From the NCBI GenBank assembly GCA_031370645.1, contig JANMQV010000152.1, forward strand, positions 64,001-128,000: 64,000 bases of DNA, in the 5' to 3' direction. The stretch comes from Candidatus Eiseniibacteriota bacterium. Its GTDB lineage: Bacteria > Eisenbacteria > RBG-16-71-46 > SZUA-252. Shown here piece by piece: positions 1 through 64,000 of this stretch. Position 1 is the first letter of the stretch, and every line of letters starts with the position of its first letter. The translations under genes were made by a program, and so were the position numbers. Under the pieces are notes generated by a model, which searched no databases, was not told the DNA's origin, and saw only the letters and a program-made list of their open reading frames with translations.

Positions 1-2
1 TC

Positions 3-1643
3 TGGTGCGGCACGAACGCGGGGCTCTCGATCTTCGCCTCCGGAGTCTGGAGCGCGCGAAGTTCCATCGTCTCCGAGCGAGTGCAGGCGCTCCTGGTCGA
101 GCGCGACACGCTCTGGGTCGGAACGAAGACGGGACTTCGCGCCTACGCCGGTGGAGCCGTCGCGTCGCGCGGGCTGGCGATCGAGACGCTCGCGCTGGCG
201 GCCATTCCCGGCGGCGTCGGGCGCGGAACCACCATCGGCCCTTACCTCGAGTCGCCCGACGGCCTCGAGACATCGCTCGGGCTCGCCGGGCTTCCAATCG
301 CGCGCGTCCAAGTGATGACCGCGACCGGCTCCTCGCGCGTGGTGGCGGGGACCGCGACGGGCCTCGCGCGGCGCGTCGAGGGCGCGACCCCCTGGGAGCC
401 GATCCGGAGCGCCGGCCCCGAGTGGAACGGCGGCTCCCGCGTCTCGGCGGGAGGAGGAAACGTTTGGGTGACGCTCGGGAACGCGGTCCCGCCCGGATTG
501 GGTATCGGGAGCGTCATGCGCTACGACGGGACGTCGTGGTCGATCCTTACCAGCGCCTCGACGGGCGGCAATTTACAGGATGCGGGCGCCATCGGAGTCC
601 TGGCGGCGAGGGACGGCCGGCTCTGGGTCGGGCACTGCTGTTCGGGCTCGCTCGGGCCCTCGCGCCCTCGCGCCGATCGCTGGGATCCGGGCGCCGACGT
701 CTGGGATCGCCCCGCCGCCTATAACATCATCGCGCTCGCGCAGGCGCCCTCCGGCCGCGTCTTCGCCGCGGGCGTCGAATACGAGAACGGCCTCTATCTC
801 CTCGACGGGACGACGGCCGCGCTGCTCGATTCCCTCACGCCCGGGAACACGAACTCCGGGCTGAGCCGAAACAATCTCCGCGACGTCGCGTTCGATCCGT
901 CGGGTCGCGCCTGGATCGCGACGGTCGACAACGGCGTCGATCGCTGGAACGGAAACGGCACCGACGATCACGCCGACGACGGCTGGACGCACTTCGCGGG
1001 CATCGGCTTCCCGAGTCTCCAGACCACGGCGATCGCCGTCGTCGCCGGCAACGACGCGTGGGTCGGGACGCGAGGCGGAGCGGTTCGAATTGCGAACGAC
1101 GCGGTCGACCTCTTGGCCACGTCGCGCGCCAACAGCGCCATCGGCGGCGCGGAGGTGAACGACCTCGCGGTGGACGACGACCATGCCGTTTGGATCGCCA
1201 CCGCCGGCGGATTGACGCGGATCTCCCCCTCCGGGCAGATCGAGCGATTCGGCGCAGACGACGGGCTCGCGGACGAAGACGTGCTGGCGCTCTCGTGGGA
1301 CGGCGCACGCGAGATCCTCTGGGCGGTCACCGCCGGAGGGGTTTCGGAGATTCACCCCGCCCTCTCCACGCGCGCGTCGTTCGACGACGGGAGCTACGTC
1401 TATCCCAATCCCGCGACCGCGGCGAGCGCGCCGATTCGGCTGGGCGGCATCTCGGGCGAGATTCGCGGCGAGATCCGAGATCTCTCGGGAACGCGCATTC
1501 GTTCCTTTCACGCGAACCCCGTCGCCACCGCCGTCTGGGATCTCCGCGACGAGCAGGGATCGATCGTGGCTCCGGGAATCTATCTCGTGGTGCTCCGTCA
1601 GGGCGACCTGACGCGCGTGCTCCGCGTGGCGGTCACGCGATGA
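3..1643 (+). CDS. Beta-propeller (two-component regulator propeller/PorZ-like) protein with C-terminal FlgD-Ig/T9SS-type domain; 5' truncated
   Basis: Frame is open from base 3 (WCGTNAGLS...). Repeated LWVGT/WIAT-xxG-L blades; C-terminus YVYPNP...WDLRDEQGSIVAPGIYLV. Confidence 0.75.
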   Translation, partial: WCGTNAGLSIFASGVWSARSSIVSERVQALLVERDTLWVGTKTGLRAYAGGAVASRGLAIETLALAAIPGGVGRGTTIGPYLESPDGLETSLGLAGLPIARVQVMTATGSSRVVAGTATGLARRVEGATPWEPIRSAGPEWNGGSRVSAGGGNVWVTLGNAVPPGLGIGSVMRYDGTSWSILTSASTGGNLQDAGAIGVLAARDGRLWVGHCCSGSLGPSRPRADRWDPGADVWDRPAAYNIIALAQAPSGRVFAAGVEYENGLYLLDGTTAALLDSLTPGNTNSGLSRNNLRDVAFDPSGRAWIATVDNGVDRWNGNGTDDHADDGWTHFAGIGFPSLQTTAIAVVAGNDAWVGTRGGAVRIANDAVDLLATSRANSAIGGAEVNDLAVDDDHAVWIATAGGLTRISPSGQIERFGADDGLADEDVLALSWDGAREILWAVTAGGVSEIHPALSTRASFDDGSYVYPNPATAASAPIRLGGISGEIRGEIRDLSGTRIRSFHANPVATAVWDLRDEQGSIVAPGIYLVVLRQGDLTRVLRVAVTR

Positions 1644-1668
1644 CGCCGCGCGCGCTCTCCGACTCGCG

Positions 1669-2643
1669 ATGAAATTCGAGTCGCCGCTCGTCCTCGTTTC
1701 GCCTCCCGATCGCGAGCGCTGGGACGCGCTCGTCGCGGGCGCGCCGGGGGCGAGCTTCATCCACACACCGGCGTGGGCCAAACTCTGGACCGACGAATGG
1801 CCGGACTCCCGCTGGGAAGCGCTCGTGGTGGAGGAAGGGGGCGCCTACGCCGCGGGGCTCGGAGCGATCGTTCGGCGCCGCGGGCCGTTTCGCACGATCG
1901 ACGCCATGCCCTTCGCCACCTACGGCGGGCCACTCGTCCGAAAGGGACACCCCGACCCCCGCGGCCTCTCGACGGCGCTCCTCGAAGGATTCGCCCGATG
2001 GATCGGAGGCCCCTTCGTGCTCCGCGCTTCGCTGGCGTGGGAGCGGGGCGATCGCGACGCGTTTCCCGACCGCCTGCCTCCGCTCGAGTCGTTCACGCAC
2101 GTGCTGCCGCTGTCGGCGGATTACGAGGAGGTCGCGTCCCACTTCTCTCCCTCCACGCGACGGCTCGTTCGGCAGGCCGACGAGAGCGGCCTTTCGATCG
2201 AAACGGCCGACACGATCGAAAAGATCGGCGCCTTCTACGGCCTGGCCGTGGAAACCGTGCGGCGCCGCGGCGGCACGCCGAAGCCGCGATCGCTCTACGA
2301 ACGGATCTTTCACGATCTCGTCTCGAAGGGATCGGGACGCTATCACCTCGTCCGTCACGGCGAGAACGTGGTGGCGGGGAGCCTCCATTTTTTCCACGAG
2401 GGCGTGGCGACGAACTGGCTCCCGGTTTCGAGCGAGGCGGCGTGGCCGCTTCGGCCGAATAATTTCCTCATCGCCTCGATCCTCGAAACGCTGAGCGCCG
2501 CGGGCTACCTGGAATACAACTTCGGCGCCTCGCCCCCCGACGCCTCGGGTCTCATCCGCTACAAAGAGGGGTGGGGCGCGCGGAGCCGCCCCGTCCTTCT
2601 CGCGGGGCGCCGCTCGGGACTCCACCGGCGCTTCCGCCCGTAG
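1669..2643 (+). CDS. GNAT/FemAB-like acetyl- or peptidyltransferase
   Basis: PFATYGGP, RRLVRQA, YNFGAS...LIRYKEGWGA motifs. Confidence 0.75.
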   Translation: MKFESPLVLVSPPDRERWDALVAGAPGASFIHTPAWAKLWTDEWPDSRWEALVVEEGGAYAAGLGAIVRRRGPFRTIDAMPFATYGGPLVRKGHPDPRGLSTALLEGFARWIGGPFVLRASLAWERGDRDAFPDRLPPLESFTHVLPLSADYEEVASHFSPSTRRLVRQADESGLSIETADTIEKIGAFYGLAVETVRRRGGTPKPRSLYERIFHDLVSKGSGRYHLVRHGENVVAGSLHFFHEGVATNWLPVSSEAAWPLRPNNFLIASILETLSAAGYLEYNFGASPPDASGLIRYKEGWGARSRPVLLAGRRSGLHRRFRP

Positions 2644-2651
2644 GCCGACGC

Positions 2652-3794
2652 GTGCGGATCCTCCTCCTCGCGCACGCACCGTCGATCCACACGCAGCGCT
2701 GGGCGCGGTCGCTCGGGGCGCGGGGGCACGACGTGCGGCTTCTCTCGGTGACGCCGGCGCCGAGCGCGGCCGTCCCGGGCGAGCCGATCGGTTGGCGCGG
2801 CGCGCCGCTTCCGTTTCTCCGCTATGCCGCCGCGCGGGGAAAGGTGCGGCGCGTGCTCGAGTCGTGGAAGCCGGACGCGACGGTCGCGCACTTTCTTCCG
2901 AATTACGGGTTCCTCGCCATGCTCTCCGGCGCGCATCCCTTCGTGCTGACGGCGTGGGGCTCCGATCTCCTCGTGAACGCCCGCCGCTCGCCGTTTCACG
3001 AGGCGCGCGCTCGCGCGGTGCTGGGGCGCGCCTCGCTGATCCACGTCGATTCCGAGAATCTCGCCGTCGCCGCGCGGGCGCTTGGCGCCGAGCCCCACCG
3101 CCTCTGGATGCGCCCGTGGGGCGTGGAGGTGGACGCCCTCGCGCCCGCGTCGCCCTGGAATGAGCGACGCGTGCGCGCCGGCGCGATCCGCGTCCTCTGG
3201 AATCGGATGCTCGAACCGCTCTACGATCCCGAGACCTTGCTTCGGGCGCTCGAGGCGCTCCGACGGAGCGGCCGCGATGTACGAGCCACGATCGCGGGGG
3301 ACGGTCCGCTCCGTCCCGCGCTCGAGGTCGCTGCTGCGCGTCTCGGCCTCGCCGCGAACGTCCGCTTCACCGGGCGGGTGGACGAAGCGGCGATGCGCGC
3401 CCTCTACCGGGAACATGAGTTCTACGTCTCCATGTCCCGATCCGATTCCACTTCGCAGTCGCTCCTCGAGGCGATGGCGTCGGGGCTCTATCCGATTGTG
3501 AGCGACATCGCGGGGAACCTCCCCTGGGTGCGGGGCGCCGCGGCCGCGCGCGAAGCGGCGGGCGATGCGGGGCGCCTCGTGCCTTGCGGCGACGACCGTG
3601 CGTTGGCGGCGGCGATCATCGCGGCGGCCGACGATCCCGATGGCGCGGAACGAATCGCTCGAGGGATCGCGCGCGTTCGCGCGGAGGCGGACTGGAGAGA
3701 GACCGTGTCGCAATTCGAGGCGCGGCTCGCCCTGCTTTCGCGCGACGCCCGAAACGGCGCGGGAGCAGGACCCGGGGGAGCGAGCCGGGCATGA
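2652..3794 (+). CDS. Glycosyltransferase family 4
   Basis: GTG start at 2652 (VRILLLAHAPSIHTQRW), WGSDL, SQSLLEAMASG. Confidence 0.85.
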   Translation: MRILLLAHAPSIHTQRWARSLGARGHDVRLLSVTPAPSAAVPGEPIGWRGAPLPFLRYAAARGKVRRVLESWKPDATVAHFLPNYGFLAMLSGAHPFVLTAWGSDLLVNARRSPFHEARARAVLGRASLIHVDSENLAVAARALGAEPHRLWMRPWGVEVDALAPASPWNERRVRAGAIRVLWNRMLEPLYDPETLLRALEALRRSGRDVRATIAGDGPLRPALEVAAARLGLAANVRFTGRVDEAAMRALYREHEFYVSMSRSDSTSQSLLEAMASGLYPIVSDIAGNLPWVRGAAAAREAAGDAGRLVPCGDDRALAAAIIAAADDPDGAERIARGIARVRAEADWRETVSQFEARLALLSRDARNGAGAGPGGASRA

Positions 3795-5128
3795 AACGGC
3801 TTCTCGTCCTCGCCTACTTCTTTCCGCCCCTCGGCGGCGGCGGATGCCAGCGGACGCTCAAACTCGTTCGCTACCTCGAACCGAACGGATGGGTCTCCAC
3901 CGTGGTGACGGTGAAGGAACCCGACTACTGGATCCTCGACCCGACGCTCCTCGAGGAGATTCCCGCTTCGTGCGAGGTGGCCCGCGTGAGCGCGCTGACT
4001 TCGCAGCGTCTCCTCCGCCTCCTTGGGGGTGCGGGCGTTCAACTGGAGGAGCGACAGGGGACTCGGCGCGCGGGAGCCTTCCGCGCTCTGAGACGCCTGC
4101 AGCAATTCGTCGCGATCCCCGACGGCTATCGCCCCTGGGCGCGCGCCGCCGAGCGCGCCGCCGCTGCGCGCCTCGCGAAGGGAGGCATCGACGCGCTCTG
4201 GACCACGTCGTCGCCCGAGAGCGCGCATCTCGCCGGCCTCGCGCTGAAACGGAAATTCGCGCTCCCGTGGATCGCCGACTTTCGTGATCCGTGGGTCGGG
4301 CGCGTCACCTATGCGCCTCCCACCGCGTGGCACGATCGCCGGCACCGCGCGCTCGAACGTGAAGTCGTCGCCACCGCCGATCGCGTCACTGTCGTGAGCG
4401 AAGCCATGGCGGCGCGGTTCCGGGAGCGCTATCCCGCGCTCGGCCCCGCGCACTTCGTCGTGCTTCCGAACGGATACGACCCCGACGACTGGGCGCGTGT
4501 CGCGCGACTCCCGTTGTCGCTCGAGCCGGACGCGGCTCGTGAGGCCGACGCGCGGCGTTTCGTCGTGCTTCATGCCGGCCAGCTGGCGCATCGCCCCACC
4601 GTCGGCGACCTGCTCGCCGCCGTGGCCCGCCTCGTGGAGGAATCGCCCGCACGCCGGAAGACGCTTCGGCTCCGTTTCATGGGTGGAAACGAAGGGCTCG
4701 ACGCGGCGACCGTGGCGCGGAAGGGGCTCTCGGAGGTCGTGGATCTTCTGCCGTCGCGTCCCCACCTCGAGGCGATGGCGGCCATGAGGCGGGCGAATCT
4801 CCTTGTCCTCTTGGGCCATGGCGGAGAGGCCGATTCCCAACTCTACACGGGGAAAATCTACGAATACCTCACGAGTGGAACGCCGCTTGTCGGCGTCCTC
4901 GGCCCAGGCCCGGCCAGCGACCTCATCTCCCGAGCGGGAGGCGGCCGCGCGTGTCTTCCAGGGGACGTAGATGGCGTCTGTTCCGCGATTCGATCCCCCC
5001 TGGAGGCCTGGGAACGACATGAAAAGCGGCAGGACCTCCCACTTCCAGCGATCGCCGTCGAGTGGGAGCGCCGAACCATGGCCCGGCAGGCCGCCGAACT
5101 CCTCGATTCAGTCCATTCCAAGCGCTAG
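3791..5128 (+). CDS. Glycosyltransferase family 4
   Basis: MKRLLVLAYFFPPLGGGGCQR, WIADFRDPW, GKIYEYL; ATGA overlap with the upstream gene. Confidence 0.85.
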   Translation: MKRLLVLAYFFPPLGGGGCQRTLKLVRYLEPNGWVSTVVTVKEPDYWILDPTLLEEIPASCEVARVSALTSQRLLRLLGGAGVQLEERQGTRRAGAFRALRRLQQFVAIPDGYRPWARAAERAAAARLAKGGIDALWTTSSPESAHLAGLALKRKFALPWIADFRDPWVGRVTYAPPTAWHDRRHRALEREVVATADRVTVVSEAMAARFRERYPALGPAHFVVLPNGYDPDDWARVARLPLSLEPDAAREADARRFVVLHAGQLAHRPTVGDLLAAVARLVEESPARRKTLRLRFMGGNEGLDAATVARKGLSEVVDLLPSRPHLEAMAAMRRANLLVLLGHGGEADSQLYTGKIYEYLTSGTPLVGVLGPGPASDLISRAGGGRACLPGDVDGVCSAIRSPLEAWERHEKRQDLPLPAIAVEWERRTMARQAAELLDSVHSKR

Positions 5129-5217
5129 CCTCCGCCTTCCTCCCCACGATTTCCCCCCCCTTCCGTAAGCCTTTGGACTCCATGGAAATAAAATTTCATT
5201 TTTTCTAGGATTCCGCG

Positions 5218-5246
5218 TTGACACCCCCTATCGGGATGCCTAGGAT
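5218..5246 (+). promoter_or_regulatory. Sigma70 promoter of the dcw operon
   Basis: TTGACA-N17-TAGGAT, preceded by an AT-rich UP-like tract at about 5184-5205. Confidence 0.8.
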
Positions 5247-5254
5247 GCGCGCTG

Positions 5255-5280
5255 GTGGAGGGAAGTGGGGAATTGTGGGG
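5255..5280 (+). promoter_or_regulatory. MraZ operator (GTGG direct repeats)
   Basis: GTGGAG, GTGGGG and GTGGGG at 5255, 5265 and 5275, an exact 10-bp period just downstream of the -10. Confidence 0.75.
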
Positions 5281-5346
5281 GGATGAGCTGGTGGCCTTCC
5301 CACCTGCTCCCAAGGGCACTCAGAGGCGACACGGGCGAGTCAGGGG

Positions 5347-5787
5347 ATGGCGACGTTCCGCGGTAGCTACGAACACACCATTGATCACAAGGGGCGCGTC
5401 AGCATTCCGGCGCGCTTCCGCCGCCAGTTGTCCGGTGACGCGAACGAGACGTTTGTCGTTCTCCGCGGCCTCGACACCTGTGTCGCGCTCTATCCCGCCG
5501 ACGAGTTCCGCCGACTCGAAGAACGCCTTCGCGCCCGCTCGTTCACCGACGAGACGACGCGTCGTTTTCAGCGGCTCCTCTTCCACGATTCGCGCGACGA
5601 GACGCTCGATGCGCAGGGACGCGTGGCGCTTCCGCCCGCGCTCATCACGCACGCCGAACTGAAGCACGGCGTGCTCGTGAAGGGCGTGCTCGACCACATC
5701 GAAATTTGGAATCCCGACACCTACGAGCGCTATGTCGGCGCCTCGAATCGAACATACGAAGAAATCGCGGGAGAACTCCTACTGTGA
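5347..5787 (+). CDS. mraZ: Transcriptional regulator MraZ
   Basis: FRGSYEHTIDHKGRVSIPARFR, LDAQGRV, IEIW. Confidence 0.97.
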   Translation: MATFRGSYEHTIDHKGRVSIPARFRRQLSGDANETFVVLRGLDTCVALYPADEFRRLEERLRARSFTDETTRRFQRLLFHDSRDETLDAQGRVALPPALITHAELKHGVLVKGVLDHIEIWNPDTYERYVGASNRTYEEIAGELLL

Positions 5788-6236
5788 TCGCCGCCACGCT
5801 TCGCCGCGACCGGACTTCGGTCGGAGAACACCCGACCTACCAGTGGGACGCCGCGCTCGACGCCGGCGCGCGCACGATCCGGCTCTACGGCCGCCTCGGC
5901 GAGCGCGAACTTCGCCGCGTGCTCGACGCGATCGTGGAGCGAGCCCGTTCGCCGCGCGACACGGTGCACGTCGATTTCTCCGGCGTCTCGCACGTCGACT
6001 TCCGAGCCGTCGCGGAGTTCTTGGCGGCGCTCGGACGCCTTCGCGATCGAAGCGCGGCGATCTGGATCGTCGGGGCATCGCCCTACATTCGGCAGCTCAT
6101 GGACGTCTCGGGTGAGGGGTCGCTGCGGCGAGCGCTCTCCCCAGACGTGGGACCCGCGGCAAGTGCGGCCCGGCCGGGAGGAGACGAACTCCGCGCGGCC
6201 GAGCGGCGCGCGCTTCGAGCGGGCACCTGGAACTAG
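5784..6236 (+). CDS. STAS-domain (anti-sigma antagonist-like) protein
   Basis: IRLYGRL...VHVDFSGVSHVD...IWIVGASPYIRQLMDVSG STAS pattern; GTGA overlap with the mraZ stop. Confidence 0.7.
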   Translation: MIAATLRRDRTSVGEHPTYQWDAALDAGARTIRLYGRLGERELRRVLDAIVERARSPRDTVHVDFSGVSHVDFRAVAEFLAALGRLRDRSAAIWIVGASPYIRQLMDVSGEGSLRRALSPDVGPAASAARPGGDELRAAERRALRAGTWN

Positions 6237-6259
6237 ACGGACCGACGGGGAACGGAGCG

Positions 6260-7198
6260 ATGTCCGGGCACGTCCCGGTCCTCCTCCTCGAAGCGGTCCG
6301 GCTTCTCATCACCGATTCACGCGGCACCTACGTCGACGTCACGCTCGGCGGCGGCGGGCACTCGGTGGCTTTACTGCACGAGGTGGGAATGGATTCGAGG
6401 CTGGTAGGGATGGATTGCGACCCAGCGGCGGTGGAACGCGCGCGCCGGACGCCGCCTGCCCTGGCCCCACGTTTCACCGCCGTCCGTGCGCGCTTCTCCG
6501 AACTGGAACGCGCTCTCGAGTCGCTCGGCATCGCCGAGGTGGACGGGATCCTCGCCGATCTCGGCATCTCCTCGACACAGCTCGACGATCCGGTCCGCGG
6601 TCTGTCGTTCGACCGTGAGGGGCCGCTCGATATGCGTCTCGACCCATCCCGCCCCGATTCCGCCGACTCCCTGATCTCCAAGGTGGACGACGAAACGCTC
6701 GTGCGGTGGCTCTCCGAGTATGGCGAGCTTCCCCGCGCGCGCGCCGCGGCCCGCGCCATCCGCCGCCAGCGCCACGCCCAGGGACATCTCACGACGCGCG
6801 GGCTCCGCGACGCGCTGGAGCCGCTCTACCCCGGCCCGTCACGCCACCGCCGTTTGGCTCAGGCGTTCCAGGCGCTCCGCATGGCGGTCAATCACGAGCT
6901 CGAGGAGCTTCGCGCGCTGCTCGACGCGGCCGCGCGGATCGTCCGGCCCGGCGGGACGCTCGTCGTCATCGCCTACCACTCGATCGAGGACCGGATGGTA
7001 AAGCAGGCCTTCCGGCCGCCACGCCCGTTCGAGATATGGGAAGAGCCGGCGCCCGAGCCGTGGGAGCCGATCACGCCGAAACCGATCCGTCCCGATGACT
7101 CCGAAGTTCACGACAACCCTCGCGCGGGAAGCGCGCGCCTGCGGGCGGCTCGCCGCCGCCCCGGCGTGGCGGCGCCCGTGCGCCGCGAGGAGGCCTGA
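6260..7198 (+). CDS. rsmH: 16S rRNA m4C1402 methyltransferase
   Basis: HVPVLL, DVTLGGGGHS, DLGISSTQLD, PLDMR, NPRAGSARLR. Confidence 0.97.
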   Translation: MSGHVPVLLLEAVRLLITDSRGTYVDVTLGGGGHSVALLHEVGMDSRLVGMDCDPAAVERARRTPPALAPRFTAVRARFSELERALESLGIAEVDGILADLGISSTQLDDPVRGLSFDREGPLDMRLDPSRPDSADSLISKVDDETLVRWLSEYGELPRARAAARAIRRQRHAQGHLTTRGLRDALEPLYPGPSRHRRLAQAFQALRMAVNHELEELRALLDAAARIVRPGGTLVVIAYHSIEDRMVKQAFRPPRPFEIWEEPAPEPWEPITPKPIRPDDSEVHDNPRAGSARLRAARRRPGVAAPVRREEA

Positions 7199-7199
7199 G

Positions 7200-7670
7200 G
7201 TGAGTGGCTACCTCCGTCGCTACCGCCTCGAACCGCGCCGTGGACACGGCCGTCTCGTGGCCTGCGTTCTTCTCCTCATGGCCGTCCTCTTCGCGAAAGT
7301 CTGGCAGTCGACGGCCGCGAATTCGCTCTCGATGGAGCGCGACCGCCTTCGCCGCGAGGTGCGCGTGCTGGAGAACCGGATTCGCCTCTCCTCCGAACTC
7401 CGCATCCAGGCCGCGCTCCGCGAGGGGCTCGATCATCGGGCGCTCACGGCGCTCGGCTTTCAGAATCCCGACCCGGCCGTCGTCGTGAACATCGAACTGA
7501 GCGACGCGGCGCCCCTCGGTCCCCGAGCAAGTGACGGCGTCGCCGCGCGATTCAGCGGATTCCTCCGCGGCTTCCAGGGCACGCGCGACCGACGAGCCGA
7601 CGAGGCCCGCGCCATCGAGGTTTCCACGGAGATTCCCACCGACGCAAACGCCGACGAGGGGTCCCGATGA
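7200..7670 (+). CDS. ftsL: FtsL-like cell division protein
   Basis: Position between rsmH and ftsI; basic N-terminus, one TM helix, coiled coil. Confidence 0.65.
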   Translation: MSGYLRRYRLEPRRGHGRLVACVLLLMAVLFAKVWQSTAANSLSMERDRLRREVRVLENRIRLSSELRIQAALREGLDHRALTALGFQNPDPAVVVNIELSDAAPLGPRASDGVAARFSGFLRGFQGTRDRRADEARAIEVSTEIPTDANADEGSR

Positions 7671-9757
7671 TTCCGCGCGACCGAAATCGCCTTCGCGCGA
7701 TCGCGCTCCTCGGGCTCGTGGCCTTCGCCGTGCTCTTCGCGCGTTTGGTTCAGATCCAGTTGGTCGGCCACGAGCGATACGCGCGCGACGCCCGCTCCCA
7801 GCAGACGCGTCGCGTCATCTTGGAGCCGGAGCGGGGAAGAATTTTCGACCGCCACCTCCGTCCGCTCGCGGAGAACGTCGACCTGAGCCAGATTTCGGTT
7901 CGTCCCGGCGAGATTCGGAACGCCGGCGCCGTGGGCGATTTCCTCCGGCAAACGACCGGCGCCCCGGGGCTCCGGAAGCTCAAACTGGGGCGCGCGAATC
8001 ACCGCGTCTACGTCCGCATCGCCGCCCAGCTGAAGCCGGAGCAGGAACTCGCGCTGAAGACGACGAAACTCCCCGAGGGGATTCACGTCGAGCAGGTGCC
8101 GGGCCGCGTCTACCCGCTCGAGGACGTCGCCCGTTCGGTCCTGGGCGTCGTGGGGAATGAAGGGCACGGCCTCGAAGGGCTGGAGCAGGTCTTCGACCGC
8201 GAACTGCAAGGGAAGCCGGGCTGGGCCACGCTCTTCTCGGACGGTCGCGGAACGAACTACGAGTTGCCCCGAAGCATGGTGAAGCTGCCCGACTCGGGCG
8301 GAAGCCTCGTGACGACGATCGACCTCGATGCCCAGTCGGTGGCCGTCATGAAGCTCCGCGAAGCCGTGGCGCGGACCGGATCGAAGAGCGGCACGGCGGT
8401 CTTCGTCGATCCGAAGACGGGCGACATCCTGGCAATGGCAACGGTCGATGGCCCCGCGGCCGGGGGCGCTCCGAACCGAAACCGCGTCGTGGCCGACCAG
8501 TACGAGCCGGGTTCCACGTTCAAGATCCTCGCCGGCTGTGCCGCCATCGAGGAGAAGCTCTTCTCCGACCAGGAATCGATTTGGGTCTACCAGGGGAAGA
8601 TCGACTTCGGCGGCTTCTCGATCCACGACTCCCATCCGGAGACCGGGTGGTACACGCTTCGCCGCGCGACCTCGCACTCGAGCAACGTCGTCTACTCCCA
8701 GGTCGGAACGCGCGTGGGCGCGGAGCGGCTCTACCGCTACGCGCGGCTTTTCGGATTCGGACAACCGACGCGCGTACAGCTCCCGGGCGAAGCGCCGGGC
8801 GTGGTGCGCGAACCGTCGCGCTGGTCGAAGCGCTCCCTTGCGACGATCTCGATCGGCCACGAGGTGCTCGTGACGCCACTCCAGGTGGTGATGGCCTACG
8901 CCGCCGTCGCGAATGGAGGGATGCTCCTTCGCCCCCGCATCGCGAGCGCGATCGTGGACGACGAAGGCGAGCTGATCCGCGAGGTGCCGGTGGAGCCGGT
9001 CCGGCGCGTGATCTCCGAAGCGACGGCGAGGAAGTTCCGCTCCTTCCTCCGCGAGGCGGTAACCGATGGGACGGCCGCCGAGGCGGCGCTCCCCTGGTGC
9101 GAGGTGGCGGGAAAGACGGGAACGGCGCAGAAGACGGTGGAAGGGACGAAGGGGTACGGCGCGGGGCGTTACATGGCCTCATTCGTCGGGATGGTGCCGG
9201 CCGACGATCCGAAGGTGGTCGGGCTCGTCGTCCTCGACGAACCGCGCGGCGCCTATTACGGCGGCGAAATCGCCGCACCGGTGTTCCGAGAAATCATCGC
9301 GGCTTGGGCGGTGCAGGGGCGCGGGCCGTTGACGATGCCGACTTCGGAGTTGGTGCGCGCGGACGAACCGCCCTCCTCCTCCGAGCGCGTTCCCGACGTC
9401 CGCCTTCTGGCGCCGGGCCGCGCGCGCGAGCTCTTGGGGCGCGGTGGATTCGATGTACGCGTGACCGGCGACGGCGCGCGAGTCCTGGCGCAGGATCCGG
9501 CGCCGGGCGAAGCCGCAAGGAGGGGCGCGACGGTTTCGCTCACGCTCGCCTCGGCGACGGAGACGGGTGAGGTCGTGATGCCCGACCTCCGCGGGCTCTC
9601 GGTGCGGGAGGCCATCACGCAATTGCGCGCGCTGGCCATTCCCGTCGGGCGCGTGCGGGGATCGTCGGGACGGGTGGTGGAGCAGTCTCCCGAGCCGGGG
9701 CGGGTCGTGCGCCGCGAGACGCGAGCCGTCTTGACGCTCGAGCCGCGGGGCGCGTGA
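7667..9757 (+). CDS. ftsI: Class B PBP FtsI with two PASTA domains
   Basis: EPGSTFK (SxxK), SSN, KTGT; VPDV and MPDL PASTA repeats. Confidence 0.95.
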   Translation: MIPRDRNRLRAIALLGLVAFAVLFARLVQIQLVGHERYARDARSQQTRRVILEPERGRIFDRHLRPLAENVDLSQISVRPGEIRNAGAVGDFLRQTTGAPGLRKLKLGRANHRVYVRIAAQLKPEQELALKTTKLPEGIHVEQVPGRVYPLEDVARSVLGVVGNEGHGLEGLEQVFDRELQGKPGWATLFSDGRGTNYELPRSMVKLPDSGGSLVTTIDLDAQSVAVMKLREAVARTGSKSGTAVFVDPKTGDILAMATVDGPAAGGAPNRNRVVADQYEPGSTFKILAGCAAIEEKLFSDQESIWVYQGKIDFGGFSIHDSHPETGWYTLRRATSHSSNVVYSQVGTRVGAERLYRYARLFGFGQPTRVQLPGEAPGVVREPSRWSKRSLATISIGHEVLVTPLQVVMAYAAVANGGMLLRPRIASAIVDDEGELIREVPVEPVRRVISEATARKFRSFLREAVTDGTAAEAALPWCEVAGKTGTAQKTVEGTKGYGAGRYMASFVGMVPADDPKVVGLVVLDEPRGAYYGGEIAAPVFREIIAAWAVQGRGPLTMPTSELVRADEPPSSSERVPDVRLLAPGRARELLGRGGFDVRVTGDGARVLAQDPAPGEAARRGATVSLTLASATETGEVVMPDLRGLSVREAITQLRALAIPVGRVRGSSGRVVEQSPEPGRVVRRETRAVLTLEPRGA

Positions 9758-11253
9758 TCGGCGCCATCGCACGTGAAGCGGCCGCCGTGCCGCGGATCCT
9801 GAACGCGCTCGAGACGCGCGGGGCCGCCACGGGAACGTGGGCCCGCGTGCAGTACGATTCCCGCGCGGTGGGCGCGGGGGATCTCTTCGTCGCCATTCCC
9901 GGAGCGAAAGCCGACGGACACGGCTATCTCGGCGCGGCGCACGCGAAGGGTGCGCTCCTCGCCGTCGTGGAGCGAATCGTTCCCGGCGAGCCGATTCCGC
10001 AAGTAAGGGTCGCGAGCGCGCGGCGGGCGCTGGCGCTCCTGGCTGGAGAAGAGACGGAACACGCCTCGCGCGAACTGACCATGATCGGCGTGACGGGGAC
10101 GAACGGAAAGACGACCACGACGCACCTGGTGCGCGCGGTGCTCGAGCGGCACGGCGAGCGGGTCGGTGTCATCGGCACGGTCGGGTACGAATTCGCAGGC
10201 GAGCGCCACGACGCCGCCCACACGACGCCCGAGGCGCCCGAGCTGGCGCGTCTTCTTCGCACGTGGCGCGACCACGGCGCCGACGCGGTGGCGATGGAGG
10301 TTTCGTCGCACGCGCTGGCGCTCGATCGCTCCTATGGGATCGCATTCGACGCGGGGGTCTTCACCAACTTGACGCAGGACCATCTCGACTTCCACGGGAC
10401 GCTGGAGGTGTATCGCGACGCGAAAGCGCGGCTCTTCCGCCCCGATACGCGCGGCGATCGCACGAAGCCGTTCGTCGGCGTGGTGAACGGCGACGACCCG
10501 GCCGGACTCTGGATCAAGGAGCACGGCAAAGGAAAATTTCTCACATTTGGGCGCGGCGCAGCGGCGGAGGTTGCGGCCACGGACGTGCAGCTTGATCCGT
10601 CAGGCACGAGACTACGGATTCGGCACCCGCGCGGTACCGAAACGGTCGCCCTCCGCCTGCGCGGCGCCTTCAATGTGATGAACGCCCTCGCGGCGTTCGG
10701 TGCCTGCTACGTGCTCGGCGTTCCGCCCGCCGAAATCGCCGAGGGTCTCGGCGAATTGGCGCGCGTGCCGGGGCGACTCGATCCGGTCGATGCGGGGCAG
10801 CCGTTTCAGGTCTTCGTCGACTACGCCCACACGCCCGACGCGCTCGAACGCGCGCTGGAAGCCGTTCGCGCCCTGGGGCCGAAGCGACTTCGTTGTGTCT
10901 TCGGCTGCGGCGGCGATCGCGATCGCGGGAAGCGCCCTCTCATGGGCGAGGCGGCGGCGCGTCTGGCGGACGACGTGATCGTGACCTCCGACAATCCGCG
11001 GAGCGAGGCGCCGGAGGCGATCGTCGCGGAGATACTCGCCGGCGCCGGCGCGGCGGGAGGTTCGAAGGTCCGCGCGATGATCGATCGATCCGAGGCGATC
11101 CACGCCGCGGTGGCGGCGTGCGAGCCGGGCGACGCCCTCCTGATCGCGGGGAAGGGGCACGAGACGTATCAGATTCTCGCCGACCGGACGATCGACTTCG
11201 ACGATCGTGCGGTCGCGCGCGACGCACTTCGCCTTCGAGGATTCAAGGCGTGA
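9754..11253 (+). CDS. murE: MurE ligase, meso-DAP type
   Basis: GVTGTNGKTT, DYAHTPD, DNPR, GKGHE. Confidence 0.97.
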   Translation: MIGAIAREAAAVPRILNALETRGAATGTWARVQYDSRAVGAGDLFVAIPGAKADGHGYLGAAHAKGALLAVVERIVPGEPIPQVRVASARRALALLAGEETEHASRELTMIGVTGTNGKTTTTHLVRAVLERHGERVGVIGTVGYEFAGERHDAAHTTPEAPELARLLRTWRDHGADAVAMEVSSHALALDRSYGIAFDAGVFTNLTQDHLDFHGTLEVYRDAKARLFRPDTRGDRTKPFVGVVNGDDPAGLWIKEHGKGKFLTFGRGAAAEVAATDVQLDPSGTRLRIRHPRGTETVALRLRGAFNVMNALAAFGACYVLGVPPAEIAEGLGELARVPGRLDPVDAGQPFQVFVDYAHTPDALERALEAVRALGPKRLRCVFGCGGDRDRGKRPLMGEAAARLADDVIVTSDNPRSEAPEAIVAEILAGAGAAGGSKVRAMIDRSEAIHAAVAACEPGDALLIAGKGHETYQILADRTIDFDDRAVARDALRLRGFKA

Positions 11254-12722
11254 CGCCGGCTCCGAGGGCCGGTGCGACCACGCGGACGCCGAGCCCCTGG
11301 CTCTCGCTCGCGGATGTCGCTCGCGTCACGGGAGGAACGCTGGTCGTTCCCGCGAGCGCCAAGGCGGCTGCAGCCTTCGCGGAGGCGGCGATCGATAGCC
11401 GTACCCTCCTCGGTGGGGAGCTCTTCGTGCCGCTTCCGGGCGCCAACAGCGACGGCCACGCGTTCGTCGCCGCGGCGCTCGATGCGGGCGCGGCGGGGAG
11501 CCTGGTGCGGAGCGACTGGACCGTCCCCGCCGAGATCGCGCGGCGCGGAAAGCCAGTGATCGCGGTCCCCGATCCGCTCGTCGCGCTCCAGACGCTCGCG
11601 CGTCACTGCCGCGACCGTGCCGGGATTCCCGTCGTGGCGGTGACCGGATCGAACGGCAAGACGACGACGAAGGAGATGATCGCGGCCGTGCTCGGCTCGC
11701 GGCTTCGCGTGCACAAGAACGTGGGGAACTGGAACAACCAGATCGGATTGCCGCTGACGATGACACGGCTTCGCCCCGAGCACCAGGTGATGACGCTGGA
11801 ACTGGCCATGCGCGCCCGGGGGGAGATTGCCGAACTCGCGCGAATCTGCCGTCCCGATGTCGGCGTGCTCACGGTGGCGGCGGAGGCGCACTTGGAGCGG
11901 CTTGGATCGCTCGATGCGATCGCCCAGGCGAAAAGCGAACTTGCCGCGGCCATTCCGGCCGACGGTCTTCTCGTCTTGAACGCCGACGACGCGAGGCTCT
12001 GGGCGATGAACCGGAAGCGCTCCGTGCCGATCCGCTCGTACGCGACGGAGAATCCCGAAGCCGATCTCAAGCCGACGAGCGTCAGCGTGACGACCGAAGG
12101 GGGAACGCGTTTCGCGCTCCCCGACGGCACGGAGTTCTCGCTCTCGCTCCTCGGCCGCCACAACGTGCGAAACGCGCTCGCCGCCATTCTGGTGGGAGAG
12201 CGCTTCGGCGTCACGCACGCGGCCGCGGCCTTAGCACTCCGCGCCATGCCGGCACCGGCGCACCGCCTCGAGTTGCTTCAGTCGGGCGGCGTGTCGGTGC
12301 TGGACGATTGTTACAACGCGAACCCCGCGTCGATGGGCGAAGCACTCTGGCTCCTCGGCGCCATCGAGACGCGGGGCGCGCGGCGCGCGGTGCTCGGCGA
12401 CATGCTCGAACTCGGGCGCGAGGCGGAATCGTTTCACGAAGCGATCGGACGGCGCGTTCCCGCCGCCGCGTGGCTTTACGTGGCGGGCGCGTTCTCCGAG
12501 GCGGTGGCGCGCGGCGCCGCGGCCGCGGGTGTCGAGGCCACGCGTCTCCGCCGCTTCGACGACGTGGATGCCATGGCCGCCGCCGTGCGCGCGGACGTGA
12601 AGCCGGGAGACCTGGTGTTGGTGAAGGGATCACGCGGGATGCGGCTCGAGCGGGTCGTCGACGCGCTCGTGCCGGGGCGCGCGGGGAACGCGGCCGCTTT
12701 GGCGGCGGCGGGGAAGGAGTAG
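11250..12722 (+). CDS. murF: MurF ligase
   Basis: GSNGKTTTKE, NNQIGLP, DCYNANP, KGSRG; GTG start at 11250. Confidence 0.96.
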   Translation: MTPAPRAGATTRTPSPWLSLADVARVTGGTLVVPASAKAAAAFAEAAIDSRTLLGGELFVPLPGANSDGHAFVAAALDAGAAGSLVRSDWTVPAEIARRGKPVIAVPDPLVALQTLARHCRDRAGIPVVAVTGSNGKTTTKEMIAAVLGSRLRVHKNVGNWNNQIGLPLTMTRLRPEHQVMTLELAMRARGEIAELARICRPDVGVLTVAAEAHLERLGSLDAIAQAKSELAAAIPADGLLVLNADDARLWAMNRKRSVPIRSYATENPEADLKPTSVSVTTEGGTRFALPDGTEFSLSLLGRHNVRNALAAILVGERFGVTHAAAALALRAMPAPAHRLELLQSGGVSVLDDCYNANPASMGEALWLLGAIETRGARRAVLGDMLELGREAESFHEAIGRRVPAAAWLYVAGAFSEAVARGAAAAGVEATRLRRFDDVDAMAAAVRADVKPGDLVLVKGSRGMRLERVVDALVPGRAGNAAALAAAGKE

Positions 12723-12725
12723 CCG

Positions 12726-13814
12726 GTGCTCTATCACCTCCTCTATCCGCTCCACGAACAGTTCCCGGCGCTGAATGTCTTCCGATACATCACGTTTCGC
12801 TCCGCCTACGCCATGGCCACCGCGCTCCTCCTGGCGCTCGTTTTCGGCCCGGTCGTGATCCGGAAGCTGAAGGCGCTGAAGATCGGGCAGATGATTCGCG
12901 AGGAAGGCCCCCAGTCGCACTACGACAAGGCGGGCACCCCCACGATGGGCGGGATCTTGATCGTCATCGCCATCGCGGTGAGCACGCTTCTCTGGGGAAA
13001 TCTCGAGAATCGTCTCGTCTGGGTCGCCCTCATCGCGACGCTCTTCATGGGCGCCGTCGGCTTCCTGGACGACTGGCTTCGCGTGGTGAAGCACCTTCGG
13101 AAGGGACTACTCGGCCGCTACAAATTGGCGGGCCAAATCGCGCTCGGAATCGGTGTGTTCCTGGCGGTCTTCCTCTATCCGTCCGGCGGGCTCCTCGACC
13201 CGAGCGAGACGAACGTTCCCTTCCTCAAGCGGACCTTCCTCGACTTCGGCTGGCTCTACCTGCCGTTCGTGGTGCTCGTCATCACCGGCTCCTCGAACGC
13301 CGTGAATCTCGCCGACGGGCTCGACGGCCTCGCCGCCGGCATGACCGCGTTCGCCGCCGTGGCTCTCGGCGGCATGTGCTACATCACGGGGCACGTGAAG
13401 TTCTCGCAGTACCTCCAGGTGGCCTACATCCCCGGCGCCGGTGAGCTGACCGTCTTCTGCGCGGCGGTGCTCGGTGCGACGCTCGGCTTCCTGTGGTGGA
13501 ATTGCCACCCGGCCGACGTCTTCATGGGCGACACCGGTTCGCTCTCGCTCGGCGCCGCGCTCGGCACGGTGGCGGTCCTGATCAAGCGCGAGTTCCTCCT
13601 CGCCATCGTCGGCGCCGTTTTCGTCCTCGAGGCCCTTTCGGTAATGGCGCAGGTCTTGTCGTTCAAGCTCTGGGGAAAGCGGATCCTCCGCATGTCGCCC
13701 CTTCATCACCATTTCGAACTCTCCGGCTGGAAGGAGACGCGCGTCGTGGTCCGCTTCTGGATCGCCGCCGCGCTCTTCGCGCTCGTCGGATTGAGCACGT
13801 TGAAACTTCAATGA
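12726..13814 (+). CDS. mraY: Phospho-MurNAc-pentapeptide transferase
   Basis: KAGTPTMGG, NAVNLADGLDGL, FMGDTGS, PLHHHFE. Confidence 0.98.
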   Translation: MLYHLLYPLHEQFPALNVFRYITFRSAYAMATALLLALVFGPVVIRKLKALKIGQMIREEGPQSHYDKAGTPTMGGILIVIAIAVSTLLWGNLENRLVWVALIATLFMGAVGFLDDWLRVVKHLRKGLLGRYKLAGQIALGIGVFLAVFLYPSGGLLDPSETNVPFLKRTFLDFGWLYLPFVVLVITGSSNAVNLADGLDGLAAGMTAFAAVALGGMCYITGHVKFSQYLQVAYIPGAGELTVFCAAVLGATLGFLWWNCHPADVFMGDTGSLSLGAALGTVAVLIKREFLLAIVGAVFVLEALSVMAQVLSFKLWGKRILRMSPLHHHFELSGWKETRVVVRFWIAAALFALVGLSTLKLQ

Positions 13815-15193
13815 CCGAGCGTCCCTTCTTCGCCGGGGCGAAGGCCCTGATCGTCGGCGCCGCGCGAAGCGGTGTGGCGGCGGCGAAGCTGATCGTTCGC
13901 CACGGCGGCCAGGTACGTCTGGTCGACCGCCGAGCGGCCGGAGAGCTGGCCGCCACCGTCCGCGATTTGGAGGCGCTCGGCGTGGAACTCCGCTTCGGCG
14001 CCACGGACACGAGCGCGCTCGAAGGGCGCGACCTGGTCGTCGTGAGCCCCGGCGTGCCGCTCGATCTGCCGCTCTTCCGCGAGGCCGAACGCCGCGGCAT
14101 CCCGGTCGTCGCGGAGCTCGAGCTGGGGCACGCGGTCGCGAAGGCGCCGATCGTCGCGGTAACCGGGACGAACGGAAAGAGCACCACGGTGGAACTCCTC
14201 GGCGCCATGGGTCGCGCCGCCGGCAGGGCGACCGAAGTGCTCGGAAACATCGGCACCGCGCTCTCCGAGCGGGCGGAAGAAGTCCCCGCCGAGGGACTCC
14301 TCGTCGTCGAGGTCTCGTCATTCCAACTCGAGACCTGCACGCGATTCCGTCCCCGCGTCGGCGTGATCCTGAACGTGACGCCCGACCATCTCGACCGCCA
14401 TGGGTCGATCGAGCGCTATGCGGCGTTGAAGGCGCGCCTCTTCGAGCGGCAGGATGAGAGCGATTTCCGCGTCCAGCCGCTCGGCGAGGCCCGCATCACG
14501 GCCCTTCTTCGCCCCATGCGCTCGCGCCCGCTCTGGTTCGGCGTCGCCGATCCGACGGGCGATGGAGTCTGGTTGGAAGGCGACTCGCTCCAGTGGCGTT
14601 TCGGAAGGAACCACGGCACGTTCCTCCGCCGTGAAGAGGTACCGCTTCCCGGGCCGCACAACACCGAGAACATGACCGCGGCCGCGGCCGCGGCACTCGC
14701 CGTCGGGATCGCGCCGGCCGCGATCGCGAAGGCGCTCCGCGAGTTCAAGGGACTGCCGCACCGGCTCACGCTCGTCGCCACAATCGACGGGGTGCGTTAC
14801 GTCAACGATTCCAAGGCCACAAACGTCGATGCGATGCGCCGCGCGCTCGAGTCGTACGACGCGCCGATCGTGCTGATCGCGGGGGGACGGGACAAGGACG
14901 GGGACTTCGCGGCGGTCGCGCCGCTGGTTCTCGAGCGAGTTCGCCATCTCGTCACGTTGGGTGAAGCGGCCGAGAAACTCGAAGGCGCCTGGCCACAGGT
15001 GCCGACGACACGGGCCGCGACGCTCGAAGGGGCGGTGGCGTCCGCGCGGTCCCACGCGACCCCAGGAGGGGTCGTCCTCCTCTCTCCCGGCTGTGCATCG
15101 TACGACATGTTCCGGAATTTCGAGGACCGCGGGGCGCGGTTCGAGGCGGCCGTGCACACCCTGGAGCGCGAGCGCGCGGGAGCGGGACGATGA
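13811..15193 (+). CDS. murD: MurD ligase
   Basis: GTNGKST, EVSSFQL, NDSKATN, SPGCASYD. Confidence 0.97.
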   Translation: MTERPFFAGAKALIVGAARSGVAAAKLIVRHGGQVRLVDRRAAGELAATVRDLEALGVELRFGATDTSALEGRDLVVVSPGVPLDLPLFREAERRGIPVVAELELGHAVAKAPIVAVTGTNGKSTTVELLGAMGRAAGRATEVLGNIGTALSERAEEVPAEGLLVVEVSSFQLETCTRFRPRVGVILNVTPDHLDRHGSIERYAALKARLFERQDESDFRVQPLGEARITALLRPMRSRPLWFGVADPTGDGVWLEGDSLQWRFGRNHGTFLRREEVPLPGPHNTENMTAAAAAALAVGIAPAAIAKALREFKGLPHRLTLVATIDGVRYVNDSKATNVDAMRRALESYDAPIVLIAGGRDKDGDFAAVAPLVLERVRHLVTLGEAAEKLEGAWPQVPTTRAATLEGAVASARSHATPGGVVLLSPGCASYDMFRNFEDRGARFEAAVHTLERERAGAGR

Positions 15194-16362
15194 ACGTCGC
15201 TGTCGGCTCCACGCGCCGATTCGACTGGGCGCTCGTCGCCCCCGTCGCGTGTCTCGTGGCGCTCGGCGTCGTCATGGTCTACTCCTCGAGCGCGTTTCTC
15301 GGGGCGACCCGCTACGATTCGGCTACTTACTTCCTGCAGCGCCACGCCGTCCGCGTGATTCTCGGCGTGGGGCTCCTGGCCGTTCTCATGCGGATCGACT
15401 ACCACCGCCTCCAGCGGCTCGCTCCCTGGGCGCTCGGCGGGAGCGTCGTCCTGCTCGGCGTCCTCATCGCGCTCGGCGGCGAAGGGGTGCGCGGCGCGAA
15501 CCGCTGGCTCTCGGTCGCCACCTTTACCATGCAGCCCACCGAGTTGGCGCGCGTGGCCTGCGTGATCTATCTGGCGCACCTTCTCGACAAGAAGGGGAAC
15601 CGCATCGCGTCATTCCGCGACGGCATCCTCCCCGCCTGCATGGTGCTCGGGCTCCTCGCGCTCCTCATCTTGAAACAGCCGAACCTCGGGAGCACGATCG
15701 CGCTCCTCTCGACCGGCTTCGCGCTCCTCTATCTCGCGGGCGCGAAGCGCCGACACTTGGCGCTCCTCGTGCTGGCGGGCGTCCTCGTCGCCTCGCTCGC
15801 CGTGCTCCGGAACCCCTACATGATGGATCGCGTCGTCGCCTGGCAGGCGCAGTGGGGCTCAGGACATGCCGATGCCCTCGGCAAGAACTGGCAGGTATCG
15901 CAGTCGATCCTGGCGCTCGGATCGGGCGGCGTCTTCGGCGCGGGAGCGGGGCACGGGCTTCAAAAAGTATTCTTCCTCCCCGATCCGCACACCGACTTCA
16001 TCTACGCGGTGGTCGGCGAGGAACTCGGGCTTCTTGGAACGGCGGGCGTGCTCTTGGCCTACGTGGCGCTCTTCCTCCGCGGGCTCAAGGTGGCGGCGAA
16101 CGCGCCGGATCGCTTCGGGCGCTATCTCGCGGCCGGTCTCACCGTGAATCTGTCCGTCTATGTGGCCATGAACATCGCGGTCGTCACCGGCGTCATTCCG
16201 ACGACGGGGTTGCCGCTGCCGTTCCTGAGTTACGGGGGCTCGGCCCTCGTCGTCAATCTGGGGGTGGTGGGTGTCCTTCTCAACATCGCGAGTCAAGCCG
16301 ACGGCGGCACTCGTCCCGCACCGATCGTCCGCACTGGCGGCGTCCGCGTGGCGCGTGGCTGA
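15190..16362 (+). CDS. ftsW: SEDS protein FtsW
   Basis: GANRW, QPTE, PDPHTDFI, PTTGLPLPFLSYGGS. Confidence 0.96.
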   Translation: MNVAVGSTRRFDWALVAPVACLVALGVVMVYSSSAFLGATRYDSATYFLQRHAVRVILGVGLLAVLMRIDYHRLQRLAPWALGGSVVLLGVLIALGGEGVRGANRWLSVATFTMQPTELARVACVIYLAHLLDKKGNRIASFRDGILPACMVLGLLALLILKQPNLGSTIALLSTGFALLYLAGAKRRHLALLVLAGVLVASLAVLRNPYMMDRVVAWQAQWGSGHADALGKNWQVSQSILALGSGGVFGAGAGHGLQKVFFLPDPHTDFIYAVVGEELGLLGTAGVLLAYVALFLRGLKVAANAPDRFGRYLAAGLTVNLSVYVAMNIAVVTGVIPTTGLPLPFLSYGGSALVVNLGVVGVLLNIASQADGGTRPAPIVRTGGVRVARG

Positions 16363-17509
16363 ACCGACCGGTCCCTGGCGCGTTCTCATCGCGGGCGGCG
16401 GCACCGGCGGGCACGTTTATCCCGGGCTCGCCATCGCCGAGGAGTGGGCCCGGCGGCATCCGGATACGGAGGTCGTCTTCGTCGGCACGGAACGGGGGCT
16501 CGAGGCGACGGCGATTCCGCGCGCCGGTTACCGGCTTCGGACGATCGCGGCGCGCGGATTTCCGCGGCGGCCGGGATTCGGACTTCTGAAGGCGATCGCG
16601 GCGCTGGTGGCGAGCCTCGGACAGACGTGGCGCATTCTCGGAGAGGAGGCGCCGCGTGTCGTGGTGGTCACCGGCGGCTACGTGAGCGGTCCCGTCGGAC
16701 TTCTCGCGAAGCTGCGCGGCATTCCGGTGGTGGTTCAGGAGCAGAACTCGGTGCCGGGCGCGACGAACCGCTGGCTCAGCCTCGTCGCGACGGAGGTTCA
16801 CATCAGTTTTCTCGAGTCGCGGCACTACTTCCGGAGGCGCGATCACTTGAAGGTCACCGGAAACCCGATTCGCCGGTCGCTGCTTCGGCAGGATCGCGCC
16901 ACGGCGTACGAGGCGCTCCGGCTCGATCCGGCGAAGCGGACGCTGCTCGTCTTCGGCGGTAGCCGTGGCGCGGCCAGCATCAACAAGGCGATGGCCACGG
17001 CGCTCCAGCGGCTCACGCGCGTGCCGCGGCTCCAGGTGCTCTGGCAGACCGGAAGCGACGACGCGGAGTGGGCGACGCGCGAGACGGCGCGGCTTTCGAT
17101 TCCCGTCCGCGTCATGCCGTACGTCGAACGAATGGAAATGGCGTACGCCGTGGCGGACCTGGCGGTCTGCCGCGCCGGGGCGATGACCATCGCCGAGTTG
17201 ACGGCGTGCGGCGTTCCCTCGGTCCTGGTCCCGTATCCGCACGCGACGCACGACCACCAGACCGAAAACGCGAAAGGGCTCGTCGATCGCGGCGCGGCCG
17301 AGATGGTCGCCGACGCCGAACTGCAGGGCGATGACTTGGCCCGGCGGATCGAGGCGCTCCTTCGCGACGAGCCGCGCCTCCGGCGCATGGGCCGGAACGC
17401 GCGCGCCTTCTCGCGCACCAACGCGGCGGAGCGGATCGCCGATTCGATGGAACGACTCTCCGCGGTCTCGCGCGCTCCGAGCGCCGACGAACTCGCGGAA
17501 GGGGAGTAG
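16355..17509 (+). CDS. murG: MurG GlcNAc transferase
   Basis: GGGTGGH, EQN, GGSRGA, RAGA, HQTEN. Confidence 0.97.
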   Translation: MAEPTGPWRVLIAGGGTGGHVYPGLAIAEEWARRHPDTEVVFVGTERGLEATAIPRAGYRLRTIAARGFPRRPGFGLLKAIAALVASLGQTWRILGEEAPRVVVVTGGYVSGPVGLLAKLRGIPVVVQEQNSVPGATNRWLSLVATEVHISFLESRHYFRRRDHLKVTGNPIRRSLLRQDRATAYEALRLDPAKRTLLVFGGSRGAASINKAMATALQRLTRVPRLQVLWQTGSDDAEWATRETARLSIPVRVMPYVERMEMAYAVADLAVCRAGAMTIAELTACGVPSVLVPYPHATHDHQTENAKGLVDRGAAEMVADAELQGDDLARRIEALLRDEPRLRRMGRNARAFSRTNAAERIADSMERLSAVSRAPSADELAEGE

Positions 17510-17512
17510 CGG

Positions 17513-18886
17513 GTGTACGGGCGCATTCGGCGGATTCATCTGGTCGGCATCGGCGGCAGCGGCATGAGCGGCATCGCGGAGGTCCTGCTGAATCTCGGCT
17601 ACGAAGTCTCGGGCTCGGACATGAAGGAGTCGGAGGTGGTTGCCCGCCTCCGGAGCCTCGGCGCGACCATCACCGCCAAGCACGACGCGGCGAACGTGGA
17701 ACGGGCGGAAGTCGTCGTCGCCTCCACCGCGATCCCCGAGTCGAATCCGGAATTACTTCGCGCGCACGAGCGGGGCATTCCGGTCATTCCGCGCGCGGAA
17801 ATGCTCGCGGAACTGATGCGGATCAAGTACTCGGTGGCGGTGGCGGGCGCGCATGGGAAGACGACGACGACCTCGATGGTGGGAGAGATCCTCGCGCACG
17901 GCGGTCTCGATCCGACGGTGATCGTCGGAGGGCGCCTGAAGGCGCTCGGCGCGCACGCGCGCCTGGGGCAGGGGCCGTTCCTCGTCGCCGAGGCGGACGA
18001 GAGCGACGGTTCGTTCCTCTTCCTTTCGCCCACCATCGCGGTCATCACGAACGTCGACGAGGAGCACCTCGATTACTACGGCTCGATCGAGAAGATCCGG
18101 GAAGCGTTCGCCACCTTCGTGAACCGTGTTCCGTTCTACGGCACGATCGTTCTGCCGGCCGACGAACCGAACGCGGCGTTGCTCCGCGCGAAGGCGAAGC
18201 GCCGGACCATCACGTACGCGCTCGGCGCCGACGCCGACGTGGAGGGGCGCGACCTCGTCGTCGGCCCCGCGGGGGTTCGGTTCGCCCTCCGCGTGCGGGG
18301 CCAGGACGAGGGAACGATCGAACTGAAGGTGACCGGCGCGCACAACGCGCGAAACGCCCTGGCGGCGATCGCGGCGGGGTGGGAACTCGGCGTTCCGATC
18401 GCCGCCATCCGCGACGCGCTCCGCGAGTTCGCGGGCGTTGGGCGGCGGCTCGAGACGCGCGGGACGGTGCAGGGCGCGCTCTGGATCGACGACTACGCGC
18501 ATCACCCGACCGAGATCGCCGCGGCGGTGGCGGCGCTTCGCGCGACGCACGGCCGGCGCATCGTCGCCGTCTTTCAGCCGCACCGCTACACGCGAACCAT
18601 GGCGCTCCTCGATCGCTTCGCCGACTGCTTCGCCGGCGTGGCGGAATTGGTGCTCCTTCCGATCTATTCGGCCGGCGAGAAGCCGATTCCCGGCGTGACG
18701 GCCGACGTCCTGGCCGAACGAGTGACGAAGCGAGGCGGCACGCACGTCCAACGCGTGGCGGATCACGCGGCGGCGGTGACGGCGGTACACGGGCTCCTCA
18801 CGGATAAAGACCTCTTCCTGACCATCGGCGCGGGCGACGTCTACCGCGTCGGCGAGTTGGCGCGAACGAAGGAGCATGCGGCATGA
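17513..18886 (+). CDS. murC: MurC ligase
   Basis: GIGGSGMS, HGKTTT, EADESD, DDYAHHP. Confidence 0.97.
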   Translation: MYGRIRRIHLVGIGGSGMSGIAEVLLNLGYEVSGSDMKESEVVARLRSLGATITAKHDAANVERAEVVVASTAIPESNPELLRAHERGIPVIPRAEMLAELMRIKYSVAVAGAHGKTTTTSMVGEILAHGGLDPTVIVGGRLKALGAHARLGQGPFLVAEADESDGSFLFLSPTIAVITNVDEEHLDYYGSIEKIREAFATFVNRVPFYGTIVLPADEPNAALLRAKAKRRTITYALGADADVEGRDLVVGPAGVRFALRVRGQDEGTIELKVTGAHNARNALAAIAAGWELGVPIAAIRDALREFAGVGRRLETRGTVQGALWIDDYAHHPTEIAAAVAALRATHGRRIVAVFQPHRYTRTMALLDRFADCFAGVAELVLLPIYSAGEKPIPGVTADVLAERVTKRGGTHVQRVADHAAAVTAVHGLLTDKDLFLTIGAGDVYRVGELARTKEHAA

Positions 18887-19725
18887 GAGCGGGCTATCGA
18901 GGCGTTCCGACCTGGAAGAAACCGGCGCGGCGCCGGATGGCGCGGCGCGTCCTCCTCGCCGGCGCGGTGTTCGGCCTCGTGGCGCTGATCGCGCCGGCCA
19001 CCGCGATTCCCGCCGCGCACCTCCTGGGTCGCGTTCCTCCGTTTCGCGTCAATCAAATCGAGGTGAGCGGGCTCCTCTATCTCTCCTACGAAGAGGTGCG
19101 CGCCATCCTCCCGGTCCGCGAGGGGGACAACCTCCTTCTCCTCCGCCCGGCCGACGTGGTGGAGTCGCTCCGCCAAAACGCGCGGATCGAAGCGGCCGAG
19201 GTGACGCGCCGCATGGGAGGACTCGCGGTTCGACTTCGAGAGCGGCGTCCGTTCGCGCTCGTCAGCGCCGGCTCGCTCGTGGAAGTGGATGAACGCGGCA
19301 TCGTGCTCGATCCGTTGGAGCGCGGGCTCCTGGCCGACCGCCCCGTCATCACGGGGCTGAAAGTCGGCTCGGTGAAGAGCGGCGCGCCGATCAAGAATCC
19401 GGCGCTCGGCGACCTGTTGCGACTCCTTGGCTACTTGGAGTCGCCGCAGGTCGGGCTGATCGCCGACATCTCCGATATCGTTTCCGAATCGCGCTCCCGC
19501 GCGGTGCTACACACCGCGAGGGAGCAGATGCCGATCATCGTCGACCCCGAGCAGGCCTCGCTCGCCTCGATGCGCGCGCTTGCCGTGACGCTGCGCGATG
19601 TGCGCGCGCGCGGGCGAATCGTGGAGCTCGTGGACGCGCGTTATCGCGGCCAAGTGGTGGTCCGCTGCGCGCCGGGGCAGGCGGCGGCGCCGGCACCCAT
19701 CGGGCCCGTGCGGGACAAGATCTAG
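18883..19725 (+). CDS. ftsQ: FtsQ/DivIB
   Basis: TM helix, POTRA-like segment, C-terminal DARY; position before ftsA. Confidence 0.85.
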   Translation: MRAGYRGVPTWKKPARRRMARRVLLAGAVFGLVALIAPATAIPAAHLLGRVPPFRVNQIEVSGLLYLSYEEVRAILPVREGDNLLLLRPADVVESLRQNARIEAAEVTRRMGGLAVRLRERRPFALVSAGSLVEVDERGIVLDPLERGLLADRPVITGLKVGSVKSGAPIKNPALGDLLRLLGYLESPQVGLIADISDIVSESRSRAVLHTAREQMPIIVDPEQASLASMRALAVTLRDVRARGRIVELVDARYRGQVVVRCAPGQAAAPAPIGPVRDKI

Positions 19726-19745
19726 CACCTAGAGGGAGGAACGGA

Positions 19746-20975
19746 ATGGCGGAAGGGAAGACCTATACCGGGCTCGACATCGGGACCACGAAGATCACCG
19801 CCATCGTCGCGGAAGCGGACGAAAGCGGCGAAGGGCTTCGAATCCTCGGCGTCGGCACGGCGCCGTCGGACGGGCTGAAGCGCGGCGTCGTCGTGAGCCT
19901 GGAGAAGACGGTCCGCTCCATCCAGCACGCTGTGGGCGAGGCGGAGCGGGTGTCGGGACGGCGGATCCAGAGCGTCTACGCGGGAATCGCGGGTGATCAC
20001 ATTCGCGGGCTCACGAGCCGCGGCGTCATCGCCGTGTCGCGGAAGGACACCGAGATCCGCGCGCAGGACGTGGAGCGCGTCGTGGAAGCCGCGAAGGCGG
20101 TCGCCATTCCGGCCGACCGCGAGATCCTCCACGTGTTGCCGCAGGGATTCGTGGTGGACGACCAGGACGGTATTCGCGATCCGGTCGGAATGACCGGCGT
20201 TCGTCTCGAAGCGGAGGTCCACATCATCACGGGCGGAACAAGCGCCTGCCGGAACATCGTCCGCGCGGCGGAGAAGGCGGGACTTCGGGTGGAGGAACTC
20301 GTGCTCGAGCCTCTCGCCTCGGCGAACGCGGTGCTCGGAAACGACGAGCGCGACATGGGCGTGGCGCTCCTCGACATCGGAGGGGGGACGACCGACGTGG
20401 CGGTCTTCTGCGAGGGAACGATCCGGCACACGGCCGTGATCGGACTCGGCGGATCGAACGTGACGAACGATCTCGCCATCGGGCTTCGCACCCCGGTCGA
20501 CCGCGCGGAGGCGTTGAAGCTCCAGTGCGGCTGCGCGCTCACCTCGATGGTGCGCCCGGAAGAGATGGCGCGCGTGCCGAGCGTGGGCGGACGCCCCGAT
20601 CGCGACATCTCGCGTCACATGCTGGCCATGATGATCGAGCCGCGCGCGGAGGAAATCTTCGCGCTCGCACAGAAGGAAGTGAGAAAGAGCCACGCCGCGG
20701 AACTCCTCGCGGCGGGTGTGGTCATCACGGGCGGCGCCTCGCTTCTACCGGGCATGGTGGAACTGGCCGAGCAGGTCTTCGGACTGCCGGTTCGACGCGG
20801 CGAACCGCAGGGCGTGAGCGGCCTCATCGAATCGGTTTCAGGTCCCCGCTATTCCACGGGCGTCGGCCTCGCGCTCCACGCGTTTCAGTGCGACGCGCCG
20901 GGCCGTCCGTCGGGTGCGGGCCTATTTTATAAATTCTTCACCGGCGCGCGCCGGTGGATCGAGGAGCTGGTCTAA
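19746..20975 (+). CDS. ftsA: Cell division protein FtsA
   Basis: [22 protein letters not shown]. Confidence 0.97.
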
Positions 20976-21004
20976 GACCGGCGCAACCAGGGAGGAGCGT
21001 GGAG

Positions 21005-22330
21005 ATGTTCGAGTTGGTGGATGATGGACAGGAGCAGACCGGAGCCTCGATCAAGGTTATCGGCGTCGGCGGCGCCGGCGGAAACGCGGTCAATCGGATG
21101 ATCGATTCGGGACTGACGGGCGTGGAATTCTTGGCGGCGAATACCGACTCGCAGGTTCTCACGCAGTCGCGATGCCCGCGGAGGCTGCAACTCGGGACGA
21201 CGATCACGCGCGGCCTCGGCTCCGGCGCGAAGCCGGAAGTGGGCCGTCAGGCGGCGGAGGCCGATGAGGCGATGATCGCCGAGTCGCTCGAGGGCGCCGA
21301 CATGGTCTTCGTGACGGCCGGCATGGGTGGCGGCACCGGCACGGGCGCCGCACCGGTTGTGGCGCGCATCGCCCGCTCGCAGGGAGCGCTGACGGTGGCC
21401 GTCGTCACGCGTCCGTTCGAATTCGAGGGACGCCGACGCATGCAGGCGGCGGAGGACGGACTTCAAGAACTCCGGAGTCACGTGGATACGCTCATCGTGA
21501 TCCCGAACCAGCGGTTGCTCACGATCGTCGACAAGAACACGCCGCTCCGCGAGGCGTTCCGCACCGCGGACCAGGTGCTCCATCACGCGACGAAGGGGAT
21601 CTCGGACCTCATCACGGTTCCGGGTCTCGTGAATCTCGACTTCGCCGACGTGAAGACGGTCATGGCCGAACGCGGGAACGCGCTCATGGGCGCGGGAGTC
21701 GCTACCGGCCCGAATCGCGCGTACGAAGCGGCGCAGTCGGCCGTCTCGAGCCCGCTCCTCGACGACATCTCCATCGCCGGCGCCGAGGCGCTGCTCGTGA
21801 ACGTGACGGGCGGAGAGTCGATGAGCCTCCACGAAATCAACGAGGCCGTCTCGGTCGTGGTGGACGCCGCGGGACGCGACGCCAACGTGATCTTCGGCGC
21901 GGTCATCGACGATAGCATGGGCGACGCGATCTCCATCACGGTCATCGCCACCGGCTTCGGGCGCACGGAAGACCGGCGCGTCGCCGACCCGGCGGCGTTC
22001 CAGGGACGTGGGGTCGGGCTCCCCGGTGCCTTCTCCGGGGCCACGGCAGCCGCACACGCGACGTCGCATGCTTCGACGCCGCGCATCATTCCGATGACGC
22101 GGCCGGCGCCCGCGCCGGTCATGGTTCACGCGTCGCTCGACGACGAGGAACTGGCGGGGTTGGACGGTCTCGACGACGAGCCGATCCTTCCCGTCGCGCC
22201 GACCACGAACGGCATGCCGCGTCCGACCTTCAAGATGGCGTCCGGATCGCTTCGGCGCCCCTTCGGCGGCCGCGTGATCTCCAAGGACAACATGGACGTT
22301 CCCGCGTTCATGCGGAAACAGATGGACTGA
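21005..22330 (+). CDS. ftsZ: Cell division protein FtsZ
   Basis: [26 protein letters not shown]-terminal DVPAFMRK. Confidence 0.98.
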
Positions 22331-22368
22331 GGTTGTTGGTGTACCGGGTGGGGTGGGGTGGTGAAAAC

Positions 22369-22408
22369 GACGGCGCGTCCGGGGCCTAGACGGCCCGGGC
22401 GCGCCGTC
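22369..22408. terminator. Hairpin between convergent ftsZ and rpmB
   Basis: GACGGCGCGTCCGGG / CCCGGGCGCGCCGTC; followed by GTTTTC on the minus strand. Confidence 0.5.
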
Positions 22409-22610
22409 TCTCGCTCTGGGGCATCGCCTTCTGAACGCGACCCGTGCGAAGGCACCGGGTGCAGACGCGAAGACGCTTCGGACGCCCTTCGACAACGGCC
22501 TTCACGGACTGGAGATTGACGTTCCAGCGCCGCTTCGTCACGTTGTGGGCATGGCTCACGTTCTGGCCGTGCATCACGCCCTTTTTGCAGATGTCGCAAG
22601 TCTGAGCCAT
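22386..22610 (-). CDS. rpmB: 50S ribosomal protein L28, Zn-binding type
   Basis: MAQTCDICKKG...VSHAHNVTKRRW...VCTRCLR; GGAGG RBS. Confidence 0.95.
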   Translation of the reverse strand: MAQTCDICKKGVMHGQNVSHAHNVTKRRWNVNLQSVKAVVEGRPKRLRVCTRCLRTGRVQKAMPQSERRRARAV

Positions 22611-22684
22611 GAATTCCTCCGATGAATACGTCGAGCCGAAGACACTACCCGATTCCGGGGAGCCGGGCAAGGGGCTTCTCGGCT

Positions 22685-22713
22685 TTGACTTGAGGCCCCC
22701 GCCTCCCTAGCAT
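22685..22713 (+). promoter_or_regulatory. Sigma70 promoter, probably leaderless recG
   Basis: TTGACT-N17-TAGCAT, then 6 nt to the ATG at 22720; no RBS. Confidence 0.65.
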
Positions 22714-22719
22714 CCCCCG

Positions 22720-24789
22720 ATGCCCGCCCTCCTCGACCCCGTCCGCTTCCTGAAAGGCGTCGGCCCCGAAATGGCCCGGCGGCTGGAGCGGCTCGGAATC
22801 GCCACCGTCCGCGATCTCCTCTATCACCTTCCCTCCGGATACCGCGATCGGCGCCTCGTGACCCCCATCGCGCGCGTCCAACCGGGGGTGGAGGCGACGG
22901 TAAAGGCCGTGGTTTCGAGTCTGGAACCGCGCCGCCGCCAAGGAGGTCGCTCCGACTTCGTCGCGTCACTCCGCGACGAGACCGGATTCCTGCGCGCCGT
23001 TTGGTTCAACCAGTCGTACGTCGCCGACAGACTCCACGTGGGGGAGCGCTACCTCTTTTCGGGGACGGTGCAGGTCTTTCGCGGGCCCGAACTCCACAAC
23101 CCCGAGTTCGAGCCGGCCGAAGGAGGCGATAAGGTCCACGTCGCGCGCCTGGTACCGCGCTATCCGCTCACCGAGGGGGTCGGCGAGCGATGGATTCGAA
23201 CACGGATTCGGGACGCGCTCGACACCCTTCCCGAAGTCCCCGACGTCGTGCCCGAACGCTGGAGGCGAGACCTCGGCCTGCCCTCGCTCGACCGTGCCAT
23301 TCGCGGGATTCACTTCCCGGAAACGCCGGAAGAGCTGGAGCCCGCCCGCCGCCGCCTCGCGCTCGAGGAACTGCTGTGGCTTCAAGTCGCGCTTCAGTAC
23401 GCGCGCCGTCGACATCGCGATCGGGTTCTGGCGCCTTCGCTCGCCGCGGGCGCCGAAGCGATGCGCGCGTTCGTCCGGTCGCTCCCCTTTCGGCTGACGG
23501 GCGCGCAGATCCGCTCCCTCACGGCGATCGCGGGGGACCTCGACGAGACGAAGCCGATGCGACGGCTTCTCCTCGGCGACGTCGGCTCGGGGAAGACCGT
23601 CGTCGCGCTCGCGGCCGCGGTACGCGCCGCCGCCGCGGGTCGTCAAACGGCGTTTCTCGCGCCGACATCCATCCTGGCGGAGCAGCACGCCGTGACCGCG
23701 TCGCGATTCCTCGACTCGGCCGGCGTGACCTTCGCGCTCCTCACCTCGGCCACGCCGGACAAAGAGCGAGCGCGCCTCCTCGCCGCCGTCGCGTCGGGAG
23801 AGACGTCGCTCCTCCTCGGCACTCACGCTCTCCTCGAACGCGATCTCGAGTTTCACGCGCTCGGGGTCGTGATCGTGGATGAGCAGCACCGCTTCGGCGT
23901 TCGCCAGCGCGTGGCGCTCGCGCAGCGCGGCGCCGAAGGGTTGGGGCCGCACCTTCTCGTTCTCACCGCGACGCCGATTCCCCGAAGCCTCGCCATGACG
24001 CTCTACGGCGACCTCGATCTCTCGCCCCTCGACGAGAAACCGCCCGGGCGAACCCCCGTCGCCACGTCGATCGCGAGCGGTGTCGCGCGCGACGTCCTGC
24101 CGCGCCTGCTCCGAGAAGAACTCGATGCCGGCGGGAGCGCGTTCGTCGTCTATCCGGTGGTCGAGGAGAGCGAGAAGTCGGATCTCAAGGCGGCCACCGA
24201 GATGGCGGCGTCGCTCGCGGCGCGCGCCGAGCTTGTCGACGCGGGCGTGACTCTCGTGCACGGGCGGCTGAAGCCCGAGGAGCGGCGTGCCGCGATCGCG
24301 CGCTTTCGTTCGGGGGAGTCGCGCGTGCTCGTCGCGACCACCGTCGTCGAAGTGGGACTCGATATTCCCGACGCCACGCTCGTCGTCATCGAGCATCCGG
24401 AACGATTCGGGCTCGCGCAGCTTCATCAACTCCGCGGCCGCGTCGGACGGGGCGACCGCCCGGGACGTTGTATCCTTCTCCTGAGCGGCGGTCTGGGGGA
24501 GTCGGCTCGGCAGCGCCTCGACGTCTTTCGCCGGATCACCGACGGATTCAAACTCGCCGAGGAAGACCTCCGGCTCCGGGGCCCCGGCGAGATCCTCGGT
24601 ACCTCCCAGCACGGTTTCCCCGAGCTGCGAGCCGCCAACCCTCTGCAAGATAGCGATTTAGTGGAGGCAGCCCGAACGATCGGCGCGGAACTCCTGGCGG
24701 AGCGGGCCGAAACGGAGGGGAGCGATGGGCTTCGGGCCTGGATCGAAGCCCACTTCGCGGGGGCTGAACGCTACCTCGGAAGTGGATAA
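22720..24789 (+). CDS. recG: ATP-dependent DNA helicase RecG
   Basis: GDVGSGKT, DEQHRFG, TATPIPR, QLHQLRGRVGR. Confidence 0.97.
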   Translation: MPALLDPVRFLKGVGPEMARRLERLGIATVRDLLYHLPSGYRDRRLVTPIARVQPGVEATVKAVVSSLEPRRRQGGRSDFVASLRDETGFLRAVWFNQSYVADRLHVGERYLFSGTVQVFRGPELHNPEFEPAEGGDKVHVARLVPRYPLTEGVGERWIRTRIRDALDTLPEVPDVVPERWRRDLGLPSLDRAIRGIHFPETPEELEPARRRLALEELLWLQVALQYARRRHRDRVLAPSLAAGAEAMRAFVRSLPFRLTGAQIRSLTAIAGDLDETKPMRRLLLGDVGSGKTVVALAAAVRAAAAGRQTAFLAPTSILAEQHAVTASRFLDSAGVTFALLTSATPDKERARLLAAVASGETSLLLGTHALLERDLEFHALGVVIVDEQHRFGVRQRVALAQRGAEGLGPHLLVLTATPIPRSLAMTLYGDLDLSPLDEKPPGRTPVATSIASGVARDVLPRLLREELDAGGSAFVVYPVVEESEKSDLKAATEMAASLAARAELVDAGVTLVHGRLKPEERRAAIARFRSGESRVLVATTVVEVGLDIPDATLVVIEHPERFGLAQLHQLRGRVGRGDRPGRCILLLSGGLGESARQRLDVFRRITDGFKLAEEDLRLRGPGEILGTSQHGFPELRAANPLQDSDLVEAARTIGAELLAERAETEGSDGLRAWIEAHFAGAERYLGSG

Positions 24790-24825
24790 CAGGGCGGAGT
24801 CCAGAAGCGCTCCGCGGCCGAAAGA

Positions 24826-24852
24826 TAAAGAAGGGTGTGAAGTTGCCGATGC
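24826..24852 (+). promoter_or_regulatory. Sigma28 (FliA/SigD)-type promoter
   Basis: TAAA-N15-GCCGATGC versus consensus TAAA-N15-GCCGATAA; 47 nt before the ATG at 24900. Confidence 0.65.
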
Positions 24853-24899
24853 ATGGTCCACACGATGGAATTCCGTTCCGGCACCAGGTGCGAGGACAC

Positions 24900-25634
24900 A
24901 TGAAGCTCGACTGCGCGAGCTGTAGCGCGCGCTATTCGATCGACGAGAGCATCGTTCCGCCGCAAGGGGCGAAGATCAAGTGCCGGAAGTGCGGTGCCGT
25001 GATCTCGATCCCGCCGCGCGTGGAGCCCGCGCCCGTTGTCACGACGCTCGTTCCGCCGTCGCCGCAGCACGCGCCGTCGCCGCAGCACGCGCCGTCGCCG
25101 GTCGCTGCACCGTCGTCCGTCCCTTCAAACAGCGCGACCGCGCCGACTCCCGCGCCGGCCGCTTCAGGATTCAGTTTCTTCTCGAGCAGCGATGCGCCCG
25201 CAGCCCCTCCGCAGGCTTCTGCCGCGCCGCCTGCGCGCGCCGTGGCGCCGTCGCCCGTCGCGCCTTCCCCTCCGCCTCCGCCTCGGCCCGCAGCGCCTCC
25301 CTCGCCTCCCTCGCCCCCGCAGGCCGTTTCCCTCGAGAATGTGCCGCCCGCCGTGGCCGCATCGATTCCCGCAGGGCTCTCGGAGGAGGAGAAGAAGAAG
25401 CACGAGAAGGCGCGCCGCCTCGCTCGCGTGCTCGCCTCCGACATCGCGATCTACAATCGCGAGAAGAAGGAGCGCGGACTGAACGACGGGAACTTGGTCG
25501 CCGTGCTCGGATACGAGATCAAGAAGTCGTGGGAGATCTACAAGGAGCGGGTGGGAACCGATTTTGCGAACGCCACGCCCTACTTCCGCGACGCGCTGAA
25601 CGACCTTCTCGCCGAGGGAAAGAAGATCTTCTAG
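24900..25634 (+). CDS. MJ0042-type zinc-ribbon protein with Pro/Ala linker and helical C-terminal domain
   Basis: CASCSARYSID...KIKCRKC; long Pro-rich linker; KARRLARVLASDIAIYN...YFRDALNDLLA. Confidence 0.8.
   Translation: MKLDCASCSARYSIDESIVPPQGAKIKCRKCGAVISIPPRVEPAPVVTTLVPPSPQHAPSPQHAPSPVAAPSSVPSNSATAPTPAPAASGFSFFSSSDAPAAPPQASAAPPARAVAPSPVAPSPPPPPRPAAPPSPPSPPQAVSLENVPPAVAASIPAGLSEEEKKKHEKARRLARVLASDIAIYNREKKERGLNDGNLVAVLGYEIKKSWEIYKERVGTDFANATPYFRDALNDLLAEGKKIF
25056..25100 (+). repeat. 18-bp in-frame tandem repeat (2.5 copies)
   Basis: CCGTCGCCGCAGCACGCG twice plus a partial copy; encodes PSPQHA repeats. Confidence 0.85.
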
Positions 25635-26926
25635 TCGTTCTGAGTCCCGCCGGCCCCGCCGCGCGAGTCCGCCGCCGCATCACGCTCCGTCCATCGAGCC
25701 CGAAAACCCACGATCCCCGTGAGCGCGAGAAGCGCGCCCGCCGCGAGCACCGCCGTGCGCGGCGGGAGTCCGCGCGCGACCAACGCGCCGGCCGCGCCCG
25801 CGGTCACGAGCACGGCGAGGCGCGCGGCCATATCCCGGAGCGCGAAGACGCGACCGCGTGCCTCCACCGCGATCGCCTCTTGAAGCGCCGTCTCCGCCGT
25901 GACGAGGAGGATGGAGACGAAGAGTCCCGCGCCGAACGCGACGCCGGTCGCGGCGATGCCGTTCGGCACGAACGCGAACGCCGCAAGCGAGGCTCCGGTG
26001 CCGAGAAGTCCCGCCGAGAGCCGCACTCCGGGTGATGCGACCGCTCCCTTTGCGGCGATGCCGAGCGTTCCGAGAATCATCCCGACGGCCGCGGCCGCGA
26101 TGAGCGATCCGACCCCACTCGCCACGCGCCCCGTCTGACCGACGAGAATCGGCACCGTCACGTGGAGCACGCCGCCCGCCATCCAGAGGAGCATCACGGT
26201 GAGCGTGACCATCCAGGCCCGCGGTGTCCGAAGGAGGATCGAGAAGCCCTCGCGGATTTCGGCCGCGAGCTTCCGATAGCGGACGGCTGCGGTATCGCCG
26301 GCGCGCGCCGCCGCGGCAACCGACGCCGACGCGCGAGGCGCCATCCGAATGCGCCAGAGCGCGAGCACCGAGACAAAATAAGTCGCCGCGTCGAGCGCGA
26401 AGCCCCACGCCCAGCCGAATCGATCAATCAGCGCGCCCCCGGCAAGGGAGCCGGCGATCGTCGCGGCCACGCCGGCGAAGGTGGCGAGCGAGTTCGCCTC
26501 CGTCAGTTGTTCCGCCGGAACGAGGAGTGGGACGATGGCCGAACGCGCGGGGAGAAAGAACGTATTGGCCACGTAGAGCGCGAAGACGAGCGCGAAAAGC
26601 GCCGGCAACCCGCCGTAGATCGTAGCCGGGATCATGGCGAGGACCGCGACCCCGCGCGCGAGGTCCGAGGCGATGAGCACACGGCGCGTGTCGGAGCGGT
26701 CGACGACGGCGCCGATCCACGGTCCGAAGAGAATCGCCGGGAGAAAGCTCGCGAGCGGGAGGAGCGCGAGTTCGGCGGCGGGGTTTCCCGGGTCGCGCGC
26801 GCGCGCCACCACGACGGCGAGGAGCGCGAGGTAGGTGAAGCGGTCTCCGAAGATGGAGACGAACTGCCCGATCCAGAGCGAAAGGTAGTTTCGGTCGCGG
26901 GCGAGCGCGCGGACGGCGTTCGCCAT
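25631..26926 (-). CDS. MFS transporter
   Basis: LWIGQFVSIFGD, GAVVDRSDTRRVL (motif A), about 12 hydrophobic segments. Confidence 0.9.
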   Translation of the reverse strand: MANAVRALARDRNYLSLWIGQFVSIFGDRFTYLALLAVVVARARDPGNPAAELALLPLASFLPAILFGPWIGAVVDRSDTRRVLIASDLARGVAVLAMIPATIYGGLPALFALVFALYVANTFFLPARSAIVPLLVPAEQLTEANSLATFAGVAATIAGSLAGGALIDRFGWAWGFALDAATYFVSVLALWRIRMAPRASASVAAAARAGDTAAVRYRKLAAEIREGFSILLRTPRAWMVTLTVMLLWMAGGVLHVTVPILVGQTGRVASGVGSLIAAAAVGMILGTLGIAAKGAVASPGVRLSAGLLGTGASLAAFAFVPNGIAATGVAFGAGLFVSILLVTAETALQEAIAVEARGRVFALRDMAARLAVLVTAGAAGALVARGLPPRTAVLAAGALLALTGIVGFRARWTERDAAADSRGGAGGTQND

Positions 26927-28155
26927 CAGGCGCTGATCGTCTCGAGCGGCGGCGCGGGCTCCGTCAAGCGTTCGGTCACGCGTTCGCCCGGGCGCGCGAC
27001 GGAACGATAGATCTCTTCCAGCCGCGCGGCGATCGAATCCCACCCGTAGCGCGAGGCGTTCGCGAGACCGTTTCGGCCGAGCCGTTTCCGCTCGCCGGCG
27101 TCGGCGAGAAGTGTTCGAAGCGCGGCGGCGAGCGCCTCCACCTCGCGGCGCGGGACCAGGAGGCCGTCCGAGCCGTCCGTGACCACGCAGCGATGGCCCG
27201 GAAGGTCGGTCGCCACGACCGGGACGCCGAGCGCCATCGCCTCGAGCAACACCATGCCGAACGATTCTCCACCGCGCGCCGGGGAGCAGAAGATGTCGGC
27301 GGAGGCGTAGTAGGTCGGGAGGTGGTCGTGCCCGACCCGCCCTTCGAAATGAACGCGGCCGAGGAGCGCGCCGCCGGCCAGGCGCTCGGCCTCGGCGCGG
27401 AGCCGCCCGTCGCCCACGAGAATGAGGCGAAACGGAACTCCCTCGCTTGCCAAGCGCGCCGAAGCGAGAAGGAGTTCGGGAAGGCCCTTCCGCGGATCGA
27501 ACCGGCCGACGAAGAGAATGTTGGGGACGCCGTCGTCGAACCGGTCGAGCCGCGGCGTTCCCGGCGCGAAGCGATCGAGATCGACACCGTTCGGCAAGAT
27601 TTCGATCGGGACGTCGAACTGGCGCGCCGTGTACTCGCGCGCGGCTTCCGACACCGCGATCGCGCGATCGAGTCGCTCCACGTAGCCACGGAGCGCGCCG
27701 CGGAAGAGGCGGATCAATCGGTCGGAGTCGGAGGCCGTGTGAAACGTGCCGACGAGCGGAATCTTCGCGGACGACGCGATCTCGATGGCGAGAAGGGGAA
27801 GCACGGGGGAGATGGGGCAGTGGACGTGCACGACGTCGAACGCGCCGCGCCCGCCGGGGGCCAAGAGGGCGGAGAGTTGGCGGCGAAGAGCCCAGCCGAA
27901 GGTGATGTTGTTCTCGGCGCCGTTGAAGGGAATGATGAAATTCCGGCCGAGCCGCACCACGGTCGCGCCGTCTCGAATCCCCGCGCCGTCTCCGCGCAAC
28001 CGGTCGTCGTCGCCGTCGTCGCCGAAGTCCGACGTCACGATCGTGACGTGATGTCCCCGGGCGTGAAGCGCGCGCGCGGTGCCCGCCACGTGCTCGGTGA
28101 CGCCGCCGACGGCTGGGTGATAGGCCTGGGAGACGATGGCGACTCTAAGCGGCAT
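26926..28155 (-). CDS. GT4 glycosyltransferase, PimA-like
   Basis: GGVTEHV, PFNG, VGTFH, PRKG, GESFGMVLLEAMA. Confidence 0.8.
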   Translation of the reverse strand: MPLRVAIVSQAYHPAVGGVTEHVAGTARALHARGHHVTIVTSDFGDDGDDDRLRGDGAGIRDGATVVRLGRNFIIPFNGAENNITFGWALRRQLSALLAPGGRGAFDVVHVHCPISPVLPLLAIEIASSAKIPLVGTFHTASDSDRLIRLFRGALRGYVERLDRAIAVSEAAREYTARQFDVPIEILPNGVDLDRFAPGTPRLDRFDDGVPNILFVGRFDPRKGLPELLLASARLASEGVPFRLILVGDGRLRAEAERLAGGALLGRVHFEGRVGHDHLPTYYASADIFCSPARGGESFGMVLLEAMALGVPVVATDLPGHRCVVTDGSDGLLVPRREVEALAAALRTLLADAGERKRLGRNGLANASRYGWDSIAARLEEIYRSVARPGERVTERLTEPAPPLETISA

Positions 28156-29101
28156 GCGTCTCAGCCGGCACCACCGCCGCCTCGGAATCGCCGCCGCTCC
28201 CGACGAGCGGGCGGAAGATGCACCACTGTGTCACGTGCGCGGCCACCGCGCGCTCGAGCGCCCGTACCACCCCTTCCGTCATCCGCGATACGTCCTCGGC
28301 GACGCGGCGTGTGAAGTCGGGGCGATCGATCGACTCGAACACGATTCGTTCGCCGCCGTCGGGCTCTCGAACGGTGTACGCGTGGACGATCGGAACTCCC
28401 GCGCGCCGCGCGAGGAGTGCCGGGCCGACGGGGAATTCGGCGAGCGCGCCGAAGAAGCGATGCGATTCACCCCGCGTGTAGACGTCGCCGTCCGCGAGGA
28501 GAATGACGAGTCCGCCGCTTCGAAGCGTTCGAAGGAGCGGGAGAGTACCGTCGTCCTGCGTGCTGACCTCGATCCGATCGGCCTCCTTCGCGGCGCGAAC
28601 GGCATCCGACACGGCGGCGTGGAATTGGACCCCCGTGACGACATGGATCCGAAATCCGAGCCGGGCCATCGTGAGGCCGGCCAGTTCCCAATTGCCGAGA
28701 TGCGGAATTGTGAGGACCGCGCCCCGTCCCCCGGCGAGCGCCCGATAGAATCGCTCCGTGCCGGTGAACCGGGGAGCGGGCGGCGCGGCGCTCCTGCCGC
28801 GGCTCGCGAGGTAATCGAGGCAGCCCCTGTGATACGAGCGGAAGATGGCGTGGCGCGCTTCGCGGCGCTTTGCCTCCGTGGCGAGATCGGGATGCCCCCA
28901 CGCGGCGATGGCGGCGAGGTTTTGTCGGAGCCCGTCGCGTCGATCCGGGGAAAATGCCTCGTCGAGCGCGGCGAAGAGCGATGCGACGAGACGGCGCGCG
29001 GGAGCCGGCAGCGACGCGGAGATGCGGACGGCGAGATCGAGAATCAGGGTTGAACGGGTCGAGGGCGGCGAAAGCGTGGGAAGGGCGATCGTGGGTGGCA
29101 C
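28145..29101 (-). CDS. LpxL/PatA-family lipid acyltransferase
   Basis: PHLGNWE, LADGD, FFG...FPVGPA, QWCIF. Confidence 0.8.
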   Translation of the reverse strand: MPPTIALPTLSPPSTRSTLILDLAVRISASLPAPARRLVASLFAALDEAFSPDRRDGLRQNLAAIAAWGHPDLATEAKRREARHAIFRSYHRGCLDYLASRGRSAAPPAPRFTGTERFYRALAGGRGAVLTIPHLGNWELAGLTMARLGFRIHVVTGVQFHAAVSDAVRAAKEADRIEVSTQDDGTLPLLRTLRSGGLVILLADGDVYTRGESHRFFGALAEFPVGPALLARRAGVPIVHAYTVREPDGGERIVFESIDRPDFTRRVAEDVSRMTEGVVRALERAVAAHVTQWCIFRPLVGSGGDSEAAVVPAETHAA

Positions 29102-29108
29102 CGCCCCG

Positions 29109-29138
29109 ACGCTACGAGATGCTCCGCGCCGGTGTCAA
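29109..29138 (-). promoter_or_regulatory. Sigma70 promoter, probably leaderless acyltransferase operon
   Basis: Minus-strand TTGACA-N18-TAGCGT, then 7 nt to the GTG at 29101. Confidence 0.55.
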
Positions 29139-29170
29139 GGCGACGGCGGGAGCGGCCCGCGGCGTCGGCG

Positions 29171-29200
29171 TTGACTTGACGCGACGCTGGCCCCTAGAGT
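29171..29200 (+). promoter_or_regulatory. Candidate sigma70 promoter
   Basis: TTGACT-N18-TAGAGT, back-to-back with the acyltransferase promoter. Confidence 0.45.
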
Positions 29201-29207
29201 GGGCGCG

Positions 29208-29441
29208 TTATTTCACCCAGCGCGAGGCGTCATCCGGCCCACGGTCTTCCGAGGGTCGGGCGTCGGTTCCGCCGATCTCGAAGAGGGCGTCGGCGGTTTC
29301 CATCCCTTGCACGCACGGGCACGCGTTCCCGCCGGCGGCGTAGGGACAGACGTCGTAGACGCGATTGTCGCGCCGGCAATAGATTTCCGTCGAGGACTGT
29401 CGTGCGCGGCGCGGTTGACGCGGCGTCGTGTCTCGGCTCAT
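29208..29441 (-). CDS. Small Cys-rich hypothetical protein (77 aa)
   Basis: GGGAG RBS 7 nt before the ATG; GC-rich third codon positions; YCRRDNRVYDVCPYAAGGNACPCV; upstream sigma54 motif. Confidence 0.6.
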   Translation of the reverse strand: MSRDTTPRQPRRARQSSTEIYCRRDNRVYDVCPYAAGGNACPCVQGMETADALFEIGGTDARPSEDRGPDDASRWVK

Positions 29442-29528
29442 CGGCGATCTCCCGGCCCGCGAGGGCCTCCGGGTCCGTTCGGAGCGGGCGCCATCGCGGC
29501 GCACACTCCGAGCTCGTTTCCCAGGGGC

Positions 29529-29544
29529 TGCATGACGCGTGCCA
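29529..29544 (-). promoter_or_regulatory. Sigma54 -24/-12 promoter
   Basis: Minus-strand TGGCAC-GCGTC-ATGCA, with exact GG-N10-GC spacing. Confidence 0.65.
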
Positions 29545-29581
29545 CGGAAGCGCCCGAGAAGAAAGGGAGGATTCCAGGCTC

Positions 29582-29995
29582 ATGGCGACCCAGAAACTGG
29601 TCCGTTGCGAAATCCGCAGACCCGGGAGCGAGGAGCCGTCCGTTCGCTTCGTGCCGCTGGAAATCTACGGACTATGGGAACACCTGATGCGGACCAAGCA
29701 TCAGTTCGAAGTCTCCTCCAACATCTCTTCGCTCTGGATCGACGTGGACGAGAATCCCGATGCGGCCTATGGAGAAAACAAGTACGAGCGCGTCACCGAA
29801 GTGACCCTGCTCCGCTATTCCGCGCGAGACGGGATGTTTGACCGGGTGAATCGCTACTTCCCGACCGAAGAGTATCCACTACTCAAGAATCTGCTCCTGA
29901 AGCACTACGAAACTGTCCGAGAGCCGGGCGATCCGAGCCTCCAGGTGCGCGAACGCCAGGGGATCTGGATCCGCCGGGAAACCCGCGCCGCATAA
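29582..29995 (+). CDS. Hypothetical protein (137 aa) with internal duplication
   Basis: AAAGGGAGG RBS; globular composition; no family recognised. Confidence 0.8.
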   Translation: MATQKLVRCEIRRPGSEEPSVRFVPLEIYGLWEHLMRTKHQFEVSSNISSLWIDVDENPDAAYGENKYERVTEVTLLRYSARDGMFDRVNRYFPTEEYPLLKNLLLKHYETVREPGDPSLQVRERQGIWIRRETRAA

Positions 29996-29996
29996 C

Positions 29997-30029
29997 GCAT
30001 TTCGCGAAATGCCGTGCGCCCTGCACGGC
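29997..30029. promoter_or_regulatory. Tandem inverted repeats, candidate enhancer (UAS) or terminator
   Basis: Perfect 16-bp palindrome GCATTTCGCGAAATGC (29997-30012), then GCCGTGC-N5-GCACGGC (30011-30029). Confidence 0.45.
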
Positions 30030-30149
30030 GATTCGGCGGGCCCTCGGCGATGGTGGCCGCGCCCGTGGTTTCTCTAGGCTAATGCCTTCTCGTTTCAGCC
30101 CTTAGCCTTCCGCTCCCAGCCCCTCGCAAGAAGCGGCCGCACCCATCGC

Positions 30150-30165
30150 TGGCACACATCGTGCT
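30150..30165 (+). promoter_or_regulatory. Sigma54 -24/-12 promoter of mglA
   Basis: TGGCAC-ACATC-GTGCT, GG-N10-GC spacing, about 100 nt upstream of mglA. Confidence 0.6.
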
Positions 30166-30261
30166 GACCACCGGTGCGGGCCGGCGCTGCGCCATTGCAT
30201 TTCGGCGCCCCGCGCCATTCGACGCCAATCCACGGAAGCAGGAACAGCAAGGAGCGACGCC

Positions 30262-31377
30262 ATGGTGGTGGTCAGCTATTCGGGGCGGGAGATCAACGCC
30301 AAGATCGTTTATTACGGCCCCGGTCTCTGCGGGAAGACGACGAACCTCGAGAAGATCTACGACAGCGTCCCCGAGACCCACCGCGGCCGCATGGTGTCGA
30401 TGAAGACCCAGACGGATCGCACGCTCTTCTTCGATCTCCTTCCGCTCGACTTGGGCGAACTGCAGGGGATGAAGACGCGTTTTCTTCTCTACACGGTGCC
30501 GGGTCAGGTCTACTACAACGCCACGCGAAAGCTCGTGCTGAAGGGCGTCGATGCCGTCGTCTTCGTCGCCGACTCTTCGCCCGACAAGATGGCCGAAAAT
30601 CGCGAGTCGCTGTCGAACCTCGAAGCGAACTTGAAGGCCTACGGCCTCGACCTGAAGACCATTCCTTGGGTCCTCCAGTACAACAAGCGAGACCTTCCGA
30701 ATGCGCTCACCGTCGAGGAGATGGACAAAGAACTGAACAAATACAGCGTCCCGACCTACGAGGCACAGGCGGTGAACGGCGGCGGCGTCTTCGAGACGCT
30801 CCGCGGGATCAGCAAGCTCCTCCTGGCCAAGATTTCGAAGGACGTCACGGAACGGGATCGGGGAAGCCTCGGCGGAACGCCCCGGGTAGCTGACGGGAAG
30901 GCGGAACGGAAGCCGGCAGTCGCCGACGAGGCCCCGATTTCGAAGTCGGCTCCCGCGCCGAGAGCGCCGGTCGTATCGAGCGCGCCCGCGGAGCCAGAGT
31001 TTCTCCCCGAGAACGCGTTGCTCGACGAACCGTCTCCCATGCGCGTGGAGCCGGCCCCGAGCGCGGCGGACGAGGCGCTCGTCCTCAATGACGCCGACTT
31101 CGTCCGGGAAGGGGACGCCGGCCCGGCCTCCCGCACGGGCGGCGGCGAAGACGGCTTCGAGCGCGACGCGTCGTACGAGTATCGCGACGGACACGAGGGA
31201 GACCTGTCGAACGCCCGGCGGATCACGGTCCCAATCGACCTCGGCAAGTTCCCGCCCTCCGGGAAGCTCAGGGTCACGTTCGAAGTTCGCATCGAGCTCG
31301 ACGAGGAGCCGAAGGTCGCGTCGAAGAAGAAGAAGGGGAACTCCGAGTTCTACCAGGAACTCGATCGGACGCGCTGA
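30262..31377 (+). CDS. mglA: MglA-family small GTPase with long C-terminal extension
   Basis: KIVYYGPGLCGKTTNL, DRTLFFD, YTVPGQ, QYNKRDL; about 175 extra C-terminal residues. Confidence 0.92.
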   Translation: MVVVSYSGREINAKIVYYGPGLCGKTTNLEKIYDSVPETHRGRMVSMKTQTDRTLFFDLLPLDLGELQGMKTRFLLYTVPGQVYYNATRKLVLKGVDAVVFVADSSPDKMAENRESLSNLEANLKAYGLDLKTIPWVLQYNKRDLPNALTVEEMDKELNKYSVPTYEAQAVNGGGVFETLRGISKLLLAKISKDVTERDRGSLGGTPRVADGKAERKPAVADEAPISKSAPAPRAPVVSSAPAEPEFLPENALLDEPSPMRVEPAPSAADEALVLNDADFVREGDAGPASRTGGGEDGFERDASYEYRDGHEGDLSNARRITVPIDLGKFPPSGKLRVTFEVRIELDEEPKVASKKKKGNSEFYQELDRTR

Positions 31378-31416
31378 TCCGCGCGCCGCGAGGCGTCTGT
31401 TCGACCATGAATCGAG

Positions 31417-31441
31417 AAAAGGCCCCGATCGGGGCCTTTTT
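31417..31441. terminator. Intrinsic, potentially bidirectional terminator after mglA
   Basis: AAAAGGCCCC-GATC-GGGGCCTTTTT. Confidence 0.85.
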
Positions 31442-31444
31442 CCG

Positions 31445-31473
31445 TTGACCTCCGCGCTCCAGGTTTCTAGGCT
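31445..31473 (+). promoter_or_regulatory. Sigma70 promoter, probably leaderless TPR gene
   Basis: TTGACC-N17-TAGGCT, then 6 nt to the GTG at 31480. Confidence 0.65.
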
Positions 31474-31479
31474 CCGCGC

Positions 31480-32505
31480 GTGGATCGAGCGCTCCCTCTC
31501 CCTCTCGCCGAAAACGCCGTCACGAGCGATGAGTCGCGCGCGGGGGACCGCCTCGCGCTCGCCGAGCGCCTCGCCGAGAGCACGTCCAATCCCGAAGCGA
31601 TGCTTCAGGCCGCCCGTTTCTTCGCGCTCGAGGGGCTTCGGGATCGCGCGATCGATACACTTCGTCAGGCCATGCTCGCCCATCCGCGCAACGTCGAGAT
31701 TCTCTCGCTCCTGGCCGACCTCCTCTCGCGGGGAGGATCGTTCGAGGACGCCGACCAGGTCTTCCGCCAGGCGCTCGATCTCACTCCGACGCACGCCGAG
31801 ACGTGGTATCGCCGCGGTCTTCACGCCGGGCGGCAGGGCTTCGCGGCCGCCGCGCGAGAGGCTTACGAGGAGGTCGTGCGCCTCGACGAGCGCCATGTTC
31901 GCGCCTGGGTGAACGTCGGCCTCGCGCGCGCCGATCTGGGCGACCGCCGGGCGGCCGTCCGCGCCTTGGAACGCGCTGTCGTCGTCGATCCCGCTTGCAC
32001 CGAGGCGCACACGAACCTCGGCATTCTCTACATGGAGGGGGGGCTCCGCGAGGAGGCCGTTGCCGAGTTCCGCGACGCCGTCCGCCTCAGTCCCGAGAGC
32101 GGGGAGACGCACTTCAATCTTGGCTGGGCGCTCCTCGCCCATGAGGAGTTGGAACAGGCCGAAGGGTCGCTCGAAGCGGCCACGCGAATCGATCCGCGAA
32201 ACCCCGAGGGGCTCTATGCGCTGGCGCTCCTGCATCTCAAGGTGGGGAAGAACGCCGCCGCCGTGGCCGATTTGAAGGCGGCGATCGCGCTCCGCCCCGA
32301 CGACGGGCGCTTTCATTATCATCTCGCCGTCGCCTACAACAATCTCGACGCGGTCGATCAGACGATCCTGGCGCTCGAGACCGCCGCGCGGCTCGTTCCC
32401 GACGATCCGCGCATCCACCGGCTTCTTGGCGTGGCCTTCGACAAAAAGGAGCTTCCCGCGCGCGCGCGCGAGGCCTATCGGCGCGCGGCGGCCCTCGGCG
32501 AATGA
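31480..32505 (+). CDS. TPR-repeat protein
   Basis: Multiple 34-aa repeats (AWVNVG, AHTNLG, THFNLG, FHYHLA). Confidence 0.9.
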   Translation: MDRALPLPLAENAVTSDESRAGDRLALAERLAESTSNPEAMLQAARFFALEGLRDRAIDTLRQAMLAHPRNVEILSLLADLLSRGGSFEDADQVFRQALDLTPTHAETWYRRGLHAGRQGFAAAAREAYEEVVRLDERHVRAWVNVGLARADLGDRRAAVRALERAVVVDPACTEAHTNLGILYMEGGLREEAVAEFRDAVRLSPESGETHFNLGWALLAHEELEQAEGSLEAATRIDPRNPEGLYALALLHLKVGKNAAAVADLKAAIALRPDDGRFHYHLAVAYNNLDAVDQTILALETAARLVPDDPRIHRLLGVAFDKKELPARAREAYRRAAALGE

Positions 32506-33362
32506 CGCCGGCCGGAGCGACCGGCACGGCCGGAACGCCCCGGCGAATCGCTGCCGCGTTCACCGCCGCCCGCGGCTCCGGGCGCGGCGGATTCATCCCC
32601 TACCTCACCTCCGGATTCCCGACCCTCGCCGAATCGGATCGTCTCGCCGCCTCGCTCTGCGAAGAAGGGGCCGACGTGCTCGAGCTCGGCGTCCCCTTTT
32701 CGGATCCGCTCGCCGACGGTCCGATCATTCAGCAGACGACGCAGGTCGCGCTCGAGGCGGGCACCACGCTCGCGCACGTGCTGGGCCAGGCGCTTCGGCT
32801 CCGAGCGCGGCATGACACACCGATCGTCCTCATGACCTACTTGAACCCGGTATCACGATACGGATCGCGGCGCTTCGCCGAGGACGCCGCCGCGGCGGGG
32901 GTGGATGGAATCATCGTCGTCGATCTCCCTCCGGAGGAAGAGCCCGAGACGTGGGCGGCCTTCGACGACGCCGACATCGACACGATCGCGCTCGTGGCGC
33001 CGACGACGGGCGGCGAGCGCCTCGCGACCATCGCCGCACGCGCGCGCGGATTTCTCTATGTCGTCGCGCGGCTCGGCGTGACGGGGCAGGGCGGAGGAGA
33101 CTCAGGCGCGATCGAATTGCTCGATCGCTGCGGGCGCGCCACGCGGCTTCCGCGCGCGCTCGGTTTCGGCATGACGCCGGAAACCGACCTCGCGCCCTAT
33201 CACGGGCACGCGGAGGGAATCGTCGCGGGATCATCGCTTCTTGATCCGCTGCTCTCGTCCTGGAAACGGGACGGCGCGGGCGGGGCCGCCGCGCGTGAGG
33301 AGATCCTGCGCGGAATGGCTCGCCGCTTCCGCGCGAACGTGGGCGGATGGCGCTCCGCCTAG
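32502..33362 (+). CDS. trpA: Tryptophan synthase alpha-chain homolog (stand-alone here)
   Basis: LELGVPFSDPLADGPIIQ, LMTYLNP, DLPPEE, LVAPTT, GVTG, GFG. Confidence 0.88.
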   Translation: MTPAGATGTAGTPRRIAAAFTAARGSGRGGFIPYLTSGFPTLAESDRLAASLCEEGADVLELGVPFSDPLADGPIIQQTTQVALEAGTTLAHVLGQALRLRARHDTPIVLMTYLNPVSRYGSRRFAEDAAAAGVDGIIVVDLPPEEEPETWAAFDDADIDTIALVAPTTGGERLATIAARARGFLYVVARLGVTGQGGGDSGAIELLDRCGRATRLPRALGFGMTPETDLAPYHGHAEGIVAGSSLLDPLLSSWKRDGAGGAAAREEILRGMARRFRANVGGWRSA

Positions 33363-34186
33363 TCGGCCGGCGGCTCTTCGCGCTTGCGCTTCTCGTAAGA
33401 CCGCTCAATCTCGTCGCCATCGGCTTCGCCGCGTGGGTCGGGGCGCGCCTCGCCTCGCGCGAGATCGGGGTCGCGACGCTTCTCGTTCCGGTGATGATCG
33501 GCGCCTTCGGCTACGCGCGAAACGACGCCACCGACTTGAGCGCGGACCAACTCAATCGCCCCCTGCGGCCGGTCCCGTCGGGAGCGGTCTCCGCGCGCGC
33601 GGCTTCGATCGTCGCCTGGAGCGCGCTCGCCATCGCGGGCGCGCTTCTGCTCGTGGAATCGCACCCTCCCGTCCTGTGGGGGATCGCGATCGCCGCCGCC
33701 CTCGCGCTCTACCTCTACAGCCCGTGGCTCAAGGACCGCGGCGCCGCGGGACCGCTTGCGATCGCCGCTCTCACCGTCCTCGCGGTGCTCTGGGGCGCCC
33801 AGGGCGCGCCGCGTTTCGAGCTCAGCCTCTTGACGGGACTCTTGGCCGGCGCCGCGCAATTCGCCCGCGAGTGCGTAAAGCAGTTGGAAGACGCGCCGGG
33901 GGACGAAACCGCCGGAAGAACGACGTGGGCGGTACGAAGCGGAAGCGTGGTGGTGACGCGCGCCGCGAGAATGGGTCTCATCGCGGCCCTTCTCCTCGTC
34001 CCTCTGCTGAAGACGGGGGGCGGCCTCGATGCAGGGAGGTCGACGATCGCGCTCCCCGCCGCGGCGCTTCTCCTTCTCTTCCCGCTCTTCGCCCTGGGCG
34101 CGAAGTCTCCTCGCTACCGAATGATCTCGAGGGGAATCAAGGTGGCGCTCTTCGGCGGACTCGTAGCGCTCGCGGTTTCGGCGTAG
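33347..34186 (+). CDS. UbiA-family prenyltransferase, DGGGP-synthase-like
   Basis: RPLN, NDATDLSADQLNRPLRPVPSG, ARECVKQLEDAPGD; multiple TM helices. Confidence 0.85.
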   Translation: MALRLVGRRLFALALLVRPLNLVAIGFAAWVGARLASREIGVATLLVPVMIGAFGYARNDATDLSADQLNRPLRPVPSGAVSARAASIVAWSALAIAGALLLVESHPPVLWGIAIAAALALYLYSPWLKDRGAAGPLAIAALTVLAVLWGAQGAPRFELSLLTGLLAGAAQFARECVKQLEDAPGDETAGRTTWAVRSGSVVVTRAARMGLIAALLLVPLLKTGGGLDAGRSTIALPAAALLLLFPLFALGAKSPRYRMISRGIKVALFGGLVALAVSA

Positions 34187-34198
34187 GGGAGGGAAAAA

Positions 34199-35224
34199 CT
34201 AGAAACCGAAGATGGGCAGATTCGAAATCTGCCAGAGACTCCGCACGCCGCCCCGTCCCTGGGACGAGACGATGAGCCCCTGTCCATCGGGCGTCCACGT
34301 CGGCGTGAAGACCGAGCCGTCCGAGTCGTCGAAGGAAACCAGGACGAGCCCGTTCGCCTCGCCGGTCGGCTTCACGACCCAGAGGCCCCAGCGATTCGTT
34401 CGATCCGAAGTGAACACGATCCGCCCGCCGTCGGGGCTCCACCGGGGGCCGTAGTCGTGACCGGCGCCGGTCGTGATCTGCGTCGGGAGGGAGTCGCCCG
34501 CCGCCAAATTCAGCGTGTAGATGTGGCGGGTCAGGTCGGTCGCGTTCTCGACGCTGAAGGTGAGCTTCTGCCCGGTCGGGTCCCAGTCGGGTTCGCCGCA
34601 GCGGAGCGTATCGGGCGTGAGGTAGATCCGCTGGAAGGGGACGGCCGCCGTATCGGGGACGAGGACGACGCGGCCCCGGATGTCGGCGCTTCCCGGGGTC
34701 GCGCTGAGATTGTCGTACTCGATGTATGCGAAGCCCGGGGAGCCCGGACGCGGCGCGGGGGCGCTTTCATTGGACGGAAACGTGGTGAAACGGCGATCGA
34801 CATCGGTGTCGAGGTCGCGATACCAGATGTCGTAGGTACCGTTTCGATTCGACTGGTAGATCACCGTCTGGGAGCGAACCCAGCGGGGCCGGAAATCGAC
34901 CCACGAAGCCGGACCCGGATAGTTGAGCACGAGCGAGGAACTGCCGTCCGCCAAGATGACCGCGAGGCGCGGCCGCCCATCGATCCCGAGCGAATTGAAG
35001 ATGATCGAGTCGCCGCGAACGTCCGGGTAGAGGCACTCATCGAACGACGTGGGGGTGAGCCGCGCCCACTGAGCGCCCGTCAGCGGCGGCTCGGTCACGC
35101 CTTTTCCGTCGCACGAGACGAGCGAGAACGCCAGCACGCCCGCGGCCGCGAACTTCAGCCACGCGTTTCGGAATCCCCCTCCTCCACTCGCACGAATCAC
35201 CATGGGGCGGCACGTTACCACCAC
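34199..35224 (-). CDS. TolB-like (PD40 propeller) lipoprotein; start uncertain
   Basis: Lipobox-like SLVSC; PRWSPDGGRIVFTSDR, PTWTPDG. Confidence 0.8.
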   Translation of the reverse strand: MVVTCRPMVIRASGGGGFRNAWLKFAAAGVLAFSLVSCDGKGVTEPPLTGAQWARLTPTSFDECLYPDVRGDSIIFNSLGIDGRPRLAVILADGSSSLVLNYPGPASWVDFRPRWVRSQTVIYQSNRNGTYDIWYRDLDTDVDRRFTTFPSNESAPAPRPGSPGFAYIEYDNLSATPGSADIRGRVVLVPDTAAVPFQRIYLTPDTLRCGEPDWDPTGQKLTFSVENATDLTRHIYTLNLAAGDSLPTQITTGAGHDYGPRWSPDGGRIVFTSDRTNRWGLWVVKPTGEANGLVLVSFDDSDGSVFTPTWTPDGQGLIVSSQGRGGVRSLWQISNLPIFGF

Positions 35225-35308
35225 GGCCCTTGCATCACAAGGCCGTGGCTCGATCGGGCCCTGCCTCGCGCTTCGTGATTCGCCCGTCGTTCCGCTCGGT
35301 TTCGCCGT

Positions 35309-35335
35309 TCAGATGGGCTCCCGCCCTGCCGATCT
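35309..35335 (+). promoter_or_regulatory. Candidate sigma28-type promoter of the csrA operon
   Basis: TCAG-N15-GCCGATCT; the -35 is degenerate. Confidence 0.4.
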
Positions 35336-35407
35336 CTGATCGGGACGGGAGAAGGGCGCGCGTTGGCCGGTGAGACGCGCGTCGCCCTGCTCCGCCGAAC
35401 CTGAACC

Positions 35408-35422
35408 CCAGCAGGATGCTGG
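35408..35422 (+). promoter_or_regulatory. CsrA-binding hairpin in the csrA leader
   Basis: CCAG-CAGGATG-CTGG: GGA in a hairpin loop, matching the CsrB-type CAGGAUG repeat. Confidence 0.6.
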
Positions 35423-35438
35423 AGAAATCGAGGGCACG

Positions 35439-35693
35439 ATGCTCCTCCTGACACGAAAGCTCGGCGAGAATATCCGGATCGGCGACGACGTGAAGATCAC
35501 GATCGTCGAAGTGAAGGGAAATCACGTGAAACTCGGAATCGACGCACCGCCGAGCGTGAAGGTCCATCGCGAGGAGATCTACGAGCGCATCCAGGCGGAG
35601 AATCGCCGCCTACGCGACGCTCAGACCCCGAACGGCGGCGCCACTGGCGGCGCCCCTCCGACGCGTGACGGCGAAAACAACGGCCAGGCGTAA
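35439..35693 (+). CDS. csrA: Carbon storage regulator CsrA
   Basis: [25 protein letters not shown]...VKLGIDAP...VHREEIY. Confidence 0.96.
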
Positions 35694-36057
35694 GCGGCCG
35701 GCCGCGCGGAAGCGCCGGCGAACCGGCCCGCGCCGCCGCGATCTCCGCGACGTCATGGGCCGGTGGCTCGAGCGTGGCGATCAGGTGACCGCCCTCTTCG
35801 AGTGCGCGCTCCGGGGCTGCCTTCTCGGGGATCGCCAGGTGACGGAAGAATCGATCTACGAACTGATGCGTGCTCTTGACTCCCAGGGACGGGCCGCGGG
35901 GAATCGGGTGCTGGAGCACTTCGATACCTGCCTCACGGATGTGGCGGAGGGCGAATTCGAGGACGTGTTCCAGGCGCTCTCGATGCTCCGTGACCACTGG
36001 GTCGAAGCGCTCGACGCGCTTCGGAGGGACTATCGCCGTGCCGACCGCCTCCACTAA
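35665..36057 (+). CDS. Divergent FliS-like helical protein
   Basis: Helical pattern LFECALRGC...IYELMRALD...[18 protein letters not shown] resembles the FliS LRxxW end; adjacent to csrA. Confidence 0.5.
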
Positions 36058-36235
36058 AGACCGGCCCCACGTGAACGAGGCCGACATGAACGGGCGCATC
36101 GAACTCGCCCGCCGCCGGATTTCCGAGGGCTTCTACAATCGCCCCGAGGTCCGCCGGACCGTTGCCACGCTCCTCCTCAGCGACCTGGCGCGCGCCAAGC
36201 GCCCGGCTGGAAGTTCCCGCCCCGAAACCGCTTGA
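36038..36235 (+). CDS. FlgM-like (anti-sigma28 C-terminal domain) small protein
   Basis: GGAGG RBS and GTG; RIELARRRISEGFYNRPEVRRTVATLLL resembles the FlgM R-x-I-xx-G-x-Y...A motif. Confidence 0.55.
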   Translation: MPTASTKDRPHVNEADMNGRIELARRRISEGFYNRPEVRRTVATLLLSDLARAKRPAGSSRPETA

Positions 36236-36369
36236 CCCCCGTCTCCAACGACTGGTAAATATGTAGCCACCTACCGCCACGCCCTATTGGGGGCGGGTGA
36301 ATCGACCGTTCGCCGTCTGGCACCTGGGGGCTCAAGGATGACGCCACCGCCCGGCTGGGAAGCCGCCTG

Positions 36370-37569
36370 TTGAGAGCTCGCCCCGCCCTTACCACTCCGA
36401 CCGCCGAAAGCGGACCTCCCCCTTCCACGACGCTGGAAGTGGCCTGGAGCTTCCTCAGACACGCTCAGATGGGCGTTCTGGCGGCCAACCGCCAGGGGAA
36501 GATCGTCGCCTCCAATCCCGCCGCCGCGAAGCTCCTGGGCTTCGAGCAGGCCGATCTGGAAGGCGAGGACGCGTCGCGGGTGTTTCGGGCTCCGCGAGGC
36601 GATGGTCATCTTCAGCCAGGGGCCACCGCCGCCGCCACCGAGCCGCAGGAAGTGGAGGTCGTGACGAGGGCGGGGGACGTCCTCCCGGTCGCGCTTCGCC
36701 TCCTGCCGCTCGAAGGGCTCGACGGCGCGCTCCACGGCACGGTGGCGGTCTTCCAGGACCTCCGAGAGCAGAAAGCGCGCGAGGAGCAGTGGCGCCGCCG
36801 CGACCGCCTCGCCTCTCTGGGAGAACTCTCCGCGGGAGTGGCCCACGAGATTCGAAATCCGCTCACCGGGATCGCCACGTCGGCCCAGATTCTCCGCCGC
36901 CGAGTGGAAAGCGGCGATCCACGGGGGCAGTTCGTCGACTTGATCCTCGAGGAGTCGGCGCGCCTGGAGCGGATCGTGGAAGGGCTCCTCCAATTCGCGC
37001 GTCCCGCCGCACCCCGCCTGGAGCGCCAGAACGTCGTTCCCGCGCTCGACAAGGCGCTCACGCTGGTTCACGAATTGGCGGTGCGGCAAGACGTGCTCCT
37101 CCACGTGGAGCGATCGGCCGAGGTGCCGCCCGTCTTCGTCGATGTCGATCAGGTCCTCCAAGTACTCCTGAACGTCCTCATGAACGCCCTTCAAGCCCTC
37201 GCGAAGGGGGGCGAGATTCGCGTCACGATCCGTCCCGCGCGGAAACGCGCCGCCGCCCGCAGCAGCATCGGCCGGCGCGCCACCGATCAGTTGGAGCCGG
37301 CCGCGGACTTGCCGCTCCTCGACGTCGTGGAAATCCGAGTACAAGACAACGGGCCGGGCATTCCGGCCGCTGACCTCGCGCGCGTCTTCGATCCCTTCTA
37401 CACGACGCGCGCCCAGGGGACCGGCCTGGGGCTCAGCATCTGTCAGAGCATCATTCGGGAGCATGGCGGTACCATCACGATCGAAAGCGTCGTGGGGCAG
37501 GGAACCGCCGTGATCATCGATCTACCCGTGGAGAAGAGACATGGAGACAGACGTCGCGACCCTCGTTAG
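36370..37569 (+). CDS. Cytoplasmic PAS-HisKA-HATPase sensor kinase; start uncertain
   Basis: NPAAAKLLG PAS, AHEIRNPL, QVLLN, DNGPG, GTGLGL; no TM segment. Confidence 0.93.
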   Translation: MRARPALTTPTAESGPPPSTTLEVAWSFLRHAQMGVLAANRQGKIVASNPAAAKLLGFEQADLEGEDASRVFRAPRGDGHLQPGATAAATEPQEVEVVTRAGDVLPVALRLLPLEGLDGALHGTVAVFQDLREQKAREEQWRRRDRLASLGELSAGVAHEIRNPLTGIATSAQILRRRVESGDPRGQFVDLILEESARLERIVEGLLQFARPAAPRLERQNVVPALDKALTLVHELAVRQDVLLHVERSAEVPPVFVDVDQVLQVLLNVLMNALQALAKGGEIRVTIRPARKRAAARSSIGRRATDQLEPAADLPLLDVVEIRVQDNGPGIPAADLARVFDPFYTTRAQGTGLGLSICQSIIREHGGTITIESVVGQGTAVIIDLPVEKRHGDRRRDPR

Positions 37570-38962
37570 GCAGACGTACAACCTTTTGGTCGTGGACGAC
37601 GAACGCACCCTCCGCTTCACGCTGAAGGAGAGCCTGTCGGAGGAGGGGTATCGCGTCGAGACCGCCGCGGACGTCGCCGAGGCAATGAGCCTCCTCGAGC
37701 GCGAGGAGTTCCACGTGGCGCTCGTCGATCAGAAACTCCCCGACGAGAGCGGCCTTCAGCTCCTGAAGCGGATCAAGACGAAGCGGCCCGAGACGCAAGT
37801 CATCATCATGACCGCATTCGGGAAATTCGCGAATGCCATCGAGGCGGCGCGCGCCGGCTGCTACGACTATGTCGCGAAGCCGTTCGAGCTCGATCACATC
37901 AAGATCGTCATCGGAAACGCGCTCAAGGAGATTCGCCTCAGCGAGGAAGTGGCTCGCTTGCGCGCCGTGGAACGCCGCCGCGCCGGCTCGACGCTCATCG
38001 TCGGCGGCTCGACACGCATGGTCCGCCTCTTCGAGAAACTGAAGAAGGCGGCCTCCACCGGGACCTCCACCGTGCTCCTCCAGGGGGAAACCGGCGTCGG
38101 CAAGGAACTCCTGGCGCGCGAGTTGCACGATCTCGGCCCGACGAGCGACGGCCCGTTCGTGGAGCTCAATTGCAGCGCCGTCCCCGAGAATCTCCTCGAG
38201 AGCGAACTCTTCGGCTACGAGAAGGGCGCCTTCACGGACGCCAAGCGGACGAAGAAGGGGCTCATGGAACTCGCGAACGGCGGGACGCTCTTCTTGGACG
38301 AAATCGGCGAGATGTCGCTCGCGCTCCAGGCGAAGCTGCTCCGCGCGCTCGAGGCGAAGCGCTTCCGCCGCCTTGGCGGCACCACCGACGTGCACGTCGA
38401 CACGCGCATCGTGGCGGCCACGAACAAGGATCTCAAGTCGCTCGTGGCGCAGCAGAAATTCCGCGAGGACCTCTTCTACCGTCTCGACGTCATTCGCATC
38501 GACGTGCCGCCCCTTCGCGAGCGGCCCGAGGACGTTCCGGCGCTCGTCGATCACTTCGTCGCGAACTTCAACCGGGAACTCGGGAAGTCGGTGAAGGGGG
38601 CTACGGACGAAGCGATGGGGCTCATGATGGCGTACCCCTGGAGGGGGAACGTCCGCGAGCTAAAGAACGTCCTCGAGCGCACCATTCTCCTCGAATCGGA
38701 TGAGTGGATCCTTCCCGAGCATCTCCCGTCGGAAATTGTCGGCGTCGGCGGTTCGGGAACGCAGGTGCTGGAGGCCCGCCTCCACACGGAGGGGGGCGTG
38801 ACGACGCTCGCGCAGGCGGAGCGCGTCGCGATCGAGATGGCGCTTTCTCACGCCGGCGGCAACAAGACGCGCGCGGCCGAGGCGCTCGGCATCTCGCGCC
38901 AGACGCTTCGGACGAAGTTGAAGGAGTATCGGATCGAGGGCCCCGCCGGCCATGCCGGCTGA
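37541..38962 (+). CDS. Sigma54-dependent response regulator (REC-AAA+-Fis HTH)
   Basis: VVDDE, GETGVGKE, ESELFGYEKGAFTDA, FLDEIGE, WRGNVREL, AAEALGISR. Confidence 0.95.
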   Translation: METDVATLVRQTYNLLVVDDERTLRFTLKESLSEEGYRVETAADVAEAMSLLEREEFHVALVDQKLPDESGLQLLKRIKTKRPETQVIIMTAFGKFANAIEAARAGCYDYVAKPFELDHIKIVIGNALKEIRLSEEVARLRAVERRRAGSTLIVGGSTRMVRLFEKLKKAASTGTSTVLLQGETGVGKELLARELHDLGPTSDGPFVELNCSAVPENLLESELFGYEKGAFTDAKRTKKGLMELANGGTLFLDEIGEMSLALQAKLLRALEAKRFRRLGGTTDVHVDTRIVAATNKDLKSLVAQQKFREDLFYRLDVIRIDVPPLRERPEDVPALVDHFVANFNRELGKSVKGATDEAMGLMMAYPWRGNVRELKNVLERTILLESDEWILPEHLPSEIVGVGGSGTQVLEARLHTEGGVTTLAQAERVAIEMALSHAGGNKTRAAEALGISRQTLRTKLKEYRIEGPAGHAG

Positions 38963-40157
38963 GCCGGCGCCCTCCGCGGCGCCGGCGGACTTCTCGTTGG
39001 AGCGTGGCGGCGCCGTCTCGCCGCGCGCGGGGCTGCTTACGACCGGACACGGCGTCGTTCGCACGCCGGCCTTCATGCCGGTCGGAACGCAGGGGACGGT
39101 GAAGGGGCTCTCCCCGGCCGATCTCCGCGTCTCAGGGACGCAGATCCTCCTCTCGAACACCTATCACCTGATGCTCCGACCTGGTGCGGAGCTGATCCGC
39201 TCGCTTGGCGGGCTCCACCGCTTCATGGGATGGGACGCGCCGATCCTCACTGACAGCGGCGGTTACCAAATCCTGAGTCTCAAGGAGCGCGTGAAGATCA
39301 CCGAGGAGGGCGTGGCGTTCCGCTCTCACCTGGACGGGCGCCCCGAACTCCTCACGCCGGAGCGAGCCATGGAAGTGCAGGCCGATCTCGGCGTCGACAT
39401 CGCGGTGACGCTCGACCACGCGATCTTGTTGCCGGCAACGCCGGAAGCGGTGCGCGACGCCGGGGAGCGGACGATCCGGTGGACCGAGCGCTCCCTCGCC
39501 CACGCGGCCACGCTCGACACGCCGACCGGGCTTCCGCAGCTCCACTTCGCCATCGCGCAGGGAGGGGGCGACCCCGCGCTGCGCGCGGAGATGGCGGAGC
39601 GGACCGCGCGAATGCCCTGCGACGGCTTTTGCATCGGCGGGCTCTCGGTGGGGGAATCGAAAGAGGAGACGTGGACGCTCGCGCGCGCGGCCACGGGCGC
39701 GCTCCCGGTCGACCGGCCGCGCTACCTCATGGGGATGGGCACGCCGCGCGACTTGTTGGATGGAGTCGCCTCGGGTGTCGATCTATTCGACTGTGTGCTC
39801 CCGACGCGGAACGCGCGAAACGGAATGGCCTTCACGCACGACGGCCCGATCAACATTCGAAACGCCGTCCACGCGCGCGATCCGCGGCCGCTCGACACGG
39901 AATGCGGCTGCGAGGCCTGCGTCGAGTTTTCACGCGCCTATTTGCGGCATCTCCACATCGCCGGGGAGATCCTGGCGCACCGTATGCTCACCTTGCACAA
40001 CGTCACGTTTTACCAGACACTCATGGCAGGCGCCCGCGCGGCGATCGAGCGGGGCGCCTACGATGAATTCCACCGCGCGGTGACCGAACGCTACCGCGAG
40101 CGCGCCGGGGCCGACGAGCCACCCGCGCGCGATACCCACGCAGGAGATTCCGAATGA
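38952..40157 (+). CDS. tgt: tRNA-guanine transglycosylase
   Basis: TPAFMPVGT, DSGGYQ, PRYLMG, FDCVLPTR, CGCEAC. Confidence 0.96.
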   Translation: MPAEPAPSAAPADFSLERGGAVSPRAGLLTTGHGVVRTPAFMPVGTQGTVKGLSPADLRVSGTQILLSNTYHLMLRPGAELIRSLGGLHRFMGWDAPILTDSGGYQILSLKERVKITEEGVAFRSHLDGRPELLTPERAMEVQADLGVDIAVTLDHAILLPATPEAVRDAGERTIRWTERSLAHAATLDTPTGLPQLHFAIAQGGGDPALRAEMAERTARMPCDGFCIGGLSVGESKEETWTLARAATGALPVDRPRYLMGMGTPRDLLDGVASGVDLFDCVLPTRNARNGMAFTHDGPINIRNAVHARDPRPLDTECGCEACVEFSRAYLRHLHIAGEILAHRMLTLHNVTFYQTLMAGARAAIERGAYDEFHRAVTERYRERAGADEPPARDTHAGDSE

Positions 40158-40474
40158 TCGAAGCCGTCTACGCCCAGGCGGCCGCCCCGGCGGCGCCCTC
40201 GGCGCAGGAGCAGATGCTGCATATGGTCGTGATCCTCGCCATCACGGTGGGGATTTTCTACTTCATGATCATCCGGCCCCAGCAGAAGCGGCAGAAGGAG
40301 ACCGAGTCCATGCTTGCCGCCATCAAGAAGGGGGACCGGGTGCTCACCACCGGAGGCATCTACGGCACCGTCGTCGGAACGAAGGACGACGTCGTGGTCC
40401 TGAAGGTGACCGAGGAGGTGAAGTTGGAATTTTCACGCGCGAGTATCGTGCAGGTGAAGGAGCGCGGTGAGTAG
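40154..40474 (+). CDS. yajC: Preprotein translocase subunit YajC
   Basis: FYFMIIRPQQKRQK, KGDRVLTTGGIYG. Confidence 0.96.
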   Translation: MIEAVYAQAAAPAAPSAQEQMLHMVVILAITVGIFYFMIIRPQQKRQKETESMLAAIKKGDRVLTTGGIYGTVVGTKDDVVVLKVTEEVKLEFSRASIVQVKERGE

Positions 40475-41045
40475 AGAGCCGCTCCCGCTTCGCTTTCTCG
40501 GCGATCCCGTTCTTCGCCGGAAGGCCGAAGCGATCCCCGAGGTGACGCTCGAGATCCGCGATCTCATCGAGGCGCTGTTCGCCACGATGTACTTCGAGGA
40601 GGGTGTCGGCCTTGCGGCGCCTCAGGTCGGGCGATCGGTCCGCCTCTTTGTCATCGACGTGGAGCCGGAGGAGGAGGGGGGCGCCCGCGTGAAGCAGGCA
40701 TTCGTGAACCCCGTCATCCGCGAGCGCTCCGGTGAAATGGTCGGCGAGGAGGGATGTCTTTCGATCCCCGGGCTCCGCGCCGACGTGAAACGCGCCGCGC
40801 GCGTCGTCATGGAGGCGCTCGACGCCGACGGGAAGCCGGTCCGCATCGAAGCGGAGGGGATCGTGGCCCGCGCGCTCCAGCACGAACTGGATCACCTCGA
40901 CGGCATCGTCTTCCTCGATCGCCTTGGCCCGATCACGCGCCGCCTCCTCGAAGCGAAGTGGAAGCGCGTGCGGCCCGACGTCGAATCCGACCGCGCCTCC
41001 CGCTCCACCGACGACGGCGCCTCGGGAGCCGCGCCGTCCCGCTGA
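40467..41045 (+). CDS. def: Peptide deformylase
   Basis: GVGLAAPQ, EGCLS, QHELDHLDG. Confidence 0.97.
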   Translation: MSREPLPLRFLGDPVLRRKAEAIPEVTLEIRDLIEALFATMYFEEGVGLAAPQVGRSVRLFVIDVEPEEEGGARVKQAFVNPVIRERSGEMVGEEGCLSIPGLRADVKRAARVVMEALDADGKPVRIEAEGIVARALQHELDHLDGIVFLDRLGPITRRLLEAKWKRVRPDVESDRASRSTDDGASGAAPSR

Positions 41046-41053
41046 GGGGCGCC

Positions 41054-42055
41054 ATGCGCCTCGTCTATTACGGCACGCCGGAACACGCCGTGCCACCGCT
41101 CCGCCGCCTTGTCGCCGATGGTGTGGCTCCGCTCCTCGTGGTCACGCGCCGCGACAAGCCGAAGGGCCGCGGACTCACACTCTCCCCTTCGCCCGTTCGC
41201 GCCGCCGCCGAATCGCTCGGCATTCCGGTCGTCACGCCCGATCGCGCCAGCGCCGAGGAGGAAGTGGAACGCGTGCGCTCGTTCTCGCCCGATCTTCTGG
41301 TGGTCGTCGCCTACGGACAGATTCTGAGCCCTGCGCTTTTGGCGGTGCCGCGGCTCGGGGCCTTGAACGTTCACTTCTCGCTCTTGCCGCGCCATCGCGG
41401 TGCCGCGCCGATCCAGGCGGCCATCCTGGCGGGAGACGAGGAGACCGGCGTCAGCACCATGTGGATGACCGAGGGTCTCGACGAGGGGCCGGTATTTCTC
41501 GAACGTGCCACGCCGATCGCCTCCGGCGAGAACGCGGCGATGTTGGGGAATCGATTGGCGGAGATGGGAGCGGAGTTGCTGGCGGAGTCGCTTGCGTTGT
41601 CGGCGCGCGGCGTGGTGACGCGGCGCGCGCAGGATCACGCGAGGGCCACGTACGCTCCGAAGTTGAAAACCTCCGATGCTCGTCTCGCGGTGAGCGGTTC
41701 CTCGGACGACCTGGAGCGTCGCGTGCGCGCCTACACGCCGGAGCCTGGCGCTTGGCTCGATCTGGGGTCGGGGAGGCTCGTCGTCCTGGCCGCGACCGCG
41801 GACCCGGCCGCAGCGACGACCGGTGCGGGTGTCGTCGCCGCGCCGCCCGGTACGGCCGCCGTCGCCGCGCCGCCCGCCGGAACCGTGATCGCCATCGACC
41901 GCGCGCGCGGGTTGGGTGTCGCCTGCGGCCACGGCACGCTCTGGCTCTCGAGAGTCCGCCCCGCGGGGCGGAAGGAAATGTCGGGCGCCGACTACGCGAA
42001 CGGCGCGCGGCTTCAGCCCGGCTCGCCCCTCCCGCTTCGCGCGGGGACGGCATGA
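41054..42055 (+). CDS. fmt: Methionyl-tRNA formyltransferase
   Basis: GTPEHA, VVAYG, NVHFSLLPRHRGAAP. Confidence 0.96.
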   Translation: MRLVYYGTPEHAVPPLRRLVADGVAPLLVVTRRDKPKGRGLTLSPSPVRAAAESLGIPVVTPDRASAEEEVERVRSFSPDLLVVVAYGQILSPALLAVPRLGALNVHFSLLPRHRGAAPIQAAILAGDEETGVSTMWMTEGLDEGPVFLERATPIASGENAAMLGNRLAEMGAELLAESLALSARGVVTRRAQDHARATYAPKLKTSDARLAVSGSSDDLERRVRAYTPEPGAWLDLGSGRLVVLAATADPAAATTGAGVVAAPPGTAAVAAPPAGTVIAIDRARGLGVACGHGTLWLSRVRPAGRKEMSGADYANGARLQPGSPLPLRAGTA

Positions 42056-43428
42056 GCGCTCCTCCGCGCCGCACGCCGCCGCGCCGGAGAAAGACTTCTC
42101 CGCGCGAGCTCGCGCTCCAGATTCTCCACGACGCCGAGAGCCGAAGCGCCTACGCCGACCGCCTCCTCGAAACGCGCCTTCGGGCGAACGCGCTCGAGCC
42201 GCGCGACGCCGCATTCGTCACGACCCTCGTGCAGGGAACACTTCGATACCGTGCGCTCCTCGACCATCATCTCGACGCGCTCCTGGGCGCGCGCCAGGAT
42301 GGCATGGCGGGCCTTCCGCTCTGGATTCGCACCGCACTTCGCCTCGGGGCGTATCAGATGCTGGTCCTCACGCGAGTGCCGGCTTCGGCCGCGGTGACGG
42401 AGAGCGTGGAGCTGGCGAAGCAGTACGGCCACCCCGGGACGGCGGGGCTCGTGAACGCGGTGCTCCGGAAACTCGCGTCCGGGGAGCGCGCTCCGCTGCC
42501 TCCGCTCGAAGTCGATCCAGTCGCTCACCTCGCGGTCGCCACGTCGCATCCGCGATGGCTCGTGGAACGATGGGTCGCGCGATGGGGGGTGGAGGAGGCC
42601 GCGCGGCTCCTCCACGCCGACAACGACGAGCCGGCCATCACCGTGCGGCCGAATCTCCACCGGCTCCGCCTGGCGGCCTTCGAGGAGGCGCTCCGCGCGG
42701 AAGGGCACGAATCGATCCCCGGGGCGAATGGCGGGCCCGTTCGTGTCGTCGCCCCCGGCTATGTGCCGAGCCGCTCGCAACTCTTCCGGCAGGGAATGCT
42801 CTGGCTTCAAGACGAAGCGGAGTCGGTGGTGCCGCTCCTTCTCGGCGTGAAGCCGGGGATGCGCGTGCTCGACTACTGCGCGGCACCCGGCGGGAAAGCG
42901 GCGGCGCTGGCCGAGGCCGTGGCGCCGAACGGACTCATCGTCGCCATGGAACGCCACCAGAGCCGAGCGCGCTCCATGCGCGAGAACTTGGCCGAGCGAC
43001 TCCGCATGCCGCGCATCTCCGTCGTCTGCGCCGACGGTGTGCGGCCTCCGTTCGCCGCGCCGTTCGACGCGATCCTCGTCGACGCTCCGTGCAGCGGCCT
43101 GGGCGTCCTTCGCCGTCGCGCGGATGCGCGGTGGCGGAAAGAGGCGCCGATCATCGCGGAGATGGCGGCGCTCCAACGCTCGCTCCTCCACGCTGCCGCG
43201 GCGCTCGTCCGTCGGGGCGGCGTCATGGTGTATAGTGTCTGCTCGTTGGAACCAGAAGAGACCGACGCGACCGTGAAGGAGTTTCTCGACACGCATTCCG
43301 ACTTCGTCCACGAGGACGCGCGTCCGTTCGTGCCGCCGAAATTCCGCGGCGCCGACTCCGCGATCCGGGCGCTTCCCCACATTCACGGGACCGACGGCGT
43401 CTACGCCGTACGGCTCCGACGCGCATGA
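42052..43428 (+). CDS. rsmB: 16S rRNA m5C967 methyltransferase RsmB/Sun
   Basis: NusB-like N-terminus, CAAPGGK, DAPCSGLG, YSVCS. Confidence 0.95.
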   Translation: MSAPPRRTPPRRRKTSPRELALQILHDAESRSAYADRLLETRLRANALEPRDAAFVTTLVQGTLRYRALLDHHLDALLGARQDGMAGLPLWIRTALRLGAYQMLVLTRVPASAAVTESVELAKQYGHPGTAGLVNAVLRKLASGERAPLPPLEVDPVAHLAVATSHPRWLVERWVARWGVEEAARLLHADNDEPAITVRPNLHRLRLAAFEEALRAEGHESIPGANGGPVRVVAPGYVPSRSQLFRQGMLWLQDEAESVVPLLLGVKPGMRVLDYCAAPGGKAAALAEAVAPNGLIVAMERHQSRARSMRENLAERLRMPRISVVCADGVRPPFAAPFDAILVDAPCSGLGVLRRRADARWRKEAPIIAEMAALQRSLLHAAAALVRRGGVMVYSVCSLEPEETDATVKEFLDTHSDFVHEDARPFVPPKFRGADSAIRALPHIHGTDGVYAVRLRRA

Positions 43429-44228
43429 GCGATATCGAGAAAGACAAAGTCTCCATCGACGAGCTGGCCCCCGAAGTCGAAGCGCCGCGGCCGTCCGACC
43501 GCCGGCGCGGCCTCCGTTTCAACCTCATCACCGGCACGCTTCTCCTCTCCGCCATCGCCTTGGCCGGCGGGTTCTTCATCGTAAATCTCGTCCTCATGCC
43601 TTCGTTGACGCGGCAGGGAGAGGAAGTTCGCGTGCCCGACATCGTGGGGCTGAGCGAGCGCGAGGCCGAACGCTCCTTGGGGGGAGGCGATCTTCGCCTG
43701 TCCAAAATCTCCGAGCAATGGAGCCCCGACGTACCGCGCGGCTACGTCTCGCGGCAAGATCCGGAACCGGGCTCGGTGGTGAAGCGCGGACGGCGGATCT
43801 CGGTCGTCGTGAGCCTCGGCGCTCAAGGGACGACGGTGCCGGTCGTGGATGGGGAATCGCTCCAGCGCGCCGAGATCATGCTCGTAGGAGCGGGGCTTCG
43901 CCGCGGACGCACCGCGCGCGTTTACACCGACGAAGCGCCGCGCGATGCGGTCGTCGCGAGCGATCCGCCCGGCGATACCGTAGTTCAGCAGGAGACTACG
44001 GTAGACCTGCTCGTCAGCATGGGACCCTTGCCGCGCGGATATGTCCTTCCCGATCTGACTGGTCGCGAGGTGGTGCCGGTCGCGAGAGCGCTTCGAGACG
44101 AGGGATTCCTCGTGATCACGCGCGCGGGGGGGCCGCGGGAGAGGAGCGGGTTCGTCTCGGCGCAGCAGCCGACGCCGGGCAGCCGCGTGGCGCCGCGCGA
44201 CTCGATCGTTCTCTACGCCAACCCATGA
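43425..44228 (+). CDS. Membrane-anchored three-PASTA-domain protein
   Basis: TM helix, then VPDIVG, VPVVDG, LPDLTG repeats; no kinase domain. Confidence 0.88.
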   Translation: MSDIEKDKVSIDELAPEVEAPRPSDRRRGLRFNLITGTLLLSAIALAGGFFIVNLVLMPSLTRQGEEVRVPDIVGLSEREAERSLGGGDLRLSKISEQWSPDVPRGYVSRQDPEPGSVVKRGRRISVVVSLGAQGTTVPVVDGESLQRAEIMLVGAGLRRGRTARVYTDEAPRDAVVASDPPGDTVVQQETTVDLLVSMGPLPRGYVLPDLTGREVVPVARALRDEGFLVITRAGGPRERSGFVSAQQPTPGSRVAPRDSIVLYANP

Positions 44229-44938
44229 GCGCCGCCGCGAACTGGGCGAAGCCGCCAGAGACGCGGCTCTGCCCCTCGATCCTCTCCGCCGATTTCGCGC
44301 ACCTTGGCGAGCAGATCGCGCTCGTGCAGCGGGCCGGCGCCGATTTTCTCCACGTTGACGTCATGGACGCCCAGTTCGTCCCGAATCTCACGTTCGGGCC
44401 GATCATCGTGGAGGCGTGCCGGAAACTCACCTCGTTGCCGCTCGATGTGCACTTGATGGTGGTCGAGCCGATGCGGTTTCTCGAAGGGTTCGCGCGCGCC
44501 GGGGCGGATCATCTGACGGTGCATCTCGAAGCGGTGACCGATCCCGCGGCCGCGGCTCGGGCGATTCGTGATCGCGGGCTCCGCGCCGGCATTGCCATCA
44601 AGCCGGGGACGCCGATCGAACAGATCCTTCCGGTGTTGGGCGACGTCGATCTCGCGCTGGTGATGACGGTGGAACCTGGCGCGGGCGGGCAGTCGTTCCT
44701 TCCCGACTCGCTACGTCGGATCGCGCGCGTTCGACAGACAATCGCCGCCGGCGATCTCGACTGCTTGCTGCAAGTGGATGGTGGAATCTCCAAGGAAACG
44801 ATCGCCGGCGCCGCGGAGGCGGGCGCCGACACGTTCGTCGCCGGGAATTCCGTCTTCCGCGCTCCCGATCCCGCCAAAGCCCTCCATGAACTCCGCGAGG
44901 CGCTCAAAGCCGCGCCAGGCCGCGCCAAGCGCGCATGA
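44225..44938 (+). CDS. rpe: Ribulose-phosphate 3-epimerase
   Basis: PSILSADF, HVDVMD, DVHLM, VDGG. Confidence 0.96.
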   Translation: MSAAANWAKPPETRLCPSILSADFAHLGEQIALVQRAGADFLHVDVMDAQFVPNLTFGPIIVEACRKLTSLPLDVHLMVVEPMRFLEGFARAGADHLTVHLEAVTDPAAAARAIRDRGLRAGIAIKPGTPIEQILPVLGDVDLALVMTVEPGAGGQSFLPDSLRRIARVRQTIAAGDLDCLLQVDGGISKETIAGAAEAGADTFVAGNSVFRAPDPAKALHELREALKAAPGRAKRA

Positions 44939-45918
44939 ACTTCCTCGTCGTCGGGGGCGCCGGCTACATCGGAAGCGTCGTCTGCGAAGAGCTGGTTCGG
45001 GCGCGGAACTCCGTGATCGTGCTGGACGATCTCTCCACCGGGCACCGCGACGCCGTTCCGGCGTTGGCGTATCTGGTGGAGGGAAGCCTCACGGATGAGG
45101 CTGCGCTGAAGGAGGCGCTGACGGTCAAGGAGATCGACGTCGTCATTCACCTGGCGGCGAAGTCGATCGTCGGCGAGTCGGTGCGTGAGCCCGAGGCCTA
45201 CCAGGAGGCGAACGTCACGAATGGCGTGCGGCTCCTGGATGCCATGCAACGCCACGATGTTCGACGAATCGTCTTCTCTTCGACCGCGGCGGTCTACGAT
45301 CCCGCGGCCGCCATGCCGCTTCGCGAGTCGTCCTCGCTCCGACCACTCAATCCATACGGCGCCACGAAACTCGCGTTCGAGCGCATCTTGTCCGAGCGCG
45401 CGGGGGTCGGTTCGATCTCGCACGTCACGCTCCGCTATTTCAACGTCGCCGGCGCGAGCATCGATCACGGCGAGGACCATCGCGACGAGACGCATCTCAT
45501 TCCGTTGTTGCTCGACGCGGTCCGAGGCGCGCGAGGGCCGGTGCCGGTATATGGAACGGACTATTCCACGCCCGATGGAACGGCTGTCCGCGACTACGTT
45601 CACGTGTTGGATTTAGCGGAGGCTCACGTCCGGGCGGCGAAGTACCTGGCTGCCGATGGCGAGCCGGTCACGCTGAATCTCGGCTCGGAACGGGGCGCCT
45701 CCGTGCGGGAAGTGATCGGCGCCGTGCGCCGCGTGACCGGAAGCGACGTCCCGACCGCGGACGCCGACCGTCGCGAGGGCGATCCGCCGCTCCTCATCGC
45801 CTCGTCCGAATCGGCCCGGCGCGTGTTAGGCTGGAAGCCCCAGTTCGGAGAGCTCGACACCATCGTGGAAACGGCGTGGACCTGGCGCCAACGCTACCCG
45901 GAGGGCTACGAGTCATGA
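44935..45918 (+). CDS. galE: UDP-glucose 4-epimerase
   Basis: GGAGYIGS, YGATK, LRYFN, RDYVHV. Confidence 0.93.
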   Translation: MNFLVVGGAGYIGSVVCEELVRARNSVIVLDDLSTGHRDAVPALAYLVEGSLTDEAALKEALTVKEIDVVIHLAAKSIVGESVREPEAYQEANVTNGVRLLDAMQRHDVRRIVFSSTAAVYDPAAAMPLRESSSLRPLNPYGATKLAFERILSERAGVGSISHVTLRYFNVAGASIDHGEDHRDETHLIPLLLDAVRGARGPVPVYGTDYSTPDGTAVRDYVHVLDLAEAHVRAAKYLAADGEPVTLNLGSERGASVREVIGAVRRVTGSDVPTADADRREGDPPLLIASSESARRVLGWKPQFGELDTIVETAWTWRQRYPEGYES

Positions 45919-46220
45919 GCGAAGACGAACGTCTGGTATCGGTACGACGCGTCCAAGACGAGACGACGGCGACCCTGCTGGTCGATTTTCTCCGCTCGAA
46001 CGGCGTCCCCGCGACGGCCGTGGCGATGCAAATTCCGTGGCTTCCCGGCGTCGAGACGTTCCGCCAGGGATTTTGGGGGCACGTGGAAGTGATGGAGCGC
46101 GACGCCGAGCGCGCGAAGGTGTTGATCGACGATTTCTTCGCCGGCGACGTGCAGGATGAGCCGGGTTTGGAGACGACGACGAACGGCGCCGATCTGACCG
46201 ACGATGAGGAGCGGGAGTGA
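45915..46220 (+). CDS. DUF2007-like small protein
   Basis: LLVDFLRSNGVPA...VEVMERDAERAK pattern. Confidence 0.65.
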   Translation: MSEDERLVSVRRVQDETTATLLVDFLRSNGVPATAVAMQIPWLPGVETFRQGFWGHVEVMERDAERAKVLIDDFFAGDVQDEPGLETTTNGADLTDDEERE

Positions 46221-47242
46221 ATCCGGCTTCCATGGCGACGCGACGGGCTCCCTCGTTCACGCGTAGTGCCTTGGCCGCTCGCGTTGGTGAGTTCCGCGGC
46301 AAACGGGTGCTCGTGATCGGCGACGTGATCCTCGATCGCTACCTCTGGGGGCGCGCCACGCGCGTCTCTCCCGAGGCACCGGTGCTGGTCGTGGATGTCG
46401 ATCGTGAGGAGTTTCGGCTTGGCGGCGCCGCCAACGTGGCACATAACGTGGCATCGCTCGGCGCGAAGCCCGTCTTGTTCGGCGTCTGTGGGACGGATTT
46501 GGCGTCGGGTGCCTTGGCGCGGCTCTTGAGCGAGCGCGGCGTCGATCCCGAAGCGGGCATGATCACCGACGCCTCGCGCCGCACGACCGTGAAGACGCGG
46601 ATCATTGCTCATCACCAGCAGGTGCTCCGGGCCGACGAAGAAACGCGCGACGCCTGCGCCGATTCGACCCGCGCGCGTTTATTGGATCGTATTGTGTCAG
46701 GGCTCGATGGCGCCGATGCCGTGATCGTGTCGGATTACGGCAAGGGCGTCCTGTCCCAGCCCTTATTGGACTCGTTGCTCCCCGAATTGACGCGCCGCGG
46801 TATTCCAACCGCCGTCGATCCCAAAGAAGAGCAGTTCTTCCGCTACAAAGGCGTCACCGTCATCACGCCCAACCTGAGCGAAGCGTCGCAAGCGTGGGGC
46901 CGGCGAATTCGGAGCGAAGTCGAACTCGCTGAGGCGGGGTTCGGTCTTCGCGAGAAGTTGGGTTCGCGTTCGGTTCTGATCACGCGCGGCGAGGACGGCA
47001 TGTCGCTCTTCGACGAGGAAGGGCACACGCACATCCCGACCAAGGCGCGGGAGGTCTACGACGTCACCGGCGCCGGCGACACGGTTGTAGCGACCATGGG
47101 CGTGGCGCTAGCCGCGCGGGCGCCCTTGGCCGAGGCGTGCGTCTTGGCGAATCACGCGGCGGGGCTGGTGGTGGCGCACTTGGGCACGGCCGCCGCGACC
47201 GCCGATGATCTCATCGCTTCGCTGCAAGACTTGGAAGGGTAG
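46217..47242 (+). CDS. rfaE1: Heptose-7-phosphate kinase (RfaE domain I)
   Basis: SPEAPV, GGAANVA, SDYGKG, DVTGAGDT. Confidence 0.92.
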   Translation: MNPASMATRRAPSFTRSALAARVGEFRGKRVLVIGDVILDRYLWGRATRVSPEAPVLVVDVDREEFRLGGAANVAHNVASLGAKPVLFGVCGTDLASGALARLLSERGVDPEAGMITDASRRTTVKTRIIAHHQQVLRADEETRDACADSTRARLLDRIVSGLDGADAVIVSDYGKGVLSQPLLDSLLPELTRRGIPTAVDPKEEQFFRYKGVTVITPNLSEASQAWGRRIRSEVELAEAGFGLREKLGSRSVLITRGEDGMSLFDEEGHTHIPTKAREVYDVTGAGDTVVATMGVALAARAPLAEACVLANHAAGLVVAHLGTAAATADDLIASLQDLEG

Positions 47243-47249
47243 GGGACTC

Positions 47250-47711
47250 GTGGGCGAAGTGCTAAGCCTCGAAGACGCACTCCGCCGCCGCGCATCGGTG
47301 CGCGTAAGAGGCATGAAGTTCGTGTTCACGAATGGTTGCTTCGATCTCATTCATCCGGGGCATGTGGCGCTGTTGCGGGAGGCACGGAAGCAGGGCGATT
47401 ACCTACTGGTCGCGATCAACAGCGATCGCTCTGCGCGCGGATTGAAGGGCGAGGGAAGGCCGGTGCAGAACGAAGCGGATCGGGCCGAAGTACTCGCCGC
47501 GATGCGCGATGTCGATGGGGTCGTGGTGTTCGACGAGGAGACACCGGCGAAGGTGATCGAAGCGATCAAGCCGGATGTGCTGGTGAAGGGTGGGGACTAC
47601 ACGCCGGACAACGTCGTCGGGCGTGAAGTCGTGGAGAAGGCTGGCGGCCGCGTCCACATCGTGCCACTCGTACCGGGGAAGAGCTCCAGCGCCCTCGCTG
47701 GGAATGCCTAA
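47250..47711 (+). CDS. rfaE2: Heptose-1-phosphate adenylyltransferase (RfaE domain II)
   Basis: FTNGCFDLIHPGH, NSD, KGGDY. Confidence 0.93.
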   Translation: MGEVLSLEDALRRRASVRVRGMKFVFTNGCFDLIHPGHVALLREARKQGDYLLVAINSDRSARGLKGEGRPVQNEADRAEVLAAMRDVDGVVVFDEETPAKVIEAIKPDVLVKGGDYTPDNVVGREVVEKAGGRVHIVPLVPGKSSSALAGNA

Positions 47712-47720
47712 TAGCAGCGC

Positions 47721-48941
<1,221 letters not shown>

Positions 48942-48948
48942 GGCCGCG

Positions 48949-50271
48949 CTACCTCCCTCCGCCCGAGCGGCCGCCGCCGGTGTTACCGCCGCGCTGACCG
49001 CCACCGCCGGGTGCCGGCTGGAACGGATTCGTCGTCTGTTTCTTTCCGTTATCCACTACTTCCTGTCCCACGACGACCATGGCGCCCTCGTCCAACGAGC
49101 CCGGAAGGAGTTCGGTAAGCGTGCCGTCGGTGATCCCGACGCGAACGTGGACCGCCTTGGGCGCCTTCTTGCCGCTCGAATCGGCGAGCACGTAGACCGT
49201 AGCGGGGCGACCGGGGCGAGCTTCGCGCATCGCGCGTCCGCCCTTGCCGCCGGCGCTCGTGTCGGCGCCGGCGCCACCGCCACCGCGGCCCGCTCGCGCC
49301 CCACGACCACTCGTGCCTTCCGCCATACCGGCGCCGCTACCACCACCACCGCCGGCCCGCGCATTGAGCGGCCGGAAGCGGAGCGCGGCGTTCGGCACCT
49401 TCAACGCCTCAGGCCGCGACGCCGAAACGATCGTCACGTTTGCCGTCATCCCGGGGAGAAGTTTTGAATCAGCGTTCGGCACGCGCGAAACGACGATGTA
49501 GGAAACCACGCCCGCCTCGGTGATCGGCTCGGCGCGGATCTGGCGCACGTGTCCTTCGAACACGCGATCCGGAAACGCATCGACCGAGAAGGAGATTGGC
49601 ATTCCGTCTTCCACCTGCCCGATGTCCGCTTCATCGACGCGCGACTCCAACTCCATCTCGGTCAGATCGCGCGCGAGCGTGAAGAGGTTCGGCGACTGCA
49701 AACTCGCCGCCACCGTCTGTCCGACATCGATATTCCGAGCGATCACCGTCCCCGAAATCGGAGCCGTGATCGTCGTGTTCGCCATGTTCACGCGCGCACG
49801 CTCGGCGGAAGCCTGGGCCTGACGGAGATCGGCGCGTCGCGAATCAACCAAAGCCTGCGCCGTTTCGAGATCGGTCTTCGCGATCAGTCCCTGCGCCATG
49901 AGGTCCTTCGCCCGCTTAAGACCGCGCTCCCCATCGGCCAGCTGCACCTTGGCTTTTTCGATCGCGGCATCGGCCTCGCCCCACGCCGCGCGGAACAATG
50001 AAGGTTCGATCTGCGCCAAGACCTGTCCCTTCTTCACGCGATCGTTGTAATCGACGTTCACCTTCGCCAGCGTTCCCGAAACCTGGCTCCCGACCTCCAC
50101 CTGATCAACCGGATTGAGCGTCCCCGTGGCGGAGACCTGGCTCTGGATCGGCCCGCGCGAAACGGCCGCTTCCCGGTACTGCGCCGGTTTCGCTTTTCCG
50201 CGCCACGGACCGAACCAACCGACCGCTACCGCCACCCCGATGCACACCGCGATCCATGCGCCACGCTTCAT
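48949..50271 (-). CDS. MacA-like periplasmic adaptor
   Basis: VGSQVSG, VKKGQVLA, APISG, GQTVAASL, PGMTA; Gly-rich insert. Confidence 0.92.
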   Translation of the reverse strand: MKRGAWIAVCIGVAVAVGWFGPWRGKAKPAQYREAAVSRGPIQSQVSATGTLNPVDQVEVGSQVSGTLAKVNVDYNDRVKKGQVLAQIEPSLFRAAWGEADAAIEKAKVQLADGERGLKRAKDLMAQGLIAKTDLETAQALVDSRRADLRQAQASAERARVNMANTTITAPISGTVIARNIDVGQTVAASLQSPNLFTLARDLTEMELESRVDEADIGQVEDGMPISFSVDAFPDRVFEGHVRQIRAEPITEAGVVSYIVVSRVPNADSKLLPGMTANVTIVSASRPEALKVPNAALRFRPLNARAGGGGGSGAGMAEGTSGRGARAGRGGGGAGADTSAGGKGGRAMREARPGRPATVYVLADSSGKKAPKAVHVRVGITDGTLTELLPGSLDEGAMVVVGQEVVDNGKKQTTNPFQPAPGGGGQRGGNTGGGRSGGGR

Positions 50272-50320
50272 CCGGACCAAACTCCTCCATAGGGCCCGGA
50301 AATGGCGTCCGGGCGCACCC

Positions 50321-50350
50321 TTGACAGCCCCGGTAGGGGGCGGGTAACGT
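50321..50350 (+). promoter_or_regulatory. Sigma70 promoter of the COG2403-sucCD operon
   Basis: TTGACA-N18-TAACGT. Confidence 0.55.
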
Positions 50351-50494
50351 CCATTGATTTCCTAGGATTTGAGAAACACCGACGTGCTTCGTCCGGGGCC
50401 GTCCTCGCCGTGGCGAGCGCCTCGAAGCTCCCGCCGCACCGATGCCGTGTCCGTACCCGGCGGCCCCCGGTCACTTTCCACCTTTGAAGGAGGC

Positions 50495-51940
50495 ATGCCT
50501 CGAGTGAAACGGACACGTCGTGTGGTAATTATGGGCGCCGGTGGGCGCGATTTCCATAACTTCAATGTTTTCTTCAAGAACCGGGCGGAGTACGAGGTCG
50601 TGGCGTTCACCGCTTCGGCCCAAATTCCGGGGATCGACGACCGCCGCTACCCGCGTTCGCTCGCCGGCCCCCGGTACCCCAAGGGGATTCCGATCTACTC
50701 CGAGCAGGAGCTCCCGGAACTGATCCGCGACGAGAACGTCGACCTGGTGGTCTTCGCCTACAGCGACGTCTCGCACGAATACGTGATGCACAAGGCCTCC
50801 TGGGTGATGGGCATGGGCCCCGATTTCATGCTCATGGGCCCCGGCACCACCATGCTGAAGAGCAAAGTCCCGGTCGTCGCCGTGAACGCGGTTCGGACCG
50901 GCGCCGGGAAGAGCCAGACCACCCGGCGCGTTTGCGAGATCTTGAAGGCGATGGGGAAGAAGGTCGTCGCCATCCGCCATCCGATGCCGTACGGCAATCT
51001 CGCCCACCAGGGAGTTCAGCGCTTCGCCACCTACGCCGATCTCGACCGTCACAAGTGCACCATCGAGGAGCGAGAAGAGTACGAACCGCATCTCGACCGC
51101 GGCACGATTGTCTACGCGGGCGTCGACTACGCCGAGATTCTCGCCAAGGCGGAGAAGGAAGCCGACGTCATCGTCTGGGACGGCGGCAACAACGACTTCT
51201 CCTTCTATAAGCCCGACCTTCAAGTCGTCGTGGCCGACCCGCATCGTCCCGGCCACGAGCGCACCTACCATCCCGGCGAAACGAACATTCGCTTAGCCGA
51301 CGTCGTGGTCTTGAACAAGATCGACTCCTCCGATCCCGCGAACGTGGAGAAGGTTCGTGCCTCGGTGGCGCAGATCAATCCGAACGCCGTGATCGTTGAC
51401 GCCGCGTCGCCGATTTCGGTCGATCGTCCCGAATTGATCAAGGGACATCGCGCGCTGGTCATCGAGGACGGCCCGACCCTGACGCACGGCGAAATGAAGT
51501 ACGGCGCCGGCGTCATCGCCGCGAAGAAGCATGGTGCGCGCGAAATCGTCGATCCGCGCCCCTGGCTTGTCGGTTCGCTTCGGGACACGTTCAATCAGTA
51601 CCCCAACATCGGCGCCTTGCTCCCGGCCATGGGGTACTCGAACGAACAGATTCGCGACATGGAGCGGACGGTGAACGCGACCGAATGCGACGTCGTCATC
51701 GTCGCGACGCCGATCGATCTCCGCCGCCTGATCAAGATCAAGCATCCGGCGGTCCGCGTCGGGTACGAATTGCAGGAAATAGGCACGCCCACGCTCCACG
51801 ACGCCATCGCCGACGCGCTCGCGCGTCTCGGGAAGGGCCATGCACCCGCGCGGAAGGGCGCCCCGGCCACGAAGGCCGCGAAGGCCGCGAAGAAGGCTCC
51901 TGCCCGGAAGACTGCGAAGGCCACTCGGAGACGGAAATGA
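50495..51940 (+). CDS. COG2403 P-loop protein (arginine synthetase ArcE / cyclic-2,3-DPG synthetase-like) with Lys/Ala tail
   Basis: GAGGRDFHNFN, RTGAGKSQT, RHPMPYG, EEREEYE, WDGGNND, EDGPTLTHG; GAAGGAGG RBS. Confidence 0.8.
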   Translation: MPRVKRTRRVVIMGAGGRDFHNFNVFFKNRAEYEVVAFTASAQIPGIDDRRYPRSLAGPRYPKGIPIYSEQELPELIRDENVDLVVFAYSDVSHEYVMHKASWVMGMGPDFMLMGPGTTMLKSKVPVVAVNAVRTGAGKSQTTRRVCEILKAMGKKVVAIRHPMPYGNLAHQGVQRFATYADLDRHKCTIEEREEYEPHLDRGTIVYAGVDYAEILAKAEKEADVIVWDGGNNDFSFYKPDLQVVVADPHRPGHERTYHPGETNIRLADVVVLNKIDSSDPANVEKVRASVAQINPNAVIVDAASPISVDRPELIKGHRALVIEDGPTLTHGEMKYGAGVIAAKKHGAREIVDPRPWLVGSLRDTFNQYPNIGALLPAMGYSNEQIRDMERTVNATECDVVIVATPIDLRRLIKIKHPAVRVGYELQEIGTPTLHDAIADALARLGKGHAPARKGAPATKAAKAAKKAPARKTAKATRRRK

Positions 51941-53073
51941 ACCTCCACGAATACCAGGGCAAGGACGTCTTCCGCGCGGGCGGCATTCCCGTTCCGCCGG
52001 GCGAGGTCGCGCGCACCGTCGAGGAGGCCGAGACGTTCGCAGCCCGACTCGGATTCCCGGTCGTGATCAAGGCACAGGTCTTGATCGGCGGCCGCGGCAA
52101 GGCGGGCGGCGTGAAGGTCGTGAAGAACGGCCAGGATTTCACGCGCGAAGCGGGGCGCATCCTCGGCATGGACATCAAGGGACACGCGGTGCGGAAAATT
52201 CTCATCACGCCCGCGACCGCAATCGACAAGGAGTTCTACGCGGGGATCGTCCTCGACCGGAAGTACGAGACGCCGCTCCTCATGGTGAGCCCCGCCGGCG
52301 GCGTGGACATCGAGGACGTGGCGCGCCAGACGCCGGAGAAGATCCTTCGCCTCCACTTGGACGAGCGCGGGCTCCCGGCGTATCGGGCGCGGGCCGCGGC
52401 GCGGTTCCTCGATCCGCGCCCCAAGGTGCAGAAGCAACTCGCGAGCGTGATCTCCAAACTCGCGAAGGTCTACTACAGCCGGGACTGCTCGCTCGCGGAG
52501 ATCAACCCGCTCGTCGTGACGCCGTCGGAGGAGGTCTGGGCTCTCGACGCGAAGGTCGTCATCGACGACAACGCGCTCGACCGTCACGCCGATCTCGCCG
52601 ACATGCGCGATTTGGGCGCCGAGGATCCGGGCGAAGTCGAATCGCGCGAGAAGGGGCTCTCCTACGTGCGGCTCGAGGGCTCGATCGGCTGCGTGGTGAA
52701 CGGCGCCGGGCTCGCCATGGCGACGATGGATCTCATCCAGTTCCACGGCGGGAAGCCGGCTAACTTCCTCGACATCGGCGGCTCGTCGAATCCCGACAAG
52801 GTGACGGCGGCCATGAACATTCTCACGAGAGACCAGCGCGTTCGCGCGGTGCTCTTCAACATTTTCGGCGGCATTACGCGCTGCGACGACGTGGCGCGCG
52901 GACTCCTCGCCGCGCTCGACCGGATCGGCACCAAGCTTCCGATCGTGATCCGGCTCACCGGCACGAACGAGAAGGAAGCGCGCGCGTTGCTGAGCGCGCG
53001 CGGCATGACGGCGTTGAGCGACATGGACGAGGCGGTTCGCTCGGTGATTGCGCGCGCGGCGGAGGCGGCGTGA
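51937..53073 (+). CDS. sucC: Succinyl-CoA synthetase beta subunit
   Basis: [31 protein letters not shown]. Confidence 0.95.
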
Positions 53074-54176
53074 GCATTTTCGTCGGACGCGATTCGCGCG
53101 TACTCGTGCAGGGAATCACCGGCCGCGACGGCTCGTTCCACGCGCGCGGCATGAAGGAATACGGCACCAAGGTCGTCGCGGGCGTCACCCCCGGCAAGGG
53201 CGGGACGAACCTCGACGGCATCCCGGTCTTCGACTCGGTGGACGAAGCGGTAGCTCGGACGAAGGCGAACGTCGCGGTGATCTACGTTCCGGCGCCGTTG
53301 GCGCAGGACGCGATCTACGAAGCGGTCGACGCCGAGATCCCGCTCGTCGTCTGCATCACCGAGGGAGTCCCGATTCGCGACATGATCGAAGTCGCGAGCT
53401 ATCTCCGCGGCAAGTCGACGCGCTTGATCGGCCCGAATTGCCCCGGCCTCATCACGCCGGGTCAGTGCAAGGTCGGCATCATGCCGGGCTTCATCCATGT
53501 GCCCGGCAGGATCGGGCTCGTGAGCCGAAGCGGAACGCTGACCTACGAAGTCGTCTGGCAGCTGACGCGCGCCAAGATGGGGCAGTCGACCTGTATCGGC
53601 ATCGGCGGCGACCCGATCGTCGGCACGCGCTTCGTCGATACGCTCGCGCAGTTCGAGGCCGACGACGACACCGACGCGATCGTCTTGATCGGCGAAATCG
53701 GCGGAACCGACGAGGAAGACGCGGCGGCCCTGATCGAGAAGCACATCTCGAAGCCGGTCGTTGCCTTCATCGCGGGCCAGACCGCACCCGCCGGGAAGCG
53801 GATGGGACACGCCGGCGCCATCGTTTCGGGCGGGGCGGGAACGGCGGCGGAGAAGATGGCGCGCTTCGAGCGCGCGGGAGTGCCGGTGGCGAGGGTGCCG
53901 TCTGAGATCCCGGGGCTCGTCGCCGCGGCGCTCGCCAAGCGGGCGAAGAAGGCGGGGCTGAAGGTTGTCATGGGTGGGGTTGTGATGGGCGGAAAGGGCG
54001 TGAAGAAGAGCGCTCCCAAGTCCGCCGCGAGGCCGGTGAAGAAGCCGGCGAAGAAGCCGGCCAAGAAATCGGCTCCGAAAGCCGCGAAGCGCTCGGCGAA
54101 GCCGGCCGCGCGTAAATCCTCGCCGAAGAAGTCGGCATCCAAGAAGAAGGCCGTCGCGAAGAAGGGCCGGCACTAG
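53070..54176 (+). CDS. sucD: Succinyl-CoA synthetase alpha subunit with Lys-rich tail
   Basis: [26 protein letters not shown]. Confidence 0.95.
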
Positions 54177-54198
54177 CCCACGGCGATCGTGAAATCAT

Positions 54199-54236
54199 CG
54201 CCGCGGCCGGCCCGTCGCGCCGGCCGCGGCGTTTCC
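54199..54236 (+). terminator. GC hairpin after sucD
   Basis: 13-bp stem CGCCGCGGCCGGC/GCCGGCCGCGGCG followed by a short TTT. Confidence 0.5.
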
Positions 54237-54271
54237 TATCCCAACCAGGCGACGCCAACCGGAGGAATCCC

Positions 54272-54694
54272 GTGTCGATGCAAGAGACGCTGTTCATGAT
54301 CAAGCCCGACGCCGTCAAGGGACGGAAGATCGGCCTCATCCTCGCCAAGATCGAAGAGGCGGGATTCGAGATCGTCGAGATGCGCCAGGTTCGCCTGACG
54401 GCCGACCAGGCTCGCCGCTTCTATGCCGTGCACGAAGGAAAGCCGTTCCTGAACGAACTGGTCGCCTTCATGTCATCGGGTCCCGCCGTGCCGTGCCGCC
54501 TCCGCCGCGAGAACGCGGTGCTCGGCCTCCGCGAACTGATCGGCGCTACCGACCCGAAGGAAGCGAAGCCGGGCACGATCCGCGCGCTCTACGCCGAGAG
54601 CAAGGGGCTGAACGCGGTCCATGCCTCGGATTCACCGGAAAACGCTGCGATCGAAATCGAGTTCATGTTCGGGGCCGTAGGAGCCACTCGTTAG
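54272..54694 (+). CDS. ndk: Nucleoside diphosphate kinase
   Basis: IKPDAV, FYAVH, PGTIR, NAVHASDS. Confidence 0.96.
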   Translation: MSMQETLFMIKPDAVKGRKIGLILAKIEEAGFEIVEMRQVRLTADQARRFYAVHEGKPFLNELVAFMSSGPAVPCRLRRENAVLGLRELIGATDPKEAKPGTIRALYAESKGLNAVHASDSPENAAIEIEFMFGAVGATR

Positions 54695-54721
54695 GCCCGG
54701 ACTGACGCCGAGGAAGCCATT

Positions 54722-55207
54722 GTGAATATCGACCTAAGAGAACTCCCCGACGGCCTTTCCACCCTCGAACTCGAGCTTCCGGGCGAGGCGTTCGGGCTGG
54801 CCAAGACGGAAGTCGAGCTGGAGGGGCCGCTTCAGGTCCAACTGATCCTCGACAGGCGGGAGGACGAGATCTGGGTCCGGGGCAAAGCTCAGGGCGCGGC
54901 GCGGCAGGAGTGCTCCCGATGCCTGGTGGAATACGCCCAGAATCTCGAATTGGAGTTCGATGTCTTCTGTGCTAAGGTATCTAATCCCAACGTGGTGAGC
55001 CACAAGGCCGTAGACGAAGAGGATGGGGGCATTCACACCCACGACGGCCGGGTTCTCTCCATTGACGGCGAGATCCGGGAGGCCGTGATTTTGGCGCTTC
55101 CGATGAAACCGCTCTGCCGGGAAGCCTGCGCGGGACTCTGTCCACGCTGCGGCGAAGATCTGAACCAGGGCCCTTGCCGCTGCGCACGCGCCGCGGCCGG
55201 GGGATGA
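54722..55207 (+). CDS. yceD: DUF177/YceD protein
   Basis: CSRCL, PMKPLCREACAGLCPRCG; precedes rpmF. Confidence 0.9.
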   Translation: MNIDLRELPDGLSTLELELPGEAFGLAKTEVELEGPLQVQLILDRREDEIWVRGKAQGAARQECSRCLVEYAQNLELEFDVFCAKVSNPNVVSHKAVDEEDGGIHTHDGRVLSIDGEIREAVILALPMKPLCREACAGLCPRCGEDLNQGPCRCARAAAGG

Positions 55208-55263
55208 GACGCGCCCGGACCGGCCCGGGACCAAGCGCGCCCCGCAACCAGAGGATGTAGCGA

Positions 55264-55455
55264 ATGGCAGTTCCCAAGCGACGCCACTCCAGCACCCGAG
55301 GCAAGAACCGCCGCACGAACTGGAAGTTGCGGAAGCCCTCGAGGTCGCTCTGCTCGCACTGCAGCCAGCCCAAGCTTCCGCATCGGGTCTGCGCGCACTG
55401 CGGTTATTACGCCGGCGAAGAGGTGATCGTTCAGGAGTCCGCCCGCACCGCGTAG
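55264..55455 (+). CDS. rpmF: 50S ribosomal protein L32
   Basis: MAVPKRRHS...CSHC...PHRVCAHCGYY. Confidence 0.96.
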   Translation: MAVPKRRHSSTRGKNRRTNWKLRKPSRSLCSHCSQPKLPHRVCAHCGYYAGEEVIVQESARTA

Positions 55456-55468
55456 CCTCCCAACGACG

Positions 55469-56500
55469 ATGGACCAGGGACGGAAGCGACCGGTCATCGG
55501 GGTGGACGCCATGGGCGGCGACCTCGCACCCCGCGTGAACATCCAAGGGGCGCTCGAGGCGATTGCCGAATCCGCGTCCGCGTTCGACGTGGTCTTGGTG
55601 GGCGACGAAACGGCCATCCGCGAAGAAGCGAAGCGGCTCGGCGTCACCGATCGGCTTCCGCGCGTCATTCACGCGGCGGAGCAGGTCGAGATGTCCGAAC
55701 ACGCGGCGCAAGCCGTCCGGAAGAAGCGCGACTCCTCCATCGTCGTCTGCGCGCGTCTTCACAAAGCGGGCGAGGTCGACGCGATCGTCTCGGCCGGCAA
55801 CACCGGTGCCGTCGTCGCGTCGGGTCTCTTCGAACTCGGACGCATCGAACAGATTCAGCGGCCCGCCATCGCCACCGTGCTTCCGACGCCTCAAGGAAAC
55901 GTGGTGATCCTGGACGTCGGCGCCACCTCCGACTGCAAACCCGCCCACCTCGCCCAATTCGCCATCATGGGGAGCATCTACGCGCGGCTCGTTCTGAAGA
56001 TCGAGAAGCCGCGGGTCGGGCTCCTGAACATCGGTGAAGAGGCAGAAAAAGGGAGCGAGCTCTACTACGAGGCGCATCAGCTCCTCAAGCGGAGCCCGGT
56101 CCACTTCGTCGGAAACATCGAAGGGCGTGAAGTCATTCTCGGCACCGCCGACGTCGTCGTCTGCGACGGCTTCGTCGGCAACGTGTTGCTCAAATTCGCG
56201 GAGAGCGTCATTCCGAGCATTTCGACGATGATCAAGGACGAGATCGCGGCCCATCCGCTGAGCGCCATGGCCGGGCTTCTTCTAAAGCCGGCGTTCCGGC
56301 GCTTGAAGCGGAAGCTCGACTATGCAGAGGTCGGCGGCGCTCCTCTTCTCGGCGTGGCCGGCACCTGCATCATCGCGCACGGCCGTTCCAACGTCCGCGC
56401 CATCAAGAACGCCATCAAAGTGGCGGCGCGCTGCGCCGAGGCGCGCGTGGCCGACTCCATTCGCGATCAGTTGCGAGGACTGGAGCCGCAAGCCGCATGA
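55469..56500 (+). CDS. plsX: Phosphate acyltransferase PlsX
   Basis: DAMGGD, SAGNTGA, GLLNIGEE, DGFVGN, AHGRS. Confidence 0.97.
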   Translation: MDQGRKRPVIGVDAMGGDLAPRVNIQGALEAIAESASAFDVVLVGDETAIREEAKRLGVTDRLPRVIHAAEQVEMSEHAAQAVRKKRDSSIVVCARLHKAGEVDAIVSAGNTGAVVASGLFELGRIEQIQRPAIATVLPTPQGNVVILDVGATSDCKPAHLAQFAIMGSIYARLVLKIEKPRVGLLNIGEEAEKGSELYYEAHQLLKRSPVHFVGNIEGREVILGTADVVVCDGFVGNVLLKFAESVIPSISTMIKDEIAAHPLSAMAGLLLKPAFRRLKRKLDYAEVGGAPLLGVAGTCIIAHGRSNVRAIKNAIKVAARCAEARVADSIRDQLRGLEPQAA

Positions 56501-57489
56501 TCGCACCCGCCCGCGACGTCCACATCATCGGCACCGGCTCCTACACACCGTCGCACGTGCTCACAAACAAGGATCTCGAGGCGATCGTCGATACGTCGGA
56601 CGAGTGGATCGTCTCCCGCACCGGCATCCGCGAACGCCGCATTTCCGATCCGAAGACGCCTTCCTCGTTCCTTGCGTCCGAGGCGGCGAAGCGCGCCCTC
56701 GCCGACGCCGGCGTTGCTCCCATGGAGCTCGATCAGATCATTGTTGGAACCGTGACGGGCGATCGCATTTTCCCCTCGACGGCTTGCCGCGTGCAGGACG
56801 ACCTCGGAGCGAAGAACGCGCACGCCTTCGACGTCTCCGCCGCGTGCGCTGGATTTCTCTACGGACTCTCGGTCGGGCGCGACTCCATTCGCTCGGGCTC
56901 GGCGAACACGGTGCTCGTGGTGGGTGTGGAGACGTTGAGCAAGATCGTCAACTGGACGGACCGAAACACCTGTGTGCTCTTCGGCGACGCCGCGGGCGCG
57001 GTGGTGCTTCGCTCCACGGGACAATCGGGCGGCATTCTCGCGACACGGGTCCATAGCGACGGCTCGCTCGTCCATCTTCTCGAGATGCCGGCGGGCGGAT
57101 CGCTGATGCCGCCGTCGCATCAAACGGTCGAGGCGCGGCTCCACACGATCCACATGAGCGGGAACGACGTCTTCAAGCACGCGGTGCGCGCCATGCAGTC
57201 GGTCGCGATCGAGACGCTGGAAGCGGCTGGACGCACGGCGGAGGATCTGACGCTCCTCGTGCCGCATCAGGCGAATCTTCGAATCGTCGAGGCCACCGCC
57301 CACCGGCTCGGCGTGCCGATGGAAAAGGTCTTCGTGAATCTCGAGAAGTACGGCAACACCTCGTCGGCCTCGATTCCCTTGGCACTCGATGAAGCGCGTC
57401 GCTCGGGGCGAATCAAGGCGGGCGACCTGGTGGCGATGGTCACGTTCGGAGGCGGCTTCACGTGGGCCTCGGCGGTGGTGGAATGGTGA
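56497..57489 (+). CDS. fabH: Beta-ketoacyl-ACP synthase III
   Basis: AACAGF, FGDAAGA, PHQAN, GNTSSAS. Confidence 0.96.
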   Translation: MIAPARDVHIIGTGSYTPSHVLTNKDLEAIVDTSDEWIVSRTGIRERRISDPKTPSSFLASEAAKRALADAGVAPMELDQIIVGTVTGDRIFPSTACRVQDDLGAKNAHAFDVSAACAGFLYGLSVGRDSIRSGSANTVLVVGVETLSKIVNWTDRNTCVLFGDAAGAVVLRSTGQSGGILATRVHSDGSLVHLLEMPAGGSLMPPSHQTVEARLHTIHMSGNDVFKHAVRAMQSVAIETLEAAGRTAEDLTLLVPHQANLRIVEATAHRLGVPMEKVFVNLEKYGNTSSASIPLALDEARRSGRIKAGDLVAMVTFGGGFTWASAVVEW

Positions 57490-58433
57490 GCGCCGCGGCC
57501 GCGTTTCTATTCCCGGGGCAGGGTTCGCAGGCGGTCGGCATGGGGAAGGCGCTCGCCGAGCGCTATCCCGAAGCGCGCGCCGTCTTCGCGGAGGCCGATC
57601 AGGTACTGGGATTCGCGCTCTCGACGCTCTGCTTCGAAGGGCCGGTCGAGGAATTGACGCAGACGCAGAACACGCAGCCGGCGCTCCTCGTCACGAGTGT
57701 CGCGGCCTACCGCGTCCTCGAAGCGCGCGGGGTGCGGCCTTCGTGCGCGGCGGGGCATAGCGCGGGCGAATACGCGGCGCACGTCGCGGCGGGCTCGCTC
57801 ACGTTCGCCGACGGATTACGACTGATTCGCCGGCGCGGGGAGGCGATGGCGGGCGCGGGTTCCACTCGCCCGGGCTCGATGATGGCGATTCTCGGACTGA
57901 CGGGGGAGCAGATCGACGAGGTGCTTCGCGCGGTGAATCTCCCGCGGGATCTCGCGGCCGCGAACTACAACTCGCCGGGGCAGGTCGTCCTGTCGGGGAC
58001 GCCGGAGGCGCTGTTGCGAGCCGGTGAGGAGGCGAAGAAACTCGGCGCGAAGAAAGTGATCCCGCTCCAGGTGAGCGCGGCGTTTCACTCGCCGCTCATG
58101 GAGACCGCGGTCGCGTCGCTCAACGAAGCGCTCGACGCCGTGCCGATCGCGAAGGCCGCCTTCCCGGTCTACGCGAACGTCTCGGCTGAGCCGGTCAGCG
58201 ATCCGGAGGCGATCCGCTCCACGCTTCGCGCGCAGTTGCTCGGGGCGGTTCGCTGGGAGCAGACGCTTCGCGCCATGATCGCGACGGGCGTCCGTTCGTT
58301 CGTCGAAGTCGGGCACGGGAAGATCCTTCGCGGGCTCGTGCGCGGCGTGGACAAGGAAGCGACCCTTTTTGGATCGGACGAGCCGGAGACGCTCGAAGCG
58401 GCCGCCCAGGCGCTGGCGGGAGCCCACGCGTGA
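57483..58433 (+). CDS. fabD: Malonyl-CoA:ACP transacylase
   Basis: FPGQGSQ, GHSAGE, SAAFHS. Confidence 0.96.
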   Translation: MVSAAAAFLFPGQGSQAVGMGKALAERYPEARAVFAEADQVLGFALSTLCFEGPVEELTQTQNTQPALLVTSVAAYRVLEARGVRPSCAAGHSAGEYAAHVAAGSLTFADGLRLIRRRGEAMAGAGSTRPGSMMAILGLTGEQIDEVLRAVNLPRDLAAANYNSPGQVVLSGTPEALLRAGEEAKKLGAKKVIPLQVSAAFHSPLMETAVASLNEALDAVPIAKAAFPVYANVSAEPVSDPEAIRSTLRAQLLGAVRWEQTLRAMIATGVRSFVEVGHGKILRGLVRGVDKEATLFGSDEPETLEAAAQALAGAHA

Positions 58434-59176
58434 CCAAGGCGATGGAAGGACGCGTCGCCGTCGTCACCGGAGGGGGGAAGGGGATCGGACTCGCCATCGC
58501 GCGGACCTTCCGCGACGCGGGGGCCGCGGTGGTTGTGACGGGACGGGATCAAGTCGCGCTCGACGCCTTCGTCGCGGAGACGACGGCGGCCGGCGGACGC
58601 GCGATCTCGGTCGTGGCCGACATGGCGAAGGCGGGAGAAGCCGACCGCGTCTGCGCCGCCACGCTCGAGGCGTACGGAAAAGCGGATTGCCTGGTGAACA
58701 ACGCGGGCATCACGCGCGACGGACTCCTGGTCCGCATGTCGGACGAGGACTGGGACGCGGTGCTCGACACGAATCTGAAGGGGGCCTTTCGCGCCATTCG
58801 CGCCTTCACGCGCCCGATGATGAAAGCGCGCTGGGGACGGATCGTGAACATCACGTCGGTCATCGGATTGATCGGAAACGCGGGGCAGGCGAACTATGCC
58901 GCCTCCAAAGCGGGTTTGATCGGTCTGACGAAGGCGGTTGCGAAGGAATTGGCCTCTCGTCATATTACGGTGAACGCCGTGGCGCCGGGGTTCATCGAAA
59001 CGGCGATGACCGAAGCGCTCGGAGAAAACGTGCGGGCAGGGCTTCAAGCCCAGATCCCGCTCGGCCGGCTTGGATCGGCCGTAGACGTGGCGCACGCGGT
59101 GGCCTTCCTCTGCTCGGAGGACGCCGGGTACGTCACGGGACAAGTGCTGCCGGTCGACGGCGGCATGGTGATGTAG
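58430..59176 (+). CDS. fabG: 3-oxoacyl-ACP reductase
   Basis: TGGGKGIG, NNAGITRD, YAASK. Confidence 0.96.
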   Translation: MTKAMEGRVAVVTGGGKGIGLAIARTFRDAGAAVVVTGRDQVALDAFVAETTAAGGRAISVVADMAKAGEADRVCAATLEAYGKADCLVNNAGITRDGLLVRMSDEDWDAVLDTNLKGAFRAIRAFTRPMMKARWGRIVNITSVIGLIGNAGQANYAASKAGLIGLTKAVAKELASRHITVNAVAPGFIETAMTEALGENVRAGLQAQIPLGRLGSAVDVAHAVAFLCSEDAGYVTGQVLPVDGGMVM

Positions 59177-59226
59177 GCGCGTTCTCGCAACGGCGGGAAT
59201 GCAACGAACGGGAGGTGTAGAAGCGT

Positions 59227-59475
59227 ATGGCGACTTTTAGTGAGGATCGGGTCAAGCAGATCATCGTGGATCAGTTGGGCGTAGCGCCGGAGCAGGTCAC
59301 GCCGGAAGCGTCGTTCATCGACGACTTGGGCGCCGACTCTCTGGACACGGTGGAGTTGGTCATGGCCCTCGAGGAGGCGTTCGACCTGGAAATTCCGGAC
59401 GAGGACGCCGAGAAGATGACGACGGTCGCGGATGCCATCAAGTACCTCGAGTCCCACGTCCCGAAGAACGCCTAG
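59227..59475 (+). CDS. acpP: Acyl carrier protein
   Basis: [14 protein letters not shown]. Confidence 0.98.
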
Positions 59476-59553
59476 GGAACGCGCGAACGCGCGCGCGGTG
59501 CGCCCCGGAGCCGTTCGTCCGGGAGTCGCGCCGTCACGGAGCGAATTCACGTC

Positions 59554-60810
59554 ATGATGAAGTCTGAAACGTCGCGCCGCGTCGTCGTCACCGGGCTGGG
59601 GGTCGTCTCGCCCCTCGGTTCGGAGGTCGAGACGTTCTGGCGGCGGCTCGTCGCGGGCGAGTCGGGGATCGGCCAAGTCACTCGGTTCGATACCACCGGC
59701 TACGACACCACGATCGCGGGCGAAGCGCAGGGCTTCAAGGCCGAGGACTATCTCGACCGGAAGGAAGTCCGGCGGGCCGATCTTTTCGTCCAGTTCGCGA
59801 TCGGAGCGGCGGTGCAGGCCGTGAAACAGGCCGGCGTTTCGCCGGAAACCGTCGATGCCACGCGCTACGGCGTGATCGTCGGTTCCGGAATCGGCGGCAT
59901 CGCCACGCTCGAGGATCAGCACCGCGTGCTCCTCGAGAAGGGACCGGGACGGGTCAGCCCGTTCTTCATCCCGATGATGATTTCCGATATGGCCGCGGGT
60001 CAAATTTCGATCCAGCTCGGCGCCAAGGGACCGAACTACTGCACGGTCTCGGCATGCGCGTCGGGGGCCCACGCGATCGGACAGGCGATGCGCCACATTC
60101 AGCGCGGTGAAGCGGACGTGATGATCACGGGAGGCGCGGAAGCGCCGGTGACGCCCGTCGCGTTCGCGGGATTCTGCTCCATGAAGGCCATGTCCACCAG
60201 GAACGACGAGCCGGTTCGGGCGTCGCGTCCCTTCGATGCCCAGCGCGACGGATTCGTGATGGGCGAAGGGTCGGGAATCCTCGTCATCGAGGAACTCGAG
60301 CACGCGAAGCGCCGGGGCGTTCCGATTCTGGCGGAACTGGTCGGTTACGGCGCCACGGGAGATGCCCATCACATGACCGCGCCCGCCCCCGAGGGTGAGG
60401 GTGCGGCGCGGGCCATGAGGGCGGCAATCGCCGATTCGGATTTGCCCATCGAATCGTTCGGTTACCTGAACGCCCACGGCACCTCCACGCCTCTCAACGA
60501 TAAGTTCGAAACACAAGCCATCAAGTCGGTGCTCGGGGAACACGCACGAAAGGTCGCCATCAGCTCGACGAAGTCGATGACGGGGCACCTTCTCGGAGCC
60601 GCCGGAGGGCTCGAGACCGTGATTTGCGTTCTCGCCCTGGAGCGAAAGACGCTTCCCCCGACGATCAATTACGAACACCCCGATCCCGACTGTGATCTCG
60701 ACTACGTCCCCAACACTGCGCGAACGGTCGAAGTGCAGGCAGCCCTTTCCAATTCACTGGGCTTTGGCGGGCATAACGTCACCCTGGCGTTGTCGCGATA
60801 CGTGGCATAA
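59554..60810 (+). CDS. fabF: Beta-ketoacyl-ACP synthase II
   Basis: [27 protein letters not shown]. Confidence 0.97.
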
Positions 60811-60843
60811 GGGGATTCCGCCGATGAGTGGAGTCCGAAACTC

Positions 60844-61899
60844 GTGAGATTTCTAAGAAAACTGTTCGGCCTGGACCGCCCCGCGGCCCCGGCTCATCGC
60901 GGCAAAGACCGCGATTTCGATTTGGCTGGTTTGGAACGCTGCGTTCACTACAAGTTCAAGGATCCGGCGCTCGCGCGTCTGGCCATGACCCACCGTTCCT
61001 ATCTCCACGCGACCCCCGGACGCGGCGGAGAGTCGAACGAGCGCCTGGAATTCCTCGGCGACTCGGTGGTGGGTCTCGTGGTGAACGAATTCCTCTTCAA
61101 GAAATTCACGAAACTGCGCGAAGGCGAACTGACGAAGATGAAGTCGCTCCTCGTGAGCCGGGTCATCCTCTCGCGCACCGCGAGTCACATGGGCCTCGGC
61201 AAGCACATCCTCTTGAGCGAAGCCGAAGGCGGATCGGGCGGCCGAAACCGCGCCTCCATCCTCGCCGACACCCTGGAAGGGGTCATCGGCGCCATCTATC
61301 TCGACGGCGGCTTGGAGCCGGCGCAGCAACTGACCGCGCGCCTCCTCCTGAAGGAAGTCCACACGATCCTGGGCGACGCGAATCTGGCGAACTACAAGTC
61401 GATGCTCCAGGAGTACGTGCAGGGCGAGTTCAAGACGCACCCCCAGTACCGCATTTCGAGCGAGAACGGCCCCGACCACCAGAAGCTCTTCACGGTGGAA
61501 GTCGTCGTTTCCGGAAAGTCGCTCGGCCGCGGGCATGGGCAGAACAAGAAGGAAGCCGAGCAGGAAGCGGCCCGCGACGCGCTCCTCCATTTCGAGAAGA
61601 TGTCGGGGAAGAGCGAGAAGCGACCGCATTCGACTCGCCCGCATTCCGTTCCCGCCCCCGCCGAGCCCGGTAGTCCCGCGGCGGCGGTGCAGGCCGCCGA
61701 GAGCGCGGCCGACCGGGAAGGGCGCCGCCGGCGCCGCCGGGGAGGCAGGGGTCGCCGTGGTGGACGAGGTCGGGGAGACGGGAAGCCCGACGGTGGAGAG
61801 TCCGGATCGTCCAGCTCTTCCTCGCGGTCGGGCGGAGGCTCCTCGTCGCACGAGCCGCCGGTCACCTCGGGGTCATCGTCCTTGCATGGCGATTCATAG
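60844..61899 (+). CDS. rnc: Ribonuclease III with long disordered C-terminal tail
   Basis: NERLEFLGDSV, dsRBD YKSMLQE...KKEAEQEAA. Confidence 0.96.
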   Translation: MRFLRKLFGLDRPAAPAHRGKDRDFDLAGLERCVHYKFKDPALARLAMTHRSYLHATPGRGGESNERLEFLGDSVVGLVVNEFLFKKFTKLREGELTKMKSLLVSRVILSRTASHMGLGKHILLSEAEGGSGGRNRASILADTLEGVIGAIYLDGGLEPAQQLTARLLLKEVHTILGDANLANYKSMLQEYVQGEFKTHPQYRISSENGPDHQKLFTVEVVVSGKSLGRGHGQNKKEAEQEAARDALLHFEKMSGKSEKRPHSTRPHSVPAPAEPGSPAAAVQAAESAADREGRRRRRRGGRGRRGGRGRGDGKPDGGESGSSSSSSRSGGGSSSHEPPVTSGSSSLHGDS

Positions 61900-61910
61900 C
61901 ACGGTATAAT
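61882..61910 (+). promoter_or_regulatory. Sigma70 promoter of the TPR gene
   Basis: TTGCAT-N17-TATAAT. Confidence 0.65.
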
Positions 61911-61989
61911 TCTCACTGTCGTCTCGATCAGGGGGGGAAGGCTCTCGGGCCTTCCTCGTCCCTTTTCGAACCCTTTCGGGAGACGACCC

Positions 61990-63660
61990 GTGCGCGATGA
62001 TCAAAGACTGAACCAGGCGATTCCGCCCCTTGTAGTCGCGCTATTCCTCGCCGCCTTCGCGGTTCCGCAGGCTCACGCCCAGTACCGTCTTCTCCCGCCG
62101 ACCGACATGACGCTCGTCGCGCGCTCCTCCTTGGCCGAAGCCGCGGGCGAGCCCGAAGCCGCCATCGCTTGGGCCGAATCGCTCTCCCGTCTGGAGCCTC
62201 GGAGCGCTTTCGCCCATGCCCGCGTGGCGGTCCTTCACGAGGCGATGGGACAGGATTTTGAAGCGCTCGCGTGGGGCGAAAAAGCCCTCGCCTGCGACAG
62301 TCTCAATATCGACGCCGCCATGCTGGTCGGGCGGATGCGGTTGCGTTCGGGGGAGAGTCAGGGCGCCGTGCAGGTCCTGACGCCCCCGCTACGCCAACTC
62401 GGCGCGCCGCCCGAGCTCTACGGGCTCCGCGCGCTGGCGCACGAACTCTCCCGCACCTATGACGCCGCGCTCGCGGATCTCAAGCGGACCGACGTCCTGC
62501 TCCCCGATTTCGCCTGGATCGCCACGGGAATCTTGAGCCTGTCGCTCGAGGACGGCCGGCTGGAGGAAGCGAAGCAAGCCCTTCAGCTGGCCCTCGAGCT
62601 CAGGCCGGAAGACGCCCGGGTCTTGACGCTCGGCGTCTCGCTAGCCCAGAAAACGGAAGATCCGCTCCTCGAGGAAACGCTCCTTCGCGCCCTGGCGCTC
62701 CTGCCGGAGACGCGGACGGCCGATGTCGCCTCCTACAGCGCGTTCCTCCATCGGCACGGGAAAGACGGTGAATTCCGCCAGTTGGTCAAATGGGCGGTTT
62801 CAAGGGGACTCGCCGAGGGTGATCTCCGGATCGAGGCGTCCCGCCAGCTCTTCCAGGCGGGGTTCAACGAAGACGCGATCGCCCTGGTGAAGCCGGTGGA
62901 CGACCCGAGGGCGACGGCCCTCCGGGCGCGGGCCTCCGTCTCCATGGGGAATGAGGTCGAAGCACTGACCCAATACCGACGACTCCTCCCCGCCATGGGG
63001 ATCTCGCGCGAGGAATCGCTGGTGGTCGCCTACTTGGAAATCCGGAAAGGGGACGAGCGCGTCGGCGTGAATCTCCTCGAGACGGCCCGCTCGTTTGGAT
63101 TCGACACCCCGCGCCAGGTCCTGGCGGCGAGCCTGTGCTACGCTCTCCTCGGCCATCCGGACGAGTCGGTGGCCCTGATTCGGGCCAGCGCCGCCCGAGG
63201 CATCGCCAGCGCCTCGCTCTACCAGGAGCTCGGCTCGGCCGCCTCCGCGATGGGGGACAAGCTCCTCGCACAGTGGGCCTTTGAGCGCGTCCGGGAGCTG
63301 GGAGGAGAATCGTCGGAATGCTTGACCTTCCTCGCCACGACCGATCTGGCCCGTGGGAAGCCCGATCGGGCGGTCCCGCAGCTGGAGCGGGCCATCCAGA
63401 TCAACCCCAAGAACGGCAAGGCGTTGCTGATGCTCGGCAGGCTCCGCCGCCAGTGGGGGCAGCTGGAATTGGCGCGGGAGTACCTCCGCCGCGCGGCCGA
63501 TTGTCCCGAGTCGTCCGGGGACGCGAACGCGGTTCTGGCGGAAGTTTGCCGGAGCCTCCGCCTCGACACCGAAGCGAAGGAAGCCGCCGCCAAGGCCCGG
63601 GCCATCCGGGTTCGGCCGGCTGCCCCGGGGCTCTCCCTCTTCCAAGGCGAAGCGCGCTAG
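61990..63660 (+). CDS. Secreted TPR-repeat protein
   Basis: Signal peptide ending AHA; helical TPR-like repeats. Confidence 0.75.
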   Translation: MRDDQRLNQAIPPLVVALFLAAFAVPQAHAQYRLLPPTDMTLVARSSLAEAAGEPEAAIAWAESLSRLEPRSAFAHARVAVLHEAMGQDFEALAWGEKALACDSLNIDAAMLVGRMRLRSGESQGAVQVLTPPLRQLGAPPELYGLRALAHELSRTYDAALADLKRTDVLLPDFAWIATGILSLSLEDGRLEEAKQALQLALELRPEDARVLTLGVSLAQKTEDPLLEETLLRALALLPETRTADVASYSAFLHRHGKDGEFRQLVKWAVSRGLAEGDLRIEASRQLFQAGFNEDAIALVKPVDDPRATALRARASVSMGNEVEALTQYRRLLPAMGISREESLVVAYLEIRKGDERVGVNLLETARSFGFDTPRQVLAASLCYALLGHPDESVALIRASAARGIASASLYQELGSAASAMGDKLLAQWAFERVRELGGESSECLTFLATTDLARGKPDRAVPQLERAIQINPKNGKALLMLGRLRRQWGQLELAREYLRRAADCPESSGDANAVLAEVCRSLRLDTEAKEAAAKARAIRVRPAAPGLSLFQGEAR

Positions 63661-63734
63661 GGGCCTCCCGCCCCGGCCTCGCCGTTTCGCCCCCGCCGGC
63701 CCCCTTCCGGGCCGGTCAACCCTCCATGAATCCA

Positions 63735-63760
63735 GGAACCTGGCCGACACCCCGGGGTAA
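63735..63760 (+). promoter_or_regulatory. ECF-sigma-type promoter, probably autoregulatory
   Basis: GGAACC-N16-GTAA directly upstream of the ECF sigma gene. Confidence 0.55.
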
Positions 63761-63787
63761 CAGACGATGAACCCGGAGGATGACGAC

Positions 63788-64000
63788 GTGCCCCTGGAGC
63801 TTGTTCGATTGAAACGGCTCGACAGCCTGGCCGAGCTAAGCGACGAAGACGTCATGGAGCGCTGTGCGACCGGCTCCGAGATCGCCTTCCGCGCTCTCGT
63901 GAAGCGCTACCGCGGCCGGATCATGAATCTCGTCTCTCGGTTCATCAACGATCGCGACCGCGCGGAGGAGATCTCTCAGGAAGTCTTCCTGCGCGTCTTT
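63788..64000 (+). CDS. ECF RNA polymerase sigma factor, 3' truncated (not in the ORF track)
   Basis: GGAGGA then GTG (in-frame ATG at 63767); LSDEDVMERCATGSEIAFRALVKRY...AEEISQEVFLRVF is sigma region 1.2/2. Confidence 0.88.
   Translation, partial: MPLELVRLKRLDSLAELSDEDVMERCATGSEIAFRALVKRYRGRIMNLVSRFINDRDRAEEISQEVFLRVF

Follow-up and report, generated by a model that had tools for sequence, protein, structure and literature searches.

The stretch of DNA analysed here (64 kb, hereafter the window) comes from an uncultured soil bacterium. It carries csrA, two small genes 3′ of it and a kinase-regulator gene pair, and farther 5′ the genes for an MglA-family GTPase, a Cys-rich ORF and a zinc-ribbon protein, together with predicted promoters and leader hairpins (Table 1).

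Table 1. Features of the window, with positions counted from its first nucleotide
Feature	Position	Strand	Basis or remark
σ28-type promoter TAAA-N15-GCCGATGC, 5′ of zinc-ribbon gene	24826-24852	+	conserved
Zinc-ribbon protein, predicted σ28 target	24900-25634	+	PF13717, E 1.3e-11
Cys-rich ORF, 77 aa, predicted σ54 target	29208-29441	-	conserved Cys codons, 23 loci aligned
σ54 -24/-12 element TGGCAC-N5-ATGCA, 5′ of Cys-rich ORF	29529-29544	-	conserved
137-aa ORF, conserved	29582-29995	+	44-96% identity, 17 sequences
Candidate enhancer (UAS): CGCATTTCGC / GCGAAATGC, then palindrome GTGC-N5-GCAC	29996-30026	+	125-155 bp 5′ of σ54 element
σ54 -24/-12 element TGGCAC-N5-GTGCT	30150-30165	+	96 nt 5′ of GTPase ATG at 30262
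MglA-family GTPase, 371 aa	30262-31377	+	Arf PF00025, E 3.9e-7
Weaker σ28-type promoter TCAG-N15-GCCGATCT, 5′ of csrA	35309-35335	+	conserved
csrA leader hairpin, GGA in loop (CCAGCAGGATGCTGG)	35408-35422	+	candidate CsrA autoregulation site
csrA	35439-35693	+	PF02599, E 1.7e-26; NF002469, 99.7 bits vs cut-off 73
Divergent FliS homolog (ORF2), 100 aa, four-helix bundle	35755-36057	+	profile comparison and fold
FlgM-like micro-protein (ORF3), 49 aa	36086-36235	+	profile comparison and complex model
σ70-type promoter (TTGACC ... TGGTAAATAT) of kinase-regulator operon	36232-36262	+	conserved in 13/13 loci
Two GGA hairpins of kinase leader (CAAGGATG at 36333; CGGCTGGGAAGCCG at 36352-36365)	36330-36365	+	candidate CsrA sites
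Soluble PAS-HisKA-HATPase kinase	36370-37569	+	Pfam
REC-σ54 AAA+-HTH_8 response regulator	37541-38962	+	Pfam

Regulatory genes and their promoters

The initial annotation had named csrA, a FliS-like and an FlgM-like gene, and these names were borne out, the first by Pfam and NCBIfam and the other two by hhalign, fold and complex modelling. Neither ORF2 nor ORF3 has a Pfam match at E ≤ 10, and the Pfam FliS and FlgM models both missed them. At the sequence level the two are conserved protein genes, and the order csrA-ORF2-ORF3 is kept in 13/13 loci. Beyond the family, ORF2 matches only the bona fide FliS of the flagellated relatives G035, G030 and G038, and it aligned with FliS in hhalign (98.0%, E 1.7e-13). 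The best PDB folds for its structure model (pLDDT 88) were FliS, with a weak E value of 0.02, and FliS was not among the matches of an ORF2 profile search of the PDB. ORF3, with the conserved core ARRRI..G.Y.R.EVRR, represents the C-terminal σ28-binding part of FlgM only, the N-terminal part being missing. It aligned with the long forms of flagellated relatives (hhalign 97.3%, E 1.9e-11), which match Pfam FlgM below the cut-off (E 1.3e-4, 0.094 and 0.18), so the connection to FlgM passes through sub-threshold matches of the relatives. The modelled complex of ORF3 with FliA scored 0.62 (best control 0.00), a value that 58 of 80 solved complexes attained, as did 2 of 110 mismatched pairs; the model runs had at least 68% of contacts in common, the partner pLDDT was at least 64, and the interface on FliA covers residues 185-246, i.e., region 4. 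Solved σ28-FlgM structures known to the model may account for this score.

The assignment of the soluble PAS kinase and the σ54 activator to the FleS/FleR type also held, as both are orthologs of the flagellum-linked pair of G035. The kinase is 40% identical to the one inside the G035 flagellar cluster and the regulator 50% identical to its counterpart, and in G035 the pair sits immediately 5′ of flagellar structural genes. The kinase starts at a conserved TTG/GTG codon, and the σ54-contact loop of the regulator reads GAFTDA, not GAFTGA, which is common to the orthologs, including the flagellated one. Outside the family, the regulator gene is followed directly by a σ54 element and the REC/flhG-fliA operon in 5/6 loci.

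The four promoter motifs reported earlier are all present and conserved across the family. The near-consensus σ28 motif of the zinc-ribbon gene occurs at the same place in 22/22 family loci, in 8 with a strict TAAA and in 14 as [CG]AAAG-N14-15-GCCGAT[AG], and is among the 3 clearly intergenic matches of 16 genome-wide, while the weaker one before csrA belongs to a block, TTCAGATG-N12-TGCCGATC, kept in 13/13 family loci. The σ54 motif of the GTPase gene is strict in 21 of the 24 family loci for which upstream sequence is available, with one mismatch in 2 others (outside the family, 1 of 8 loci), and that of the Cys-rich ORF is found in 24/24 family loci and 2/4 loci outside. Genome-wide, 44 of 51 sites of the pattern TGGCA[CT]-N5-NTGC[ATC] lie in a non-coding-like context. 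The -35/-10 or -24/-12 letters are fixed across loci and the spacers are variable, and the promoters are conserved where the adjoining intergenic sequence is not. Promoters are named here by motif plus conservation, and predicted, conserved σ28 and σ54 promoters precede the retained regulators and a few non-flagellar genes.

Among the latter, the zinc-ribbon protein, encoded in 24/24 family genomes, combines an MJ0042/Zn_ribbon_4 N-terminus with a Pro-rich linker and a conserved C-terminus of ~80 aa; it matches TIGR02098, resembles the N-terminus of GltJ and falls in unnamed Atlas clusters of Zn_ribbon_4 proteins. A start at 24837 was rejected in favor of the ATG at 24900. The Cys-rich ORF has no Pfam match. 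As for the GGA sites proposed in the csrA and GTPase leaders, the csrA hairpin is conserved (CC.GCAGGA.GC.GG in 13/13 loci), but the GTPase sites are only partly so and overlap the ribosome-binding site. Both kinase-leader hairpins are conserved in 13/13 loci, with CGGCTGGGAAGCCG directly 5′ of the start codon.

A lineage without flagellar structural genes

The window contains no flagellar structural gene, in agreement with the initial annotation, and in the whole genome FlhA, flagellin, FliW and rod protein were not found either; FlhF is absent too, and tblastn with ~20 structural ORFs from the 104-123 kb region of G035 gave no ortholog. The genome is assembled in 247 contigs with a completeness of 95.4%, and a flagellar regulon might have been missed for this reason. 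This is extremely improbable given that FlhA scores above the cut-off in 0/24 family genomes vs 6/16 other genomes of the class, that flagellin occurs in 0/5 genomes of the family, including one assembled as a single contig, and that in the 17 of 20 tabulated family loci in which the three genes were all detected, fliN, fliO and flhG are joined without a gap on one contig, which leaves no room for fliPQR-flhBA-flhF. The lineage thus lacks flagellar structural genes. Both sigma factor genes survive, rpoN and fliA (260 bits, cut-off 189.6). The presence of both without flagellin had been proposed beforehand as support for repurposing, and the absence of either sigma gene as evidence against it; the outcome supports repurposing.

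The FliA gene lies on contig C99 together with FliN-like, FliO-like and FlhG-like genes. The fliN operon there has tandem σ28 and σ54 promoters, each conserved in 19/19 loci, and the order queA-fliN-fliO-flhG is kept in family loci. In the flagellated class-mate G035, one strand carries recG, ZnR, TPR, trpA, ..., FliW, csrA, flagellins, FliS, FliD, FlaG, FlgM-like, HK, RR, structural genes, FlhA, FlhF, FliA and GAF-GGDEF, and the best matches of these cluster genes are the window genes and C99. Since the same regulators follow in the same order, the window cluster is, by synteny, a collapsed remnant of a flagellar supercluster and C99 a second one: csrA, fliS, a truncated flgM and the FleS/FleR-type pair have been kept in ancestral order in the window, and fliN, fliO, flhG and fliA on C99. 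A 20-kb block that includes the housekeeping genes recG, trpA, GT4 and lpxL-like, with ubiA also inside, is syntenic throughout the class, and linkage alone is therefore a weak argument. We hypothesize that the window probably contains half of a regulatory cascade of flagellar origin, which outlasted the flagellum and has been retained and repurposed.

The cascade could instead be an old, separate non-flagellar σ28 system, WhiG-like and tied to c-di-GMP, that stands beside flagellar genes in some members of the class. FliA is above the cut-off in 40/41 relatives and FlhA in 6 only, the best NCBIfam name for FliA is WhiG, and HDOD and GAF-GGDEF genes lie 3′ of fliA. In the flagellated G039, G033 and G040, FliA is present in two copies, one near flhA and the other near csrA, and G039 has one long and one short FlgM-like gene, hence the non-flagellar cascade may be an old paralogous system and not a recent relic. 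However, in G035 a single FliA, the kinase-regulator pair, csrA and FliS are all placed within the flagellar cluster in the order of the aflagellates; in the family operon, fliN and fliO are still in canonical order 5′ of flhG-fliA, which fits deletion and not a separate origin. We consider a separate origin unlikely.

The genes could also be decaying, functionless leftovers. The FliS-like and FlgM-like proteins have diverged beyond Pfam detection, FlgM is shortened to 49 aa, FliW, FlhF and every structural gene are lost, and according to the predictions of a published model, few CsrA proteins from Eisenbacteria could repress B. subtilis hag (PMC13443453). On the other hand, the reading frames are intact in four genera, down to 40% identity, with the FliS-like gene detected in 23/24 and the FliN-like gene in 19/24 family genomes; invariant residues are present, the promoters are conserved and the sequence adjoining them is not, and further aflagellate families of the class keep the same regulators. 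Decay is thus highly unlikely, and the conservation indicates that switch genes of flagellum assembly are retained under selection in a genome without a flagellum.

The long GTPase and its predicted control

The initial annotation had the cascade wired to an MglA polarity module. The σ54 promoter does stand before an MglA paralog, but the canonical mglB-mglA operon is located on contig C204, where no site was found in the σ54 and σ28 pattern scans. The long GTPase is MglA-like over residues ~1-195, followed by a C-terminal extension of ~175 aa, and shares 54% identity with the canonical MglA of 192 aa; the candidate MglA of an MglA/MglB module at 30262 was therefore rejected. The mglB gene sought in the genome is the one paired with canonical mglA, and no MglB-like gene adjoins the GTPase gene of the window. 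The long GTPase is encoded in 24/24 family genomes and corresponds to Atlas clusters of long MglA-family proteins. The 137-aa ORF accompanies it in most of the class and has no Pfam match (model pTM 0.48); no Roadblock match appeared for it, which by this test speaks against a Roadblock-like identity. To our knowledge, control by a σ54 promoter is not a described feature of mglA.

With 19 σ54 activator domains and ~44 candidate σ54 promoters in the genome, we can only infer which regulator drives the GTPase gene. It is conceivable, though we consider it the less likely case, that the cascade works and another of the 19 activators drives the long MglA paralog and the Cys-rich ORF, their proximity being inherited synteny: the regulator is 6 kb from the GTPase gene, with unrelated genes on both strands in between, the order of recG, trpA, ubiA, GT4 and lpxL-like in the same block is conserved class-wide, and the flagellated G035 has the regulator without the long GTPase. 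Several observations point the other way. The composite GCGAAATGC-N0-8-CGTGC has 2 copies only in the genome, at the promoters of the GTPase gene and of the fliN-fliA operon and at the same distance (expected about 0.3), although it was defined post hoc with both sites already seen; its palindrome is conserved over four genera, and the composite at the GTPase gene is well conserved inside the genus only. At locus L066 of another family, a σ28-type element lies 103 nt 5′ of the long GTPase gene. A PilB-like ATPase gene has a σ28 element upstream in 12/12 loci of two genera, and its promoter alternates between σ28 and σ54 among genera, suggesting that the two sigma factors have common targets. 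The neighboring regulator probably drives the long GTPase gene, a reading that leans on the one shared upstream element.

Proposed circuit and known systems

In the repurposed cascade, the kinase-regulator operon would be transcribed from its own σ70-type promoter, and the phosphorylated regulator would act with σ54 to activate the 56aa-fliN-fliO-flhG-fliA operon and, probably, the gene of the long MglA paralog. FliA would then drive the operon that encodes it, as well as csrA-fliS-flgM and the zinc-ribbon gene, and in the genus of the window organism also the PilB-like ATPase gene. The short FlgM could hold σ28 via region 4, and CsrA could feed back on the csrA and kinase leaders through the GGA hairpins. 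Without an export apparatus, FlgM cannot be secreted and the customary assembly signal cannot arise, and FlgM would most likely be released by a protein partner, with FliS as the candidate, or through turnover. The cascade likely serves to control surface motility or cell polarity, acting via the MglA-like GTPase and the pilus-type ATPase.

The nearest known system is the polar-flagellate hierarchy, in which FleS/FleR (FlrB/FlrC, FlgS/FlgR) acts with σ54, followed by FlhF/FlhG and FliA held by FlgM. The soluble PAS kinase with an NtrC-type regulator, the σ54 promoter at the flhG-fliA operon, the σ28-type promoters before the late genes csrA, fliS and flgM, and the gene order of flagellated G035 are shared with it. 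The activity of FleS/FleR-like systems is reported to be coupled to assembly of the flagellar export apparatus (PMC7064773), whereas here the export apparatus, ring, rod, hook and filament genes as well as FlhF and FliW are missing, the predicted targets are non-flagellar, and the regulator scores 305 and 307 bits with FlgR and FlbD of NCBIfam, far under the cut-off of 750. Lysobacter enzymogenes OH11, from a different phylum, is described as non-flagellated with retained flagellar genes that newly serve type IV pilus twitching (PMC7277350, PMC9927559). As in our case, read from sequence, flagellar-derived genes have outlived the flagellum and are tied to pilus-type motility, but the accounts of OH11 have it retaining the export apparatus (FlhA, FlhB, FliI, FliR) and losing the master regulator FleQ, whereas here the apparatus is lost and the regulators are retained (the two-component system, FliA, FlgM-like, FliS-like, CsrA, FlhG and FliN-like).

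The adjoining fliS, flgM and csrA recall FliS-FlgM and CsrA-FliW partner switching. FliS is reported to bind FlgM in Salmonella (PMC8527033, citing Yokoseki 1996, Galeva 2014 and Xu 2014) and CsrA to bind leader GGA hairpins in B. subtilis (PMC13443453). Unlike in those systems, there is neither flagellin for FliS or CsrA nor FliW here, and the FlgM of which FliS is a candidate partner is without its N-terminal part. σ28-family factors also act outside flagella, as WhiG of Streptomyces and σ28 of Chlamydia do. A FliA/WhiG-family sigma factor in a flagellum-less organism, here with c-di-GMP genes adjoining fliA, resembles these cases, but here synteny (fliN, fliO, flhG, fliS, flgM) shows the flagellar ancestry, and the anti-sigma factor resembles FlgM and not RsiG. 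In Myxococcus, the MglA/MglB module controls polarity, and SofG is an MglA paralog longer than MglA. The GTPase of the window differs from that module by having no MglB-like neighbor and is similar to SofG in being an MglA-family protein that exceeds MglA in length, and, as in Myxococcus, type IV pilus ATPases and a canonical pair of mglB and mglA are also encoded in the genome.

A flagellar regulatory set in an aflagellate family

The source genome (3.0 Mb in 247 contigs, 68% G+C) is 95.4% complete and 0.27% contaminated. Because random ORFs abound at 68% G+C, genes were called by a codon-usage score and confirmed with Pfam. The gene list of the initial annotation is correct. For the rest, the 22.7-40.2 kb neighbourhood is housekeeping; Pfam and NCBIfam gave nothing usable for ORF2, ORF3, orf137 and the Cys-rich ORF.

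Coordinates of genes and sites in the window and on contigs C94, C99 and C156 of the same genome
Feature	Position	Strand
recG	22720-24789	+
zinc-ribbon protein (ZnR)	24900-25634	+
MFS transporter	25631-27043	-
GT4 glycosyltransferase	26926-28155	-
lipid A acyltransferase-like	28145-29101	-
77-aa Cys-rich ORF	29208-29441	-
sigma54 site before Cys-rich ORF	29544-29529	-
conserved 137-aa ORF (orf137)	29582-29995	+
sigma54 site before GTPase	30150-30165	
conserved element in GTPase 5' leader	30173-30215	
371-aa MglA-family GTPase	30262-31377	+
TPR protein	31480-32505	+
trpA	32502-33362	+
UbiA-family prenyltransferase	33347-34186	+
PD40/TolB-like protein	34199-35224	-
csrA	35439-35693	+
ORF2	35755-36057	+
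ORF3	36086-36235	+
sigma70-type promoter, kinase-regulator operon	within 36232-36369	
PAS histidine kinase	36370-37569	+
REC-sigma54 AAA+-HTH regulator	37541-38962	+
tgt	38997-40157	+
FliN-like protein	C99:4882-5208	-
56-aa basic ORF	C99:5218-5388	-
sigma54 site before fliN operon	C99:5480-5465	
PilB-like T2SSE ATPase	C156:29438-31603	+
cluster with two T2SSE ATPases	C94:900-7800	

The initial annotation pictured a flagellar regulatory hierarchy that was kept or repurposed, and the whole-genome search agrees with it, as rpoN (219.6 bits) and fliA are present and flagellin was not found. The FliA/WhiG protein scores 260.5 bits with TIGR02479 (curated cut-off 189.6) and 239 with the FliA model NF005413 (cut-off 201), and carries Pfam regions r2, r3 and r4. 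FlhA, FliW and the rod protein were not found in the genome either. Among 40 relatives, FlhA exceeds its cut-off in 0 of the 24 genomes of the family (four genera, g1-g4) versus 6 of 16 genomes from other families of the class, and flagellin was found in none of five family genomes tested, including one in a single contig. FliA is above cut-off in 40 of 41 genomes and CsrA was found in 35 of 41. The family is aflagellate, yet it has retained sigma28. Two FliA genes occur in flagellated G039, G033 and G040, one by flhA and the other a few kb from csrA.

Each ORF of the 84-160 kb stretch of contig C1 in G035, a flagellated class-mate, was compared with the source genome, and the key ORFs were annotated. 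A strand-uniform supercluster there runs from recG, the ZnR gene, a TPR gene, trpA, ORFs of FlgK/L size, FliW and csrA through two flagellins, FliS, FliD, FlaG, an FlgM-like ORF, the kinase and the regulator to about 19 kb of structural ORFs, FlhA, an FlhF-like gene, FliA and a GAF-GGDEF gene. Identity between the two genomes is 40% for the kinase, 50% for the regulator, 61% for FliA and 41% for GAF-GGDEF; the structural ORFs of G035 have no ortholog in the source genome, where three weak matches fall at unrelated loci. A collapsed order (orf137, long GTPase, ..., csrA, ORF3-like, kinase, regulator, (REC), flhG, fliA, GGDEF) is seen in the aflagellate families of G032, G037, G031, G028, G036 and G034 and at a second locus of flagellated G039. 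Together with the G035 comparison, this order points to the window cluster as the regulatory residue of a flagellar supercluster.

A further remnant occupies C99, a 7.4-kb contig that reads on a single strand queA, a 56-aa basic ORF, a FliN-like gene (PF01052, 35 bits, cut-off 23.8), a FliO-like gene (PF04347, 29.7, cut-off 22), a MinD/FlhG-like ATPase gene, fliA, an HDOD gene and a GAF-GGDEF gene. This is the canonical order fliN-fliO-[fliPQR flhBA flhF]-flhG-fliA minus the bracketed genes; we refer to the genes from the 56-aa ORF to fliA as the fliN operon. The FliN-like gene is in 19 of 24 family genomes, and fliN and fliO occur together in 20 of 20 tabulated loci, with queA also in 16 and flhG in 18 of them. 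The N-terminus of the FliN-like protein, MSRLL[TS]..EI.AL, is invariant in all 19 sequences and resembles the FliM/FliY N-terminal peptide, which binds CheY-P and FlhG; it could connect FlhG or a CheY-like protein with the circuit. The 56-aa ORF (locus L010) lies between tandem promoters and fliN, and its C-terminus, RRYL.F.RA.., is kept in the aligned family loci.

FliS, FlgM, CsrA and the kinase-regulator pair

ORF2 had been called FliS-like, and homology to bona fide FliS, hhalign and the predicted fold bear this out, the Pfam match itself being missing: ORF2 has no Pfam match at E≤10, and PF02561 has none in the genome at E≤1. Of the 24 family genomes, 23 have it, with identities of 40-96%. 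Its sole matches beyond the family are in G035, G030 and G038 (E 7e-7, 3e-6 and 3e-3), all flagellated, and there the matches sit between flagellin and fliD; the G035 and G038 counterparts score PF02561 at 1e-13 and 4e-12. When the ORF2 group was aligned by hhalign with the flagellated FliS group, the probability was 98.0% (E 1.7e-13, 88 columns). The AF2 model is a four-helix bundle (pLDDT 88) whose top Foldseek matches in the PDB are the FliS chains 6gow_E and 5maw_E, both weak (E 0.02-0.03, TM about 0.6), and a PDB profile search with the FliS-like alignment did not have FliS among its matches. We call ORF2 a divergent homolog of FliS, one that is left with no flagellin client found in the source genome or in five family genomes.

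The FlgM-like call is supported by hhalign to longer forms and by a complex model with FliA, below the Pfam cut-off. ORF3 itself has no match to Pfam FlgM (PF04316) at E≤10; it is a micro-protein conserved at 35-65 aa in relatives, with the invariant core ARRR...Y.R..VRR. Its 49 residues align solely to the final ~40 of two longer ORFs (hhalign 97.3%, E 1.9e-11): one of 83 aa in G035, which directly precedes the kinase inside the flagellar cluster, and one of 104 aa in G039. These long forms are the sole proteins here to touch Pfam FlgM, at the sub-threshold scores of 22.5 and 13.4 bits (cut-off 25), and the PDB FlgM 9wsf_B was matched at E 0.34 only. Because the Pfam profile fails in four of five flagellated relatives, its absence from the source genome says little.

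The model of the FliA-ORF3 complex scores 0.62 versus 0.00 for the best control, a level attained by 58 of the 80 solved complexes and by 2 of the 110 mismatched pairs; the result may draw on memory of solved sigma28-FlgM complexes. Its runs share at least 68% of contacts with a partner pLDDT of at least 64, and the modelled interface, FliA residues 185-246, is region 4; the model supports putative binding of ORF3 to this region. The N-terminal part of the FlgM-like protein is present in flagellated relatives and missing from aflagellate ones, and the source genome, whose ORF3 is devoid of that part, also has no FlhA for its flagellar export. We read ORF3 as FlgM cut down to its sigma28-binding part. 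In G039, long and short FlgM-like genes are both present.

CsrA scores 92.4 bits with PF02599 (cut-off 27) and 99.7 with NF002469 (cut-off 73). A FliW partner (PF02623) has no match in the source genome; in G035, FliW adjoins csrA. A CsrA survey predicts repression of B. subtilis hag by few Eisenbacteria CsrAs (PMC13443453), in keeping with a changed role for CsrA. GGA sites had been noted in two leaders: the one of csrA stands, in the loop of a conserved hairpin, but those in the GTPase leader, which include the Shine-Dalgarno sequence, are only partly conserved. Two GGA hairpins in the kinase leader are conserved as well, and the second of them falls on the ribosome-binding position. The genome contains 112 copies of CA[AG]GGATG, of which 37 have a non-coding-like context.

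The kinase-regulator pair has the domain architecture of a soluble kinase with a REC-AAA+-HTH regulator (FleS/FleR, FlrB/FlrC, FlgS/FlgR type). Its ortholog in G035 adjoins flagellar genes, and the pair in the source genome does not. The regulator reaches 305.5 and 307.5 bits with the curated FlgR/FlbD models, whose cut-off is 750, and AtoC and NtrC score higher; by position, the pair is the counterpart of FleS/FleR-type systems. Those systems need the flagellar export apparatus and the MS ring for their activity; such genes are absent here, so the signal of the window pair must differ. The sigma54-contact loop of the regulator reads GAFTDA, not GAFTGA, in all orthologs seen (L034, L063-L070), including that of G035, except for L069 (GSFTSA). 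GAFTDA also occurs in two other activators of the genome, and a third reads GSFTDA. At L021 (G004:C66), alone among 13 family loci, no kinase follows csrA-fliS-ORF3 within the 1.3 kb seen.

Promoters and the MglA-family GTPase

The consensus is TGGCAC-N5-TTGC[AT] for sigma54 and TAAA-N15-GCCGATAA for sigma28. The sites of both kinds that had been proposed are conserved in relatives, with family counts from 21 of 24 up to all loci. Upstream sequence is available for 24 family loci, and in 21 of them the sigma54 site before the GTPase is strict, lying at -91 to -114; a further two differ by a single mismatch. The five letters of the spacer vary while GG/GC are fixed, and outside the family the motif is in one of eight loci. 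Before the Cys-rich ORF the site is in 24 of 24 family loci and two of four outside, and before the fliN operon in 19 of 19. Outside the family, a sigma54 element lies between the regulator gene and REC/flhG-fliA in five of six loci. The whole genome has 51 copies of the motif, and the context of 44 is non-coding-like. The near-palindrome TGGCACC[GA]TTC[CA]TGCC, which the sigma54 pattern also catches, recurs at eight intergenic sites (e.g. C48:9481, C186:16726, C208:7473, C210:33315, C217:19008) and looks like a separate binding site or repeat.

Sigma28 sites precede ZnR in 22 of 22 family loci (0 of 2 outside), csrA in 13 of 13 and the fliN operon in 19 of 19, the last as TCAAG[TA][TA]T...GCCGAT. 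Four independent conserved sites share the form T[AC]A[AG]-N15-GCCGAT, so that predicted cognate promoters of the consensus type are present for FliA; in the source genome the four sigma28 sites are those at 24826 (ZnR), 35309 (csrA), C99:5595 (fliN operon) and C156:29438 (PilB-like ATPase). Relaxed patterns are noisy (131 matches, 31 non-coding-like) and only conserved sites were retained; a strict scan with AAAG-N13-16-GCCGAT[AG] gave 16 matches, three clearly intergenic. A PilB-like ATPase gene, on C156 in the source genome, has a sigma28 element in all 12 loci from g1 and g2, with a mismatch in one of them, and in g3 and g4 a sigma54 element takes the same position in 12 of 12 loci. At L066, from another family, a sigma28-type element lies 103 nt before the long GTPase. 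From this swap and the L066 element, the predicted targets of sigma28 and sigma54 overlap, which shows apparent sharing of targets in the class. The PilB-like protein (loci L124/L128) comprises MshEN, T2SSE and a C-terminal double zinc ribbon, and its gene is solitary between purF-like and tRNA-synthetase genes.

The kinase-regulator operon has its own sigma70-type promoter, which is conserved and overlaps the stop codon of ORF3. Scans for generic sigma70 promoters and for terminators gave no excess over shuffled controls (1 vs 0.9 and 11 vs 9.4). A sediment metatranscriptome run (X1) contained a fraction of 0.07 of the sampled words and yielded for 24000-40000 nothing but short contigs with a likeness of 90-95%, most of them on the conserved AAA+ domain; these are genes of other organisms, so the run is uninformative on expression or start sites.

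The window GTPase had been taken for the MglA of a polarity module. Its MglA-family membership stands, but at 371 aa and with no Robl_LC7 neighbour it is not the MglA of an MglAB module. It is 54% identical to canonical MglA over residues 3-214, with an Arf-family match, and its Atlas neighbours carry MglA family names. The single Roadblock/LC7 (PF03259) match in the genome is on C204, beside a 192-aa MglA; the window GTPase is a long paralog, and proteins of its type are widespread among Acidobacteriota and Myxococcota. Orf137 was considered as an MglB-like partner and found no support, its model (pTM 0.48) giving only ribosomal-protein noise in Foldseek (E≥0.06) and no Roadblock match. Just past the sigma54 element, the GTPase leader contains the conserved GGGCCGGCGC...CCGCGCC, possibly a leader structure.

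A bipartite element, GCGAAATGC followed by CGTGC within 8 nt, has exactly two copies in the genome: one lies 115-145 bp before the sigma54 promoter of the fliN operon, where the block is invariant in 19 of 19 loci, and the other 125-146 bp before that of the GTPase. This shared element speaks for control of the GTPase gene by the neighbouring regulator. Against it, the pattern was defined after both sites had been seen, with ~0.3 matches expected by composition; beyond the genus only a GTGC-N5-GCAC palindrome is conserved upstream of the GTPase; the genome has 19 sigma54 activator domains; and the block is syntenic together with housekeeping genes. We hold such control as a tentative proposal, with the balance somewhat against it. 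A search for an enhancer that the targets of the window regulator share with the sigma54 promoters of G035 found none.

A proposed circuit without its machine

Gene content, gene orders, homologies and conserved motifs are directly established, and from them we infer the mechanism. The kinase-regulator pair and sigma54 would switch on flhG-fliA, and FliA would then transcribe its own operon, csrA-fliS-flgM, ZnR and the PilB-like ATPase gene. ORF3 would sequester FliA, and CsrA would damp translation of csrA itself and of the kinase. Since there is no export apparatus, relief from ORF3 must come from a protein partner or turnover, and FliS may be the obvious candidate because Salmonella FliS is reported to bind FlgM (PMC8527033).

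The observation is solid, and its reading as a retained cascade is well supported. Rather unlikely, in our view, is the further step by which the flagellar assembly checkpoint became a free-standing cytoplasmic timer of surface motility and polarity. The closed loop would be made up of the FleS/FleR-type pair, sigma54, FlhG, a FliN-like protein whose N-terminal peptide is of the FliM type, FliA, an FlgM that is not secreted, FliS and CsrA. FliS would replace export as the antagonist of FlgM through partner switching, CsrA would close the loop on the kinase mRNA, and the long MglA paralog and the PilB-like ATPase would be the outputs. Such a circuit would date back far enough to be found alongside a second FliA/FlgM set, the truly flagellar one, in some members of the class.

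Literature searches on Eisenbacteria flagellar biology and on flagellar regulators retained after flagellar loss, supplementary files aside, found Lysobacter, the nearest studied case, and no account of the present cascade. Non-flagellated L. enzymogenes OH11 is described as keeping genes for flagellar export, with an effect on type IV pilus twitching (PMC7277350), and as having lost the regulator FleQ (PMC9927559). Lysobacter kept the apparatus, whereas the source genome, from an uncultured phylum of unknown biology, kept the regulators and lost the apparatus, the reverse set. This makes the family a natural experiment on the fate of a checkpoint circuit after the machine it monitored has vanished. 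It predicts a small sigma28 regulon and a sigma54-driven MglA paralog in that phylum; with a minimal FlgM that consists of the sigma28-binding part only, release must occur without secretion, and FlgM-like anti-sigma control outside flagella becomes directly testable with four small proteins.

Elsewhere in the genome, C94 carries two adjacent T2SSE ATPase genes together with a sigma54 activator, and a 148-aa ORF there is preceded by a sigma54 element; this is likely a type IV pilus cluster.
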